Part shown: positions 1 to 22,871 of the stretch, in pieces | Layout of the letters: each line of letters begins with the position of its first letter | Numbering within the stretch: the first letter of the stretch is position 1 | Sequence record: NZ_AP024191.1 | Strand: one strand, 5' to 3' | Origin: a plasmid | Length of the DNA stretch: 22,871 nucleotides | Made by a program: the position numbers and the translations under genes | Notes under the pieces: generated by a model | Told to the model about the DNA's origin: nothing | Seen by the model: the letters and a program-made list of their open reading frames with translations, nothing else | The model's database searches: none

Positions 1-3000
1 TTGCGTTGGTTGGTCCAGTCGCCGTGGGTGTTTGGGGTGATGCTCTGCCAGTCGATGCTCGGAAGGGTGTCACCAGCAATGATGGCGAGTTTGTCTTCGC
101 GGCTCAGGTAGTCGCCGATGTCGCGGTAGAAGATCTCGCAGTCGCCGGTGTGGTCGGGGTTCTTGACGCCGATGAGGATGGCGACGGTGTTGCGGCTGCC
201 GGATCCGAAGATCTTGCCGCCTTCCTTGCGGGAGAGCTCGCCCGCGGTGCGTTGGTTGCCGCGGAGGTTGTAGACGTAGATGCGGGAGTATTCGTCGGCC
301 AGGGACAGGCGGATGCCGTCGGCGGTGTTGCCGTCGATCCAGCCACCATTACTTACGAAGGCGACGATGCCGGTGTCGCCGATGCGGTCGGTGGCCCACC
401 GGAAGGCGCGCAGGTAGGAGTCGTAGAGGCTGTTCTTGTTCGTCGCCGTGGACCGAGCGGCGTAGGTGGCGCCGATCCGGCCGTCCAGGGTCGGGTAGGA
501 GACGTTCGCGTTCAGGTCGTTCGCCGACTCCTGACCCTTCGAGTAGGGCGGGTTGCCGATGACGACGTTGATGGGGATCTGTTTCTGGCGGATGATGCGG
601 TCGTTGTTCTGCGGGAACATCACCGAGTCGAGGCTGTCGCCGTCTTCGGTGATCTGGAAGGTGTCGGCGAGCACGATCCCCTCGAACGGCGTGTACTCCG
701 CCGCACCTTCGCTGCCGATGATCGCGTGGTAGGTGGATTCGATGTTCACCGCGGCGATGTAGTAGGCGAGGAGCATGATCTCGTTGGCGTGCAGTTCTTC
801 GGTGTACTTGCGCGCCAGGTCTTCCGGGAAGATGTGTTCCTGCAGGAGCCGGGTGAGGAATGTGCCGGTGCCGGTGAACGGATCCAGGATGTGGACGCCT
901 TCACTGGTCAGGCCCCGACCGAACGCGTCCTTCGAGGCTTGGTCGGCGGCACGGAGGATGAAGTCGACGACCTCGACCGGGGTGTAGACGATCCCGAGGG
1001 CTTCGGACTGCTTGCGGAAGCCGAGGCGGAAGAACTTCTCGTAGAGTTCGGCGATCACCTTCTGCTTGCCGTCGGCGGTGGTCACCTCGGCGGCGCGGGT
1101 GCGGACGGAGGCGTAGAAGCCGTCGAGTTTCGCGGTTTCGGCCTCCAATCCGGAGTCGCCAAGGGTGCCGACCATCGCCTCCATCACCTTCGAGACGGGG
1201 TTGTGGGAGGCGAAGTCGTGTTCGGCGAACAGGGCGTCGAACACCGGCTTGGTGATCAGATGCTGCGAAAGCATGCTGATCGCGTCATCGCGGGTGATGG
1301 AGTCGTTGAGGTTATCCTTCAGGCCCTGATGGAACTTCTCGAACGCGGCCGCCACCTCGGGCGACGCCCCCGCCAGCAAGGCCTTGATGCGGGTGATCTG
1401 GGCGGCGGCGATGTCGGCGACGTCGGCGGCCCAGTCTTCCCAGTAGGCGCGGGTGCCGACCTTGTCGACGATCTTCGCGACGATCGCTTCCTGCCACTCC
1501 GACAGCGAGAACAACGCCATCTGCGTCGCCATCTGCCCACCATCGGTGCCGCCCTCGGTCACAGAACCGGACGCATCGGCAGTACTGGCGGCATCGGTGG
1601 ACGAACCGGCGCCGGCGACGGATTCGTTGTCGCTGCTGACCGGGCCGATGTGGTCGCCCATCAGCAGCGATGAGCCCTTGCCGGTTTTCTTCGCCTCGGT
1701 GGTGGTGGTGTTGAGGGCGATGGAGTTGACCATCGCGTTGAACCGGTCGTCGTGCGCGCGGAGCGCGTTGAGGACCTGCCAGACGACCTTGAAGCGGCGG
1801 TTGTCCGACAGCGCCTGTGACGGTGAGACGCCGGCGGGGACCGCGACGGGCAGGATGATGTAGCCGTAATCCTTGCTGTCGGCCTTGCGCATCACCCGAC
1901 CGACGGACTGGACGACGTCGACGACGGAGTTGCGGGGGTTGAGGAACATCACCGCATCCAGGGCTGGCACGTCCACACCTTCGGACAGGCAGCGGGCGTT
2001 GGTCAGGATCCGGCACTCCCCCTCCGGCACTGGGGCTTTCAGCCAGGAGAGTTCGGCGTTGCGCTGCAGGGCATTGAAGGTGCCGTCCACGTGATGCACC
2101 GAGCACGCCAGATCCCGGTTCGTCGCCGACACCGCATGCCCGTCGTTCTCGTTCTCCTCCAGCAAGTCCCGATACGCATCGACCACGGATGGGAAGACCT
2201 CGGCGACCTGCTTCGAGGCAGCGATGTCCTTCGCGAACACCACCGCCCGCTTCATCGGCGGCTCCCCCGGCGCGAAGCCGGTCCCGTCCGGGGAGCGGCC
2301 GGCACGCTTGGCCAGGCCGTTCCAGCAGCCGACGATCTTCGAGGCGTCGTCGAGCTTGAGTTCGGAGAACTCCCCGGCCAACTGCTGCTGCAGCGGGGAG
2401 GCGACCAGGTCCTCGTCGACGGTCAGCACGATCACCTTGTAGTCGGTGAGCAGGCCGCGTTCGACGGCCTCGCCGAACGACAGTCGGTGGAACTCGGGGC
2501 CGTAGACGGCCTCGTCGTCCATCGAGGCGAGCTCGGCCGAATGCTCGGCGGCCTGGTCCTTGACCTTGTCGTCGAACAACCGCGGCGTCGCCGTCATATA
2601 CAGCCGGCGTGACGCTTTGAGGAAGTCGCCGTCGTGGACACGGACGAAGTTCGACTCGTCCTCACCTGCCAAGGTGACGCCGGTGGTGCGGTGCGCCTCG
2701 TCGCAGATCACCAGGTCGAACGGGTCCACCCCCTGCTGCTGCGCGGCCGCGACGACGGGCAGGGACTGATAGGTGGTGAACACCACCGTCAGGCCCTTGG
2801 CGCGCTTGCGGTGGGCCATCTCCGCGGCGAGGGTGGCCGGGTCGGTGGTGACTGGGATTGCGACATCGACCGCGCCGATGTCCTCGGCGGCGCGGGAGAC
2901 CTTCGTGTCCGAACACACCGCGAACGCCCGCAGATCCAGCTGCGTCTGCGCGGTCCACTCCCGCAACGTCTGCGACAGCAACGAGATCGACGGCACCGCG

Positions 3001-3671
3001 AACAGAATCCGCGCTGACCCGCCCCGCTCGAGCGCGGTGCGTTCGGCGATCTTGAGCGCAGTGAACGTCTTGCCGGTGCCGCACGCCATGATCAGTTTGC
3101 CGCGGTCGTTGCCGGCCTCGAACCCGGAGAACACCGCGTCGATCGCTGCCTGCTGGTGCAGGCGCGGATCGTGCCGCTTCGCCTCCGAAAGCTCCACCTG
3201 CAGCTCACCGGCGGGCCACGCGATGTTCCAGTCGATCGGAGACTCGGCGATCTCCGCCAACCCGATCCGCTGCACCGGAATCGTCTGGTCCTCGAGCGCC
3301 GCCTCGGCGTTCTTTCCCCACCGATCGGTGGTCGAGATGATCACCCGGTTCGTGAACGGCTTCTTCCCCGACGCCGTGAAGAACGAATCGATATCGCCCT
3401 TGGCGAGCATGTGGGTCGGCTCGTAGAACTTGCACTGGATCGCCGTCAACGCCCCGGTATCCCGTTCCCGGGCGACCAGGTCGATCCCGGTATCCGGCTT
3501 CCCGTCGCGGCCCGGCCACTCCGTCCACCGCCACACCTGGTCGTACTGCTGCGACAGCAGCGGGTCGAGCTGGAAGTAGCGGACCATCAACTGCTCGAAC
3601 TTCGTGCCGCGTTCGGAGTTGCTGGGTGCCTGACGGAACGCCTCGATGACCTCGTGAACCGAACCCGACAC
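1..3671 (-). CDS. Type ISP-like single-polypeptide restriction-modification enzyme, N-terminal ~1223 aa (Mrr-like nuclease + SF2 DEAH helicase + gamma-class N6-adenine MTase). Open past the left window edge.
   Basis: Hand translation of the minus frame is continuous from GTG at 3671 to position 1. Nuclease: GIDLVARERDTG...AIQCKFY. Helicase: motif I MACGTGKTFT, Ia VPSISLLSQT, II LVICDEAH, III LYMTATPR, VI QSVGRVMR. MTase: GIVYTPVEVVDFI, ILDPFTGTGTFL, VVIGNPPY. The only minus-strand ORFs the track lists in 1-3671 are in the other two frames, so this frame has no internal stop there, and an edge-running ORF would not be listed. The same frame stays open upstream to a TGA at 4229..4227, overlapping the divergent gene, so GTG 3671 is the nearest plausible start. 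Confidence 0.85.
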   Translation of the reverse strand, partial: MSGSVHEVIEAFRQAPSNSERGTKFEQLMVRYFQLDPLLSQQYDQVWRWTEWPGRDGKPDTGIDLVARERDTGALTAIQCKFYEPTHMLAKGDIDSFFTASGKKPFTNRVIISTTDRWGKNAEAALEDQTIPVQRIGLAEIAESPIDWNIAWPAGELQVELSEAKRHDPRLHQQAAIDAVFSGFEAGNDRGKLIMACGTGKTFTALKIAERTALERGGSARILFAVPSISLLSQTLREWTAQTQLDLRAFAVCSDTKVSRAAEDIGAVDVAIPVTTDPATLAAEMAHRKRAKGLTVVFTTYQSLPVVAAAQQQGVDPFDLVICDEAHRTTGVTLAGEDESNFVRVHDGDFLKASRRLYMTATPRLFDDKVKDQAAEHSAELASMDDEAVYGPEFHRLSFGEAVERGLLTDYKVIVLTVDEDLVASPLQQQLAGEFSELKLDDASKIVGCWNGLAKRAGRSPDGTGFAPGEPPMKRAVVFAKDIAASKQVAEVFPSVVDAYRDLLEENENDGHAVSATNRDLACSVHHVDGTFNALQRNAELSWLKAPVPEGECRILTNARCLSEGVDVPALDAVMFLNPRNSVVDVVQSVGRVMRKADSKDYGYIILPVAVPAGVSPSQALSDNRRFKVVWQVLNALRAHDDRFNAMVNSIALNTTTTEAKKTGKGSSLLMGDHIGPVSSDNESVAGAGSSTDAASTADASGSVTEGGTDGGQMATQMALFSLSEWQEAIVAKIVDKVGTRAYWEDWAADVADIAAAQITRIKALLAGASPEVAAAFEKFHQGLKDNLNDSITRDDAISMLSQHLITKPVFDALFAEHDFASHNPVSKVMEAMVGTLGDSGLEAETAKLDGFYASVRTRAAEVTTADGKQKVIAELYEKFFRLGFRKQSEALGIVYTPVEVVDFILRAADQASKDAFGRGLTSEGVHILDPFTGTGTFLTRLLQEHIFPEDLARKYTEELHANEIMLLAYYIAAVNIESTYHAIIGSEGAAEYTPFEGIVLADTFQITEDGDSLDSVMFPQNNDRIIRQKQIPINVVIGNPPYSKGQESANDLNANVSYPTLDGRIGATYAARSTATNKNSLYDSYLRAFRWATDRIGDTGIVAFVSNGGWIDGNTADGIRLSLADEYSRIYVYNLRGNQRTAGELSRKEGGKIFGSGSRNTVAILIGVKNPDHTGDCEIFYRDIGDYLSREDKLAIIAGDTLPSIDWQSITPNTHGDWTNQR

Positions 3672-3837
3672 CCTGACCTGCTTTCCTGCACACCTCGGCG
3701 CTGTGAACAGCTCCGAACCGATCCTCCACGTTGAGGGGTGAACGTTACCGAGTGACCGGGCGCTGACCAGGCAAGCGCCACCTACAGAGTTGTCGGTGCC
3801 CCCTGGTAGGTAGACCACCAACGGAAGGGGGGCGGGT
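3672..3837. promoter_or_regulatory. Divergent intergenic region between the restriction-enzyme gene and the CoiA-like gene. SD-like GGAAGGGGGG sits 5 nt before GTG 3838. Direct 8-mers GTGAACAG/GTGAACGT are present.
   Basis: Seen in sequence. No promoter hexamers confidently assigned. Confidence 0.35.
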
Positions 3838-5028
3838 GTGCCGCTGCTGGGCTTGGTCGATGGGGCGCGCACGGTCAGCAGCCTGCTGACCGCCGACGAA
3901 TGGGCAGCACTCAAATCCGAGGTCAGACGCAAACGCTGCAGGGTCGAGCTTCCCTGCGGAGCGGTAGGACATGTCAAGACCAGCCGACTCGGCACCCAAT
4001 ACTTCGCGCACAACGCCGGCGGTGACGGATGCAGCGCGGGTGAACGCGCGGAGCATCTGCTCGCCAAGAGCATCATCATCGCGGCCGCGCGCGGGGTCGG
4101 ATGGGACGCAGAACCCGAACATCGCGGCGAAGGCTGGATCGCCGACGTTCTCGCCACCCGCGGCAAGCAGCGGATCGTCTTCGAGGTGCAGTGGAGCCCC
4201 CAGTCTCCGGACGAGTTCCTCACCCGTCAGCAGCGGTACAAGGCCGAGGGCATCCGCTGCGCCTGGTTCGCACGAAAGACCACCGGACTCTCGTTCCCGG
4301 ACCCGGAACTGCCCGTCTTCGGCCTGGCGGTGACCGACGGCCAGGCTCACACCACCATCGAGGGCACCGTCATGCCCCTGGCGGATGCGGTCACGCGGTT
4401 ACTGACCGGACGTATCCGGTTCCGAGACCACCTTGCAAACGGTGAGCCGTCCGAAACCGACCTCGCTCTCCACCTCACGGACTGCTACAACTGCCACAAG
4501 GAGTTCGTGGTCTGGAACGTCCTCGAGAGCCGGGTGACCGGCGGTTGCGGGCGCACCCTCCCCATCCCCGATGACGAGCGGGAGATGTGGGCACAGACCC
4601 GCCCGGAAGCTGACCCTGCGATCGTCGAGACGGCACGGGCGGCCGCGCAGGAGCACGGCTGGGTACCGGCCCGCCTCGGCCTCCGCAGTACCCAAACGAG
4701 TGGCACCCGGTACATGGCCTTCATCTGCCCGTACTGCGGCAGAACCAGCGGTGACTACTTCCTGCAGCAACAATTCAGGTTCGACGATCCCGACGCCACC
4801 GCCACCGGAAAAGGGCCCCGCACTGCGGTCACCCACCCCCATTGGTGCCTCGCCCAAGACGACCCCTTGTGCCGCATCCCGCCGCAAGAAGTCATCGATT
4901 CGTTGCCGCAACCAGACGGCCTCGCCTCCGACCCAGACTTCACGGTCAGTGTCACCCCGGTCACCCGGCAGAACCAGCGGCAGGTAGTCGCTGACCTGTT
5001 CCGGCCGTACTACTACCCCGGCCGATGA
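3838..5028 (+). CDS. CoiA-like (competence protein CoiA family) predicted nuclease with a C-terminal CxxC zinc-ribbon extension
   Basis: N-terminal C..C...HVKTSRLGTQYFAH resembles CoiA_N (C..C...HFAH). AEHLLAKSII follows, then IADVL...IVFEVQWSPQSPDEFLTRQQRYKAEGIRCAWFA matches the CoiA core (IE.Q.S....R...Y...G..V.W). C-terminal CYNCH...CPYCG...HWC...C. Confidence 0.6.
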   Translation: MPLLGLVDGARTVSSLLTADEWAALKSEVRRKRCRVELPCGAVGHVKTSRLGTQYFAHNAGGDGCSAGERAEHLLAKSIIIAAARGVGWDAEPEHRGEGWIADVLATRGKQRIVFEVQWSPQSPDEFLTRQQRYKAEGIRCAWFARKTTGLSFPDPELPVFGLAVTDGQAHTTIEGTVMPLADAVTRLLTGRIRFRDHLANGEPSETDLALHLTDCYNCHKEFVVWNVLESRVTGGCGRTLPIPDDEREMWAQTRPEADPAIVETARAAAQEHGWVPARLGLRSTQTSGTRYMAFICPYCGRTSGDYFLQQQFRFDDPDATATGKGPRTAVTHPHWCLAQDDPLCRIPPQEVIDSLPQPDGLASDPDFTVSVTPVTRQNQRQVVADLFRPYYYPGR

Positions 5029-5127
5029 TTGACATGGGCGCCATATCAGCGTTCAGAGCTGTGTGTCGTCCGGGCCGCTTGCTCCGGTCTTCGTGTTTCG
5101 GCCGGTAGGCTGGCCGTGCTGTAGGAG

Positions 5128-5328
5128 GTGAGGACATTGACGATCCGTCGACCGATCGACGATCGGACGCGCCGTGAACAGGTCATCCGCGCCGCCCGAA
5201 CCACCAGCGAACTTGAGGGTGCGCGCAGCACCGATGTGACCCGTGCCGACCAGGACGCTTACGTCCGCGGTGAGATCGACATTGCTCAGCTCGGGGCCCG
5301 GGTCCGGGCCCGCTACAACCTTGCCTAA
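5128..5328 (+). CDS. VbhA/FicA-like antitoxin of a class I Fic toxin (alternative start TTG 5137 after GGAGGTG)
   Basis: About 63-66 aa. Contains TTSELEG, which fits the (S/T)xxxE(G/N) inhibitory-helix motif. Lies immediately upstream of the fic gene. Confidence 0.6.
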   Translation: MRTLTIRRPIDDRTRREQVIRAARTTSELEGARSTDVTRADQDAYVRGEIDIAQLGARVRARYNLA

Positions 5329-5355
5329 CCTCCCGGGTCTTCGCGGAGATCTCCG

Positions 5356-6000
5356 GTGAGCAGAGATTGCCCGTGGGACACCGGTGATGTCGACGCCAAC
5401 TGGGAGGGCTATTTCCTACCTGACACAGACGTGCTGCGTAACCGGGTCGGGGCCACCACCGTTGCCGGTCTTGCTGCCGCCGAGAACGATCTCGTCGAGA
5501 TCCGGGTGGCTGAGCTGCGCGCAGATTCCACTCCTGTGCCGCGCACCTACGATCTCGTACATCTGCAGGCTGTGCACCGGTACCTGTTCCAGGACGTGTT
5601 TGAGTGGGCGGGAGAGTTGCGCACTGTCGGCATCGAGAAGGCCGGCGAATCGTTCATACCTCCTCTCGACATCGCGCGGCCGGTTGCACACGTTGCCGAC
5701 GAGATCGCTCGCACGGACCAGCTGCGTGGCGTTGCCGACGCCCAGCTCCCGGACCGCCTTGCCTACCTGTACGACTACATCAACTTCGCGCACCCGTTCC
5801 GCGAGGGCAACGGCCGCACCCAGCGGGAGTTCTTCGACCAGCTGATGTCCGAGTCCGGTCGAGGTTTGGCCTGGAATCTGATCGGCAAGACCGAGCTGCA
5901 CCACGCGTGCCACGTCGCTCGAGCCGCCGGTGATCTCGAACCGCTATGCACAATGTTCGCGCGCATCGTCGACAACGAACCCGCCTACCTCTACCCCTGA
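5356..6000 (+). CDS. fic: Fic/Doc-family (Fido) protein, toxin of a FicT/FicA-type module
   Basis: Canonical Fic motif HPFREGNGRTQREF (HxFx(D/E)GNGRxxR). Size 214 aa. Preceded by a small antitoxin-like gene. Confidence 0.85.
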   Translation: MSRDCPWDTGDVDANWEGYFLPDTDVLRNRVGATTVAGLAAAENDLVEIRVAELRADSTPVPRTYDLVHLQAVHRYLFQDVFEWAGELRTVGIEKAGESFIPPLDIARPVAHVADEIARTDQLRGVADAQLPDRLAYLYDYINFAHPFREGNGRTQREFFDQLMSESGRGLAWNLIGKTELHHACHVARAAGDLEPLCTMFARIVDNEPAYLYP

Positions 6001-6093
6001 CCTTCGCTCCGATCACAGCTGTAGTGAACCGGTCGGCTCCAAGCCAGTCCTTGACCGGGTCCGCCAGGAGGCGGCGCTTCCAGCCCACAAGTT

Positions 6094-6136
6094 ACGGTAA
6101 TACAGCTTTACAGCTGCTGTAGAGCTGTATTACCGT
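6094..6136. repeat. 43-bp near-perfect palindrome (14-bp arms ACGGTAATACAGCT / AGCTGTATTACCGT around an inner palindrome TACAGCtGCTGTA). Putative par centromere/operator.
   Basis: Reverse complement done by hand: 3 mismatches over 43 bp. Located 42 bp upstream of parA. Confidence 0.7.
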
Positions 6137-6177
6137 CATTACGGTTCTACGGTTCCGCGAAAGGGGCATTCTTCAGG

Positions 6178-6765
6178 ATGATCATCAGCACGGTGAACAC
6201 GAAGGGTGGGACGGCGAAGTCTACGACGTCGATCTACCTGGCCACGGCTTACAGCCGACTCGGTAAGCGTGCGGTTGTGTTGGATTTGGACAAGCAGGGG
6301 TCTGCTACAGACTGGGCCGATCGGGCATCGGAGAACGATGACCCTTTGCCCTTCCCGGTTCATGTGGCGAACATGAAGCGACTTTCCAAGTACGCGGAAT
6401 CGACCGAGTACGACGTGATCCTGATCGACACCCCGCCCGGGGACAGTCAGGTGATTGACGCCGCCATCGCTGTCTCCGATTTCGTGATCCTGCCGACTCA
6501 AGCAACCGGCCTGGACACCGCGCGGGTGTGGGAGACGTTGCCAGCGGTGAAGGACCGGATCCCCTACGGCGTCCTCATCACATCCGCCCGGCTCAACACC
6601 AACCTGCTGGAGAACGCGAAAGCAGCATTCGACGACAACGACATCTCCCGCTTCGACACGGTCATCCCCATGCGAGAACGCATCCGGACCACCTTCGGTT
6701 GGACGCCAACCCATGACGACGGGTACGCCGACGTGATCAAGGAGATCGAGGAGGCACTTGCATGA
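6178..6765 (+). CDS. parA: ParA-family partition ATPase
   Basis: Deviant Walker A KGGTAKSTTS, then the DLDKQG and ILIDTPP motifs. 195 aa. Confidence 0.85.
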   Translation: MIISTVNTKGGTAKSTTSIYLATAYSRLGKRAVVLDLDKQGSATDWADRASENDDPLPFPVHVANMKRLSKYAESTEYDVILIDTPPGDSQVIDAAIAVSDFVILPTQATGLDTARVWETLPAVKDRIPYGVLITSARLNTNLLENAKAAFDDNDISRFDTVIPMRERIRTTFGWTPTHDDGYADVIKEIEEALA

Positions 6766-7013
6766 GTCTGAACAAACCGAAGGGAAACCTCGGTCCGAGG
6801 AAGCCCCTGAACACTCCGTCCGAACCGACACCCTCCCCGGCGCCGTCCGTCGCGGCCGGCTTCATCGAGCCTGCTCGTACGAAGCTGACCGTGCACATCG
6901 ATGAGGATCTTCACCGTCGATTCAAGTCGACAGTGGCAGCCAGCGGTCAGACGATGCGCGCCGTCGTCGAAGAGGTTCTCGAGGACTGGGTCAGGCGGAA
7001 CGCCGCCTCCTGA
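6762..7013 (+). CDS. Ribbon-helix-helix partition/centromere-binding protein (ParG/CopG-like)
   Basis: ATGA overlap with the parA stop. C-terminal KLTVHIDEDLHRRFKSTVAASGQTMRAVVEEVLEDWV has an RHH fold signature. Confidence 0.6.
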   Translation: MSLNKPKGNLGPRKPLNTPSEPTPSPAPSVAAGFIEPARTKLTVHIDEDLHRRFKSTVAASGQTMRAVVEEVLEDWVRRNAAS

Positions 7014-7078
7014 CAGGGGGGCTTTAGAAGGTCGCTCAAACCGTGCTCAAACTAGGAAAAAATTGTCTTTGACCAGCG

Positions 7079-7118
7079 AAGCTGTATAGCTGTAACTGTA
7101 TATACAGCTATACAGCTT
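7079..7118. repeat. Inverted repeat with 16-bp perfect arms AAGCTGTATAGCTGTA / TACAGCTATACAGCTT and an 8-bp spacer. Carries the same AGCTGTA/TACAGCT heptads as the element upstream of parA.
   Basis: Seen in sequence. Lies 65 bp downstream of the RHH gene. Confidence 0.7.
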
Positions 7119-7156
7119 GCTGTGCAGGGTTGGCCACGGCTGTCCTCGGCAGTTGG

Positions 7157-7312
7157 TCAGTGCGGCCGCCGCGGCTTGATGCGGCCAGCCTTCTCCCAGT
7201 CCGAGTTCGGGATGTCAGGGTCGTCCAACGCGGCCCGTTCGATCTGTTCGGCGAACGCGCGCAGGGCGTTAGCGACAGCGAGAACGTTGACTTGGCCGTC
7301 GAGCCAGATCAC
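7157..7312 (-). CDS. Possible small ORF (51 aa from GTG 7312), in frame with and directly behind the repB stop codon. The coding-like third-position GC extends further 5' than the GTG.
   Basis: Hand translation ...DYAFVFAQKGYASPPVIWLDGQVNVLAVANALRAFAEQIERAALDDPDIPNSDWEKAGRIKPRRPH*. Codon third positions are strongly G/C. No canonical start with an SD. Confidence 0.25.
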   Translation of the reverse strand: MIWLDGQVNVLAVANALRAFAEQIERAALDDPDIPNSDWEKAGRIKPRRPH

Positions 7313-7411
7313 CGGAGGACTGGCGTAGCCCTTCTGCGCGAAGACGAAGGCGTAGTCCCGTAGGTCGTGATCGGTTCGAACTCGCGGTGGAACCGGCGGA
7401 GTTCCTCGTCC

Positions 7412-7705
7412 TCAGCAGGCGTCACGGACGGAGCTCTCCCTCTCTTCGAGCTTGCGCGCATCGTGCAGGATGCGGCCGACTGCGCCGGTGGAGATACCCA
7501 TCTCTTCGGCGATGTCCTTGTACTTCATCCCCTGTCTGCGTAGGGCGACGACGCGGTCTCGCCGAACCTTTGCACGTTCGAGGAACTCGTCGCGGGGCTC
7601 GGCGATGAGCCGGCGGGCAGTGCGCTCGGATGAGCCGAGACGTTCTGCGAGTTCTCGGGCGGTGATGGACCGGCGTTGCGGGGCGCGGGCTGCACCTGTG
7701 CTCAT
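7412..7705 (-). CDS. repB: RepB-like small HTH DNA-binding protein (sigma-70 region-4-like), coupled to repA
   Basis: 97 aa. LRRQGMKYKDIAEEMGISTGAVGRILHDARK has an HTH. Its ATG overlaps the repA TGA (ATGA). The track's 420-aa ORF 7412..8674 is this gene fused to an antisense run-on. Confidence 0.6.
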   Translation of the reverse strand: MSTGAARAPQRRSITARELAERLGSSERTARRLIAEPRDEFLERAKVRRDRVVALRRQGMKYKDIAEEMGISTGAVGRILHDARKLEERESSVRDAC

Positions 7706-8679
7706 AGCGCGTACTCCAGTGCTGTGGCGAGATCGAATTTGGTGGCTCGTTTCCGGTTGGCTTCGATCTTGGCAGGGGTCATGACTTTTCCGCCTTTGCT
7801 TCCGCGGTGGGCTTGGCGGGCGCGGTAGGCGTCTTCGTCGAAGTTGCGCCAGATCCATTTGCCGATGGAGTGGGCGGTGGCACGAACTTCGACGAAGGGG
7901 AGGGGGTCGGCGAACTGGGTGTTGATGGCGTGGCAGTGCTGGAGTATGAGCATCAGCCAGGCGTCGAGGCCACCGTCGCGGTGGTGCCACCACTGGGGAT
8001 ACGCCCACTTGCGGGCGGTGTCGAACATGGTGACGTTGCGGCCGAGGCCGCCGGCGCGGTCGGGTCGCCGCGGTGCTTGCCGGGGGGTGTGGATGGTGGC
8101 GAGCTGGCGCAGCGTGTACGGCGTCGACGGCCCGTAGATCGTCTCCCAATCGGGGTGGATGGGGTTCTTGGTGAGCTGCCCGCCGTAGGAGAAGTCGCCC
8201 CCGACGCAGAGCTTGAGGCCGGTTTCGATGCGGTGCGCGTACCGCAGCGGGGTCAGGCGGGCGGAGTCGGTGCGGCAGACGTGGTTCGGGCCGAGCCACC
8301 AGCCGAGGTGCGCGCGCCCGGAGGGGGACTGGGCGACCCAGTTCGGCGCCGGATGGTCTCGGGGCTTTTCGAAGGCACGCATCGCGGCGTCGGGGTGGTC
8401 GCAGTCGATGACGATGGAGCCGAGCAGCGCGTGGGGCGAATGCTCGATGTAGCGCATCGCCAGGGCGTCGCCGCGACTCATCCGGTACTGGCCGCGGTCG
8501 AGGTAGTTCGTCGCGTACGGGCGGTGCGGGAGCAGTACCTCGTCGGCCCATTGGGCGTCGTCCAGCAACAGTGCCCCCGTGGTGTCCATGGAGAGCAAGG
8601 GTGCCGCACCAAGATCGATGTTCGAGTCGGACACGCCGAGCCATATAGAAAATTCTTCGGGTAGGCCGCGCCAAGCCAT
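7702..8679 (-). CDS. repA: Plasmid replication initiator RepA, primase-like (pAL5000/ColE2-type assignment is from memory). Start assumed at ATG 8679 (MAWRG...). The ORF stays open to 8943.
   Basis: GSIVIDCDHPDA has a hhhDxD primase-polymerase-like motif. Size about 325 aa. A small HTH partner gene is coupled downstream and a repeat-rich region lies upstream. Confidence 0.6.
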   Translation of the reverse strand: MAWRGLPEEFSIWLGVSDSNIDLGAAPLLSMDTTGALLLDDAQWADEVLLPHRPYATNYLDRGQYRMSRGDALAMRYIEHSPHALLGSIVIDCDHPDAAMRAFEKPRDHPAPNWVAQSPSGRAHLGWWLGPNHVCRTDSARLTPLRYAHRIETGLKLCVGGDFSYGGQLTKNPIHPDWETIYGPSTPYTLRQLATIHTPRQAPRRPDRAGGLGRNVTMFDTARKWAYPQWWHHRDGGLDAWLMLILQHCHAINTQFADPLPFVEVRATAHSIGKWIWRNFDEDAYRARQAHRGSKGGKVMTPAKIEANRKRATKFDLATALEYAL

Positions 8680-9026
8680 ATCAGGTATCCCGGCGTCCCC
8701 TTCGGTTTTTCTGGGTGTTCCGTGGGGGATCGAGCTCCTTTTAGGGTTTCCTTCGGTTCGTAATTTCGGAAGGTCCCCGGTGATCCACGAGAGGTCGTAC
8801 GACGACAGCACCCTTCTTTCTGCTGGTTCGCTTTTGTCTTCCGTCGTACGCCCCGGGAGTGCTACAGGGGCGGTTGACGTTGGTTCGCGCCGACAAGGAC
8901 AGCAGCGGTCAGGGATCCGGGCATGGCTGACCGCAGACGACACCCGCGCCGAGTCTGGTGCGGAGCCTGCGACGGCGGGGCTTCGGCGCTCTGACTGACG
9001 CCGCTGACGGTTAGTCGGGGCCGGGT
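8680..9026. other. Putative replication origin / repA promoter region with short repeats
   Basis: CCTTCGGTT occurs twice (8699, 8750). The palindrome GTCGTACGAC (8793-8802) and CGTCGTACG (8843) are present. CTGAC occurs at least 4 times in 8925-9010. The region is relatively AT-richer than its surroundings. Confidence 0.4.
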
Positions 9027-9407
9027 TTACGGGCCGAGTTCGTGGTCGATGCGGGCTCGATAACGTTCGCGGAGCTCGTCGACGTCGGCGTCGGCGTAGA
9101 GGGCGCGGGCAATCTCGTCCCAGGACAGGCCGCCGGCGAGCGCGTTCTTGATGATCATGTGCCGTTGGTCTTCGACGCAGCGGCGGAGTTCCCCGACGAA
9201 CGCGAGCGCGGTCTTGTGGTCGTCGACGGTCAGCGGCGGCAGGTCGTCTCGACAGATCCGTTTGCCGGTGGCGCGGAAGTAGCGGCCGAGTTGTTCGACG
9301 GGCTCGGTGGTGTTCGGTGGATCCATCCGGATCGTCCAGTCGACGATGTGACGCCGATTGTCGTCGGTCACAGCGGTGTCCCTTCTCGGGGCGCGGGCAC
9401 GCTTCAC
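9027..9407 (-). CDS. Hypothetical protein with a possible C-terminal HTH (GGLSWDEIARAL). The true start may be internal.
   Basis: Protein-like composition. No recognisable SD before GTG 9407. Confidence 0.35.
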   Translation of the reverse strand: MKRARAPRRDTAVTDDNRRHIVDWTIRMDPPNTTEPVEQLGRYFRATGKRICRDDLPPLTVDDHKTALAFVGELRRCVEDQRHMIIKNALAGGLSWDEIARALYADADVDELRERYRARIDHELGP

Positions 9408-9427
9408 GGGTGGTCGGTGGGTGTGGG

Positions 9428-10030
9428 TCAGCGATTCGGTTTCTTCGCCTGGAGGCGTTCGAGCGCGCGGCGTTGCTGCCGTGACATTCCCGCGGTGTCG
9501 CGGCTCGGGATGACGGCTTCCGGCGGCGGTGGGGTGGTGCGGCGGCGGTAGTCGTCCAGGCGTGGCGTGATGCGGAGGACGGCCTCGTGCAGGGGAGTGG
9601 GGAGTTGTTGCCCGGTCAGTCGCGGGCCGAGTCCGGCGCTGAAGAAGTCCAGGATCTTCGCGAGTAAGTCGGGGTTGCGCATGACGTGCATCGCGACATC
9701 GTGGTTATCGAGGTAGCGGGCGGGAGTCGCCGTGGGCGGAGGATCCCGGTACTCGACGGCGGGCACCGGAACGGGTTTTTCGATGGTGCGGGTCTGCCGG
9801 ATCACCTGCATCCCGACGGCGCCGGCGCGGGCCGCCTTGCGGGCGCTGTGGGCGTCGCGGCGGCACTGATCGCTGCACCACACCCGCGGCCGGCCCCGCC
9901 CCGAATGCGTCGGAACCGGGGTCTGGCACCACGGGCAGATTCCCGGATCCGCGTCCTCGTCGGTGCGGCGATCCGCAGGATCCACGGCCGCGTTTTCGGT
10001 GTCCTCGTGCGGCGGTTCGGGCGTGCTCAT
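9428..10030 (-). CDS. Hypothetical zinc-ribbon protein (CPWC...WCSDQCRRDAHSARK), 200 aa. Start taken at ATG 10030 rather than the track's 10633.
   Basis: The upstream part of the track ORF 9428..10633 is R/S/P-rich, contains the 9-bp tandem repeat and looks non-coding. Sequence from MSTPEPP... onward has ordinary composition. Confidence 0.5.
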   Translation of the reverse strand: MSTPEPPHEDTENAAVDPADRRTDEDADPGICPWCQTPVPTHSGRGRPRVWCSDQCRRDAHSARKAARAGAVGMQVIRQTRTIEKPVPVPAVEYRDPPPTATPARYLDNHDVAMHVMRNPDLLAKILDFFSAGLGPRLTGQQLPTPLHEAVLRITPRLDDYRRRTTPPPPEAVIPSRDTAGMSRQQRRALERLQAKKPNR

Positions 10031-10071
10031 GGCCGGAAGCTTATTTCGTCGCGCCAAAATTTCACATTTAG

Positions 10072-10087
10072 TGCAAGAGGTGTGTGG
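10072..10087. repeat. Copy A of a 16-bp long-range inverted repeat TGCAAGAGGTGTGTGG (flanks TTAgTGCAAGAGGTGTGTGGtG)
   Basis: Exact reverse complement of 11485..11500. Lies about 40 bp upstream of the zinc-ribbon gene start. Confidence 0.6.
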
Positions 10088-10516
10088 TGCTTTTGGGCTG
10101 GACCGGCTGGGCCACAGCCGGGTGAGAACTGTGGAAGCGGAGGTGGAGGGATCGGTGGCGGGAGGTAGGTCGGGTACGGCACTTGGTGCGGCAGCTCGGG
10201 TTGCTCGTTCGGCGTTGTCGTCGCTTCCCCGCGGGCGGATCCGCCGGCCGTGTGCGGGCGCTGATCGTCGAGCGGTGCCGAGTGCCTTTCTCGGCACCGA
10301 CACCGGCGACGGAGCCGTCGACCCGGCGCGAGGGCGGGAGCTGTCTCGTCCCGAGAATCGGAAAAGCGGGTACTGCCGCGAGGCCGCTGCGCGACCTCTT
10401 GCCCTCCGATTCCACGCGCAGACGCGACTTGTGTGCGCGACGGTTTCGCTGGGATAGCCGCGGCCGATTCTTGTGCAACTTGCGAAGCCGTAGTGGGGCC
10501 CCGGGAGCGGAGGAAC

Positions 10517-10582
10517 GAGCAGAGCGAGCAGAGCGAGCAGAGCAAGCAGAGCGAGCAGAGCAAGCAGAGCAAGCAGAGCAAG
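10517..10582. repeat. Tandem repeat, about 7.3 copies of the 9-bp unit RAGCAGAGC
   Basis: Seen in sequence (GAGCAGAGC three times, then AAGCAGAGC, GAGCAGAGC, AAGCAGAGC twice, then AAG). It produces SEQ/SKQ or LAL runs in the overlapping track ORFs. Confidence 0.9.
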
Positions 10583-10587
10583 ATATT

Positions 10588-10607
10588 GCAAAACCCCGGG
10601 GTTTTGC
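10588..10607. repeat. 20-bp perfect palindrome GCAAAACCCCGGGGTTTTGC
   Basis: Seen in sequence. Sits 5 bp after the tandem repeat. There is no loop, so it could be a protein-binding site or a cruciform-type hairpin. Confidence 0.85.
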
Positions 10608-10772
10608 CTTGTGCCTGCCGCAGGCCCGGTCACCGGGAGGTGAGGAGTCGGTGGGCCGCCGTCCCCTTCTCCCGGGCGGCCGAGGTGGGTTCGGCGAGTG
10701 GCGGAGTCGGGTTGGCGCGGGGGGTCATCGGGCGCACGTGGCGGTGGCCGCGGCCTCGCCGCCGGCGGGTGG

Positions 10773-11015
10773 TCAGGTGCCGGTCTCGACCCACTCGATC
10801 ACGGCGTCGGCCGGTGCGGCGGCGCCCAGGGTGTCGAGGTACTCGAGGACCATCGCGCGGGCGTCGTCGAGATCGCGGGTGCCGTAGGTCTGGGTGGTGC
10901 CGTGGCCGTCGATGTCGAGCTCGAGACCGGCCACCCGGCGGCGACCCTGCCACCACGGACCGCGGGTCTGCCACCGGCTCACGGTCACCCGAAGCGTGTT
11001 CATCACGGCCAGCAT
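10773..11015 (-). CDS. Small protein with a HicB-like (UPF0150-fold) antitoxin signature, 80 aa
   Basis: GHGTTQTYGTRDLDDARAMVLEYLDTL resembles the HicB N-domain G.VTQG.T.EEA....DAL. The plus-strand ORF overlapping it is G/A/V-rich antisense. Confidence 0.35.
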   Translation of the reverse strand: MLAVMNTLRVTVSRWQTRGPWWQGRRRVAGLELDIDGHGTTQTYGTRDLDDARAMVLEYLDTLGAAAPADAVIEWVETGT

Positions 11016-11051
11016 GCCACCCCCGCCGGCGGGTACGGCGGTGCTTTCGGG

Positions 11052-11282
11052 TCAGGCGAGGTGGATGCGGTGATCGCCGAGATCGACCTCGAGCCGCAGA
11101 CCCACGCCGAGCGTGTCGGTGTAGGCGCGGACCGTCTCGACCGTCAGCGCACCCAGCTCGCCGTGCTCGATCGCCGCGACCGCGGCGACGTCGATGCCGG
11201 CACGTGTGGCGACGTCACCGCGCGAGAGTCCGGTCGCCTCCCGCAGCTCGAGTAGCCGCTGTCCGCGGAGGCGCCGCAGCAT
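11052..11282 (-). CDS. XRE-family HTH transcriptional regulator, 76 aa. Start is the internal ATG of the track ORF 11052..11921.
   Basis: LRELREATGLSRGDVATRAGIDVAAVAAIEHGE is a Cro/C1-type HTH. The upstream part of the track ORF is R/P/S-rich and non-coding-like. Confidence 0.7.
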   Translation of the reverse strand: MLRRLRGQRLLELREATGLSRGDVATRAGIDVAAVAAIEHGELGALTVETVRAYTDTLGVGLRLEVDLGDHRIHLA

Positions 11283-11484
11283 CCGCGCCTTGTGCGCGGC
11301 GACCGCCTCCGCGTCGGCGGGCCGGCGGGCCAGTAGGGCATCGAGACCGACCACGCTCACGCTCCTTGTCTGCACCCGCCGATCGGATCGACGGAAGTGT
11401 TCGCAGCATCGAGCAGACCACCACCGCCGCCGCCGCGTCCACCCCGCGGCCGGAAAAACGTCCCGTCGAAAAAGAGTCGAAACC

Positions 11485-11500
11485 CCACACACCTCTTGCA
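11485..11500. repeat. Copy B of the 16-bp inverted repeat CCACACACCTCTTGCA (extended CCCCACACACCTCTTGCATTAA)
   Basis: Reverse complement of 10072..10087. Lies in the divergent promoter region between the XRE gene (minus) and the plus-strand operon starting at 11818. Confidence 0.6.
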
Positions 11501-11817
11501 TTAAGGTAACGAAAAGATAACGACGCTGGTGGGGGCTTCCCGGACCTTCCGCTGCAGACCGGTGGACGGGGGCAGGCGGCGGGCGCCTGGGCGGTGTCGC
11601 ACCGAGGTGCGAGAGTGAGCACAACGGCCGTGCGCGACGGCTGAGAAGAGGTGATGGCGGTGAGCGACGGGGAACGCAGCGAGCAGGACTGGGAGCAGGC
11701 GGCGCAGTGGGCCGAACACGCGATGCGGCTGCCGGCAGTGTCGGTGACAGCACGGCGCGGTGCGGACGCGACTCACGTGGGCCGGCGACTGCTCGCACGC
11801 ACCCAAGAGCAGAACCG

Positions 11818-12111
11818 ATGACTATCGACGACGCGGCGCGGCCGCCGGACGGGACGGGTGATCTGGCGCGGCGGCTACGGCAGGCCCGCGCCGAGCTACT
11901 CGCGCTCGACCGCACCCTCACCGCACTCGCGGCCGCCTACGACGAGCTCCCCGACGGATCGCTCAGCGAGGCCGATCGTGCCGCCCGCATCGAGATCATC
12001 GACAGCCTCTCCGACACCCAGATCGCCCTCGGGGAGGCCGGCGAGCCGTTCGCCAGCGCCCTCTGGAACGCCGACCGGCTCGCCGGAGAACCCGCCCCCG
12101 GCCACACATAG
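11818..12111 (+). CDS. Hypothetical protein, 97 aa (first gene of a plus-strand operon)
   Basis: Internal ATG of the track ORF 11707..12111. Ordinary amino-acid composition. Confidence 0.45.
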   Translation: MTIDDAARPPDGTGDLARRLRQARAELLALDRTLTALAAAYDELPDGSLSEADRAARIEIIDSLSDTQIALGEAGEPFASALWNADRLAGEPAPGHT

Positions 12112-12183
12112 AGACCATCCGGGGTTCGGCGACCGGGCGCCGGGAAACCGGTTGCAGCAACTGCCACAATGGACGACACACGT

Positions 12184-12208
12184 CCCCGCCGTACCCCTTG
12201 CGGCGGGG
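12184..12208. terminator. Hairpin CCCCGCCG-(9 nt)-CGGCGGGG between the first and second genes of the plus-strand operon (attenuator/terminator candidate)
   Basis: 8-bp perfect GC stem seen in sequence. No U-tract. Confidence 0.35.
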
Positions 12209-12239
12209 ATGTCTCATCTCCCCGGCGCCCGCTGTTCCG

Positions 12240-12614
12240 ATGCAGCAGGGGCGGATCGAGTGGAAGGGGCCTGTGGTGGTCGTGACCCGCAAGGTGTTCC
12301 GGCAGAAGATGCTGCAGGCGGCGATCCTGGCCAAGATCGACCGCGAGCACCTGCGGATCGACACCGACCGGGTGCGCGAGAGCCTGCAGACGGTTCGCCG
12401 CAACGTCTCCCGCGACCGGTTGATGCTCTCCTACCTTGTCTGGTGGGAGCGGATCGTCGACGGCAACGACATCGAGGAACTACGTGCCGTGGTCGCCCGG
12501 GACGACGAGACCGGCAACGACATGCGCAACCTATCGCCGCTGTACGTGTTGTTCACCGAAGACGAGCGCCGGCAGTTCCTCGAGGCGTTCTGGGCCCAGT
12601 GGTCGCTGCAGTGA
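12240..12614 (+). CDS. Hypothetical protein, 124 aa
   Basis: High third-position GC and ordinary composition. Its stop overlaps the next gene's start (GTGA). Confidence 0.5.
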   Translation: MQQGRIEWKGPVVVVTRKVFRQKMLQAAILAKIDREHLRIDTDRVRESLQTVRRNVSRDRLMLSYLVWWERIVDGNDIEELRAVVARDDETGNDMRNLSPLYVLFTEDERRQFLEAFWAQWSLQ

Positions 12615-12883
12615 CTTCTCCAGGCTTCCGGTCAACGGAGCTCCGCCCCTACGCTGCGGCGGTGAACGCGGACCACAGCTACGACATCCTGACGATCGAA
12701 CTCGGTCCTTACGACGACCTTGCGACGTTGACGCGGGATCTGGCGAACCACGCTGGAACCGCAGCCACGCTCGCGTGGCAGGAAGAAGGCCGTGTCGTCG
12801 TATCGGTATCGCACTCCGTCACGGCCATCGATGGAAAGTTCTTCGGAACTGTCCTGCTGACGACTGACCTACAGTCCGCGTAG
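12611..12883 (+). CDS. Hypothetical protein, 90 aa, translationally coupled (GTGA) to the upstream gene
   Basis: C-terminal part of the track ORF 11858..12883, in the same frame. The upstream part is R/P-rich antisense-like. Confidence 0.45.
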   Translation: MTSPGFRSTELRPYAAAVNADHSYDILTIELGPYDDLATLTRDLANHAGTAATLAWQEEGRVVVSVSHSVTAIDGKFFGTVLLTTDLQSA

Positions 12884-12940
12884 CTGTTCCCAAGGCTCGG
12901 GACACTGCTCTGCACGTAGTCAGTTTGGAAGACTGATGCG

Positions 12941-12971
12941 CCACGAATGGCCGGTACAGCCGTACTTTGGG
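12941..12971. terminator. Hairpin GGCCGGTAC-(13 nt)-GTACCGGCC
   Basis: 9-bp perfect stem seen in sequence. Lies between the 90-aa gene and the 501-aa gene. Confidence 0.3.
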
Positions 12972-13001
12972 TACCGGCCGAGAGGGTTCTGCTGAACTCG
13001 T

Positions 13002-14507
13002 GTGGTGGTTGCACTCGATACGCCTCTGAATGCACGTCAGCTCGAGATCCTGCAGTGGGTGGGCGCGGGCTGTCAGGCCCGTGAGTGGCCGGACTCGACC
13101 TATAAGACCGTGGCGATCGCCCTACAGAATCGGCGGCTGATCGCGATCTCGAAGAAGGGCGGGACGTGGAGCGCCAGCGTCCTCGACGCCGGCCGTCACT
13201 ACCTGGACCACGGAACGTATCCGATCGGGCACCTGAAACCGAAGCGAGCAGCGCCGTCTCCGTCCTCGACCGCGATCCGTGACCGGCAGACACGTCGCCC
13301 AGCCGCGCGAGGCCCTGTGCCGACACCGACTTTGGCGCCGGCGGCTGATGCCGAAAAGGACCGTGTCCCGGCGGCGCCGAAGCTGACTCCGACACGGCAA
13401 CTGCTCCAGGACATCACCGAGGCCGGTGGCACATTGACCCGCAACGTCAAGGACGACAAGACCCAGTACGCGATGCTCGTCTCCACGATCAACCGGCGAG
13501 GAATGGCCCCGGATGGGCAGCGCCTGATCATGGATACCGGTGCGACCTACTACGACCGGATCTTCCACTTCGACGATCTTCCGGAGTGGAAGACGATGCC
13601 GCCCCGGGACGTCGTCGCCGCCGCACGGATCGGCCGCTGGCATCCGGTGGTGGCCCAGATCCGCGACGACCGCCGCGCGACCGTGTTCACCGTCGAGGTC
13701 CGGACCCGGGCGCTGCGCATCCTGCACGCGATCGCCACCGAAGCGGAGGCGAGAGGCCACCAGGTGAGCGCGCCAGCGAAAAACACCCCCTACGGGGGCG
13801 GTCGCAATGCGCACAAGGAAACCGGGCAACTCGTCATCAGCATCCGGTCCCGCCGGTTCTTCGTCAGCCTGCACCAGCGCGACGACTACACCCCGCACGC
13901 GCCCACACCGAAGGAACTCGACGAGCAGCGCAAGTGGGAATGGAGACGGCCCCCGAAATGGGACACCACCCCCGGCAAGCGCCTGAAGCTGAGCATCTAC
14001 GGTGACGTCTTCCACGGGTGGGAGAGGCAGTGGGACGACTCGAAGACCCTCAAGGTTCGGATCGAGGACCATCTGGCCGACGCCATGGAGATGATCGAGG
14101 ACGTCGTCGGCCGGGAAGAGGCGCGCCGGGCCGCCGAGCAGCGGGCGTTGGAGGAAGAGAACCGCAGGAGAGAAGCCGCCGAACAGCTCATCGCGGGCCG
14201 GCACGCCGAAAACGTGCGCGCCGAAGTCCTCGACCGACAACTCGCCGCCTGGCAGCACACGACCGCGCTGCGCGAGTACCTCGCCGCGATGTCGGCCCGG
14301 ATCGACACCGTTACCGACGAGTCTGCCCGCCAGGCGGCCACCGCATGGCTGCACTGGTGTCAGCGGCACGTCGACTCCCGCGACCCACTCCACCGGCCTC
14401 CGGCGATGCCGGCCATCCGGTCAGCGACCTGGGAAGAGCGCTCGGCCCTGCTCCGGGCGATCATGGCCGAACTCGCTGCAGATCCCGCCGCCGGCGGCGA
14501 ATCCTGA
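13002..14507 (+). CDS. Large hypothetical protein (501 aa). N-terminal winged-helix-like segment and a C-terminal E/R/A-rich coiled-coil-like segment.
   Basis: LNARQLEILQWVGAG...TVAIALQNRRLIAISKKG at the N-terminus. EEARRAAEQRALEEENRRREAAEQL at the C-terminus. No catalytic motif recognised. Confidence 0.5.
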   Translation: MVVALDTPLNARQLEILQWVGAGCQAREWPDSTYKTVAIALQNRRLIAISKKGGTWSASVLDAGRHYLDHGTYPIGHLKPKRAAPSPSSTAIRDRQTRRPAARGPVPTPTLAPAADAEKDRVPAAPKLTPTRQLLQDITEAGGTLTRNVKDDKTQYAMLVSTINRRGMAPDGQRLIMDTGATYYDRIFHFDDLPEWKTMPPRDVVAAARIGRWHPVVAQIRDDRRATVFTVEVRTRALRILHAIATEAEARGHQVSAPAKNTPYGGGRNAHKETGQLVISIRSRRFFVSLHQRDDYTPHAPTPKELDEQRKWEWRRPPKWDTTPGKRLKLSIYGDVFHGWERQWDDSKTLKVRIEDHLADAMEMIEDVVGREEARRAAEQRALEEENRRREAAEQLIAGRHAENVRAEVLDRQLAAWQHTTALREYLAAMSARIDTVTDESARQAATAWLHWCQRHVDSRDPLHRPPAMPAIRSATWEERSALLRAIMAELAADPAAGGES

Positions 14508-14629
14508 TGCGTGCAGGTCGGGCACATGGAGGGCCTGCGAAGCCGGTTCAGTGCAGGAACGCCCTGGGTAGTCGGGCGGATCACTGCTGCTCGATCGACA
14601 GATTCGTACTTTAGAAGTAGTTTTAATGT

Positions 14630-15106
14630 ATGAGTGTGGATGAGGTGACGTTCTCGGAGCTGCAGTTGCAGGGGAAGGCGACGGTCGAGCGGCTGCGTCG
14701 CTCACCGGCCCAGTCGCTGCTGGTGCGGCGTCGTGATGCCGAGGACCTGGTGCTGACCACGGCGGCGCGGGCGGAGCTCGAGCACACTGCGGCGTCGGTG
14801 ACGACACGGATGTTCGTGGCGTTGATGCAGCGCGATCCGCGGGCGCGGGAGTTGGTCACCGATGTGCTGCCCGAGGTGTTCCCGTGGGTAGCGTTCCTCT
14901 CCCGCGAAGAGGTACAGGAGTTCGTCGTCGAGCTGGTGGAGACCCTGCGGGCGGCGGAATCGCTCGACAACCCAGCTCCGGTGGTACAGGTGATCGAGGC
15001 CTGGCGGCACACCGCGGAGGTGCTGGCCGACCCCGAGCTGGCGGCGATCCTGGCGGCCGACACCGATGAGGACCTCGGCACCGTCCCCGCACCGGACGCT
15101 GCGTGA
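14630..15106 (+). CDS. Phd/YefM-like antitoxin with a long C-terminal extension (158 aa)
   Basis: The N-terminus VTFSELQ..ATVERL...LLVRRRDAEDLVLTTAARAELE fits the Phd/YefM pattern. Its stop overlaps the next gene's GTG (GTGA). Confidence 0.5.
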   Translation: MSVDEVTFSELQLQGKATVERLRRSPAQSLLVRRRDAEDLVLTTAARAELEHTAASVTTRMFVALMQRDPRARELVTDVLPEVFPWVAFLSREEVQEFVVELVETLRAAESLDNPAPVVQVIEAWRHTAEVLADPELAAILAADTDEDLGTVPAPDAA

Positions 15107-15459
15107 GCCCGAAACGCGGCGACCGGGTCGCCCCACCCGCGGACCCGGCCGGTGGGTGGGAGCTGCGGTTCGCCACCACCGACGCGGTCAAGGGCTGGGA
15201 CGCGCTGTGCCAGCAGGCGCCGGCGAACACTCTCACCGCCTGGAACGAACTGCGCTCACGCCCCGCCACCCCTGCTCCGACCCCGCGGCACCACCAGCTC
15301 AAAGGCTCCCTCGCCACCGCCACCCACGGAGGGACGGTAATGGAGCAGTGGCAATACGAAGTCACCGCCGGCGGGCGTGTTTGGTACCTGGTCGACACCA
15401 CCCGGCGCACCCTGTGGATCAAGGCCGCTGGGACCGGCCACCCCAAGGTCACCGACTGA
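15103..15459 (+). CDS. RelE/ParE-superfamily toxin
   Basis: HHQLKGSL...GGTVMEQWQYEVTAGGRVWYLVDTTRRTLWIKAAGTGHPK matches the RelE/ParE C-terminal core (LkG.....YRirvgdYRiiY.i..e...v.il.vghRk). Confidence 0.65.
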   Translation: MSPKRGDRVAPPADPAGGWELRFATTDAVKGWDALCQQAPANTLTAWNELRSRPATPAPTPRHHQLKGSLATATHGGTVMEQWQYEVTAGGRVWYLVDTTRRTLWIKAAGTGHPKVTD

Positions 15460-15491
15460 GTGGGGAGTGGCCGGTGTGCCGATCGACGTGA

Positions 15492-16403
15492 TTAGGCGGC
15501 TCGATCGCCTTCAGGCGGCGTCCACCGCGCACGAACGAAGGACCGAAACTGCGCTAGGAGGTCCTCGTCCTTGGCATGCGCCCGGTGGGTGACAGTGAGG
15601 TTGGTGGTCCGTCCTCGAGCGAGCCCAGGCTGGGCCTTGAGGATGTCTTTCGGTGTTGTGAGTAGCTTCCCCGCGCTGGATACCACTGCTTGCTCGAGTT
15701 GGGCGTAGGTCAGGACACTCGTCTCGTAGTAGCGGCCGGCGGACATCAGCAGCGTTGATCGTGCCCAATTGTGAGGAACGAGAACAAGCGGCTTACCTCC
15801 GGCCACTGGCAACTGGAGGGGCTTGCGGGTCCACTCCCGGTCTTGCGGATCCCACACCTGGCGGTGAAAGGTCTCTATGCGGTGGCCAGCAGCGCGGAAC
15901 TGCGGATACCTATCCACCATCTCGGAAGTGAACTCGGCCAACGGCTCGAAGATGATCCGCGTCGTGATGTCCGAGGTGATGTCGCGGTCGATGCCTTCGA
16001 CAAACAGCGGGAGGTCCTCGATCTGCCGGAGGACCCCTACACGGAGCAGCGCCTCCATATCTGTGTTCAGAGCGTTCCAGATCCAGGCACCGACGTCCTC
16101 GGCACCGCCGTGGCCACTGAAGCTGTTGGTTGCGAGGCCAAGTCGTGTTTCCCACGGTTCGACGAAACGTTGCAACAGCTCGAGGCCACGACGATGGTCA
16201 GACGGCCTGCTCGAAAGAGCGCAGCGGGTGATCTCGCGGAAGAACGTCTCGGTGCAGTCGTTCGCCAGAGTCGCGAACGGCTCGGGGGCCTGGTGAAGGC
16301 GGATGGCGTGGGGGTCGACGAACATCCGATTGTCGACATCGATATCGACGTCGAGGAACGGGACAGGACCGGGGATGCCGTAATAGTCAGTGATGGGAGC
16401 CAT
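15492..16403 (-). CDS. Hypothetical acidic protein, 303 aa
   Basis: Ordinary composition and no overlapping alternative. No family recognised. Confidence 0.5.
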   Translation of the reverse strand: MAPITDYYGIPGPVPFLDVDIDVDNRMFVDPHAIRLHQAPEPFATLANDCTETFFREITRCALSSRPSDHRRGLELLQRFVEPWETRLGLATNSFSGHGGAEDVGAWIWNALNTDMEALLRVGVLRQIEDLPLFVEGIDRDITSDITTRIIFEPLAEFTSEMVDRYPQFRAAGHRIETFHRQVWDPQDREWTRKPLQLPVAGGKPLVLVPHNWARSTLLMSAGRYYETSVLTYAQLEQAVVSSAGKLLTTPKDILKAQPGLARGRTTNLTVTHRAHAKDEDLLAQFRSFVRARWTPPEGDRAA

Positions 16404-16519
16404 GAGCTCCTCCTTTCAAAAGTCTTGGCCTGAAAGAGAAGAGAGCGGTTGCGCCCTAGCTGACTCCGCTACGCTGTAGACGACTCGTCCAAAGTCATCA
16501 CGGCGCTTCAGGCCGGGAT

Positions 16520-16548
16520 GATCTGTTTCGCTCAACCCGAAACAGATC
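16520..16548. terminator. Hairpin GATCTGTTTC-(loop)-GAAACAGATC followed by AGAATTTTG on the plus strand
   Basis: 10-bp perfect stem plus a T-run, seen in sequence. Confidence 0.4.
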
Positions 16549-16559
16549 AGAATTTTGAG

Positions 16560-16597
16560 CATGTCCGGGCGGCATCCTTAGATGCCGCCCGGACATG
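16560..16597. terminator. Strong hairpin CATGTCCGGGCGGCATC-CTTA-GATGCCGCCCGGACATG (17-bp perfect stem), directly 3' of the 51-aa minus-strand gene
   Basis: Seen in sequence. It separates the end of the sigma/XRE/ImmA operon from the 303-aa gene's upstream region. Confidence 0.55.
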
Positions 16598-16598
16598 A

Positions 16599-16754
16599 TT
16601 ACTTCTCGTTGCGGACGCCCTTGTGCTGGTTAGGGCTTCCGTTGAGGATGCGGCCGGTTGCAGTGTCGCGCTTGAACCAGGTCGTGCCGACCTTGAACTC
16701 GCTGCGGCCCTTGACTGCTCCAACCCGATGCCCTCGTCCGGTGTTCTTCGCCAT
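16599..16754 (-). CDS. Small basic protein, 51 aa, with a strong SD (AGGAGA)
   Basis: Hand translation MAKNTGRGHRVGAVKGRSEFKVGTTWFKRDTATGRILNGSPNQHKGVRNEK*. Below the track's length cutoff. The hairpin follows it immediately. Confidence 0.5.
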   Translation of the reverse strand: MAKNTGRGHRVGAVKGRSEFKVGTTWFKRDTATGRILNGSPNQHKGVRNEK

Positions 16755-16871
16755 GGTGGTTTATCTCCTTCGACTGGCACCTGTTCCTGATCGATCGGCG
16801 ATCGACCCAGGCGGGCTCTCACTACGTAGTCGAGGCAGCGGACAAAAGAGTTAGGTACCGGGACAGTCCCG

Positions 16872-17891
16872 TCAGCCGCGGCACTCCTCGCATAGTCCGG
16901 CCATGAGGAGATGTGGTTGGAAACGTAGATAGCAACCGTTGCAGGTTTGCTCCCGCAATGCGGCTCGCTCACAACGACAGTGCTTGCACTGTGGGCAGAA
17001 CGGTTGCTCACATGTAGGACAGGGATATCCGCGTGCGATCTGGGACTTGCCGCAGCAGTAGATTTCGGTCGCGGGTCGTTCATCGAACTCCCGGGGAGGA
17101 TCGACGTGGAGGCGCTCTGCGTTCCACAAGTCGATGTCGGAGAACACCGCCATGACACGTTTGCCACCGTCATGGACGGCGTCTACGTAGAACTCCGCCG
17201 GCGCATCCCAGCGGTTCCTCCAGATGACCCTCTTCGTAACCGACCCACCGGGGGCAAGGTTCAACAGCGGATGACCGTCGGGTACCAGCTGATTGCGCCA
17301 CGGGAACACTGTGGGCCATCCTCGATCGAGGTCTGGCCTCACACTGGAGTGAGACACCCGAGCGGTGGTTTGATCGACGACCAGGACGGCACCGAGGCTC
17401 GGTAGTCGTTTCGCCAATGCAATCGCGCAGACTGGCCGGCTGGCATGGCTTACGTCGAACAGTTCAAGTACATGATGAGCCCGGATCGGCCCCTTACCGA
17501 TGACCGTATCGACGACACCATCAGGAAGCAGGAGACGCTGGGCGATGTGGTCGCAGACTGTCTCCAACAGGCGTGGTGGGTCGTCTTGATCTGCAATCCA
17601 GTCGTAGAGTTCCTCCGCCTGCTCGACGAGCCAATGCCCCAGCTCGTGTCCCAATGTGAAGTTTTCTCGTCGGCTGTGGGGGGTAGGGGCGTAGAGGATG
17701 ACTCCATCTTGAAGGAAGGAGATTCCGTCACAAGCGCCGCCGTCGTTGCGGTTCTCGGCCAAATGCTCGACGCACTCAACCTCGATTCCAAGCTCGGTGC
17801 GAAGAGTTTGGATCGGGCTCAACGTGAAGTTCTCACGCGCCATCTGGGGCAAGATCTTCAAAGCTGTGTCAACGCACCAGCCGAGGTCCAC
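16872..17891 (-). CDS. ImmA/IrrE-family Zn-metallopeptidase with a C-terminal Cys-rich (multi-CxxC) domain
   Basis: RRENFTLGHELGHWL has the HEXXH motif in the ImmA/IrrE context. The C-terminus is CCGKSQIARGYPCPTCEQPFCPQCKHCRCERAALREQTCNGCY...CEECRG. The start GTG sits 1 nt after the XRE gene's TAA. Confidence 0.75.
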   Translation of the reverse strand: MDLGWCVDTALKILPQMARENFTLSPIQTLRTELGIEVECVEHLAENRNDGGACDGISFLQDGVILYAPTPHSRRENFTLGHELGHWLVEQAEELYDWIADQDDPPRLLETVCDHIAQRLLLPDGVVDTVIGKGPIRAHHVLELFDVSHASRPVCAIALAKRLPSLGAVLVVDQTTARVSHSSVRPDLDRGWPTVFPWRNQLVPDGHPLLNLAPGGSVTKRVIWRNRWDAPAEFYVDAVHDGGKRVMAVFSDIDLWNAERLHVDPPREFDERPATEIYCCGKSQIARGYPCPTCEQPFCPQCKHCRCERAALREQTCNGCYLRFQPHLLMAGLCEECRG

Positions 17892-18554
17892 TTATGGTCC
17901 CTTCGTTCTTTCCACAGTTTCTACCAGCGCTTCGAGTGACCGCAGCATCTGGCTTGAGTCGGGGTGATCTCCGCGATGCGCAGTCGCCAGCAGTCGTGAT
18001 TCCAGAGCCGAAGCAGCCAATTCCCGTGACATGTCTTGGATTCGCGCCCATCGGTCCACGAGCTTTTGGAAGCCCGGAGTCTTCCTTACGCTGGCAAGAG
18101 CCTCGTCCTCAGTGCGTACAGCTGTGCTTGTGGTCAGGAGCTCGGCGACGGTTCTGGTTTCCTCTGCGATTGCTGCGATTAGTGCGGGTGGCACGTTTGA
18201 TGTCGAACGATTCTCCCACCGGAATACTTCTCCGGCCTGTACTTCCCACCCCCGCGCTGTCAGTCGTTCCGCTAGCTGGCTCGCAGATAGACCGGCATTT
18301 TTGCGGGCCCGCTTCAATGCGTTGCTGTCAAGCGCGCGCTCAGGATCAGGGACAAGGCCGAGCATCGCTGCCACGGGGTCGGATGACAGAGGCGGAGCAC
18401 CTTGTGCCTTCTCTCGGAGAAGGTCTGCTATGTCGGTTAGGGCTGTTATGTACTCCCCTTCGTCGGCTGCTTCGATCTGGAGTGGATCCATCGCTTGGCC
18501 TGCTCGAATCTCATGCAGGGAGGCGAGCAGCTCTTCCCGTTCCTTCTCCTTCAT
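17892..18554 (-). CDS. XRE-family HTH protein (220 aa), partner of the ImmA-like peptidase
   Basis: LKRARKNAGLSASQLAERLTARGWEVQAGEVFRWEN is an HTH. Its ATG overlaps the sigma gene's TGA (ATGA). Confidence 0.7.
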   Translation of the reverse strand: MKEKEREELLASLHEIRAGQAMDPLQIEAADEGEYITALTDIADLLREKAQGAPPLSSDPVAAMLGLVPDPERALDSNALKRARKNAGLSASQLAERLTARGWEVQAGEVFRWENRSTSNVPPALIAAIAEETRTVAELLTTSTAVRTEDEALASVRKTPGFQKLVDRWARIQDMSRELAASALESRLLATAHRGDHPDSSQMLRSLEALVETVERTKGP

Positions 18555-19084
18555 CCTTTTACCTCCTCCCAGCCCATCGCTTCTCGTAACTTGGCAAGAG
18601 CTTCAAGCTTCATCTGGCTGACTCGTCCCGGTGTAACGCCGAGTTCGGCAGCTACTTCATTTCGTGGTCGCTCAAGCGCGACGAACTCCCACGCAACCTT
18701 TCGGTGTCGCTCGTCCAAGGAAGGCAGGGCCTCGTTGATGCGCTTCGCTAACTGTTGGCGCTCGAGTGCGGACGCAACCTCGTCGGACAGGTCGGTGGAG
18801 TCTGCGTAGTCGTGTTCTTCGGATAGCTCAGGGCCGGAATTTTTAACGGCCGCAGACTTGAGGTGATCCAACGCCTTCCGCTGGACGACCCGTATTAAGA
18901 AGGCTTCCCAGTTCTGCACCGTACTTTTAGGCGGGGAGGACATGATGGACACGATCGCGTCTTGGACAACGTCGTTTGCGTGTCCTTCTCGCCCATAGCC
19001 ACGAAGCTTTGACGCTGCGACACGATGCAGGGCGTCACGGTGCTTCGCGTAGAGAGCAGCGAGGTCGGGCGGTCTTTCTGTCAT
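18551..19084 (-). CDS. ECF-type sigma-70 family sigma factor (177 aa from ATG 19084; track ORF extends to 19276)
   Basis: Region-2-like LYAKHRDALHRVAASKLRGYGREGHANDVVQDAIVSIM. Region-4-like LPSLDERHRKVAWEFVALERPRNEVAAELGVTPGRVSQMKLEALAKLREAM. Confidence 0.75.
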   Translation of the reverse strand: MTERPPDLAALYAKHRDALHRVAASKLRGYGREGHANDVVQDAIVSIMSSPPKSTVQNWEAFLIRVVQRKALDHLKSAAVKNSGPELSEEHDYADSTDLSDEVASALERQQLAKRINEALPSLDERHRKVAWEFVALERPRNEVAAELGVTPGRVSQMKLEALAKLREAMGWEEVKG

Positions 19085-19357
19085 CCCCACTACCGCCTCA
19101 TGCCACTCGCTGTTGAGCGCATCAGTGACGCTCCTCCCCGTACCTTGGCCAACATCATCACCCCTGCAACCGTGTCCTGATCCGTAGTCGAGATAGCAGT
19201 CATCAGAGTTAGCACCAACCCCCGGTCTCTCCGGGCAGTCTGTCTTGCCCTGAAAACAACCCCTTCCGGGCGCCACTGATCTCGCCGGGTCGGTGCTCGA
19301 CCTCGTGCTGGCTGGTATCGAAAACCGGTCTCCACATCATCTGGCATCGATCGTTTG

Positions 19358-20320
19358 TCAGGTGTGTTTGGTGCACAACAGATTCGGAGTGGTGCACCAA
19401 CCCTGGTCTTCGAGCCAGCGGTGGACCGCGGAGGGTAGGCCGCTTGTGGGTACGGCGCCGATGACCAGTGGCCCTTCGCCGCAGAGACCGCAACTGATCG
19501 CTATGACCTGCTGGTGGGGTTGGCATCGGACGCAACGCCGATGCTCGCGGACCTGGCCGTCGGAGTCGACGTGCAACCAGACCATGTCGAGGTCGTCGAG
19601 GTGCGGGCCCGCCTCCTGTCGTGTCGACGGCCGGTAACCGCAGGTCGGGCACGTCAATCGGTCCTCACCCGGACCAGGAGTGGAAACGGCTGCCGGGACA
19701 GCACTGTCGGCCTCGATCGGGGCCGCGGGTGAGACGGTCATCAACTCTGTCGGCCTCGGTGGCAGGTGCCGGTAGAGGGTGGAGCGGGTCAGTCCGGTCT
19801 TGGCGACGATCTCGGAGACGGTGGCGCCAGTGTCTCGTAGTTGGATGGCGTGGGCGATCTGGGATTCGGTGACCACCGACGGGCGGCCGGTGCGCCGGCC
19901 CTTCGCGGTCGCGACCTGGCGGGCGTGGGCGGCGCGTTCGAGGGTGTAGGTGCGTTCCATCTGTGCGAACAGTGCGAGTAGTACGACGGCCAGCTGTGCC
20001 ATCGGGTCGTCCGGGTTCGAGGAGTCGATGCGGATCGGATCTGCCAGGTTCCGCACTCCGATGCCACGCTCGCGTAGGTCGTGGATCAGGTTCAGGGTGT
20101 CGCGCACGTTCCGGCCGAGCCGGTCGAGGGTGTGCGTGACGATGACGTCGCCGTCGCGGGCGTACTCGAGCAGTGCGGTCAGTCCGGGGCGGTCGGTGGT
20201 GGCCCCGGACTTCTTGTCGACGTAGATGTTTGCCGGGTCGATCCCGGCCGTGGTGAGGGCGTCGATCTGCCGGTCGAGGTCCTGTTTGGTCGTCGACACC
20301 CGCGCGTATCCCAGCTCCAC
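19358..20320 (-). CDS. Serine recombinase (resolvase/invertase family) with a roughly 120-aa Cys-rich C-terminal extension. An alternative GTG start is at 20365.
   Basis: GYARVSTTKQDLDRQ has the catalytic Ser context. DVIVTHTLDRLGRN follows. HTH: TVSEIVAKTGLTRSTLYRHL. Tail: CPTCG...CVRCQ...CGLCG. Confidence 0.8.
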   Translation of the reverse strand: MELGYARVSTTKQDLDRQIDALTTAGIDPANIYVDKKSGATTDRPGLTALLEYARDGDVIVTHTLDRLGRNVRDTLNLIHDLRERGIGVRNLADPIRIDSSNPDDPMAQLAVVLLALFAQMERTYTLERAAHARQVATAKGRRTGRPSVVTESQIAHAIQLRDTGATVSEIVAKTGLTRSTLYRHLPPRPTELMTVSPAAPIEADSAVPAAVSTPGPGEDRLTCPTCGYRPSTRQEAGPHLDDLDMVWLHVDSDGQVREHRRCVRCQPHQQVIAISCGLCGEGPLVIGAVPTSGLPSAVHRWLEDQGWCTTPNLLCTKHT

Positions 20321-20365
20321 GCCGGGAGCGTATCGAAAGTTGCCCCCGTAGCAAGGTTTCGACAC

Positions 20366-20470
20366 GACGTTTCGGAATTAACTTGTGAGACGTTGCGAGC
20401 TGGGGTGATCCGGTCTGGCGTCTGCCGGACCAGGACCGTCCCACTACCAAGGAAATGAGACGGCTCTCGC
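20366..20470. promoter_or_regulatory. Region upstream of the resolvase gene; a res site is only the default expectation from position
   Basis: Position only. Contains GTTTCGACACGACGTTTCGG and imperfect ACGTTTC...GAGACGT symmetry. No confident subsite assignment. Confidence 0.2.
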
Positions 20471-21478
20471 TCAATCAGTTCGGATCGGCATGACCACGCA
20501 GTCTTCAATAACTACATCCGGCGTTTGGTCGTCCGGCAGTTCGAGTCGGGGCGAGTTGGTGACGCCGAAAGGAACATGCACGCATGGGGCCACCGTGGTT
20601 GCGGGGGCAAGATGCTTGGTTTGGTCATCGAAGAAGATGTGCGGTTTGAGGATTTCGAGGACTTTCGTTTTGGACACTCCACCGAGGAAGAAGGCATCGT
20701 TTACGGTCACGCCCCAGCTCTTGAGGCTTCGGACGGCCCGCTCATGGGATGGAGCATTTCGTGCGGTGACGATCGCGACGTGAACTCGAATCCGGTAGCT
20801 CTTGTCGGCCAAGCGGCGCTTCTCTTCAACCTTCTGGATGCGGTTGACGGCTGCGAGTAGGTCGCGCAGAGGGCCTGGTCTCAGGGGCTCAAGAACCTTC
20901 TTCACCTCGTGGCTGTGGAAGTCATCCAAACCGCTTTGCTGCATCACACGTTCGGACTCGTCAGACGCAAGCACCCCATCGAAGTCGAAGGCAATTCGCA
21001 GATCGGCGCTGTCATCCGTGTCTTCCACTGCGTTGCCGAGGACAAGTCCGGCCGGATGGCCCGCCGCGACGGCTTGCCGGACGTCCTTGTCGTTTCCCGA
21101 AAGAAACAAAGACATGTTGAACGCTGGCATGAACTTGTGTGGAGAGCGGCCCTGGCGGAAGACAGCTCGCGTGATGGGAAGGCCGTGATACTGGATTGAG
21201 CGCATCACGCGCAGACCGGTGTCAGGGTCGTTGCGAGACAGAACAATGACCTCAACCAAGGGAGAACCTATGTCTTCCGTGAGGTCGTTGAGTGACAACA
21301 ACCGCTTGATGAAGGCGAAGGCCACACCCGGACGAAGCGGGTCATCAAGATGATCCTCCTGGAACCTTCGATACCCTTCTTCCCCCTCAGCGTTGAACAC
21401 GTCATCGGACTCCGCCAGGTCGAATAGTGCGCTCGATGCAACACCGATGACTAACTGATCGTCCAGACTGACTGCCAT
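20471..21478 (-). CDS. 5'-nucleotidase-family (PF06189-like, HAD-superfamily) protein
   Basis: The N-terminal LVIGVASSALFDL, VEVIVLSRNDPDTGLRVMRSI and GLPITRAVFRQGRSPHKFMPAFNMSLFLS blocks match my recollection of the bacterial 5'-nucleotidase family (LVIAISSRALFDL...VEVILLSRNS.DTGLR...GL.ITRAAF.GG..P..YL.AF...LFLS). Confidence 0.6.
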   Translation of the reverse strand: MAVSLDDQLVIGVASSALFDLAESDDVFNAEGEEGYRRFQEDHLDDPLRPGVAFAFIKRLLSLNDLTEDIGSPLVEVIVLSRNDPDTGLRVMRSIQYHGLPITRAVFRQGRSPHKFMPAFNMSLFLSGNDKDVRQAVAAGHPAGLVLGNAVEDTDDSADLRIAFDFDGVLASDESERVMQQSGLDDFHSHEVKKVLEPLRPGPLRDLLAAVNRIQKVEEKRRLADKSYRIRVHVAIVTARNAPSHERAVRSLKSWGVTVNDAFFLGGVSKTKVLEILKPHIFFDDQTKHLAPATTVAPCVHVPFGVTNSPRLELPDDQTPDVVIEDCVVMPIRTD

Positions 21479-21500
21479 ACCTCATCCCCCTGTCTCCGAT

Positions 21501-21546
21501 GTCATCCATGCCGGGGAGTGGAGAAGGTTCATCCGGCTGGATGACT
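21501..21546. terminator. Imperfect hairpin (GTCATCCAtGCCGG ... CCGGCtGGATGAC) between the restriction-gene stop and the nucleotidase start. The nucleotidase SD GGAGACAGGGGG follows.
   Basis: Seen in sequence. 13-bp stem with one mismatch. Confidence 0.4.
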
Positions 21547-21568
21547 CCGCAGTAGGTGCTGATTGCTC

Positions 21569-22871
21569 CTACAGGCTTTCGACGACCTTCATCGTCTCGA
21601 CCGCCACTGTCGTCACCCGACGGATCAGGTCCACGATGTAGGTGGGGTCGTCGTGCTCGTCGCACCAGTCGTTGGGGTCGTTGACGATCCCGGATGCCTT
21701 GTCGGTCTTGACCTGGTAGCGGTCGATGATCCACGCCAACGCTGACCGGGAACCGAGCATGTACCGTTCGGCAGCTTCCGGGATACCGGTGATGGTGACC
21801 TTCGGGTTGTAGACGATGGTGGTGCGGTCGTCGACGTTCTTGCCGGTGTCTGGGTCCTTCTGCTTGCCCCACTTGAGCTTCGACACCCGCCACGTCTCAC
21901 GATCCTCGGCGGACGCCCCCTTCGCGATCTGCACGTCCAGCTCGTACGGCTGCACGGTTTCGTAGCTCACGTGCAGATCTGCGAGGCGGCGGCCGGCGTC
22001 GGCAAGCTGTTCGAAGCGTTCGCGCGATGCTGGGGCGGGGATGTGCGGGAGCATCTTCTTCAGGTCCGCCGCGTACGTCTCCCTATATGCGGGGTCGTGG
22101 AGCAGCCCGTACACGTAGTAGAAGATGTCGTCCTTGGTGACCTGGGCGCCCACGGTGTAGCGGTAGAGGTCGAGGATGCCATCGGTGATGTTGTCGACCG
22201 GTCGGTAGCCGTACTCGTCGACTTCGGCCGTCTCCGCAGTTACGAAGTCTAGCTCACCATCAGCGGATTCGGCCTTGGCGTATGTCCAGCGGGTGAAGAA
22301 CTGGCCACTGCCGGATCCCCAGAAGGATAGGTCGGGGATCGCGTCGGTCAACAGGGCGGAGAACGGCTTGTCAGATCCGGTACCGACCACGTAGAAGCCG
22401 ATGTTCTTGTGGTGCGGGGTCGGGAACATCGACGGGAGCTGTGACCGCTCATGGTTGAGGTGCTTGTCGAAGTAGGTGTGCTGCTTACTGAACGGCCTGT
22501 AGAGGCCGACGACGTGTCCCGCCGACCGGGGTGAGATCTCTGCTCGGCGGGCGAGGTGGGCGCGCAGGCTTCGAGACCATTTGATGTAGTCCGCTTGTGC
22601 GGCCTGGGGGTTCGCGGTGAGGTAGGCGGTGACGGCGGCTTCGTTCGGTCGGGTGATCCCGGTGTCGCGGCAGTATTGAGCGAACGGGGTGTGCTGGTCG
22701 TTGTAGTTGCCGATGAGACGTTGCACATTCGCGGTCAGGTCTGCGCGCGAGTAGTTGTACACCCACGTGTCACGGTTCGTTTGCAGCCCCGCGGAGAAGG
22801 TAGAGAAGACGGTGACCTGCCCAGGCGTGAGGCTTTTCTCCCCGATGGCAGGCCATGCCAGGTATTCGTCG
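21569..22871 (-). CDS. C-terminal ~434 aa of a large helicase-methylase-type restriction enzyme (Type ISP C-terminal/specificity-like region). Open upstream past the right window edge. Probably the 3' part of the gene at 1..3671 if the molecule is circular.
   Basis: The track ORF 21569..22762 begins with GTG, but the same frame has no stop up to 22871 (hand translation ...DEYLAWPAIGEKSLTPGQVTVFSTFSAGLQTNRDTW-VYNYSR...). The C-terminal block YMLGSRSALAWIIDRYQVKTDKASGIVNDPNDW is, from memory, typical of the C-termini of helicase-MTase restriction fusions. Confidence 0.7.
   Translation of the reverse strand, partial: DEYLAWPAIGEKSLTPGQVTVFSTFSAGLQTNRDTWVYNYSRADLTANVQRLIGNYNDQHTPFAQYCRDTGITRPNEAAVTAYLTANPQAAQADYIKWSRSLRAHLARRAEISPRSAGHVVGLYRPFSKQHTYFDKHLNHERSQLPSMFPTPHHKNIGFYVVGTGSDKPFSALLTDAIPDLSFWGSGSGQFFTRWTYAKAESADGELDFVTAETAEVDEYGYRPVDNITDGILDLYRYTVGAQVTKDDIFYYVYGLLHDPAYRETYAADLKKMLPHIPAPASRERFEQLADAGRRLADLHVSYETVQPYELDVQIAKGASAEDRETWRVSKLKWGKQKDPDTGKNVDDRTTIVYNPKVTITGIPEAAERYMLGSRSALAWIIDRYQVKTDKASGIVNDPNDWCDEHDDPTYIVDLIRRVTTVAVETMKVVESL

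What the first reader, a model, noticed from the sequence alone, without database searches (positions are those of the whole stretch)
1..22871. Window may be one complete circular plasmid, linearised inside the restriction enzyme gene
The minus-strand restriction gene at the left edge loses its C-terminus past position 1, and the minus-strand ORF at the right edge is open past 22871. Joining 22871 to 1 keeps the frame: the dangling 'aa' at positions 2-1 plus base 22871 gives AAC, and the next codon starts at 22870, which is the frame of the right-edge ORF. The left piece carries nuclease, helicase and MTase domains and the right piece looks like the C-terminal specificity part of the same enzyme class. 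Together they would give about 1657 aa. The window also holds a full replication (repA/repB + ori), partition and resolution set.
Basis: partly seen in the sequence, partly recalled or inferred. Interest (0 to 1): 0.6.

Follow-up and report, generated by a model that had tools for sequence, protein, structure and literature searches.

The report
Complete circular Prescottella equi plasmid
The window is one whole circular 22.9-kb plasmid of the horse pathogen Prescottella (Rhodococcus) equi, cut open for the database record in the middle of a large restriction enzyme gene; this is an ordinary, already deposited record.

Summary
The observation and the interpretation both hold. The minus-strand frame that is open at the left edge (3..4226) and the one open at the right edge (21572..22870) join in phase across 22871|1, through codon AAC (Asn1224). 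From GTG 3671 the joined gene encodes 1657 aa.

- **Match to a deposited protein.** The joined protein is identical, residue for residue, to RefSeq WP_221297315.1 of Prescottella equi. That protein is recorded on a single contig of exactly 22,871 bp. Other window proteins are GenBank entries labelled "(plasmid) [Prescottella equi]", with locus tags RE9431_.
- **Enzyme architecture.** The joined protein has the complete Type ISP layout: Mrr nuclease, SF2 helicase, coupler, N6-adenine methyltransferase and Type_ISP_C specificity domain.
- **Continuity at the junction.** It aligns end to end, with no gap at the junction, to Nocardia pNF2 and Rhodococcus pGZ03 homologues and to LlaGI and LlaBIII.
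- **Synteny.** Gene order runs through the junction in a related circular Rhodococcus plasmid.
- **Maintenance set.** RepA/RepB, a conserved candidate origin, ParA with a ParG-like protein, a serine resolvase and a VbhA–Fic toxin–antitoxin pair.

There are no terminal repeats and no internal duplication. This is an already known record, and interest is low.

The parts
1..3671 (-). Type ISP restriction-modification gene, 5' part: start GTG 3671, codons 1-1223 plus the first two bases of codon 1224. Approximate domain coordinates: Mrr nuclease 3213-3569, SF2 helicase 1884-3170, coupler 1071-1445, N6-adenine MTase 267-1061.
   Evidence: Open frame. Start codon and Shine-Dalgarno-like sequence. 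Pfam Mrr_cat_2 7.9e-49, ResIII 7.9e-25, ISP_coupler 4.3e-50, N6_Mtase 1.3e-5. Motifs GTGKT (198), DEAH (324), QSVGRVMR (588), DPFTGTG (930), NPPY (1040).
21569..22871 (-). Type ISP gene, 3' part: third base of codon 1224 (22871), codons 1225-1657, stop at 21569-21571. The target-recognition domain (Type_ISP_C) lies at about 21626-22810.
   Evidence: Open frame. Pfam Type_ISP_C 3.5e-96, residues 1245-1639. Aligned with LlaGI and LlaBIII across the join.
20471..21478 (-). 5'-nucleotidase family gene (335 aa), immediately downstream of the Type ISP gene.
   Evidence: Pfam PF06189 1.8e-126. PADLOC candidate PDC-S08 2.8e-138. GenBank BCN66527.1 '5'-nucleotidase (plasmid)'.
19358..20365 (-). Serine recombinase (resolvase), the likely multimer-resolution function.
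   Evidence: Pfam Resolvase 4.2e-36 plus HTH_7 4.3e-9. 92% identical to the recombinase of the 14.3-kb P. equi plasmid.
16872..19276 (-). Three-gene regulatory block: M78/CapP-like peptidase (16872-17891), HTH protein (17892-18554), sigma-70-like protein (18551-19276).
   Evidence: Pfam Peptidase_M78 (weak), HTH_31 (weak), Sigma70_r2/r4. PADLOC capP 6.7e-13.
7702..8589 (-). repA, replication initiator (295 aa) of the Replicase + PriCT_1 (ColE2/pAL5000-type) kind.
   Evidence: Pfam Replicase 6e-19 and PriCT_1 9.3e-6. 94% and 91% identical to Rep proteins of P. equi and Rhodococcus plasmids. WP_221297323.1.
7412..7705 (-). repB, a sigma-70 region 4-like HTH protein (97 aa). Its ATG overlaps the repA stop.
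   Evidence: Pfam Sigma70_r4_2 1.8e-9. 86% identical to the annotated sigma factor-like HTH protein next to rep in L007. Coordinates.
8590..8696 (.). Candidate origin or RepB-binding region: conserved non-coding stretch upstream of repA with two 26-nt direct repeats (8621-8646, 8656-8681) around an A/T-rich spacer.
   Evidence: Repeats. Nearly invariant in three plasmids, with conservation collapsing beyond about 8696. Function is inferred, not shown.
6094..7013 (+). Partition module: 21-nt-arm palindrome (6094-6136), parA (6178-6765, 195 aa), ParG-like ribbon-helix-helix gene (6762-7013, 83 aa).
   Evidence: Palindrome I4, 95% complementary. Pfam AAA_31/CbiA/ParA. NCBIfam ParA_partition 9.2e-33, below its curated cut-off. 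Pfam ParG 7.2e-5 and RHH.
5128..6000 (+). Toxin-antitoxin pair: VbhA-type antitoxin (5128-5328) and Fic-domain toxin (5356-6000).
   Evidence: Pfam VbhA 4.7e-13 and Fic 1.3e-13. PADLOC PDC-S04 9e-63.

Best explanation
The window is the complete sequence of a circular 22,871-bp plasmid of Prescottella equi (Rhodococcus hoagii/equi). It is a deposited record with locus tags RE9431_. Its arbitrary first base falls inside codon 1224 of a 1657-aa single-chain Type ISP restriction-modification gene, at the boundary between the methyltransferase and the target-recognition domain. On the real molecule the gene is intact.

**Shown by homology**
- RepA (primase-like Replicase + PriCT_1) and RepB (HTH) for replication.
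- A small Walker-type ParA with a ParG-like ribbon-helix-helix protein for partition.
- A serine resolvase.
- A VbhA-Fic toxin-antitoxin pair.
- The Type ISP enzyme itself.

**Inferred from characterised relatives**
- Replication starts from the conserved repeat-bearing region upstream of repA.
- The resolvase resolves plasmid multimers.
- The toxin-antitoxin pair causes post-segregational killing.
- By analogy with LlaGI and LlaBIII, the Type ISP enzyme methylates one strand of an asymmetric site. It also translocates on ATP from unmodified sites and cuts foreign DNA where two converging enzymes collide.
For: - **In-phase join.** The join gives one 1842-codon open frame and a 1657-aa gene from GTG 3671.
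- **Identity to a deposited protein.** The joined protein is identical to P0001 = WP_221297315.1 [Prescottella equi], seen on one contig of 22,871 bp.
- **Other window proteins.** They are BCN66505.1, BCN66509.1, BCN66518.1 and BCN66527.1, labelled '(plasmid) [Prescottella equi]', also on a 22,871-bp contig.
- **Full-length homologue alignments.** Single full-length alignments to pNF2 and pGZ03 homologues.
- **Ungapped DNA junction.** The DNA alignment through the junction has no gap, with 23 identical bases around it.
- **Full architecture.** All five Type ISP domains are present. LlaGI scores 1166 bits and LlaBIII 1158 bits, both spanning residue 1224.
- **Synteny.** In the circular Rhodococcus sp. 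NJ-530 plasmid the order resolvase, RM 3' part, RM 5' part, repB/repA matches the window read through the junction.
- **No repeats.** There are no terminal direct or inverted repeats and no internal duplication.
- **Backbone genes.**
- **Conserved repA-upstream region.**
- **No phage similarity.**
Against: - No reads or assembly graph were available, so physical circularity rests on the seamless gene, synteny and the public annotation.
- The record's topology field could not be read directly. That PGAP gives a complete protein across a record's ends only for circular records is my knowledge of GenBank conventions.
- The exact junction 42-mer was not found in any other public assembly searched.
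- The origin, the centromere and the res site are not demonstrated.
- The enzyme's activity and recognition sequence are unknown.
Confidence: 0.95

Rival explanations
1. The window is a slice of a larger replicon, or one unit of a concatemeric assembly. It would run from the middle of one copy of the Type ISP gene to the same point in a second copy, so the ends only appear to abut.
For: Over-assembly of related plasmids does occur. CP094640.1 'p2287' (22,584 bp, flagged linear) carries about 1.58 copies of a 14.3-kb plasmid.
Against: - The proteins are recorded on a contig of exactly 22,871 bp labelled plasmid.
- The window has no internal duplication.
- The ends abut to the base, with neither overlap nor gap relative to homologues.
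- One complete replication and partition set is present.
Confidence: 0.03
2. The circle is an assembly artefact: a linear plasmid or a mis-joined contig. The continuity of the gene would then be produced by wrong circularisation or trimming.
For: Rhodococcus and Prescottella do carry linear plasmids (own knowledge, for example pVAPN). No read-level evidence was available here.
Against: - There are no terminal inverted repeats.
- A wrong join would have to restore exactly a conserved codon series, DWTNQR|N|DEYL, matching LlaGI, LlaBIII and pNF2 without an indel.
- Synteny through the junction is seen in an independent circular plasmid.
Confidence: 0.02
3. The in-frame join is a coincidence between two unrelated open frames at the edges.
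For: Frame agreement alone has a 1 in 3 chance. High-GC DNA also has many long spurious open frames.
Against: - The joined protein is colinear and full length against about 120 listed homologues at 71-100% identity.
- It carries the Type ISP domains in canonical order.
- It is colinear with the solved structures.
Confidence: 0

Closest known systems
LlaGI (pEW104) and LlaBIII (pJW566), Type ISP restriction-modification enzymes of Lactococcus lactis plasmids (PDB 5ffj, 4xqk; PMC4666363, PMC3553950, PMC2790903)
   Same: - Single polypeptide with the same five domains in the same order: Mrr nuclease, SF2 helicase, coupler, gamma-type N6-adenine MTase and C-terminal TRD.
- 1158-1166 bits to both structures.
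- Walker A, DEAH, motif VI, FxGxG and NPPY motifs are present.
- The nuclease D...QxK region aligns with LlaBIII.
- Plasmid-borne, like both.
   Different: - It comes from an actinobacterial host with about 65% GC.
- It has a roughly 60-residue Ser/Thr/Ala/Gly-rich linker between helicase and coupler, the least conserved part even against pNF2 (51% identity).
- The TRD is the most divergent domain among close relatives (74-82% against 87-98% elsewhere), so the recognition sequence is probably different and is unknown.
- No activity has been tested.
Nocardia farcinica IFM 10152 plasmid pNF2 protein WP_011212389.1, and homologues on many Rhodococcus, Nocardia, Gordonia and Mycobacterium plasmids and chromosomes
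   Same: 82.6% identity over the full length, almost the same length (1653 against 1657 aa), and an ungapped junction region. About 120 full-length relatives at 71% identity or more are listed.
   Different: The neighbourhoods differ. pNF2 has a tyrosine recombinase and an ars operon next to the gene. pGZ03 has unrelated hypothetical genes.
14.3-kb Prescottella equi plasmids (OK094682.1, NZ_CP095478.1, CP094640.1 'p2287') and Rhodococcus sp. NJ-530 unnamed3 / R. qingshengii pN9T4-3
   Same: - Shared backbone: RepA 91-94% identical, RepB about 80-86%, resolvase 92% (P. equi plasmid).
- Conserved repA-upstream region, and several small hypothetical genes in common.
- The NJ-530 plasmid also has resolvase, Type ISP gene and rep genes in the same circular order.
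   Different: - The 14.3-kb plasmids lack the Type ISP gene, the 5'-nucleotidase and the Fic module. They carry TIR and PIN genes instead.
- The window's ParA is a different, shorter type (195 aa, only 43% identity over the N-terminus to the NJ-530 ParA).
- No PLSDB record covers 80% or more of the window.
pAL5000-type (RepA + DNA-binding RepB) and ColE2-type theta replicons
   Same: - Two adjacent, translationally coupled genes: a Replicase/PriCT_1 initiator and a small HTH DNA-binding protein.
- A repeat-bearing non-coding region next to repA.
- pAL5000 needs RepA and the DNA-binding RepB (PMC7157519).
- RepA has 2950 plasmid matches, including small enterobacterial plasmids with annotated replication initiation proteins, at 30-38% identity.
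   Different: Direct similarity to pAL5000 itself was not tested because its sequence was not retrieved. The origin is not mapped.

Membership tests
Type ISP restriction-modification enzymes | A single polypeptide carrying all functions | tested here: met
   One 1657-aa ORF across the junction, identical to WP_221297315.1.
Type ISP restriction-modification enzymes | N-terminal Mrr-family nuclease | tested here: met
   Pfam Mrr_cat_2 7.9e-49, residues 35-153. Aligns with the LlaBIII nuclease, including DTGxDLVA...AIQxKFY.
Type ISP restriction-modification enzymes | Superfamily 2 helicase-like ATPase | tested here: met
   ResIII, DEAD and Helicase_C. GTGKT, DEAH and QxxGRxxR motifs. 420 bits to the LlaGI helicase region.
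Type ISP restriction-modification enzymes | Coupler domain between helicase and MTase | tested here: met
   Pfam ISP_coupler 4.3e-50, residues 743-867, full profile length.
Type ISP restriction-modification enzymes | N6-adenine methyltransferase with the NPPY motif | tested here: met
   N6_Mtase 1.3e-5, above its cut-off. DPFTGTG and NPPY present.
Type ISP restriction-modification enzymes | C-terminal target-recognition domain | tested here: met
   Pfam Type_ISP_C 3.5e-96, residues 1245-1639, profile positions 2-342 of 342.
Type ISP restriction-modification enzymes | ATP-driven translocation, cleavage on collision between head-to-head sites, and one-strand methylation (PMC4666363) | not testable with these tools
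   This is a biochemical property. It is inferred only from about 1160-bit similarity to LlaGI and LlaBIII.
Complete circular plasmid | The two ends of the sequence are contiguous on the molecule | tested here: met
   - Seamless gene across the join.
- Synteny through the junction.
- A full-length RefSeq protein on a 22,871-bp contig.

This is indirect: no reads were available.
Complete circular plasmid | Autonomous replication module | tested here: met
   RepA (Replicase + PriCT_1) and RepB, 91-94% identical to Rep proteins of complete plasmids. Function was not tested.
Complete circular plasmid | Origin of replication | tested here: inconclusive
   A conserved 105-nt non-coding region with 2 x 26-nt repeats lies upstream of repA. 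There is no functional or family-level proof.
ParA/ParG (type Ib) partition system | Small Walker-type ParA, a ribbon-helix-helix centromere-binding protein and a centromere | tested here: inconclusive
   - ParA domains are clear, but the NCBIfam ParA_partition score of 113.5 is below the 180 cut-off.
- ParG scores 23.3 bits against a 21.4 cut-off.
- The palindrome at 6094-6136 is only a candidate site.
Serine resolvase | Resolvase catalytic domain plus a C-terminal HTH | tested here: met
   Resolvase 4.2e-36 and HTH_7 4.3e-9. The res site was not identified.
FicTA (VbhA/Fic) toxin-antitoxin | A small VbhA-type antitoxin gene immediately upstream of a Fic-domain gene | tested here: met
   VbhA 4.7e-13. 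Fic 1.3e-13. The genes are 27 nt apart on the same strand.

The most novel reading that the evidence does not exclude
The plasmid may be mainly a compact defence and addiction vehicle. On this reading the Type ISP enzyme has a new recognition specificity, because its TRD is its most divergent domain. It would also work together with its immediate neighbours. Those are the PF06189 5'-nucleotidase (PADLOC candidate PDC-S08) just downstream, and further along the same strand the CapP-like peptidase, HTH protein and sigma-factor block. Together they would form a regulated multi-gene anti-phage island that influences which phages and plasmids P. equi strains can take up.
Probability: 0.12. Interest if true: 0.3.

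Novelty: already known. Interest (0 to 1): 0.08.

Why it matters
The practical point is record-keeping. Any scan that treats this record as linear sees two truncated genes at the edges and may misjudge them. Rotating the sequence restores one intact 1657-aa Type ISP restriction-modification gene. RefSeq names this protein only 'DEAD/DEAH box helicase', so the restriction-modification nature of this widespread actinobacterial protein family is under-annotated. A plasmid-borne Type ISP system in P. equi could affect uptake of phages and of virulence or resistance plasmids, but nothing here suggests new biology.

Tried and rejected
- **Exact junction search.** A 42-mer across the junction was searched in genome contigs, metagenome contigs and viral contigs, with no hit.
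- **Terminal sequence search.** The terminal 52-mer was searched in genome contigs and metagenome contigs, with no hit. The source record is not in those collections, so no independently linearised copy could be found.
- **Encoding-contig look-ups.**
  - The look-up on P0001 found no gene on record, probably because origin-spanning genes are not indexed.
  - The look-up on the 5'-nucleotidase gave only two short Logan contigs, 99.7-99.8% identical over 19934-21659. They stop about 1.2 kb before the junction.
- **PLSDB.** A megablast found no record covering 80% or more of the window.
- **Phage origin.** Rejected: no megablast match, and PHROG matches only to families of unknown function.
- **RNA genes.** No Rfam family and no tRNA were found.
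- **RM and 5'-nucleotidase as a conserved pair.** Rejected for the two plasmids checked (pNF2, pGZ03). Their Type ISP genes have other neighbours, and no tblastn hit to the nucleotidase was found.
- **Literature.** Searches found no paper describing this plasmid.
- **GC skew.** It was uninformative for replication geometry, because it follows gene strand.
Full report
**Observation**

The window is 22,871 bp with 64.6% G+C. On the minus strand one frame is open from 4226 down to 3, leaving bases 2-1 unread. Another is open from 22870 down to 21572 and ends in a stop at 21569-21571. The + strand begins 'tt' and ends 'g'. On the minus strand the dangling AA plus C therefore gives AAC, and the next codon starts at 22870. 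Joining the ends produces a single 1842-codon open frame. The first start with a Shine-Dalgarno-like sequence (GGAAAGCAGG) is GTG 3671, which gives 1657 aa.

**Is the join real?**

Frame agreement alone is a 1 in 3 event, so I tested colinearity.

- A megablast against PLSDB showed that in Nocardia farcinica pNF2 and many Rhodococcus plasmids the two ends of the window match one contiguous stretch of about 4.9 kb annotated as a single 'DEAD/DEAH box helicase' gene.
- The joined protein gives one BLASTP alignment to the pNF2 protein (joined 188-1842 against 2-1652, 82.6% identity) and one to the pGZ03 protein (77.5%).
- A 600-nt probe centred on the junction aligns to pNF2 with no gap at the join. 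GTATTCGTCG|TTGCGTTGGTTGG is identical in both.
- Against the solved Type ISP enzymes, the junction codon (Asn1224) sits in the conserved motif DW(T/I)NQR(N/D) and the alignment runs straight through it.

**Database identity**

A search of the protein collection returned P0001, with 100% identity, 100% coverage and 1657 aa. It is RefSeq WP_221297315.1, 'DEAD/DEAH box helicase [Prescottella equi]', seen on one contig whose length is 22,871. String comparison confirms exact identity.

Other window proteins are GenBank BCN66505.1 (ParA), BCN66509.1 (RE9431_49640), BCN66518.1 (RE9431_49730) and BCN66527.1 (5'-nucleotidase). All are labelled '(plasmid) [Prescottella equi]' and sit on a 22,871-bp contig.

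The window is therefore a whole deposited plasmid record, with no flanking sequence. RefSeq already annotates the gene as one complete protein. By GenBank convention (my knowledge) that requires a circular record with the CDS joined across the origin.

**Further support for a circle**

- In the circular 28-kb plasmid of Rhodococcus sp. NJ-530, the matching blocks lie in the order resolvase, RM 3' part, RM 5' part, repB/repA. That equals window 19751→22506→15→3666→7412→8694 read through the junction.
- The window has no terminal direct or inverted repeats and no internal duplication. This argues against a linear plasmid and against a concatemer.
- By contrast, the related record CP094640.1 'p2287' (22,584 bp, 'linear') is visibly about 1.58 copies of a 14.3-kb plasmid.

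**What the split gene is**

Pfam places the following domains:

| Domain | Residues |
|---|---|
| Mrr_cat_2 | 35-153 |
| ResIII / DEAD / Helicase_C | 168-596 |
| ISP_coupler | 743-867 |
| N6_Mtase / Eco57I | 871-1135 |
| Type_ISP_C | 1245-1639 |

This is the domain list that defines Type ISP enzymes (PMC4666363 abstract). PDB matches are LlaGI at 1166 bits and LlaBIII at 1158 bits. The nuclease region aligns with LlaBIII. Walker A, DEAH, motif VI, FxGxG and NPPY are intact.

Among close relatives the TRD is the most divergent domain (74-82% identity, against 87-98% for helicase, coupler and MTase in P0002). That is expected if specificities differ.

The mechanism is inferred from LlaGI and LlaBIII (PMC4666363, PMC3553950). 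These enzymes methylate one strand, translocate on ATP from unmodified sites, and cleave where two converging enzymes collide. It is not shown here.

**The plasmid backbone**

- **Replication.** repA (7702-8589, Replicase + PriCT_1) and repB (7412-7705, sigma-70 region 4-like HTH, start overlapping the repA stop) are 80-94% identical to the Rep pairs of P. equi and Rhodococcus plasmids. The arrangement is like pAL5000, which needs RepA and a DNA-binding RepB (PMC7157519). The RepA family extends to small enterobacterial plasmids with annotated replication initiation proteins; calling it ColE2-like is my knowledge.
- **Candidate origin.** The 105 nt upstream of repA (8590-8696) are almost invariant in three plasmids. 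They contain two 26-nt direct repeats around an A/T-rich spacer, and conservation stops abruptly beyond. This is a candidate origin or operator, inferred only.
- **Partition.** A 195-aa ParA (6178-6765) and an overlapping ParG-like ribbon-helix-helix gene (6762-7013) are preceded by a 21-nt-arm palindrome (6094-6136).
- **Resolution.** A serine resolvase lies at 19358-20365.
- **Addiction.** VbhA antitoxin plus Fic toxin lie at 5128-6000.
- **Mobility.** No relaxase or phage-like function was detected. Related plasmids are typed non-mobilizable.

**Verdict**

The remaining uncertainty is only that no read-level evidence could be examined. The record, its plasmid status and the full-length protein are already public. 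The enzyme is a clear member of a well-studied family with many actinobacterial homologues. Novelty is 'already known' and interest is low. The only useful residue is an annotation note: the family is named 'DEAD/DEAH box helicase' in RefSeq although it is a complete Type ISP restriction-modification enzyme.

Noticed in passing
L006 (CP094640.1, 1-22584): The related P. equi record 'p2287' (22,584 bp, flagged linear) is an over-assembled 14.3-kb plasmid. Its genes repeat with a period of about 14,313 bp (about 1.58 copies), and the second repA copy is split into two CDSs.
   Followed up: partly
window 10068-10092 and 11480-11504: Two inverted copies of a 25-nt motif (22 of 25 bases complementary, exact 15-nt core GCAAGAGGTGTGTGG) lie 1.4 kb apart. 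Each sits in an A/T-rich, apparently intergenic stretch. Chance expectation is 0.08 matches. They may be a shared promoter or operator for divergently transcribed genes, or the ends of a small element.
   Followed up: partly
window 10516-10582: A 9-nt tandem repeat (AGCAGAGCA, 7.2 copies, 94% matches) lies inside overlapping open frames of unknown function. It could be a length-variable, in-frame repeat.
   Followed up: no
window 16872-19276 (-): Three genes sit back to back: a CapP-like M78 peptidase (PADLOC capP 6.7e-13), an HTH protein and a sigma-70-like protein with a KorA/TrfB-like C-terminus. They resemble the CapH/CapP-type regulators of defence systems (my knowledge). The block lies in a lower-GC segment (57-61%).
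   Followed up: partly
window 20471-21478 (-): A PF06189 5'-nucleotidase (PADLOC candidate PDC-S08, 2.8e-138) sits 90 nt downstream of the Type ISP stop on the same strand. The pairing is not seen next to the homologous genes in pNF2 or pGZ03. Two Logan contigs (SRR34038741, SRR34065935) carry the same RM-end and nucleotidase arrangement (the longer one also the start of the resolvase gene) at 99.7-99.8% identity.
   Followed up: partly
window 13002-14507 (+): A 501-aa ORF with strong coding signal (GC3 0.83) has no Pfam, NCBIfam, PADLOC or PHROG match. Near-identical proteins occur in other P. equi genomes and in metagenome contigs. Its function is unknown.
   Followed up: partly
window 15492-16403 (-): A 303-aa ORF is 66% identical to a hypothetical gene of the 14.3-kb P. 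equi plasmids. It matches PADLOC candidate PDC-M36A (1e-9) and phrog_27295 (3.8e-25), both of unknown function.
   Followed up: no
window 3838-5028 (+): An ORF transcribed divergently from the Type ISP gene has a short CoiA-like nuclease domain match (1.5e-5). Its listed start overlaps the region upstream of the RM gene, so the true start is probably further downstream.
   Followed up: no
window 10400-12200 versus 16000-19400 and 20400-21800: Base composition is mosaic: 70-73% G+C around 10.4-12.2 kb, against 57-61% in the regulator block and the nucleotidase gene. This suggests cargo of different origins on a shared backbone.
   Followed up: no

Follow-up and report, generated by a model that had tools for sequence, protein, structure and literature searches.

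Two copies of a 16-bp sequence lie in inverted orientation about 1.4 kb apart on a Prescottella equi plasmid (NZ_AP024191.1), within the 22,871-bp stretch of DNA analysed here (the window), and the question is what such a pair does between two sets of outward-facing genes. The original prediction placed one copy about 40 bp upstream of a zinc-ribbon gene and the other between a divergent XRE gene and a plus-strand operon, and proposed either a shared operator or promoter, or the terminal inverted repeats of a small inserted element. Its description of the locus is confirmed: both copies are exact, the left one lies 42 nt from the ATG of the zinc-ribbon gene, and the right one separates the minus-strand XRE gene from the operon (Table 1). 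Neither of the explanations offered then is the one favoured below.

Table 1. Features at and around the two arms (positions in the window; the arrow marks the putative nick).
Feature	Position	Strand	Description
Zinc-ribbon gene	9428–10030	−	200 aa; CxxC...GRPRVWCSDQCRR and a basic helix
−10 hexamer TAAGCT	10038–10043	−	7-nt gap to the ATG at 10030; 10031–10043 predicted as leaderless promoter of the zinc-ribbon gene
Box 2, GGCGCGACGAAAT	10043–10055	−	Near-palindrome ATTTCG-N6-CGAAAT, between left-arm core and zinc-ribbon −10 hexamer
Left arm (core)	10072–10087	+	Exact TGCAAGAGGTGTGTGG; reads TGCAAGAGGTGTGT↓GG on the plus strand
Hairpin CCGGCTG and CAGCCGG	10103–10121	+	Followed by GGTGAGAAC at 10121–10129
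Box 3, GCGGGAGGTAGGTCGGGTACGGC	10158–10180	+	Conserved, non-coding, about 75 nt from left-arm core
9-bp tandem array	10516–10582	+	Tandem Repeats Finder; runs into CAGAGCAAGATAT and a hairpin at 10574–10607
HicB-like gene	10773–11015	−	Interior; conserved inside the arm pair in 7 other loci
XRE gene	11052–11354	−	Interior; protein matches HTH_3; unique to this plasmid
Right arm (core)	11485–11500	−	Exact TGCAAGAGGTGTGTGG; reads TGCAAGAGGTGTGT↓GG on the minus strand
Direct repeats GGTAACGA and GATAACGA	11505–11512 and 11516–11523	+	11 bp apart, gene-proximal side of right-arm core
Outward operon right of the right arm	11651–14507	+	Proteins of 56, 97, 138 and 501 aa (open reading frames, GC3)
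Serine recombinase (resolvase-family) gene	19358–20365		8 kb from the arms

TGCAAGAGGTGTGTGG has only these two matches in the window, even with up to three mismatches; at that tolerance 0.16 matches are expected, and none of 100 shuffled sequences contained two or more. In a repeat search the arms reach 25 nt (10068–10092 and 11480–11504), with 88% complementarity. In Markov-1 shuffles of the window, the chance of a perfect 16-nt inverted repeat is 4.5% within 3 kb and 19.5% at any distance, so that the in-window statistics are only marginal, and the significance of the arms derives from comparative conservation instead.

More than 15 Rhodococcus and Prescottella plasmids of the pAL5000 type carry the 14–17-nt core in two or three copies adjoining a zinc-ribbon gene. 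Whole-plasmid scans return just these two or three copies per plasmid, all near the zinc-ribbon gene, against 1.4 matches per 125 kb of shuffled sequence. Among the relatives compared, the core is present upstream of every intact zinc-ribbon homologue, and the gene always adjoins a core. Across 12 distinct zinc-ribbon promoters the mean column identity is 0.95 in the core, 0.57 in the upstream flank and 0.68 at the coding start, while the proteins encoded behind them are merely 45–78% identical; the core is conserved far above its surroundings. Its copies point at the zinc-ribbon gene, its paralogue, repA or the operon of the 138-aa protein, whose gene follows a right-arm-type core in loci L005, L008 and L021. 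The arms are kept with the genes outside them and the interior content differs, with XRE and HicB-like genes here, a MobC-like gene in L003, and a TIR-domain gene beside the HicB-like gene in L001, a locus that retains the left arm and most of the interior without the right arm. The minimal plasmids pRDE05 and pREC01 carry three core copies and neither a recombinase nor a HicB-like gene. All 13 plasmid records with the zinc-ribbon gene are typed as non-mobilisable, and neither the window nor the related small plasmids have a detectable relaxase gene. The motifs are printed in no searchable paper.

Further elements surround the core. Between TAnnnT and the start codon there are 7 nt of variable sequence in 10 of the 12 distinct zinc-ribbon promoters, and 8 nt in the other two. 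Box 2 shows no mismatches in 13 loci (mean column identity of about 0.96, against 0.57 for the flank), and analogous palindromes are present in the M1 metagenome group and in Gordonia plasmid pGRS1. Among relatives, the stem of the 10103–10121 hairpin varies by compensatory changes and GGTGAGAAC is kept. Box 3 is found in nearly all relatives, lies upstream of repA in pNC500, pREC01, pREC2 and pRDE05, and may be an origin-of-replication element. In the interior, the CAGAGCAAGATAT and hairpin element is conserved, with stems that covary in more than ten loci, and 10516–10607 has the look of a bidirectional terminator at the end of the interior operon. A search of the interior against Rfam found no known RNA, the lone match being a sub-threshold chance one, and the four proteins of the outward operon received no family assignment.

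Outside the small plasmids, the core is associated with relaxase genes. A motif-only metagenome scan with ACACACCTCTTGCAYTA gave 122 loci; at 35 of these a MobF (TrwC/TraA-type) relaxase-helicase gene starts 29–221 nt downstream on the same strand. A zinc-ribbon gene is likewise downstream in 23, one locus having both, and the other 65 (median GC 0.52, 38 of them below 0.55) look like mostly chance matches. The relaxases at these motif-selected loci are only 38–76% identical among themselves. A zinc-ribbon gene is missing near most of the relaxase-linked loci, so that the relaxase is the one protein they have in common. Annotated plasmids show the same arrangement: in seven of ten MobF plasmids sampled, the core (with up to two mismatches) lies 33–123 nt upstream of mobF, namely in P. 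equi pVAPA2285, R. ruber R1 p1, Rhodococcus sp. GA1 pGA2, R. qingshengii pCP2, M. yongonense pMyong1, M. abscessus pGD42-2 and Clavibacter pVL1. Two of the ten have no core in the region examined, and one has a diverged look-alike only. In Gordonia pGRS1 and locus L138 the order is core, zinc-ribbon gene, mobF. In strains GA1, R1 and Y14 a small plasmid with the core coexists with a MobF plasmid, and the extended context ggggacACACCTCTTGCAgtt is common to pGA3 and pGA2.

The resemblance extends beyond the core. The relaxase-proximal architecture in the metagenome loci is CGTTAyC-N4-CGTkACCT-TArTGCAAGAGGTGTGT, and the right arm together with 11501–11525 fits it exactly, with two GTkAyC repeats spaced by 11 bp and then the core. 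Of the metagenome loci, 13 of 32 linked to a relaxase and 9 of 21 linked to a zinc-ribbon gene have the repeat pair GGTCACGA and GGTAACG beside the core, and the same direct-repeat pair is found beside the core in pCP2 and pMyong1. On the right-arm side, the window tail matches M. abscessus pGD42-2 at 22 of 23 positions.

The core also resembles the nic regions of F and R100. The F oriT reads GCGTGGGGTGT↓GGTGCTTTTGGTGGTGAGAAC and that of R100 reads GTAGTGTGT↓; beside these, the left arm reads GCAAGAGGTGTGT GGTGCTTTTGG, then the hairpin, then GGTGAGAAC, and the general pattern of TGC, a purine-rich stretch and GGTGT↓GG is common to all three (10072–10096 compared; PMC3074121). As in F and R100, the core is strand-specific and ends in GGTGT↓GG, and GTGT↓GGTGCTTTTGG is identical in F and the left arm. 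The identity extends to a 15-mer, GTGTGGTGCTTTTGG (10082–10096), that spans the F nic, of which the 11 bases 3′ of the putative nick are plasmid-specific and not kept in the family. GGTGAGAAC lies 3′ of nic in F (by 13 nt) as in the left arm, and the tra genes of F are located 5′ of nic, as the relaxase genes are relative to the putative nick in the relaxase-linked relatives. Some family members share with F a 5–6-bp hairpin ending 9–10 nt 5′ of the putative nick; it is clear in L013, L159 and L160, weak in the left arm of the window and absent from the right arm. The differences are that the bases 5′ of GGTGT are TGCAAGA here and TTGCGTG in F, and that the window family has actinobacterial hosts, two or three copies per plasmid and no cognate relaxase in cis. 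Protein-binding sites in the F oriT serve IHF, TraY and TraM, whereas the flank here has direct repeats (GTkAyC twice) and not sites of the F type.

The position of the core upstream of MobF genes across Actinobacteria and its likeness to the F and R100 nic regions argue for an oriT core rather than an ordinary operator. The reading we favour, at somewhat better than even probability, is that both arms are MOBF-type oriT nic cores set in the outward-facing promoter regions of a relaxase-less plasmid that would be mobilised in trans. The P. equi plasmid probably carries oriT sites that would let a helper plasmid move it. The nic-region core, 5′-TA(A/G)TGCAAGAGGTGTGT↓GG-3′, would occupy the strand antisense to the outward gene, and by analogy with F the putative nicks would fall between 10085 and 10086 on the plus strand in the left arm, and between 11487 and 11486 on the minus strand in the right arm. 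The left copy precedes the zinc-ribbon gene, a 126-aa gene and probably repA-repB, and the right copy the operon of the 56-, 97-, 138- and 501-aa proteins. The hairpin and GGTGAGAAC at 10103–10129 would be on the first-transferred side of the left-arm core, and a relaxase gene 5′ of nic would be transferred last, like the F tra genes.

Mobilisation in trans is proposed because no relaxase is encoded on the plasmid. The core would be recognised by the MobF relaxase of a co-resident conjugative plasmid, for example the P. equi virulence plasmid; the enzyme would then cut after GGTGTGT and lead the strand into the recipient. The zinc-ribbon protein may bind oriT as an accessory factor and regulate its own gene, in the manner of TrwA or TraY, and since the core overlaps promoter elements or lies beside them, whatever proteins bind it might also co-regulate both outward units. 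An oriT used in trans would be expected to lack a relaxase gene beside it, as both arms do. Several observations count against oriT function, among them the weak or missing hairpin in the arms of the window, the plasmid-specific bases 3′ of the putative nick, the core in locus L137 on a contig with neither a zinc-ribbon nor a relaxase gene, and the sampled MobF plasmids without the core. A replicon usually has a single copy, whereas there are two here, inverted, and two or three in relatives; elements with two oriTs exist, so that multiple copies are atypical yet compatible with oriT membership. Moreover, every core copy points at a gene, as a promoter or operator element would.

Known transfer systems offer two parallels. 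In R388, accessory genes such as trwA lie between the oriT and the relaxase gene. The order core, zinc-ribbon gene, mobF of pGRS1 and L138 resembles the R388 series oriT-trwA-trwB-trwC, in which the oriT stands before the operon and a small DNA-binding gene precedes the MOBF relaxase (PMC4853378). The R388 protein TrwA is of the ribbon-helix-helix type, whereas the protein here combines a zinc ribbon with a basic helix that Pfam does not recognise, and of this arrangement the window plasmid has retained just the site and the small gene. The other parallel is mobilisation by relaxases in trans through oriT copies on plasmids that have no relaxase, as in staphylococcal oriT mimics and 'hitcher' elements (PMC11389934). 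Here too a 'non-mobilisable' plasmid matches the putative oriT core of conjugative plasmids of the same genus, in three cases in the same strain; the family differs in involving actinobacterial MOBF relaxases and in having sites that are duplicated, inverted and fused to backbone promoters.

Co-occurrence with the core makes the zinc-ribbon protein, like the relaxase, a candidate binder of it, and the protein could be an oriT-binding accessory protein or an autoregulator. It has no match in Pfam, NCBIfam or PDB sequences, its AlphaFold model is of moderate quality (pLDDT 66), and a Foldseek search against the PDB gave insignificant matches only. Its remote relatives likewise lack a Pfam domain, and the unannotated domain family comprises 246 cluster representatives. 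A gene-first search found no core upstream of four remote homologues on viral contigs, so the core is not universal to the wider family.

The main alternative is transcriptional, and in part it is what the original prediction proposed: the core would be a shared operator or promoter module (an extended −35 or an upstream site) that co-regulates the two outward units and is bound by the zinc-ribbon protein or by host RNA polymerase, the relaxase genes merely using the same promoter type. We give this a substantial, though lower, probability. The arms do face outward into transcription units, the core is always oriented toward the downstream gene, and some copies stand before repA and the 138-aa operon, neither of them a transfer locus. 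In front of the zinc-ribbon gene the spacing is constant (class A: core, 16 nt, box 2, TAnnnT, 7 nt, ATG), the box 2 palindrome sits in the promoter spacer like a repressor site, and the core co-occurs with the zinc-ribbon module and not with RepA/RepB. By eye, TGCA(C/T) lies 16 nt from TAnnnT in pVAPA, R1 and pCP2 and could simply be a −35; pVAPA has the TGCA(C/T) hexamer, 16 nt, CATAAT, 7 nt and a GTG start, and the right arm of the window has TTGCAT-16-TAACGA. However, the invariance spans 14–17 nt, including 8–11 nt upstream of any −35 hexamer, and a consensus sigma-70 scan found no promoter in 9900–11750 (a terminator scan was likewise empty). The distance from the core to the start is fixed within a class and differs between classes; the −10 hexamer follows the core at 29 nt in class A but at 44–46 nt in class P and M1, so that phase is not conserved, and an argument for an activator from the helical phasing of box 1 and box 2 was dropped for this reason. 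A shared regulator is also difficult to reconcile with relaxase-linked loci that mostly lack the zinc-ribbon gene, and a promoter module leaves the likeness to the F and R100 nic regions, with its canonical polarity, unexplained. Plasmid backbone regulons with repeated palindromic operators and known repressors, such as IncP KorA/KorB and Streptomyces kil-kor, similarly have a short sequence repeated in divergent backbone promoters beside a small autoregulated DNA-binding gene; their operators are palindromic, whereas the core is asymmetric, and we know of none upstream of relaxase genes in unrelated elements. An oriT core is the likelier identity, and the part of the prediction that stands is the outward orientation and the possible −35 in relatives.

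Two further readings treat the arms as sites of DNA rearrangement. Recombination between them, by the serine recombinase or catalysed by a relaxase, would flip the 1.4-kb interior cassette or swap it for another; two oriT copies can be recombined by MOBF relaxases such as TrwC, a resolvase-family gene is on the plasmid, and the interior does differ among relatives. We consider this very unlikely, given that the core has no internal dyad of the kind typical of serine-recombinase sites, that pRDE05 and pREC01 have three copies and no recombinase, that the two copies in L023 are direct repeats, and that the HicB-like gene has one orientation relative to the zinc-ribbon gene in eight of eight loci, so that no inverted variant is seen. 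A serine-invertase segment of the hix or gix type was rejected on the asymmetric core, the distance of the resolvase gene and the single orientation. The other reading, that the arms are the terminal inverted repeats of a small mobile element with the XRE and HicB-like module, is already contradicted, and we give it scarcely any weight. Inverted arms of 16–25 nt at 1.4 kb spacing would suit it, as would locus L137, in which the core lies inside 76-nt inverted arms around the gene of a triple-HTH regulator on a contig without a zinc-ribbon or relaxase gene. Yet no direct repeat of 2–10 nt flanks the arms as a target-site duplication under either arm definition, no transposase lies inside, where just the XRE and HicB-like proteins are encoded, the arms track the outside genes around a variable interior, L001 keeps one arm only, and the same core occurs singly upstream of relaxase genes.

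Other candidates were rejected. Close RepA/RepB replicons (pNC500, pDK5 and pRWAY04; RepA 74–83% identical) have neither the zinc-ribbon module nor the core and the same RepB recognition helix, so the core is not a RepB or pAL5000-type origin-of-replication site. An XRE operator does not suit a core that is widespread when the XRE gene is confined to this plasmid, and the HicB-like protein is unlikely to bind the core, being absent from pRDE05 and pREC01.

If the core is an actinobacterial MOBF nic site, it would provide a simple oriT marker for Rhodococcus, Prescottella, Mycobacterium, Gordonia, Clavibacter and related genera, a group in which oriTs from databases are at present of no help; Mycolicibacterium plasmids with 63 MOBF relaxases had no oriTDB match (PMC8190616). 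More tentatively, since we think the broader version doubtful, the 'non-mobilisable' pAL5000-type plasmids of Rhodococcus and Prescottella could be mobilisable through two inverted, functional MOBF nic sites with a zinc-ribbon accessory class. Either strand might then be transferable, or the relaxase might invert or exchange the cassette between the sites, and the zinc-ribbon class (CxxC...GRPRxWCSxxCRxxA) might bind oriT and couple transfer to replication or backbone gene expression. This broader version would take in IME2287, an element known from multidrug-resistant R. equi clone 2287. One zinc-ribbon plasmid record is the plasmid form of IME2287 (PMC10669575), so that the proposal, if true, bears on the spread of resistance-associated and accessory DNA in a zoonotic pathogen. 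If the oriT assignment is true, a family of small 'non-mobilisable' plasmids would become candidates for helper-dependent transfer, and an unannotated zinc-ribbon domain family would be nominated as DNA-processing accessory proteins.

The two arms of the inverted repeat carry TGCAAGAGGTGTGTGG and its exact reverse complement and are the sole matches in the window, where no third site is found with up to 3 mismatches allowed (expected 0.16). Including flanks, the arms span 25 nt with 88% complementarity. The repeat is real, and its gene context is as originally predicted, with a zinc-ribbon gene beside the left arm and an XRE gene and a plus-strand operon beside the right. Markov-1 shuffling of the window generates a perfect inverted repeat of 16 nt inside 3 kb in 4.5% of cases; the in-window statistic is not overwhelming, and the significance of the repeat derives from cross-sequence comparison. 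The replicon is of the pAL5000 type, with a RepA possessing Replicase and PriCT_1 domains and a sigma-4-like RepB. Other products of the window are ParA/ParG, a Fic protein, a resolvase and a Type ISP restriction enzyme fragment; no relaxase is detectable in it.

Features of the window around the repeat, and two comparison loci outside it
Feature	Coordinates	Strand	Description
Zinc-ribbon gene	9428-10030	-	200 aa
Box 2	10043-10055	-	Near-palindrome GGCGCGACGAAAT (13-18-mer), between left-arm core and zinc-ribbon -10 hexamer
Left arm	10072-10087	+	42 nt upstream of zinc-ribbon gene ATG (10030)
Hairpin and GGTGAGAAC	10103-10129		Stem varies compensatorily among relatives; GGTGAGAAC conserved
Box 3	10158-10180		GCGGGAGGTAGGTCGGGTACGGC; nearly invariant, non-coding, about 75 nt from left-arm core
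Tandem array	10516-10607		9-bp unit, about 7 copies of AGCAGAGCR, before CAGAGCAAGATAT-plus-hairpin element
XRE gene	11052-11354	-
Right arm	11485-11500	-	Between XRE gene and operon starting 11651
Outward operon	starts 11651	+
L164 (Gordonia pGRS1)	287-689		Perfect core, palindrome, 113-aa zinc-ribbon gene, mobF immediately after; complete annotated plasmid
L138 (metagenome locus)	1259-1756		Same order as pGRS1

The arms share with relatives a core of 11-17 nt, (C)ACACACCTCTTGCA(Y)TA read toward the adjacent gene. Over 15 distinct loci of Rhodococcus/Prescottella, gathered via a zinc-ribbon protein only 45-78% identical among them, have it in 2-3 copies on each plasmid. Whole-plasmid scans place all copies within about 1.2 kb of the zinc-ribbon gene, and shuffled sequence yields 1.4 matches per 125 kb. 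The oppositely oriented copy precedes the 138-aa operon in the window and in the comparison loci L003, L005 and L008, a divergent zinc-ribbon paralogue in R. qingshengii-type plasmids and pREC01, and repA in pRDE05, pREC01 and pREC2. The core motif was not found printed in the searchable literature.

The interior between the copies is variable: the XRE gene belongs to this plasmid only, the HicB-like gene is common to seven other loci, and L003 holds a MobC-like gene instead. L001 and L002 retain the left arm only, and the two copies in L023 are direct repeats. These variations, together with the lack of a target-site duplication flanking the arms and of a transposase between them, rule out the terminal inverted repeats of an inserted element that the original prediction had offered as one explanation. 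On the XRE side, upstream of the right-arm core, two GTCGAAA direct repeats 11 bp apart (11466-11484) lie in a region conserved with L005, which may hold the promoter/operator of the interior XRE/HicB-like operon. Among the perfect inverted repeats of the window, the longest is a 17-bp stem closed by a short loop (CATGTCCGGGCGGCATC...GATGCCGCCCGGACATG, 16560-16597); it lies where the plasmid is lower in GC and could be a terminator. A longer arrangement is seen in L137, a lower-GC plasmid contig with RepA/RepB relatives and neither a zinc-ribbon nor a relaxase gene, where 76-nt arms (2229-2304 and 3124-3199, 89% complementary, core central in each) enclose a gene whose 257-aa product has three sigma-4/HTH_23 domains.

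With the 17-mer core as the sole query, a scan of public contigs from metagenomes and viruses gave 122 loci. At 35 of them a MobF (TrwC/TraA-type) relaxase-helicase gene starts 29-221 nt downstream on the same strand, at 23 a zinc-ribbon gene takes that position, and at one both genes lie downstream. The remaining 65 have a median GC of 0.52, versus 0.66 for the linked loci, and 38 fall below 0.55; most look like chance matches because of this low GC. Core-linked relaxases are only 38-76% identical to one another, and the relaxase is the only protein shared across the relaxase-linked loci. Among annotated plasmids, mobF follows the core at a distance of 33-123 nt in P. equi pVAPA2285 and R. 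ruber R1 plasmid 1, as well as in Rhodococcus sp. GA1 pGA2, R. qingshengii pCP2, M. yongonense pMyong1, M. abscessus pGD42-2 and Clavibacter pVL1. A pVAPA conjugation study reportedly addressed oriT. Strains GA1, R1 and Y14 each harbour a MobF plasmid alongside a small plasmid bearing the core; pGA3 and pGA2 have the same extended core context. The order core, zinc-ribbon gene, mobF is found in pGRS1 and L138, a slot that would be expected of a relaxosome accessory gene.

On the other side of the core, a divergent gene coding for some 150-190 aa of basic, coiled-coil-like protein is present in L157, L160, L161, L162 and the metagenome group M1 (for example, L063 9647-10126), covering MobF plasmids and environmental loci with a zinc-ribbon gene replacing the relaxase. 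PLSDB types every one of the 13 plasmid records that contain the zinc-ribbon gene as non-mobilisable, and likewise pGD42-2 and pVL1 despite an annotated mobF gene. A 2021 survey reported no oriTDB match on Mycolicibacterium MOBF plasmids (PMC8190616).

The arms resemble the nic regions of F, GCAAAAACTTGTTTTTGC GTGGGGTGT/GGTGCTTTTGGTGGTGAGAACC, and R100, GTAGTGTGT/ (PMC3074121; the slash marks the nick). Read antisense to its neighbouring gene, the left arm has the sequence TGCAAGAGGTGTGT GGTGCTTTTGG, after which come a hairpin and GGTGAGAAC. It contains a 15-mer identical to that spanning the F nick, of which only the first four bases are conserved in the family and the other 11 are peculiar to this plasmid; GGTkC often lies 3' of the core in other loci. 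The 9-mer GGTGAGAAC, 3' of the left-arm hairpin here, sits 13 nt 3' of nic in F. The relaxase-linked loci share the architecture CGTTAyC-N4-CGTkACCT-TArTGCAAGAGGTGTGT/GG, which the right arm fits exactly on the minus strand (CGTTATC-TTTT-CGTTACCT-TAATGCAAGAGGTGTGT/GG); 22 of 23 positions agree with the tail of pGD42-2. In some relatives a hairpin of 5-6 bp stops 9-10 nt short of the putative nick on its 5' side, resembling the arrangement in F. The window's own two arms have no convincing hairpin there. In F the tra genes are transferred last, and where a relaxase gene adjoins the core it would likewise enter last, because the polarity sets it 5' of the putative nick.

Every intact zinc-ribbon homologue is preceded by the core, 16 nt, box 2, TAnnnT, 7 nt (8 nt for two of the 12) and ATG/GTG, a geometry from which a leaderless mRNA is predicted. 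Column identity averages 0.95 in the core and about 0.96 in box 2, versus 0.57 in the upstream flank and 0.68 in the first codons. Box 2, free of mismatches across 13 loci, probably serves as a site for a repressor or an accessory protein; similar palindromes occur in environmental loci (TTTCGTCCGTACGAAA) and pGRS1 (ATTCGTCCGACGAAAT). In L009 (3860-4040) and L010-L012 the A-type zinc-ribbon gene is 5'-truncated, with a terminator-like element joined to about codon 24 and box 3, core, box 2 and start codon deleted. Box 3, a candidate origin-of-replication element, also lies about 200 nt upstream of repA in pNC500, a plasmid with neither core nor zinc-ribbon gene. It is close to repA in pREC01, pREC2 and pRDE05, and away from repA in L023. 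The tandem array is a plasmid-specific expansion of CAGAGCRAG preceding a conserved element, whose hairpin stem after CAGAGCAAGATAT varies compensatorily between plasmids (AAAACCCCGGGGTTTT, AAAAGTGTTCACTTTT, ACTTAGGTGCCCTAAGT).

The zinc-ribbon protein is a candidate accessory protein or autoregulator, since it always adjoins the core in these loci, lies between core and mobF in pGRS1 and has a conserved, very basic helix. Its N-terminal module, CxxC-(10-14)-GRPRxWCSxxCRxxA plus basic helix, is widespread (246 cluster representatives) and has no Pfam, NCBIfam or PDB match; some proteins carry 4-5 copies of it, and in one case it is joined to TniQ. The core is absent next to remote homologues in viral contigs.

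From these comparisons, the likeliest identity of the two arms is a pair of actinobacterial MOBF oriT nic cores on a relaxase-less plasmid. This reading rests on the relaxase being the one protein that all relaxase-linked loci share, on the strand specificity, asymmetry and invariance of the core in elements that have otherwise diverged, and on its likeness to MOBF nic regions already characterised. Against it, multiple inverted copies, such as the two here, are atypical of oriT, and L137 has the core with no relaxase or zinc-ribbon gene on the contig. A purely transcriptional element is a serious, if less likely, rival: the core overlaps promoter elements (in pVAPA: TGCAC, 16 nt, CATAAT, 7 nt, GTG start) and every copy faces a gene. 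These same features make a combined role in DNA processing and regulation of the adjacent unit likely. The shared operator or promoter of the original prediction is partly right, with an oriT nic core as the more probable identity. An invertase site is argued against by the asymmetry of the core and its persistence in minimal plasmids without a recombinase. Nor is the core a RepB or origin-of-replication site, since the close RepA/RepB replicons pNC500, pDK5 and pRWAY04, which have no zinc-ribbon module, are without it yet have the same RepB recognition helix.

With an oriT nic core in each arm, proteins bound there would process DNA and regulate the adjacent transcription unit, and the plasmid, being without a relaxase, would be mobilised in a helper-dependent manner. 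If this reading is true, the core provides actinobacterial MOBF systems with an oriT marker that can be tested, and it suggests that plasmids labelled non-mobilisable can be mobilised.

What the first reader, a model, noticed from the sequence alone, without database searches (positions are those of the whole stretch)
16599..19084. Tightly coupled operon of ECF sigma, XRE HTH, ImmA/IrrE peptidase with a Cys-rich tail, and a 51-aa basic protein
Four minus-strand genes with overlapping or abutting start and stop codons (ATGA at the sigma/XRE junction, TAAgGTG at the XRE/ImmA junction) end in a strong 17-bp-stem hairpin. ImmA/IrrE-XRE pairs are damage- or signal-responsive switches, for example ImmR/ImmA, or the CapH/CapP pairs that gate defence operons. 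I do not recognise this arrangement as a described module. It has an ECF sigma factor upstream in place of an anti-sigma partner, and the peptidase carries an unusual multi-CxxC C-terminal domain with at least 14 Cys. That domain may bind zinc or nucleic acid, or sense redox state. It could be a plasmid-borne regulatory circuit controlling the restriction enzyme, the TA modules or copy number in response to stress.
Basis: partly seen in the sequence, partly recalled or inferred. Interest (0 to 1): 0.65.

Follow-up and report, generated by a model that had tools for sequence, protein, structure and literature searches.

The report
Protease-gated sigma switch for defence genes
This plasmid carries a self-contained genetic switch (its own sigma factor, a helix-turn-helix partner protein and an IrrE/CapP-type protease) that in many Actinobacteria sits just upstream of anti-phage operons, and it is an uncharacterised sigma-factor version of the known CapH/CapP damage-sensing regulators.

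Summary
In detail: four intact minus-strand genes encode an ECF-type sigma, a 220-aa XRE-HTH protein, a 339-aa IrrE/CapP-family peptidase with a 12-Cys tail, and a 51-aa basic protein followed by a 17-bp hairpin.

The sigma, HTH and peptidase genes keep this order in 49 of 51 related actinobacterial loci. An ECF-type promoter motif, CTAAC-N17-CGACTAC, occurs exactly twice per locus: upstream of sigma, and just after the peptidase gene upstream of the 51-aa gene or cargo. The window has two copies (0.05 expected) and no third.

Cargo in relatives is CBASS, ubiquitin-like/E1 operons, OLD-type ATPase, SIR2 and HNH. The module is therefore a sigma-containing relative of CapH/CapP. Lau et al. 2022 mentioned that association in one sentence, for other phyla, and did not study it.

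The 51-aa gene has its own promoter and is an output, not an operon member. Relatives also lie beside WYL (CapW-like) or HTH+ImmA regulators.

Most likely mechanism (inferred): the protease cleaves p220 on a DNA-damage signal and frees sigma, which amplifies itself and transcribes the output. Whether p220 acts as anti-sigma or as operator-binding repressor is unresolved. Control of the restriction enzyme, TA modules or copy number is not supported.

The parts
19184..19212 (-). P_sigma: ECF-type promoter motif CTAACTCTGATGACTGCTATCTCGACTAC, about 100 nt upstream of the sigma start codon (autoregulatory promoter, inferred)
   Evidence: Exact match to CTAAC-N17-CGACTAC. The window has 2 matches against 0.05 expected. 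The same motif lies 77-148 nt upstream of sigma in 37 of 50 modules.
18551..19084 (-). ECF-type (group 4) sigma-70 family sigma factor, 177 aa, with sigma-2 and sigma-4 domains only
   Evidence: Pfam Sigma70_r2 (E=1.7e-8) and r4 (E=1.5e-6); TIGR02937 at 82.2 bits against a cut-off of 42.9. Weak full-length match to M. tuberculosis ECF SigL, 6dv9, E=3e-5.
17892..18554 (-). p220: CapH-like XRE-HTH protein. It has an extra N-terminal two-helix extension (residues 1-51), an almost invariant linear motif GAPPLxxDPVAAMLGLVPD (52-70), the HTH (about 75-140) and a C-terminal four-helix domain (145-218). It is the presumed protease substrate and sigma inhibitor.
   Evidence: The start codon overlaps the sigma stop (ATGA), and the junction overlaps in nearly all loci. 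Alignment A2 gives the conservation. AF2 model has mean pLDDT 79.6. Foldseek matches the HTH to the CapH N-terminal domain 7t5u at rmsd 1.2 A, and to SinR and C.BclI.
16872..17891 (-). IrrE/CapP-family (M78) zinc metallopeptidase, 339 aa. It has H82-E83-xx-H86 and E110, IrrE-like peptidase, HTH and GAF regions, and a C-terminal 12-Cys tail (residues 279-337) likely to bind three zinc ions.
   Evidence: PADLOC capP E=6.7e-13. Family profile against IrrE 8slm E=4.5e-11 and 3dte E=3.9e-9, covering residues 63-249. The catalytic residues and the 12 tail Cys are invariant. 439 homologues, every source-named one among the 120 listed being from Actinomycetota.
16826..16854 (-). P_out: second copy of the ECF-type promoter motif, CTAACTCTTTTGTCCGCTGCCTCGACTAC, 18 nt after the peptidase stop codon and about 70 nt upstream of the 51-aa gene
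   Evidence: Exact motif match. The same position holds the motif in 40 of 50 modules, including loci where the 51-aa gene is divergent from sigma or is replaced directly by cargo genes.
16755..16825 (-). Leader of the 51-aa gene, with a 5'-proximal stem (GAGAG...CUCUC type in relatives) just before the Shine-Dalgarno sequence
   Evidence: The outer stem is 75% paired against 38-48% for slid registers, and the covariation score is 0.291 against 0.167 in shuffles, reached by 0 of 500. Rfam has no match.
16599..16754 (-). p51: 51-aa basic protein, a member of PADLOC candidate family PDC-S38. It is the first gene of the sigma-dependent output and its function is unknown.
   Evidence: PADLOC PDC-S38 E=5.9e-13 over the full length. 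It is 78-96% identical across orders, whereas the other three proteins are about 32-63% identical. AF2 predicts a small four-strand beta-meander at pLDDT 72, with no informative fold match.
16560..16597 (.). 17-bp GC-rich hairpin starting 2 nt after the p51 stop codon, without a U-tract; a terminator, attenuator or mRNA-stabilising stem
   Evidence: 17 pairs, 12 G-C. An equivalent hairpin of differing sequence follows p51 in about 31 of 36 distinct relatives.
15492..16403 (-). p303: the co-directional gene downstream of the hairpin and a possible cargo. Control by the module is not established.
   Evidence: PADLOC PDC-M36A E=1e-9. The order p51, hairpin, p303 recurs on plasmids of R. pyridinivorans and R. 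gordoniae. However, p303 carries its own conserved 110-nt leader, which is also present on pRSRe2287, a plasmid with neither the module nor p51.

Best explanation
The locus is a three-protein signal-responsive transcription switch with a small output gene. It belongs to the IrrE/DdrO, ImmA/ImmR and CapP/CapH group of regulators, but transcription runs through a dedicated ECF-type sigma factor.

Shown by the sequence data:
- Sigma, p220 and the IrrE/CapP-like peptidase form a conserved unit with overlapping or abutting reading frames.
- One ECF-type promoter motif (CTAAC-N17-CGACTAC) occurs exactly twice per locus: in front of the sigma operon, and right after the peptidase gene in front of p51 and/or a cargo operon.
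- The cargo differs between loci and consists largely of known anti-phage or conflict systems.

Inferred mechanism:
1. At rest, p220 keeps sigma-dependent transcription off. I favour p220 holding sigma directly through its extra N-terminal extension, that is, acting as a cytoplasmic anti-sigma factor. My confidence in this step is about 0.45. Operator binding by its HTH, as in CapH, is the alternative.
2. A damage or infection cue activates the peptidase. By analogy with IrrE and CapP this would be single-stranded DNA bound between the peptidase and GAF-like domains, possibly modulated by the 12-Cys zinc tail.
3. The peptidase cleaves p220.
4. Freed sigma transcribes its own operon, giving positive feedback that is reset by newly made p220, and transcribes the output promoter.
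5. This produces p51 and, past the hairpin, whatever cargo lies downstream.

On this plasmid the only certain output is p51. Read-through into p303 is possible but unproven.
For: Family assignments:
- Sigma matches TIGR02937.
- The peptidase matches PADLOC capP at E=6.7e-13 and the IrrE structures at E=4.5e-11 across the peptidase, HTH and GAF regions.
- The p220 HTH superposes on the CapH N-terminal domain at rmsd 1.2 A. It keeps an invariant Trp (W113) about 36 residues into the HTH, the position of CapH W35, which is reported to anchor CapH on the CapP GAF domain.

Conservation:
- Sigma, p220 and peptidase keep the same order in 49 of 51 loci from Mycobacteriales, Micrococcales, Propionibacteriales, Pseudonocardiales and others.
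- The sigma and p220 reading frames overlap in nearly all loci, with a GGAGG ribosome-binding site inside the sigma 3' end.

Promoter:
- Two exact motif copies in the window against 0.05 expected.
- The same two positions hold the motif in 34 of 50 modules under a strict pattern, 37 for P_sigma and 40 for P_out.
- The motif keeps its position relative to p51 when p51 is divergent from sigma (L013, L014, L018, L023, L052-59).
- In L035, which lacks p51, it sits 88 nt upstream of the first gene of the Ubl/E1 operon.
- The AAC...CG layout with 17-nt spacing is the classic ECF promoter architecture (established knowledge).

Cargo downstream in relatives: type II CBASS, SAVED+CD-NTase CBASS headed by p51, Multi_ubiq or Ubl with ThiF E1, AAA+subtilase, an OLD-TOPRIM ATPase, SIR2 and HNH, and ResIII and HerA helicases.

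No conserved operator other than the promoter elements was seen in either promoter region or in the back-to-back intergenic regions. This mildly favours control of sigma through protein-protein contact.

The N-terminal extension and the almost invariant motif GAPPLxxDPVAAMLGLVPD lie N-terminal to the HTH, where the solved CapH N-terminal domain has nothing. That domain is 66 residues and aligns with the p220 HTH alone.
Against: - Nothing here shows proteolysis, sigma binding or DNA binding. Every mechanistic step is inferred from homology and gene and promoter layout.
- p220 matches no anti-sigma domain model. Its HTH looks like a normal DNA-binding XRE domain, and the segment CTCGAC-N7-GTGAG around the -10 element could be an imperfect palindromic operator.
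- A mirror-tree test found no special co-variation between the p220 N-terminus and sigma.
- The peptidase lacks the CapP cysteine-switch loop: there is no Cys between H86 and E110. Its activation may therefore differ from that of CapP.
- 13 to 16 of the 50 modules lack one or both motifs under the strict pattern.
- On this plasmid the co-directional downstream gene p303 carries its own conserved leader, so the local output may be p51 alone, and its function is unknown.
Confidence: 0.65

Rival explanations
1. Plain CapH/CapP logic. p220 is only a DNA-binding repressor that occupies an operator overlapping both promoters. The sigma is a constitutively active specificity factor with no anti-sigma partner, and cleavage of p220 simply unblocks the promoters.
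For: The p220 HTH is a canonical XRE fold that superposes on the CapH N-terminal domain, SinR and C.BclI. CapH, DdrO and ImmR all act this way. The sequence around the -10 element (CTCGAC...GTGAG) is weakly palindromic and conserved.
Against: No clear inverted repeat is shared by the two promoters beyond the -35 and -10 elements. The most conserved part of p220 is an N-terminal extension and motif that the solved 66-residue CapH N-terminal domain does not contain. The overlapping sigma/p220 reading frames are typical of sigma/anti-sigma pairs.
Confidence: 0.3
2. The four genes are themselves a minimal stress-induced or abortive-infection system. p51 is the effector (a toxin, growth inhibitor or nucleic-acid binder), and downstream operons are passengers.
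For: p51 is PADLOC candidate PDC-S38 and is by far the most conserved component. Several loci have nothing co-directional after p51 except a roughly 90-aa ORF. p51 relatives lie directly beside other damage-sensing regulators: WYL proteins on Klebsiella and Serratia plasmids and HTH+ImmA pairs on Rhodococcus plasmids. A strong hairpin follows p51 in most loci.
Against: About 12 of 51 loci lack p51 yet often keep the output promoter in front of cargo. In L052-59 p51 is followed 82 nt later by a CBASS operon. The p51 fold gives no functional clue. This reading concerns the output and is compatible with the main explanation.
Confidence: 0.25
3. An ImmR/ImmA-type life-cycle switch of a mobile element that controls plasmid or ICE transfer, excision or recombination.
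For: The module is next to a serine recombinase in the window and downstream of a TrwC relaxase on an element of more than 11 kb that is shared between genera. ImmA/ImmR systems do this in ICEBs1 (established knowledge).
Against: The sigma promoter motif is not found in front of the recombinase or relaxase genes. Upstream neighbours vary between loci, whereas co-directional downstream neighbours are defence-type operons. The family is absent from the phage collection.
Confidence: 0.07
4. One reading: the circuit controls the plasmid's restriction enzyme, nucleotidase, TA modules or copy number, perhaps through the TTGCA(C/T)TAA element.
For: All of these genes are on the same small plasmid. 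The Type ISP enzyme, the nucleotidase, the recombinase and the module are co-directional.
Against: The window holds only two copies of the cognate promoter, neither near those genes. The TTGCAYTAA sites lie at 10068 and 11496, unrelated to the module. Relatives carry the module without any of these neighbours.
Confidence: 0.04

Closest known systems
CapH + CapP (Lau et al. 2022; 'controllers of associated pathways')
   Same: An IrrE-like M78 peptidase is paired with an XRE-HTH partner and encoded directly upstream of CBASS and other immune operons. The peptidase matches the PADLOC capP model and the HTH superposes on the CapH N-terminal domain. Lau et al. note that 24 CBASS systems also encode a sigma-70-family factor.
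   Different: - Here a dedicated ECF sigma with its own duplicated promoter is an integral, co-translated part of the module.
- The HTH protein carries an extra N-terminal extension of about 70 aa with an invariant motif.
- The peptidase lacks the cysteine-switch loop and has a 12-Cys C-terminal tail.
- A 51-aa gene heads the output.
- The sigma-associated systems seen in the one part of Lau's table that was read are Proteobacteria and Bacteroidota, not this actinobacterial family.
IrrE (PprI) / DdrO of Deinococcus
   Same: This is the closest solved structure by sequence profile: E=4.5e-11 across the peptidase, HTH and GAF regions, including the ETxC segment around the third zinc ligand. Like IrrE, the peptidase has no cysteine-switch loop. 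IrrE is stimulated by ssDNA and depends on zinc availability.
   Different: IrrE acts on a plain repressor of a chromosomal DNA-repair regulon. It has no sigma factor, no Cys-rich tail and no mobile defence cargo.
ImmA / ImmR of ICEBs1 and phage-like elements
   Same: An M78 anti-repressor protease cleaves an XRE repressor in response to damage or other signals on a mobile element.
   Different: ImmR/ImmA control element excision and transfer genes through sigma-A promoters. Here the output is defence-type cargo and p51, transcribed through a private ECF promoter.
ECF sigma / anti-sigma pairs released by regulated proteolysis (for example sigma-E/RseA, SigD/RsdA)
   Same: A small sigma with sigma-2 and sigma-4 domains only, an autoregulated AAC...CG promoter, a co-translated downstream partner, and a protease as the trigger.
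   Different: The partner has no recognisable anti-sigma domain and instead has an XRE-HTH fold. The protease is a cytoplasmic M78/IrrE enzyme encoded in the same operon, rather than site-1 and site-2 membrane proteases or Clp.
CapW/BrxR (WYL) and CapK+CapS regulators
   Same: They occupy the same functional niche: DNA-damage-responsive control of adjacent immune operons. p51 relatives are divergently paired with WYL-domain proteins on Klebsiella and Serratia plasmids.
   Different: The proteins and mechanisms are unrelated: ligand-released repressor and kinase/substrate respectively.

Membership tests
CapP / IrrE (M78, COG2856) peptidase | HExxH zinc site plus a downstream Glu ligand | tested here: met
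   H82, E83, H86 and E110 are invariant in 20 homologues. PADLOC capP E=6.7e-13. The Pfam M78 score alone is below cut-off (18.5 against 22).
CapP / IrrE (M78, COG2856) peptidase | Three-part architecture: peptidase, helical HTH-like region, GAF-like domain | tested here: met
   The profile alignment to IrrE 8slm and 3dte runs from residue 63 to 249 and covers IrrE residues 75-274. No structure model of this protein was made.
CapP / IrrE (M78, COG2856) peptidase | Internal cysteine-switch loop (present in about one third of CapPs, so optional) | tested here: not met
   There is no Cys between H86 and E110. C113 aligns with the Cys of the IrrE 'ETLCN' segment.
CapP / IrrE (M78, COG2856) peptidase | ssDNA-stimulated cleavage of the HTH partner | not testable with these tools
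   Needs biochemistry.
CapH-type substrate/repressor | XRE HTH followed by a C-terminal helical oligomerisation domain | tested here: met
   AF2 model: HTH at residues 75-140 with pLDDT mostly above 90 (82 in one ten-residue block), then four helices at 145-218. Foldseek gives rmsd 1.2 A to 7t5u. The N-terminal 70 aa are additional.
CapH-type substrate/repressor | Binds an operator in the promoter of the associated operon | tested here: inconclusive
   No conserved palindrome was found apart from the promoter elements themselves. Binding was not assayed.
CapH/CapP module | Encoded immediately upstream of an immune operon | tested here: met
   Relatives carry CBASS, Ubl/E1, OLD-type, SIR2 and HNH cargo. 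In the window the downstream genes are p51 (PDC-S38) and p303 (PDC-M36A-like).
ECF (group 4) sigma factor | Only sigma-2 and sigma-4 domains, about 170-200 aa | tested here: met
   Pfam r2 at residues 11-78 and r4 at 119-168, with no r3 or r1. TIGR02937 at 82 bits.
ECF (group 4) sigma factor | Autoregulated promoter with an AAC -35 element and a CG -10 element | tested here: met
   CTAAC-N17-CGACTAC lies 77-148 nt upstream of sigma in 37 of 50 modules and is duplicated at the output. Transcription itself was not assayed.
ECF sigma / anti-sigma pair | Co-transcribed partner with a recognisable anti-sigma domain that binds sigma-2 and sigma-4 | tested here: inconclusive
   p220 is co-translated with sigma but matches no anti-sigma model. 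The mirror-tree test was uninformative. No complex prediction was possible.
PADLOC PDC-S38 (p51) | Full-length match to the 57-position candidate-family HMM | tested here: met
   E=5.9e-13, residues 1-51 against profile positions 1-57. The family has 328 representatives at 50% identity.

The most novel reading that the evidence does not exclude
An XRE-fold protein acts as a cytoplasmic anti-sigma factor that is destroyed by an operon-encoded, ssDNA- or zinc-sensing IrrE-type protease. This would be the first case of an M78 peptidase gating an ECF sigma factor. In addition, the ultra-conserved 51-aa protein would be a common small effector or adaptor induced by at least three unrelated kinds of DNA-damage sensor (sigma/HTH/ImmA, HTH/ImmA and WYL) on plasmids across phyla.
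Probability: 0.3. Interest if true: 0.75.

Novelty: new variant of a known kind. Interest (0 to 1): 0.55.

Why it matters
CapH/CapP, CapW and CapK/CapS show that many anti-phage operons are switched on by DNA-damage sensors. All characterised examples work by removing a repressor from a housekeeping promoter.

This family adds a private ECF sigma factor with a readily recognisable promoter motif. Its regulon can therefore be read directly from sequence: two promoters per locus.

The architecture predicts positive feedback and sharp, insulated induction of toxic cargo. It spreads between actinobacterial genera on conjugative elements together with CBASS or ubiquitin-like systems.

It offers three things:
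1. A testable case of a new route to sigma activation, through an M78 protease.
2. A portable, orthogonal inducible promoter, sigma and inhibitor set for Actinobacteria.
3. A lead on the unknown 51-aa family PDC-S38, which repeatedly sits directly beside different damage-sensing regulators.

Tried and rejected
- Mirror-tree test: distance matrices for four p220 segments were compared with those of sigma and the peptidase. All were dominated by shared phylogeny, and the partial correlations with sigma were low (0.24-0.36) for all four segments, with none standing out. Uninformative.
- RNAalifold on the p51 leader gave no consensus because the inner region varies in length. A manually specified outer stem was then tested and is moderately supported.
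- Foldseek of the p51 model returned only single beta-propeller blades. The one long sequence hit, 850 aa, is a propeller-repeat protein. No functional inference was drawn.
- A search for an operator palindrome shared by the two promoters, or lying in the back-to-back intergenic regions, found nothing convincing.
- Rfam found nothing in the window.
- The sigma-70 promoter scan found none in 15400-19500.
- The phage collection has no homologue of the peptidase or p51.
- The idea that p303 is the regulated cargo was weakened because p303 has its own conserved leader on a plasmid that lacks the module.
- A Pfam call on raw minus-strand stretches failed on stop codons. It was replaced by a circular reading-frame scan.

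Full report
**What is there**

The window is a complete 22,871-bp circular plasmid of Prescottella equi. The peptidase protein is 100% identical to 'RE9431_49780 (plasmid)' on a contig of exactly this length, and one 1,766-codon reading frame closes across the window ends.

On the minus strand lie four ORFs:
- sigma, 18551..19084, 177 aa
- p220, 17892..18554
- a 339-aa peptidase, 16872..17891
- p51, 16599..16754

Sigma and p220 overlap by ATGA. p220 and the peptidase abut as TAAGTG. A 117-nt spacer precedes p51, and a 17-bp hairpin (16560..16597) follows it. This stretch has lower G+C (0.59-0.61) than most of the rest of the plasmid (about 0.63-0.71), although the 20-22 kb region is similarly low.

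**Protein identities**

- Sigma is an ECF-type factor with sigma-2 and sigma-4 domains only (TIGR02937, 82 bits). Its nearest solved relative is M. tuberculosis SigL, at only E=3e-5.
- The peptidase has HELGH and E110. It matches PADLOC capP at E=6.7e-13. As a family profile it matches the IrrE structures 8slm and 3dte over residues 63-249, that is, over the peptidase, HTH and GAF-like regions. It lacks the CapP cysteine-switch loop. Its last 60 residues carry 12 invariant Cys (CC, CPxC, CPxC, CxC, CxxC, CxxC), enough for three zinc sites. Only insignificant FYVE-like similarity was found.
- p220 scores below Pfam thresholds, but its AF2 model (mean pLDDT 79.6) shows a canonical XRE HTH at residues 75-140. 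This superposes at 1.2 A on the CapH N-terminal domain. The HTH is flanked by a C-terminal four-helix domain and by a two-helix N-terminal extension. The extension ends in the best-conserved segment of the protein, GAPPLxxDPVAAMLGLVPD.
- p51 matches PADLOC candidate family PDC-S38 over its full length.

**Conservation**

A scan of 185,579 species genomes returned 49 loci, and two plasmids added two more. In 49 of these 51 loci, sigma, p220 and the peptidase occur in the same order. The sigma/p220 junction overlaps in nearly all of them.

The loci come from many actinobacterial orders. Ten of them belong to one mobile element of more than 11 kb, shared at 84-99.9% identity by Arthrobacter, Tersicoccus, Microbacterium, Kocuria, Georgenia, Gordonia, Actinotalea, Micrococcoides, Herbiconiux and a Propionibacteriaceae isolate. 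On it the module lies between a TrwC relaxase gene and a type II CBASS operon.

p51 is present in 39 of 51 loci at 78-94% identity. The other three proteins are about 32-63% identical. In four genome loci and in eight metagenomic loci, p51 lies upstream of sigma and is divergent from it.

**The promoter pair**

Aligning the sequences upstream of p51 revealed CTAAC-N17-(T)CGACTAC. Scanning every locus showed that the motif occurs essentially only twice per locus:
- 77-148 nt upstream of sigma
- immediately after the peptidase stop codon

Under a strict pattern, 37 of 50 modules have the first copy, 40 have the second and 34 have both. In the window the two exact copies are at 19184-19212 and 16826-16854, against 0.05 expected, and there is no third.

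The AAC/CG layout with 17-nt spacing is the standard ECF promoter architecture. From memory, it resembles the B. subtilis sigma-X consensus tGtAAC-N17-CGaC; I did not check this. The motif follows p51 when p51 is divergent. In L035, a locus without p51, it sits 88 nt upstream of the first gene of the Ubl/E1 operon.

I therefore read the first copy as an autoregulatory promoter and the second as the output promoter of this sigma. This is inference from sequence; transcription was not measured.

**Output**

Co-directional genes downstream of the output promoter in relatives are:
- patatin, CD-NTase and Cap2 (CBASS)
- p51, SAVED and CD-NTase
- Ubl or Multi_ubiq with DUF6791-ThiF E1, AAA+subtilase, and an OLD-TOPRIM ATPase
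- SIR2, HNH and an MBL-fold protein
- ResIII and HerA helicases

This is the gene neighbourhood that defines CapH/CapP-type 'controllers of associated pathways'.

In the window the output is p51 and then the hairpin. The next co-directional gene is p303, which resembles PDC-M36A. The order p51, hairpin, p303 recurs on two Rhodococcus plasmids. However, p303 has its own conserved 110-nt leader, which is also present on pRSRe2287 without the module or p51. Its dependence on the switch is therefore open.

**p51**

The family is wide: 328 representatives at 50% identity, almost all stand-alone proteins of 50-110 aa. Close or distant members sit next to other damage-type regulators:
- a divergent HTH_3 gene with a short M78 peptidase on Rhodococcus plasmids
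- a divergent WYL-domain gene on Klebsiella and Serratia plasmids

Other members are isolated genes in prophages or phage-plasmids.

The AF2 model is a four-strand beta-meander (pLDDT 72) without an informative match. The leader has a moderately supported 5' stem, and most loci have a strong hairpin directly after the stop codon. The function of p51 remains unknown. It behaves as a recurrent first output of damage sensors.

**Mechanism**

By homology with IrrE/DdrO, ImmA/ImmR and CapP/CapH, the peptidase most likely cleaves p220 when activated, probably by single-stranded DNA.

What p220 does before cleavage is the open point. Four observations fit an anti-sigma role:
- the overlapping reading frames of sigma and p220
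- the autoregulated promoter
- the absence of any operator other than the promoter elements
- an extra, highly conserved N-terminal segment that the solved CapH N-terminal domain lacks

Against this, p220 has no recognisable anti-sigma domain, its HTH looks competent for DNA binding, and a co-variation test was uninformative.

I put the overall circuit at 0.65. Within it, I put anti-sigma action at about 0.45 and pure operator binding at about 0.3.

**Comparison with what is known, and novelty**

Lau et al. 2022 state in one sentence that 24 CBASS systems encode a sigma-70-family factor next to capH and capP. The systems so flagged in the one part of their table that was read are Proteobacteria and Bacteroidota. 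Of the eight actinobacterial genera searched for, only Mycobacterium occurs, as two CapH-CapP fusion entries.

No paper combining ECF, anti-sigma and M78 peptidases in this sense was found, and none mentions PDC-S38.

The module is thus a new, uncharacterised variant of a known kind, not a new kind. The new points here are:
- the cognate promoter pair
- the extended HTH partner
- the 12-Cys tail
- the p51 output

Noticed in passing
window 3998 -> 1 / 22871 -> 21572, minus strand: When the window is circularised, one uninterrupted 1,766-codon frame spans its ends. Its C-terminus matches Type ISP/IIG restriction-modification enzymes (Pfam Type_ISP_C E=3.8e-88; PADLOC REase_MTase_IIG E=6.8e-137). 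The window is therefore a whole circular plasmid, and this large gene is intact rather than truncated.
   Followed up: yes
window 16524-16544: A perfect palindrome, TGTTTCG-N7-CGAAACA, lies between the p51 hairpin and p303. The same half-sites occur upstream of p51 on R. pyridinivorans plasmid p_4-4_A (one regex-detected copy at L063 5574 and a second, near-identical one read by eye at about 5617; search range L063 5560-5640), next to a divergent HTH_3 gene that has no homologue in the window. It may be a relic operator or the site of an unidentified regulator.
   Followed up: partly
window 15492-16403 (minus strand) and its 110-nt leader: p303 has no Pfam or PDB match and only a partial PADLOC PDC-M36A match (E=1e-9). 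It is common on Rhodococcus and Prescottella plasmids. It carries a conserved upstream element (GTGATGAC.TTG...CAGTC.TCT.CAGCGTA.CGGAGT) whether or not p51 or the module is present.
   Followed up: partly
window 20471-21478 (minus strand); L042 10054-10983: The 5'-nucleotidase (Pfam PF06189, E=1.8e-126) equals PADLOC candidate PDC-S08 (E=2.8e-138). A 62%-identical copy lies downstream of the sigma, HTH and peptidase module in Nocardioides halotolerans, so this gene also travels with the module.
   Followed up: no
window 19358-20365 (minus strand): The serine recombinase (Resolvase + HTH_7) has a C-terminal extension of about 130 aa with several CxxC pairs (weak double-zinc-ribbon hit). It is 92% identical to the recombinase of P. 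equi plasmid pRSRe2287, which has a p303 homologue but no module.
   Followed up: no
L005 1500-13076 and L006, L007, L009-L012, L015, L021, L045: An element of more than 11 kb (TrwC relaxase, the module, p51, a roughly 90-aa ORF, then patatin/CD-NTase/Cap2 CBASS) is shared at 84-99.9% nucleotide identity by ten genera of Actinomycetota. This indicates recent horizontal spread of regulator and defence system together.
   Followed up: partly
L001 7325-7594, L005 8353-8625 and 9 other loci: A conserved ORF of about 90 aa (cluster c0) follows p51 and its hairpin in 11 loci, with or without CBASS behind it. Its only hit is a sub-threshold Cas2-like match (E=0.006).
   Followed up: no
L060, L061, L062 (Mycolicibacterium, Streptomyces and Sinomonas plasmids): Distant peptidase relatives (25-31% identity, aligned up to residue 337 of the query, that is, through the region of the Cys-rich tail) are preceded by a longer HTH-type or unannotated protein (233-319 aa) and by an unannotated protein of 320-340 aa in place of sigma. 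They are followed by multiubiquitin/ThiF or nucleotidyltransferase genes. This may be a second three-gene variant.
   Followed up: partly
L072 (Klebsiella 5.1-kb plasmid) 2010-3159; L076 (Serratia) 2510-3659; L067 5001-5171: p51-family genes are divergently paired with WYL-domain (CapW/BrxR-like) genes on enterobacterial plasmids. In one prophage a family member sits a few genes from an Acb2/Tad1-hairpin (anti-CBASS-like) gene.
   Followed up: partly
window 5128-7013 and 7702-8943: The plasmid backbone carries a VbhA antitoxin with a Fic toxin (5128-6000), ParA with ParG (6178-7013) and a Replicase/PriCT_1 Rep gene (7702-8943, minus strand). A DUF6247-like gene (14630-15106) converges on p303.
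   Followed up: no
It is unrelated to the sigma module, and its meaning was not examined.
   Followed up: no

What the first reader, a model, noticed from the sequence alone, without database searches (positions are those of the whole stretch)
20471..21546. 5'-nucleotidase-family gene immediately downstream of the restriction gene, separated by a hairpin
A PF06189-like 5'-nucleotidase sits 90 bp after the restriction-gene stop on the same strand, with an imperfect hairpin between them and its own SD. That would fit attenuated read-through co-expression. A nucleotidase linked to a restriction enzyme could act in nucleotide-pool manipulation, as in known nucleotide-depleting defences, or in processing modified nucleotides. 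This is speculative. It could equally be an unrelated cargo gene.
Basis: inference. Interest (0 to 1): 0.6.

Follow-up and report, generated by a model that had tools for sequence, protein, structure and literature searches.

The report
Plasmid 5'-nucleotidase beside restriction enzyme
The gene is a genuine, catalytically intact 5'-nucleotidase carried as mobile cargo just after a large restriction enzyme on a small Prescottella equi plasmid; its close relatives repeatedly sit next to restriction systems, but most of the wider family does not, and no anti-phage role has been tested.

Summary
The gene is real. It lies at window 20471-21478 on the minus strand (335 aa), 90 nt after the stop of a 1653-aa Type ISP restriction-modification gene. 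It matches Pfam PF06189 end to end (421 bits) and PADLOC candidate PDC-S08 (458 bits). All four HAD catalytic motifs are present.

The window is a complete circular P. equi plasmid, and NCBI already names this protein 5'-nucleotidase. The predicted fold is a tandem of a degenerate HAD repeat and a catalytic HAD repeat.

The hairpin exists but is marginal (z = -1.8). It has no U-tract and is absent from sister ISP-nucleotidase junctions, so the attenuator idea is not supported.

The linkage is real but facultative:
- The window's monophyletic clade always sits in defence islands (Type ISP, IIG and IV enzymes, GmrSD, AbiU).
- Three ISP lineages, only about 50% identical to each other, each co-occur with a nucleotidase.
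- A distant E. coli clade sits in hsdRMS islands.
- 14 related plasmids carry the ISP gene without the nucleotidase.
- Neighbours in 80 species-level loci are mostly ordinary genes.

Most likely it is a separately mobile enzyme acting on the (d)NMP pool that travels with defence cargo. Function is untested. It is a new member of a known kind, of moderate interest.

The parts
20471..21478 (-). 5'-nucleotidase gene (335 aa), PF06189 / PADLOC PDC-S08. N-terminal degenerate HAD repeat is about residues 9-147. Catalytic HAD repeat is about residues 160-301, with D165-x-D167, T238, K270 and D284-D285. Poorly conserved C-terminal tail is residues 310-335.
   Evidence: The exact protein is named '5'-nucleotidase (plasmid) [Prescottella equi]' in NCBI.
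21479..21568 (-). 90-nt spacer between the ISP stop codon and the nucleotidase ATG. No promoter-like or terminator-like site was found on this strand.
21501..21545 (-). Imperfect hairpin (13-bp stem, one bulged A, 18-nt loop). Marginal stability excess, no U-tract, not conserved in relatives.
21480..21490 (-). Shine-Dalgarno-like purine run (GGGGGA..GAGG) before the ATG. This part of the spacer is conserved in the nearest relatives.
21569..22871 (-). 3' part of the Type ISP restriction-modification gene (Type_ISP_C target-recognition domain). It continues from window position 1 across the origin of the circular record.
1..3659 (-). 5' part of the same Type ISP gene (Mrr-like nuclease, SF2 helicase, coupler, N6-adenine methyltransferase). 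The full protein is 1653 aa. It aligns end to end with the Nocardia farcinica pNF2 homologue (82-83% identical by tblastn/blastp).
19358..20365 (-). Serine recombinase (resolvase), directly downstream. Homology to sister P. equi plasmids runs up to window 20452, 18 bp short of the nucleotidase stop codon. This marks the edge of the variable cargo region.

Best explanation
The gene encodes an active, Mg-dependent HAD-superfamily nucleoside 5'-monophosphate phosphatase of the cN-IA type (PF06189).

Inferred chemistry, from the established HAD mechanism: Asp165 is the nucleophile that forms the aspartyl-phosphate. Asp167 is the general acid/base. Thr238 and Lys270 hold the phosphate. Asp284 and Asp285 hold Mg2+.

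The protein is an internal duplication. The N-terminal repeat has lost the catalytic Asp residues but is as conserved as the catalytic repeat. It most likely acts as a cap or an allosteric nucleotide-binding module (inference).

The gene is an autonomous single-gene unit that moves on its own. In this plasmid it is part of a roughly 10-kb defence cargo and lies at the 3' flank of a self-sufficient Type ISP restriction-modification gene. It is probably expressed both by read-through and from its own ribosome-binding site.

Its most likely role is to convert (deoxy)nucleoside monophosphates to nucleosides. This would deny an infecting phage the dNMPs released from degraded host or restricted DNA. 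That would be a nucleotide-pool defence or a defence-supporting function, not a physical partnership with the restriction enzyme.

Shown here: family membership, intact catalytic motifs, the fold, the arrangement, and the recurrent but facultative linkage to restriction systems. Inferred: the substrate, the regulation and any effect on phage.
For: Identity and activity:
- PF06189 full-length at 421 bits; PDC-S08 at 458 bits.
- Catalytic residues are invariant in 10 diverse homologues.
- They are 95-100% conserved in 113 cluster representatives that are 35-57% identical to the query.
- AF2 model: pLDDT 88.8, pTM 0.86, two Rossmannoid repeats.
- The two halves are homologous to each other (E = 1e-6).
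- The nearest solved fold is the AphA class B nucleotidase/phosphatase (Foldseek probability 1.0).
- N-half conservation is 0.526 against 0.513 for the C-half.

Autonomy:
- No conserved neighbour in 88 loci, and neighbour strands are mixed.
- In the close clade the gene's GC3 is 0.54-0.67, against 0.74-0.89 for its neighbours.

Defence cargo:
- The window clade is monophyletic and all of its contexts are defence islands.
- Neighbours include Type ISP, Type IIG plus HKD-SNF2, Type IV mREase, GmrSD/HEC-05, AbiU-like AIPR, PDC-S53 and PDC-M02A.
- Three ISP lineages, 49-50% identical to each other, each co-occur with the gene in different arrangements: the window/L091/L103 group, L088 and L106.
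- ISP and nucleotidase co-diverge between the window and L091 (76% and 83% identity).
- The E. coli homologue (42% identity) is rare, in 72 of 5426 genomes. In 5 of 5 inspected cases it lies in hsdRMS - variable defence cassette - nucleotidase - integrase - tRNA islands.
- The plasmid also carries a Fic gene matching PDC-S04 and a CapP-like regulator.
- Sister plasmids hold TIR and PIN cargo in the same slot.

Precedent:
- Phage T5 Dmp, a dNMP 5'-monophosphatase, remodels the dAMP pool during infection.
- '5'-nucleotidase' is listed among genes associated with KomBC modules (bioRxiv 10.1101/2024.12.20.629578).
- Kongming-like komABC genes lie next to homologues in L005 and L018.
Against: - No experiment exists for any bacterial PF06189 protein. 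It is absent from a 2021 review of microbial 5'-nucleotidases, PMC8475336.
- PDC-S08 appears once in the searched literature, with a 50/50 split between phage-resistant and phage-susceptible strains.
- Family-wide, immediate neighbours are mostly ordinary genes.
- Only 5 of 80 loci have a homologue of my restriction/defence mini-library within 10 kb.
- PADLOC hits among 143 immediate neighbours are only weakly more frequent than among 110 control genes about 8 kb away.
- In Lentzea and one Streptomyces subclade the gene is syntenic and vertically inherited, as a housekeeping gene would be.
- A constitutive dNMP drain would be costly to the host, and no sensor is demonstrated.
Confidence: 0.5

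Rival explanations
1. Ordinary metabolic cargo. The enzyme is a nucleotide-salvage or pool-homeostasis nucleotidase with no role in phage defence. Its position beside the restriction gene only reflects a promiscuous cargo slot next to the plasmid resolvase and the general mobility of the gene.
For: - In 80 species-level loci the neighbours are small multidrug-resistance (SMR) pumps, ceramidase, chitinase, transhydrogenase, LysR regulators, GNAT acetyltransferases, siderophore-interacting proteins and acetyl-CoA carboxylase.
- The gene is syntenic and vertically inherited in Lentzea and a Streptomyces subclade.
- Some plasmid copies sit by fosA10/IS elements or ABC transporters.
- The ISP lineage is found without it in 14 plasmids.
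- The only characterised family members (vertebrate cN-IA) are metabolic enzymes (PMC5098729 Table 1; own knowledge).
Against: - The window clade is monophyletic and every context in it is a defence island with different systems and junctions.
- Three divergent ISP lineages co-occur with the gene.
- An unrelated E. coli clade is confined to hsdRMS/integrase islands in 1.3% of genomes.
- An independent pipeline (PADLOC) lists the family as a defence candidate.
Confidence: 0.3
2. Dedicated accessory of ATP-dependent, m6A-type restriction-modification enzymes. The nucleotidase would be co-expressed with the Type ISP (or Type I / IIG) enzyme and work with it. It might clear modified dNMPs (such as N6-methyl-dAMP, or phage hydroxymethyl-dNMP precursors) so that they are not recycled into DNA. 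Or it might be switched on by the ADP produced by the translocating enzyme.
For: - Same strand, with short spacers (49-90 bp), after the ISP gene in the window, L091 and L103.
- ISP and nucleotidase co-diverge.
- The neighbours are repeatedly helicase-type enzymes carrying Eco57I/MmeI- or N6_Mtase-type (N6-adenine) methyltransferase domains: ISP, IIG plus SNF2, Type I.
- m6-dAMP released from degraded chromosomes is a real infection signal in another HAD-containing system (PMC12871103).
- Vertebrate cN-IA is ADP-activated (own knowledge).
Against: - The nearest ISP homologue (pNF2, 83%) and 13 other listed plasmids lack the gene.
- R. erythropolis-type plasmids keep the nucleotidase beside only a dead remnant of the ISP 3' end.
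- Gene order and distance vary: the nucleotidase is upstream of ISP in L088 and 5.4 kb away in L106.
- In E. coli a variable cassette separates it from hsdS, and the same island exists without it (H114-H117).
- Type ISP enzymes are known single-polypeptide systems (own knowledge).
Confidence: 0.12
3. The spacer hairpin is a regulatory attenuator or partial terminator that sets the ratio of restriction enzyme to nucleotidase.
For: A 13-bp imperfect stem lies between the two genes. No separate promoter-like site was found.
Against: - z = -1.81, and 10 of 200 shuffles fold as well.
- No U-tract, and not called by the terminator scan.
- Absent from the L091 and L103 ISP-nucleotidase spacers, which are shorter (76 and 49 bp).
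Confidence: 0.08
4. Signal-handling enzyme. The nucleotidase makes, trims or removes a nucleotide-derived immune signal or its precursor (as in Kongming-type dITP signalling), or protects the plasmid from such host systems, rather than depleting bulk pools.
For: - komA/komB/komC-like genes lie next to homologues in pZMOB01 and a Pseudomonas MAG (metagenome-assembled genome).
- The Kongming preprint lists 5'-nucleotidase among KomBC-associated genes, and shows T5 Dmp blocking the pathway by removing dAMP.
Against: No komBC, SIR2 or cyclase genes were found in the window. Only 2 of about 105 loci show this linkage.
Confidence: 0.05

Closest known systems
Vertebrate cytosolic 5'-nucleotidase IA (NT5C1A, cN-IA), the type member of Pfam PF06189
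   Same: Same Pfam family across the whole length. HAD-related fold and EC 3.1.3.5 assignment (PMC5098729 Table 1).
   Different: This one is bacterial, plasmid-borne and biochemically untested. Substrate preference (AMP and dNMPs) and ADP activation are known only for the animal enzymes (own knowledge). No family member has a solved structure.
PADLOC 'phage defence candidate' PDC-S08
   Same: Near full-length match to the model (458 bits). Single-gene unit. This clade is embedded in defence islands.
   Different: PDC-S08 is only a candidate. No anti-phage test was found, and there is one literature mention with no effect. Most homologues sampled here are not in defence contexts.
Phage T5 Dmp (deoxyribonucleotide 5'-monophosphatase)
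   Same: Same reaction class (dNMP to deoxynucleoside), and it acts within phage-host conflict by reshaping the dNMP pool.
   Different: It is encoded by the phage and acts against the host's defence. Homology to PF06189 was not tested here. PF06189 genes are almost absent from phage records (4 of 50,697).
HAD phosphatase defence effectors: Chp (CARF-HAD, type III CRISPR) and the HAD subunit of PUA-Cal-HAD
   Same: HAD-superfamily phosphatases that defend by destroying nucleotides (PMC12715507, PMC12871103).
   Different: They act on (d)NTPs or IMP, and are switched on by cA4 through CARF or by m6-dAMP through a PUA-calcineurin scaffold. This protein has no CARF, transmembrane or PUA partner and belongs to another HAD family. 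Its predicted substrates are monophosphates.
AphA class B acid phosphatase / nucleotidase (PDB 1z5g)
   Same: Best solved structural match to one repeat of the model (Foldseek E = 6e-4, probability 1.0). It is also the HHpred proxy quoted for PF06189 in PMC5098729.
   Different: About 15% identity, a single domain, and periplasmic (own knowledge). The tandem arrangement of a degenerate and a catalytic repeat has no solved counterpart.
Type ISP restriction-modification enzymes (LlaGI / LlaBIII type), the neighbouring gene
   Same: The neighbour has every ISP domain in the canonical order, and PADLOC calls it REase_MTase_IIG at 494 bits.
   Different: These are single-polypeptide systems with no known accessory gene (own knowledge). 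The nucleotidase is present next to only some of them.

Membership tests
Pfam PF06189 (cN-IA-type 5'-nucleotidase) | Full-length profile match above the gathering score | tested here: met
   421.5 bits against a cut-off of 28.2; residues 1-308 on profile positions 1-301 of 302.
Pfam PF06189 (cN-IA-type 5'-nucleotidase) | HAD motif I, DxDx(T/V): nucleophile and acid/base Asp | tested here: met
   F-D165-F-D167-G-V. Invariant in A1 and 100% conserved in 113 cluster representatives.
Pfam PF06189 (cN-IA-type 5'-nucleotidase) | HAD motifs II (S/T), III (K) and IV (DD) | tested here: met
   T238 is 98% conserved, K270 96%, D284 95% and D285 96%.
Pfam PF06189 (cN-IA-type 5'-nucleotidase) | HAD Rossmannoid fold | tested here: met
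   AF2 model with pLDDT 88.8. Best PDB matches are the HAD-superfamily phosphatases AphA, 2p11 and 4rn3.
Pfam PF06189 (cN-IA-type 5'-nucleotidase) | 5'-nucleotidase activity, substrate range, allosteric activation by ADP | not testable with these tools
   This needs purified protein. No bacterial member is characterised in PMC8475336.
PADLOC PDC-S08 (candidate single-gene defence) | Match to the PDC-S08 model | tested here: met
   458.2 bits; residues 1-309 on model positions 15-317 of 323.
PADLOC PDC-S08 (candidate single-gene defence) | Embedded among defence genes | tested here: inconclusive
   Met for the window clade and the E. coli clade. Not met for most of the 80 species-level loci.
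PADLOC PDC-S08 (candidate single-gene defence) | Protects against phage | not testable with these tools
   No experimental report was found.
Obligate accessory / operon partner of Type ISP restriction enzymes | Conserved adjacency across homologues of the ISP gene | tested here: not met
   14 listed plasmids match the ISP 3' region, yet none of them is among the nucleotidase tblastn hits. pNF2 (83% ISP identity) has a tyrosine recombinase downstream instead.
Obligate accessory / operon partner of Type ISP restriction enzymes | Co-inheritance of the pair where both are present | tested here: met
   Window against L091: ISP 76%, nucleotidase 83%. L103: ISP C-terminus 86%, nucleotidase 91%. Two further ISP lineages lie near a nucleotidase (L088, L106).
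Intrinsic terminator / attenuator in the spacer | GC-rich stem followed by a U-tract | tested here: not met
   The stem is followed by AUCGGAGACAGG. The scan finds no site on this strand.
Intrinsic terminator / attenuator in the spacer | Stability beyond chance and conservation in relatives | tested here: not met
   z = -1.81 with 10 of 200 shuffles as stable. Absent from the L091 and L103 spacers.
Known nucleotide-depleting defence effectors (Chp, PUA-Cal-HAD) | Sequence membership, or the associated sensor (CARF, PUA-calcineurin) | tested here: not met
   The only PADLOC hit is PDC-S08 and the only Pfam hit is PF06189. No such partner genes are in the window.
Kongming (KomABC)-associated nucleotidase | Adjacent komB (HAM1) and komC (SIR2) genes | tested here: not met
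   Absent from the window. Present only beside the homologues in L005 and L018.

The most novel reading that the evidence does not exclude
PF06189 nucleotidases of the island-resident clades may form a new class of single-gene, restriction-linked nucleotide-pool defence. The conserved degenerate HAD repeat would act as a nucleotide sensor (for example for ADP made by translocating Type I/ISP/IIG enzymes, or for modified dNMPs such as m6-dAMP). It would switch on the catalytic repeat. The active enzyme would then drain dNMPs, or selectively destroy modified dNMPs, so that phage cannot recycle host or restricted DNA or build modification-protected genomes.
Probability: 0.15. Interest if true: 0.7.

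Novelty: new member of a known kind. Interest (0 to 1): 0.4.

Why it matters
If the island-resident clades of this family really act in defence, they would add a monophosphate-level nucleotidase to the known nucleotide-depleting immune enzymes, which act on NTPs, dNTPs or NAD+. They would also offer a simple, testable case of a pseudo-enzyme repeat serving as a sensor. The repeated pairing with ATP-dependent restriction enzymes whose methyltransferase domains are of the N6-adenine type (Type ISP, Type I, Type IIG) would point to a functional link between restriction and nucleotide recycling. If the gene is only metabolic cargo, the result is still useful. A PADLOC candidate family (PDC-S08) would then mix housekeeping and island-resident clades, so hits to it should not be counted as defence systems without checking clade and context.

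Tried and rejected
- **Solved structures by sequence:** nothing relevant.
- **NCBIfam:** no model hit.
- **Universally conserved partner gene:** all-against-all clustering of flanking ORFs in 88 loci found none. The largest cluster was generic ABC ATPases, and the rest were genus-level synteny blocks.
- **Domain fusions as functional hints:** longer family members carry no informative extra domains. The giant ones (VTC, Dus and Maf domains) look like chimeric eukaryotic gene models.
- **Phage origin or anti-defence gene:** only 4 weak or fragmentary phage records out of 50,697.
- **Literature:** 'PF06189' and 'PDC-S08' each occur in one paper, and neither tests a bacterial member. A search for cN-IA biochemistry gave nothing usable. 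One search failed on syntax, and the search for cN-IA with bacterial and phage terms found no papers.
- **DefensePredictor, mobile-integron and P. aeruginosa hotspot papers:** none mentions this family.
- **Promoter in the spacer:** the sigma-70 consensus scan found none, but that scan is not suited to actinobacterial promoters.
- **Family-wide enrichment test:** PADLOC on 143 immediate neighbours against 110 control genes about 8 kb away gave only a weak difference. Several 'DpdF/PsyrT/BrxH' hits came from what look like housekeeping helicases in both sets.
Full report
**1. What is there**

The ORF at 20471-21478 lies on the minus strand, starts with ATG and encodes 335 aa. It matches Pfam PF06189 (5'-nucleotidase) over essentially its whole length, at 421.5 bits against a cut-off of 28.2. 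It also matches PADLOC's candidate model PDC-S08 at 458 bits. NCBIfam has no model for it.

The gene upstream on the same strand is a Type ISP restriction-modification enzyme. Its C-terminal target-recognition domain lies at 21569-22870. Its Mrr-like nuclease, SF2 helicase, coupler and N6-adenine methyltransferase domains lie at about 1-3659. The reading frame is continuous across the window's ends, with 1843 codons and no internal stop. The window is therefore a closed circle.

The exact nucleotidase sequence is on record as '5'-nucleotidase (plasmid) [Prescottella equi]' on a contig of 22,871 bp, which is the window's own length. The window is thus a complete small plasmid, with a replicase, ParA and a resolvase. 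The gene already carries this name in public annotation.

**2. The spacer**

The ISP stop codon is at 21571-21569 and the nucleotidase ATG at 21478, so the spacer is exactly 90 nt. A purine-rich Shine-Dalgarno-like run precedes the ATG.

It spans 21501-21545 and has a 13-bp stem, one bulged A and an 18-nt loop. Several results argue against a regulatory role:
- It folds only marginally better than shuffled sequence (-34.1 against -27.95 +/- 3.39 kcal/mol, z = -1.81, 10 of 200 shuffles as stable).
- It has no U-tract and is not picked up as terminator-like.
- It is missing from the equivalent ISP-nucleotidase spacers of relatives, 76 bp in L091 and 49 bp in L103. Only the ribosome-binding region is conserved there.

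Read-through co-expression is plausible. A conserved attenuator is not supported.

**3. The protein**

All four HAD motifs are present: D165-x-D167, T238, K270 and D284-D285. They are invariant in ten diverse homologues. They are 95-100% conserved in 113 cluster representatives that are only 35-57% identical to the query.

AlphaFold2 gives a confident model (pLDDT 88.8, pTM 0.86) with two Rossmannoid repeats, at residues 9-147 and 160-301. The two halves are detectably homologous (BLASTP E = 1e-6, 25% identity). The N-terminal repeat has lost both the DxD motif (A14, S16) and the DD motif (S127, G128). Even so, it is as conserved as the catalytic half (0.526 against 0.513 mean top-residue frequency). 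That pattern fits a cap or an allosteric nucleotide site, though this is inference.

No family member has a solved structure. The closest solved fold, covering one repeat, is the AphA class B phosphatase/nucleotidase. This agrees with the HHpred proxy quoted in PMC5098729. A 2021 review of microbial 5'-nucleotidases does not mention this type at all.

**4. Is the link to the restriction gene meaningful?**

Evidence for a link:
- The nearest relatives repeat the arrangement. L103 (91% identical nucleotidase) has an ISP C-terminus, then 49 bp, then the nucleotidase.
- L091, on a 168-kb chromosomal contig of a metagenome-assembled genome (MAG), has ISP, then 76 bp, then the nucleotidase. ISP is 76% and the nucleotidase 83% identical to the window's, so the pair has been inherited together.
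- R. erythropolis-type plasmids keep the nucleotidase next to only a dead remnant of the ISP 3' end.
- Two further ISP lineages, about 50% identical to the window's and to each other, also lie near a nucleotidase in other arrangements. In L088 the nucleotidase lies directly upstream of ISP. In L106 it lies 5.4 kb downstream.
- Other members of the same clade sit directly beside other defence genes. L089 has a Type IIG enzyme plus an HKD-SNF2 helicase upstream and a GmrSD (HEC-05) downstream. L095 has a Type IIG enzyme plus a DUF4365 protein upstream and an AbiU-like AIPR protein downstream. L096 has a convergent Type IV enzyme. Elsewhere the neighbours are PDC-S53 or PDC-M02A.
- In a neighbour-joining tree this clade is monophyletic and every member has a defence context.
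- A very distant clade in E. coli (42% identity) occurs in 72 of 5426 complete genomes. In all five contexts inspected it lies in tRNA-linked, integrase-bounded islands of the form hsdR-hsdM-hsdS, a variable cassette, the nucleotidase, sometimes a phosphorothioate-dependent nuclease, then the integrase. The variable cassette is Dsr1, SIR2, AAA plus HNH, a helicase plus a hypothetical gene, or two hypothetical genes.
- At least 29 of the 60 best-matching E. coli places list the nucleotidase together with hsdRMS.

Evidence against an obligate link:
- Fourteen listed Rhodococcus or Nocardia plasmids match the ISP 3' region but are not among the nucleotidase hits. They include pNF2, whose ISP is 83% identical and is followed by a recombinase.
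- E. coli islands of the same type exist without the nucleotidase (H114-H117).
- Clustering of flanking ORFs found no conserved partner gene in 88 loci.
- In 80 species-representative loci (58-69% identity) the neighbours are mostly ordinary metabolic, transport or regulatory genes on either strand.
- Only 5 of those 80 loci have a homologue of my restriction/defence mini-library within 10 kb.
- PADLOC hits among immediate neighbours are barely more frequent than among control genes about 8 kb away.
- In Lentzea and one Streptomyces subclade the gene is syntenic, as expected for vertical inheritance.

In the window clade the gene's GC3 (0.54-0.67) is consistently below that of its neighbours (0.74-0.89). 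This marks it as a unit that moves separately.

**5. Plasmid context**

Sister P. equi plasmids share the backbone from 7412 to 20452. That homology ends 18 bp short of the nucleotidase stop codon. In place of the nucleotidase and ISP they carry TIR-domain and HTH/PIN genes. The roughly 10-kb variable region of this plasmid holds the nucleotidase, the ISP gene, a CoiA-nuclease-like gene and a Fic gene that matches PDC-S04. Elsewhere on the plasmid there is a CapP-like M78 peptidase with an adjoining HTH gene. The plasmid family therefore looks like a carrier of exchangeable defence cargo, and the nucleotidase is part of that cargo.

**6. Mechanism**

Shown: an intact HAD phosphatase of the cN-IA family with a conserved degenerate repeat. 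It is probably co-transcribed with a self-sufficient restriction enzyme but not dependent on it.

Inferred: it hydrolyses (deoxy)nucleoside 5'-monophosphates. In the defence setting this would drain the dNMPs that phages recover from degraded DNA. The degenerate repeat may provide regulation.

Precedents are indirect:
- T5 Dmp changes the dAMP pool enough to block Kongming signalling, and '5'-nucleotidase' is listed among KomBC-associated genes.
- komABC-like genes flank homologues in two loci.
- HAD phosphatases are effectors in Chp and in PUA-Cal-HAD.

I put this reading at 0.5, plain metabolic cargo at 0.3, and a dedicated restriction accessory at 0.12.

**7. Verdict**

The gene identification is correct and already public. 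The hairpin is unremarkable. The restriction linkage is real in two separate clades but facultative, and the wider family is mostly found in ordinary contexts. This is a new member of a known, untested candidate family. It is moderately interesting, mainly as a clean experimental target.

Noticed in passing
window 1-22871 (whole): The window is a complete circular plasmid of Prescottella equi. The Type ISP gene is join(21569..22871, 1..3659) on the minus strand, so it is split by the record's coordinate origin and looks truncated at both ends of the window.
   Followed up: yes
window 5356-6000 (+): A Fic/DOC-family gene (Pfam Fic, 52 bits) matches the PADLOC candidate PDC-S04 at 210 bits. This is a second untested defence candidate in the same cargo region.
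   Followed up: partly
window 16872-19276 (-): Three abutting genes lie here: sigma-70-like (18551-19276), HTH (17892-18554) and M78 peptidase-like (16872-17891). The peptidase hits PADLOC CapP at 46.7 bits. Together they resemble a CapH/CapP-type damage-responsive regulator pair, downstream of the resolvase on the same strand as the ISP and nucleotidase genes.
   Followed up: partly
window 3838-5028 (+): A 396-aa protein with a CoiA nuclease-like domain is transcribed divergently from the ISP gene. It has no PADLOC hit and its function is unknown.
   Followed up: no
window 20452/20453; L102 (CP094640.1): Sister P. equi plasmids share window 7412-20452 at about 87% identity. They carry TIR-domain and HTH/PIN genes where this plasmid has the nucleotidase and ISP. 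This looks like an exchangeable defence-cargo slot beside the resolvase.
   Followed up: partly
L002:8699-8919, L094:7696-7920, L097:4547-4672: Dead remnants of the Type ISP C-terminus (aa about 1577-1653) lie just upstream of the nucleotidase in R. erythropolis-type plasmids. The restriction gene was lost and the nucleotidase was kept.
   Followed up: yes
L008, L107-L110 (E. coli islands at tRNA-Leu / tRNA-Sec): A distant homologue (42% identity, in 72 of 5426 genomes) occupies a fixed position in islands of the form hsdRMS - variable cassette (Dsr1, SIR2, AAA plus HNH, and others) - nucleotidase - (phosphorothioate-dependent nuclease) - integrase.
   Followed up: partly
L005:8106-10462 (pZMOB01); L018:11820-14184: Kongming-like komA (adenosine deaminase), komB (HAM1) and komC (SIR2) genes lie convergent to the nucleotidase homologue in a Zymomonas plasmid and in a Pseudomonas MAG (metagenome-assembled genome). 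In pZMOB01 the nucleotidase may be interrupted: my ORF call splits it and the record lists no CDS there.
   Followed up: partly
window 20471-21478 (protein residues 9-147 against 160-301): The protein is an internal duplication of a HAD unit. The N-terminal copy has lost all catalytic Asp residues but is as conserved as the active copy across the family.
   Followed up: yes
window 20471-21478 against its flanks; L089, L091, L095, L002: The nucleotidase genes of this clade have GC3 of 0.54-0.67, while their neighbours have 0.74-0.89. The gene seems to move independently of whatever it sits next to.
   Followed up: partly
L009-L088 flanks: PADLOC's DpdF, PsyrT and BrxH models gave very strong hits (E = 1e-290) to what look like ordinary large helicases, both in neighbour genes and in control genes. 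Bulk PADLOC HMM hits taken without system logic overcount defence.
   Followed up: no
window 15492-16403 (-): A 303-aa ORF with no Pfam domain has a weak match to the PADLOC candidate PDC-M36A (35.8 bits). It is the last gene of the same-strand run ISP - nucleotidase - resolvase - sigma-like - HTH - M78.
   Followed up: no
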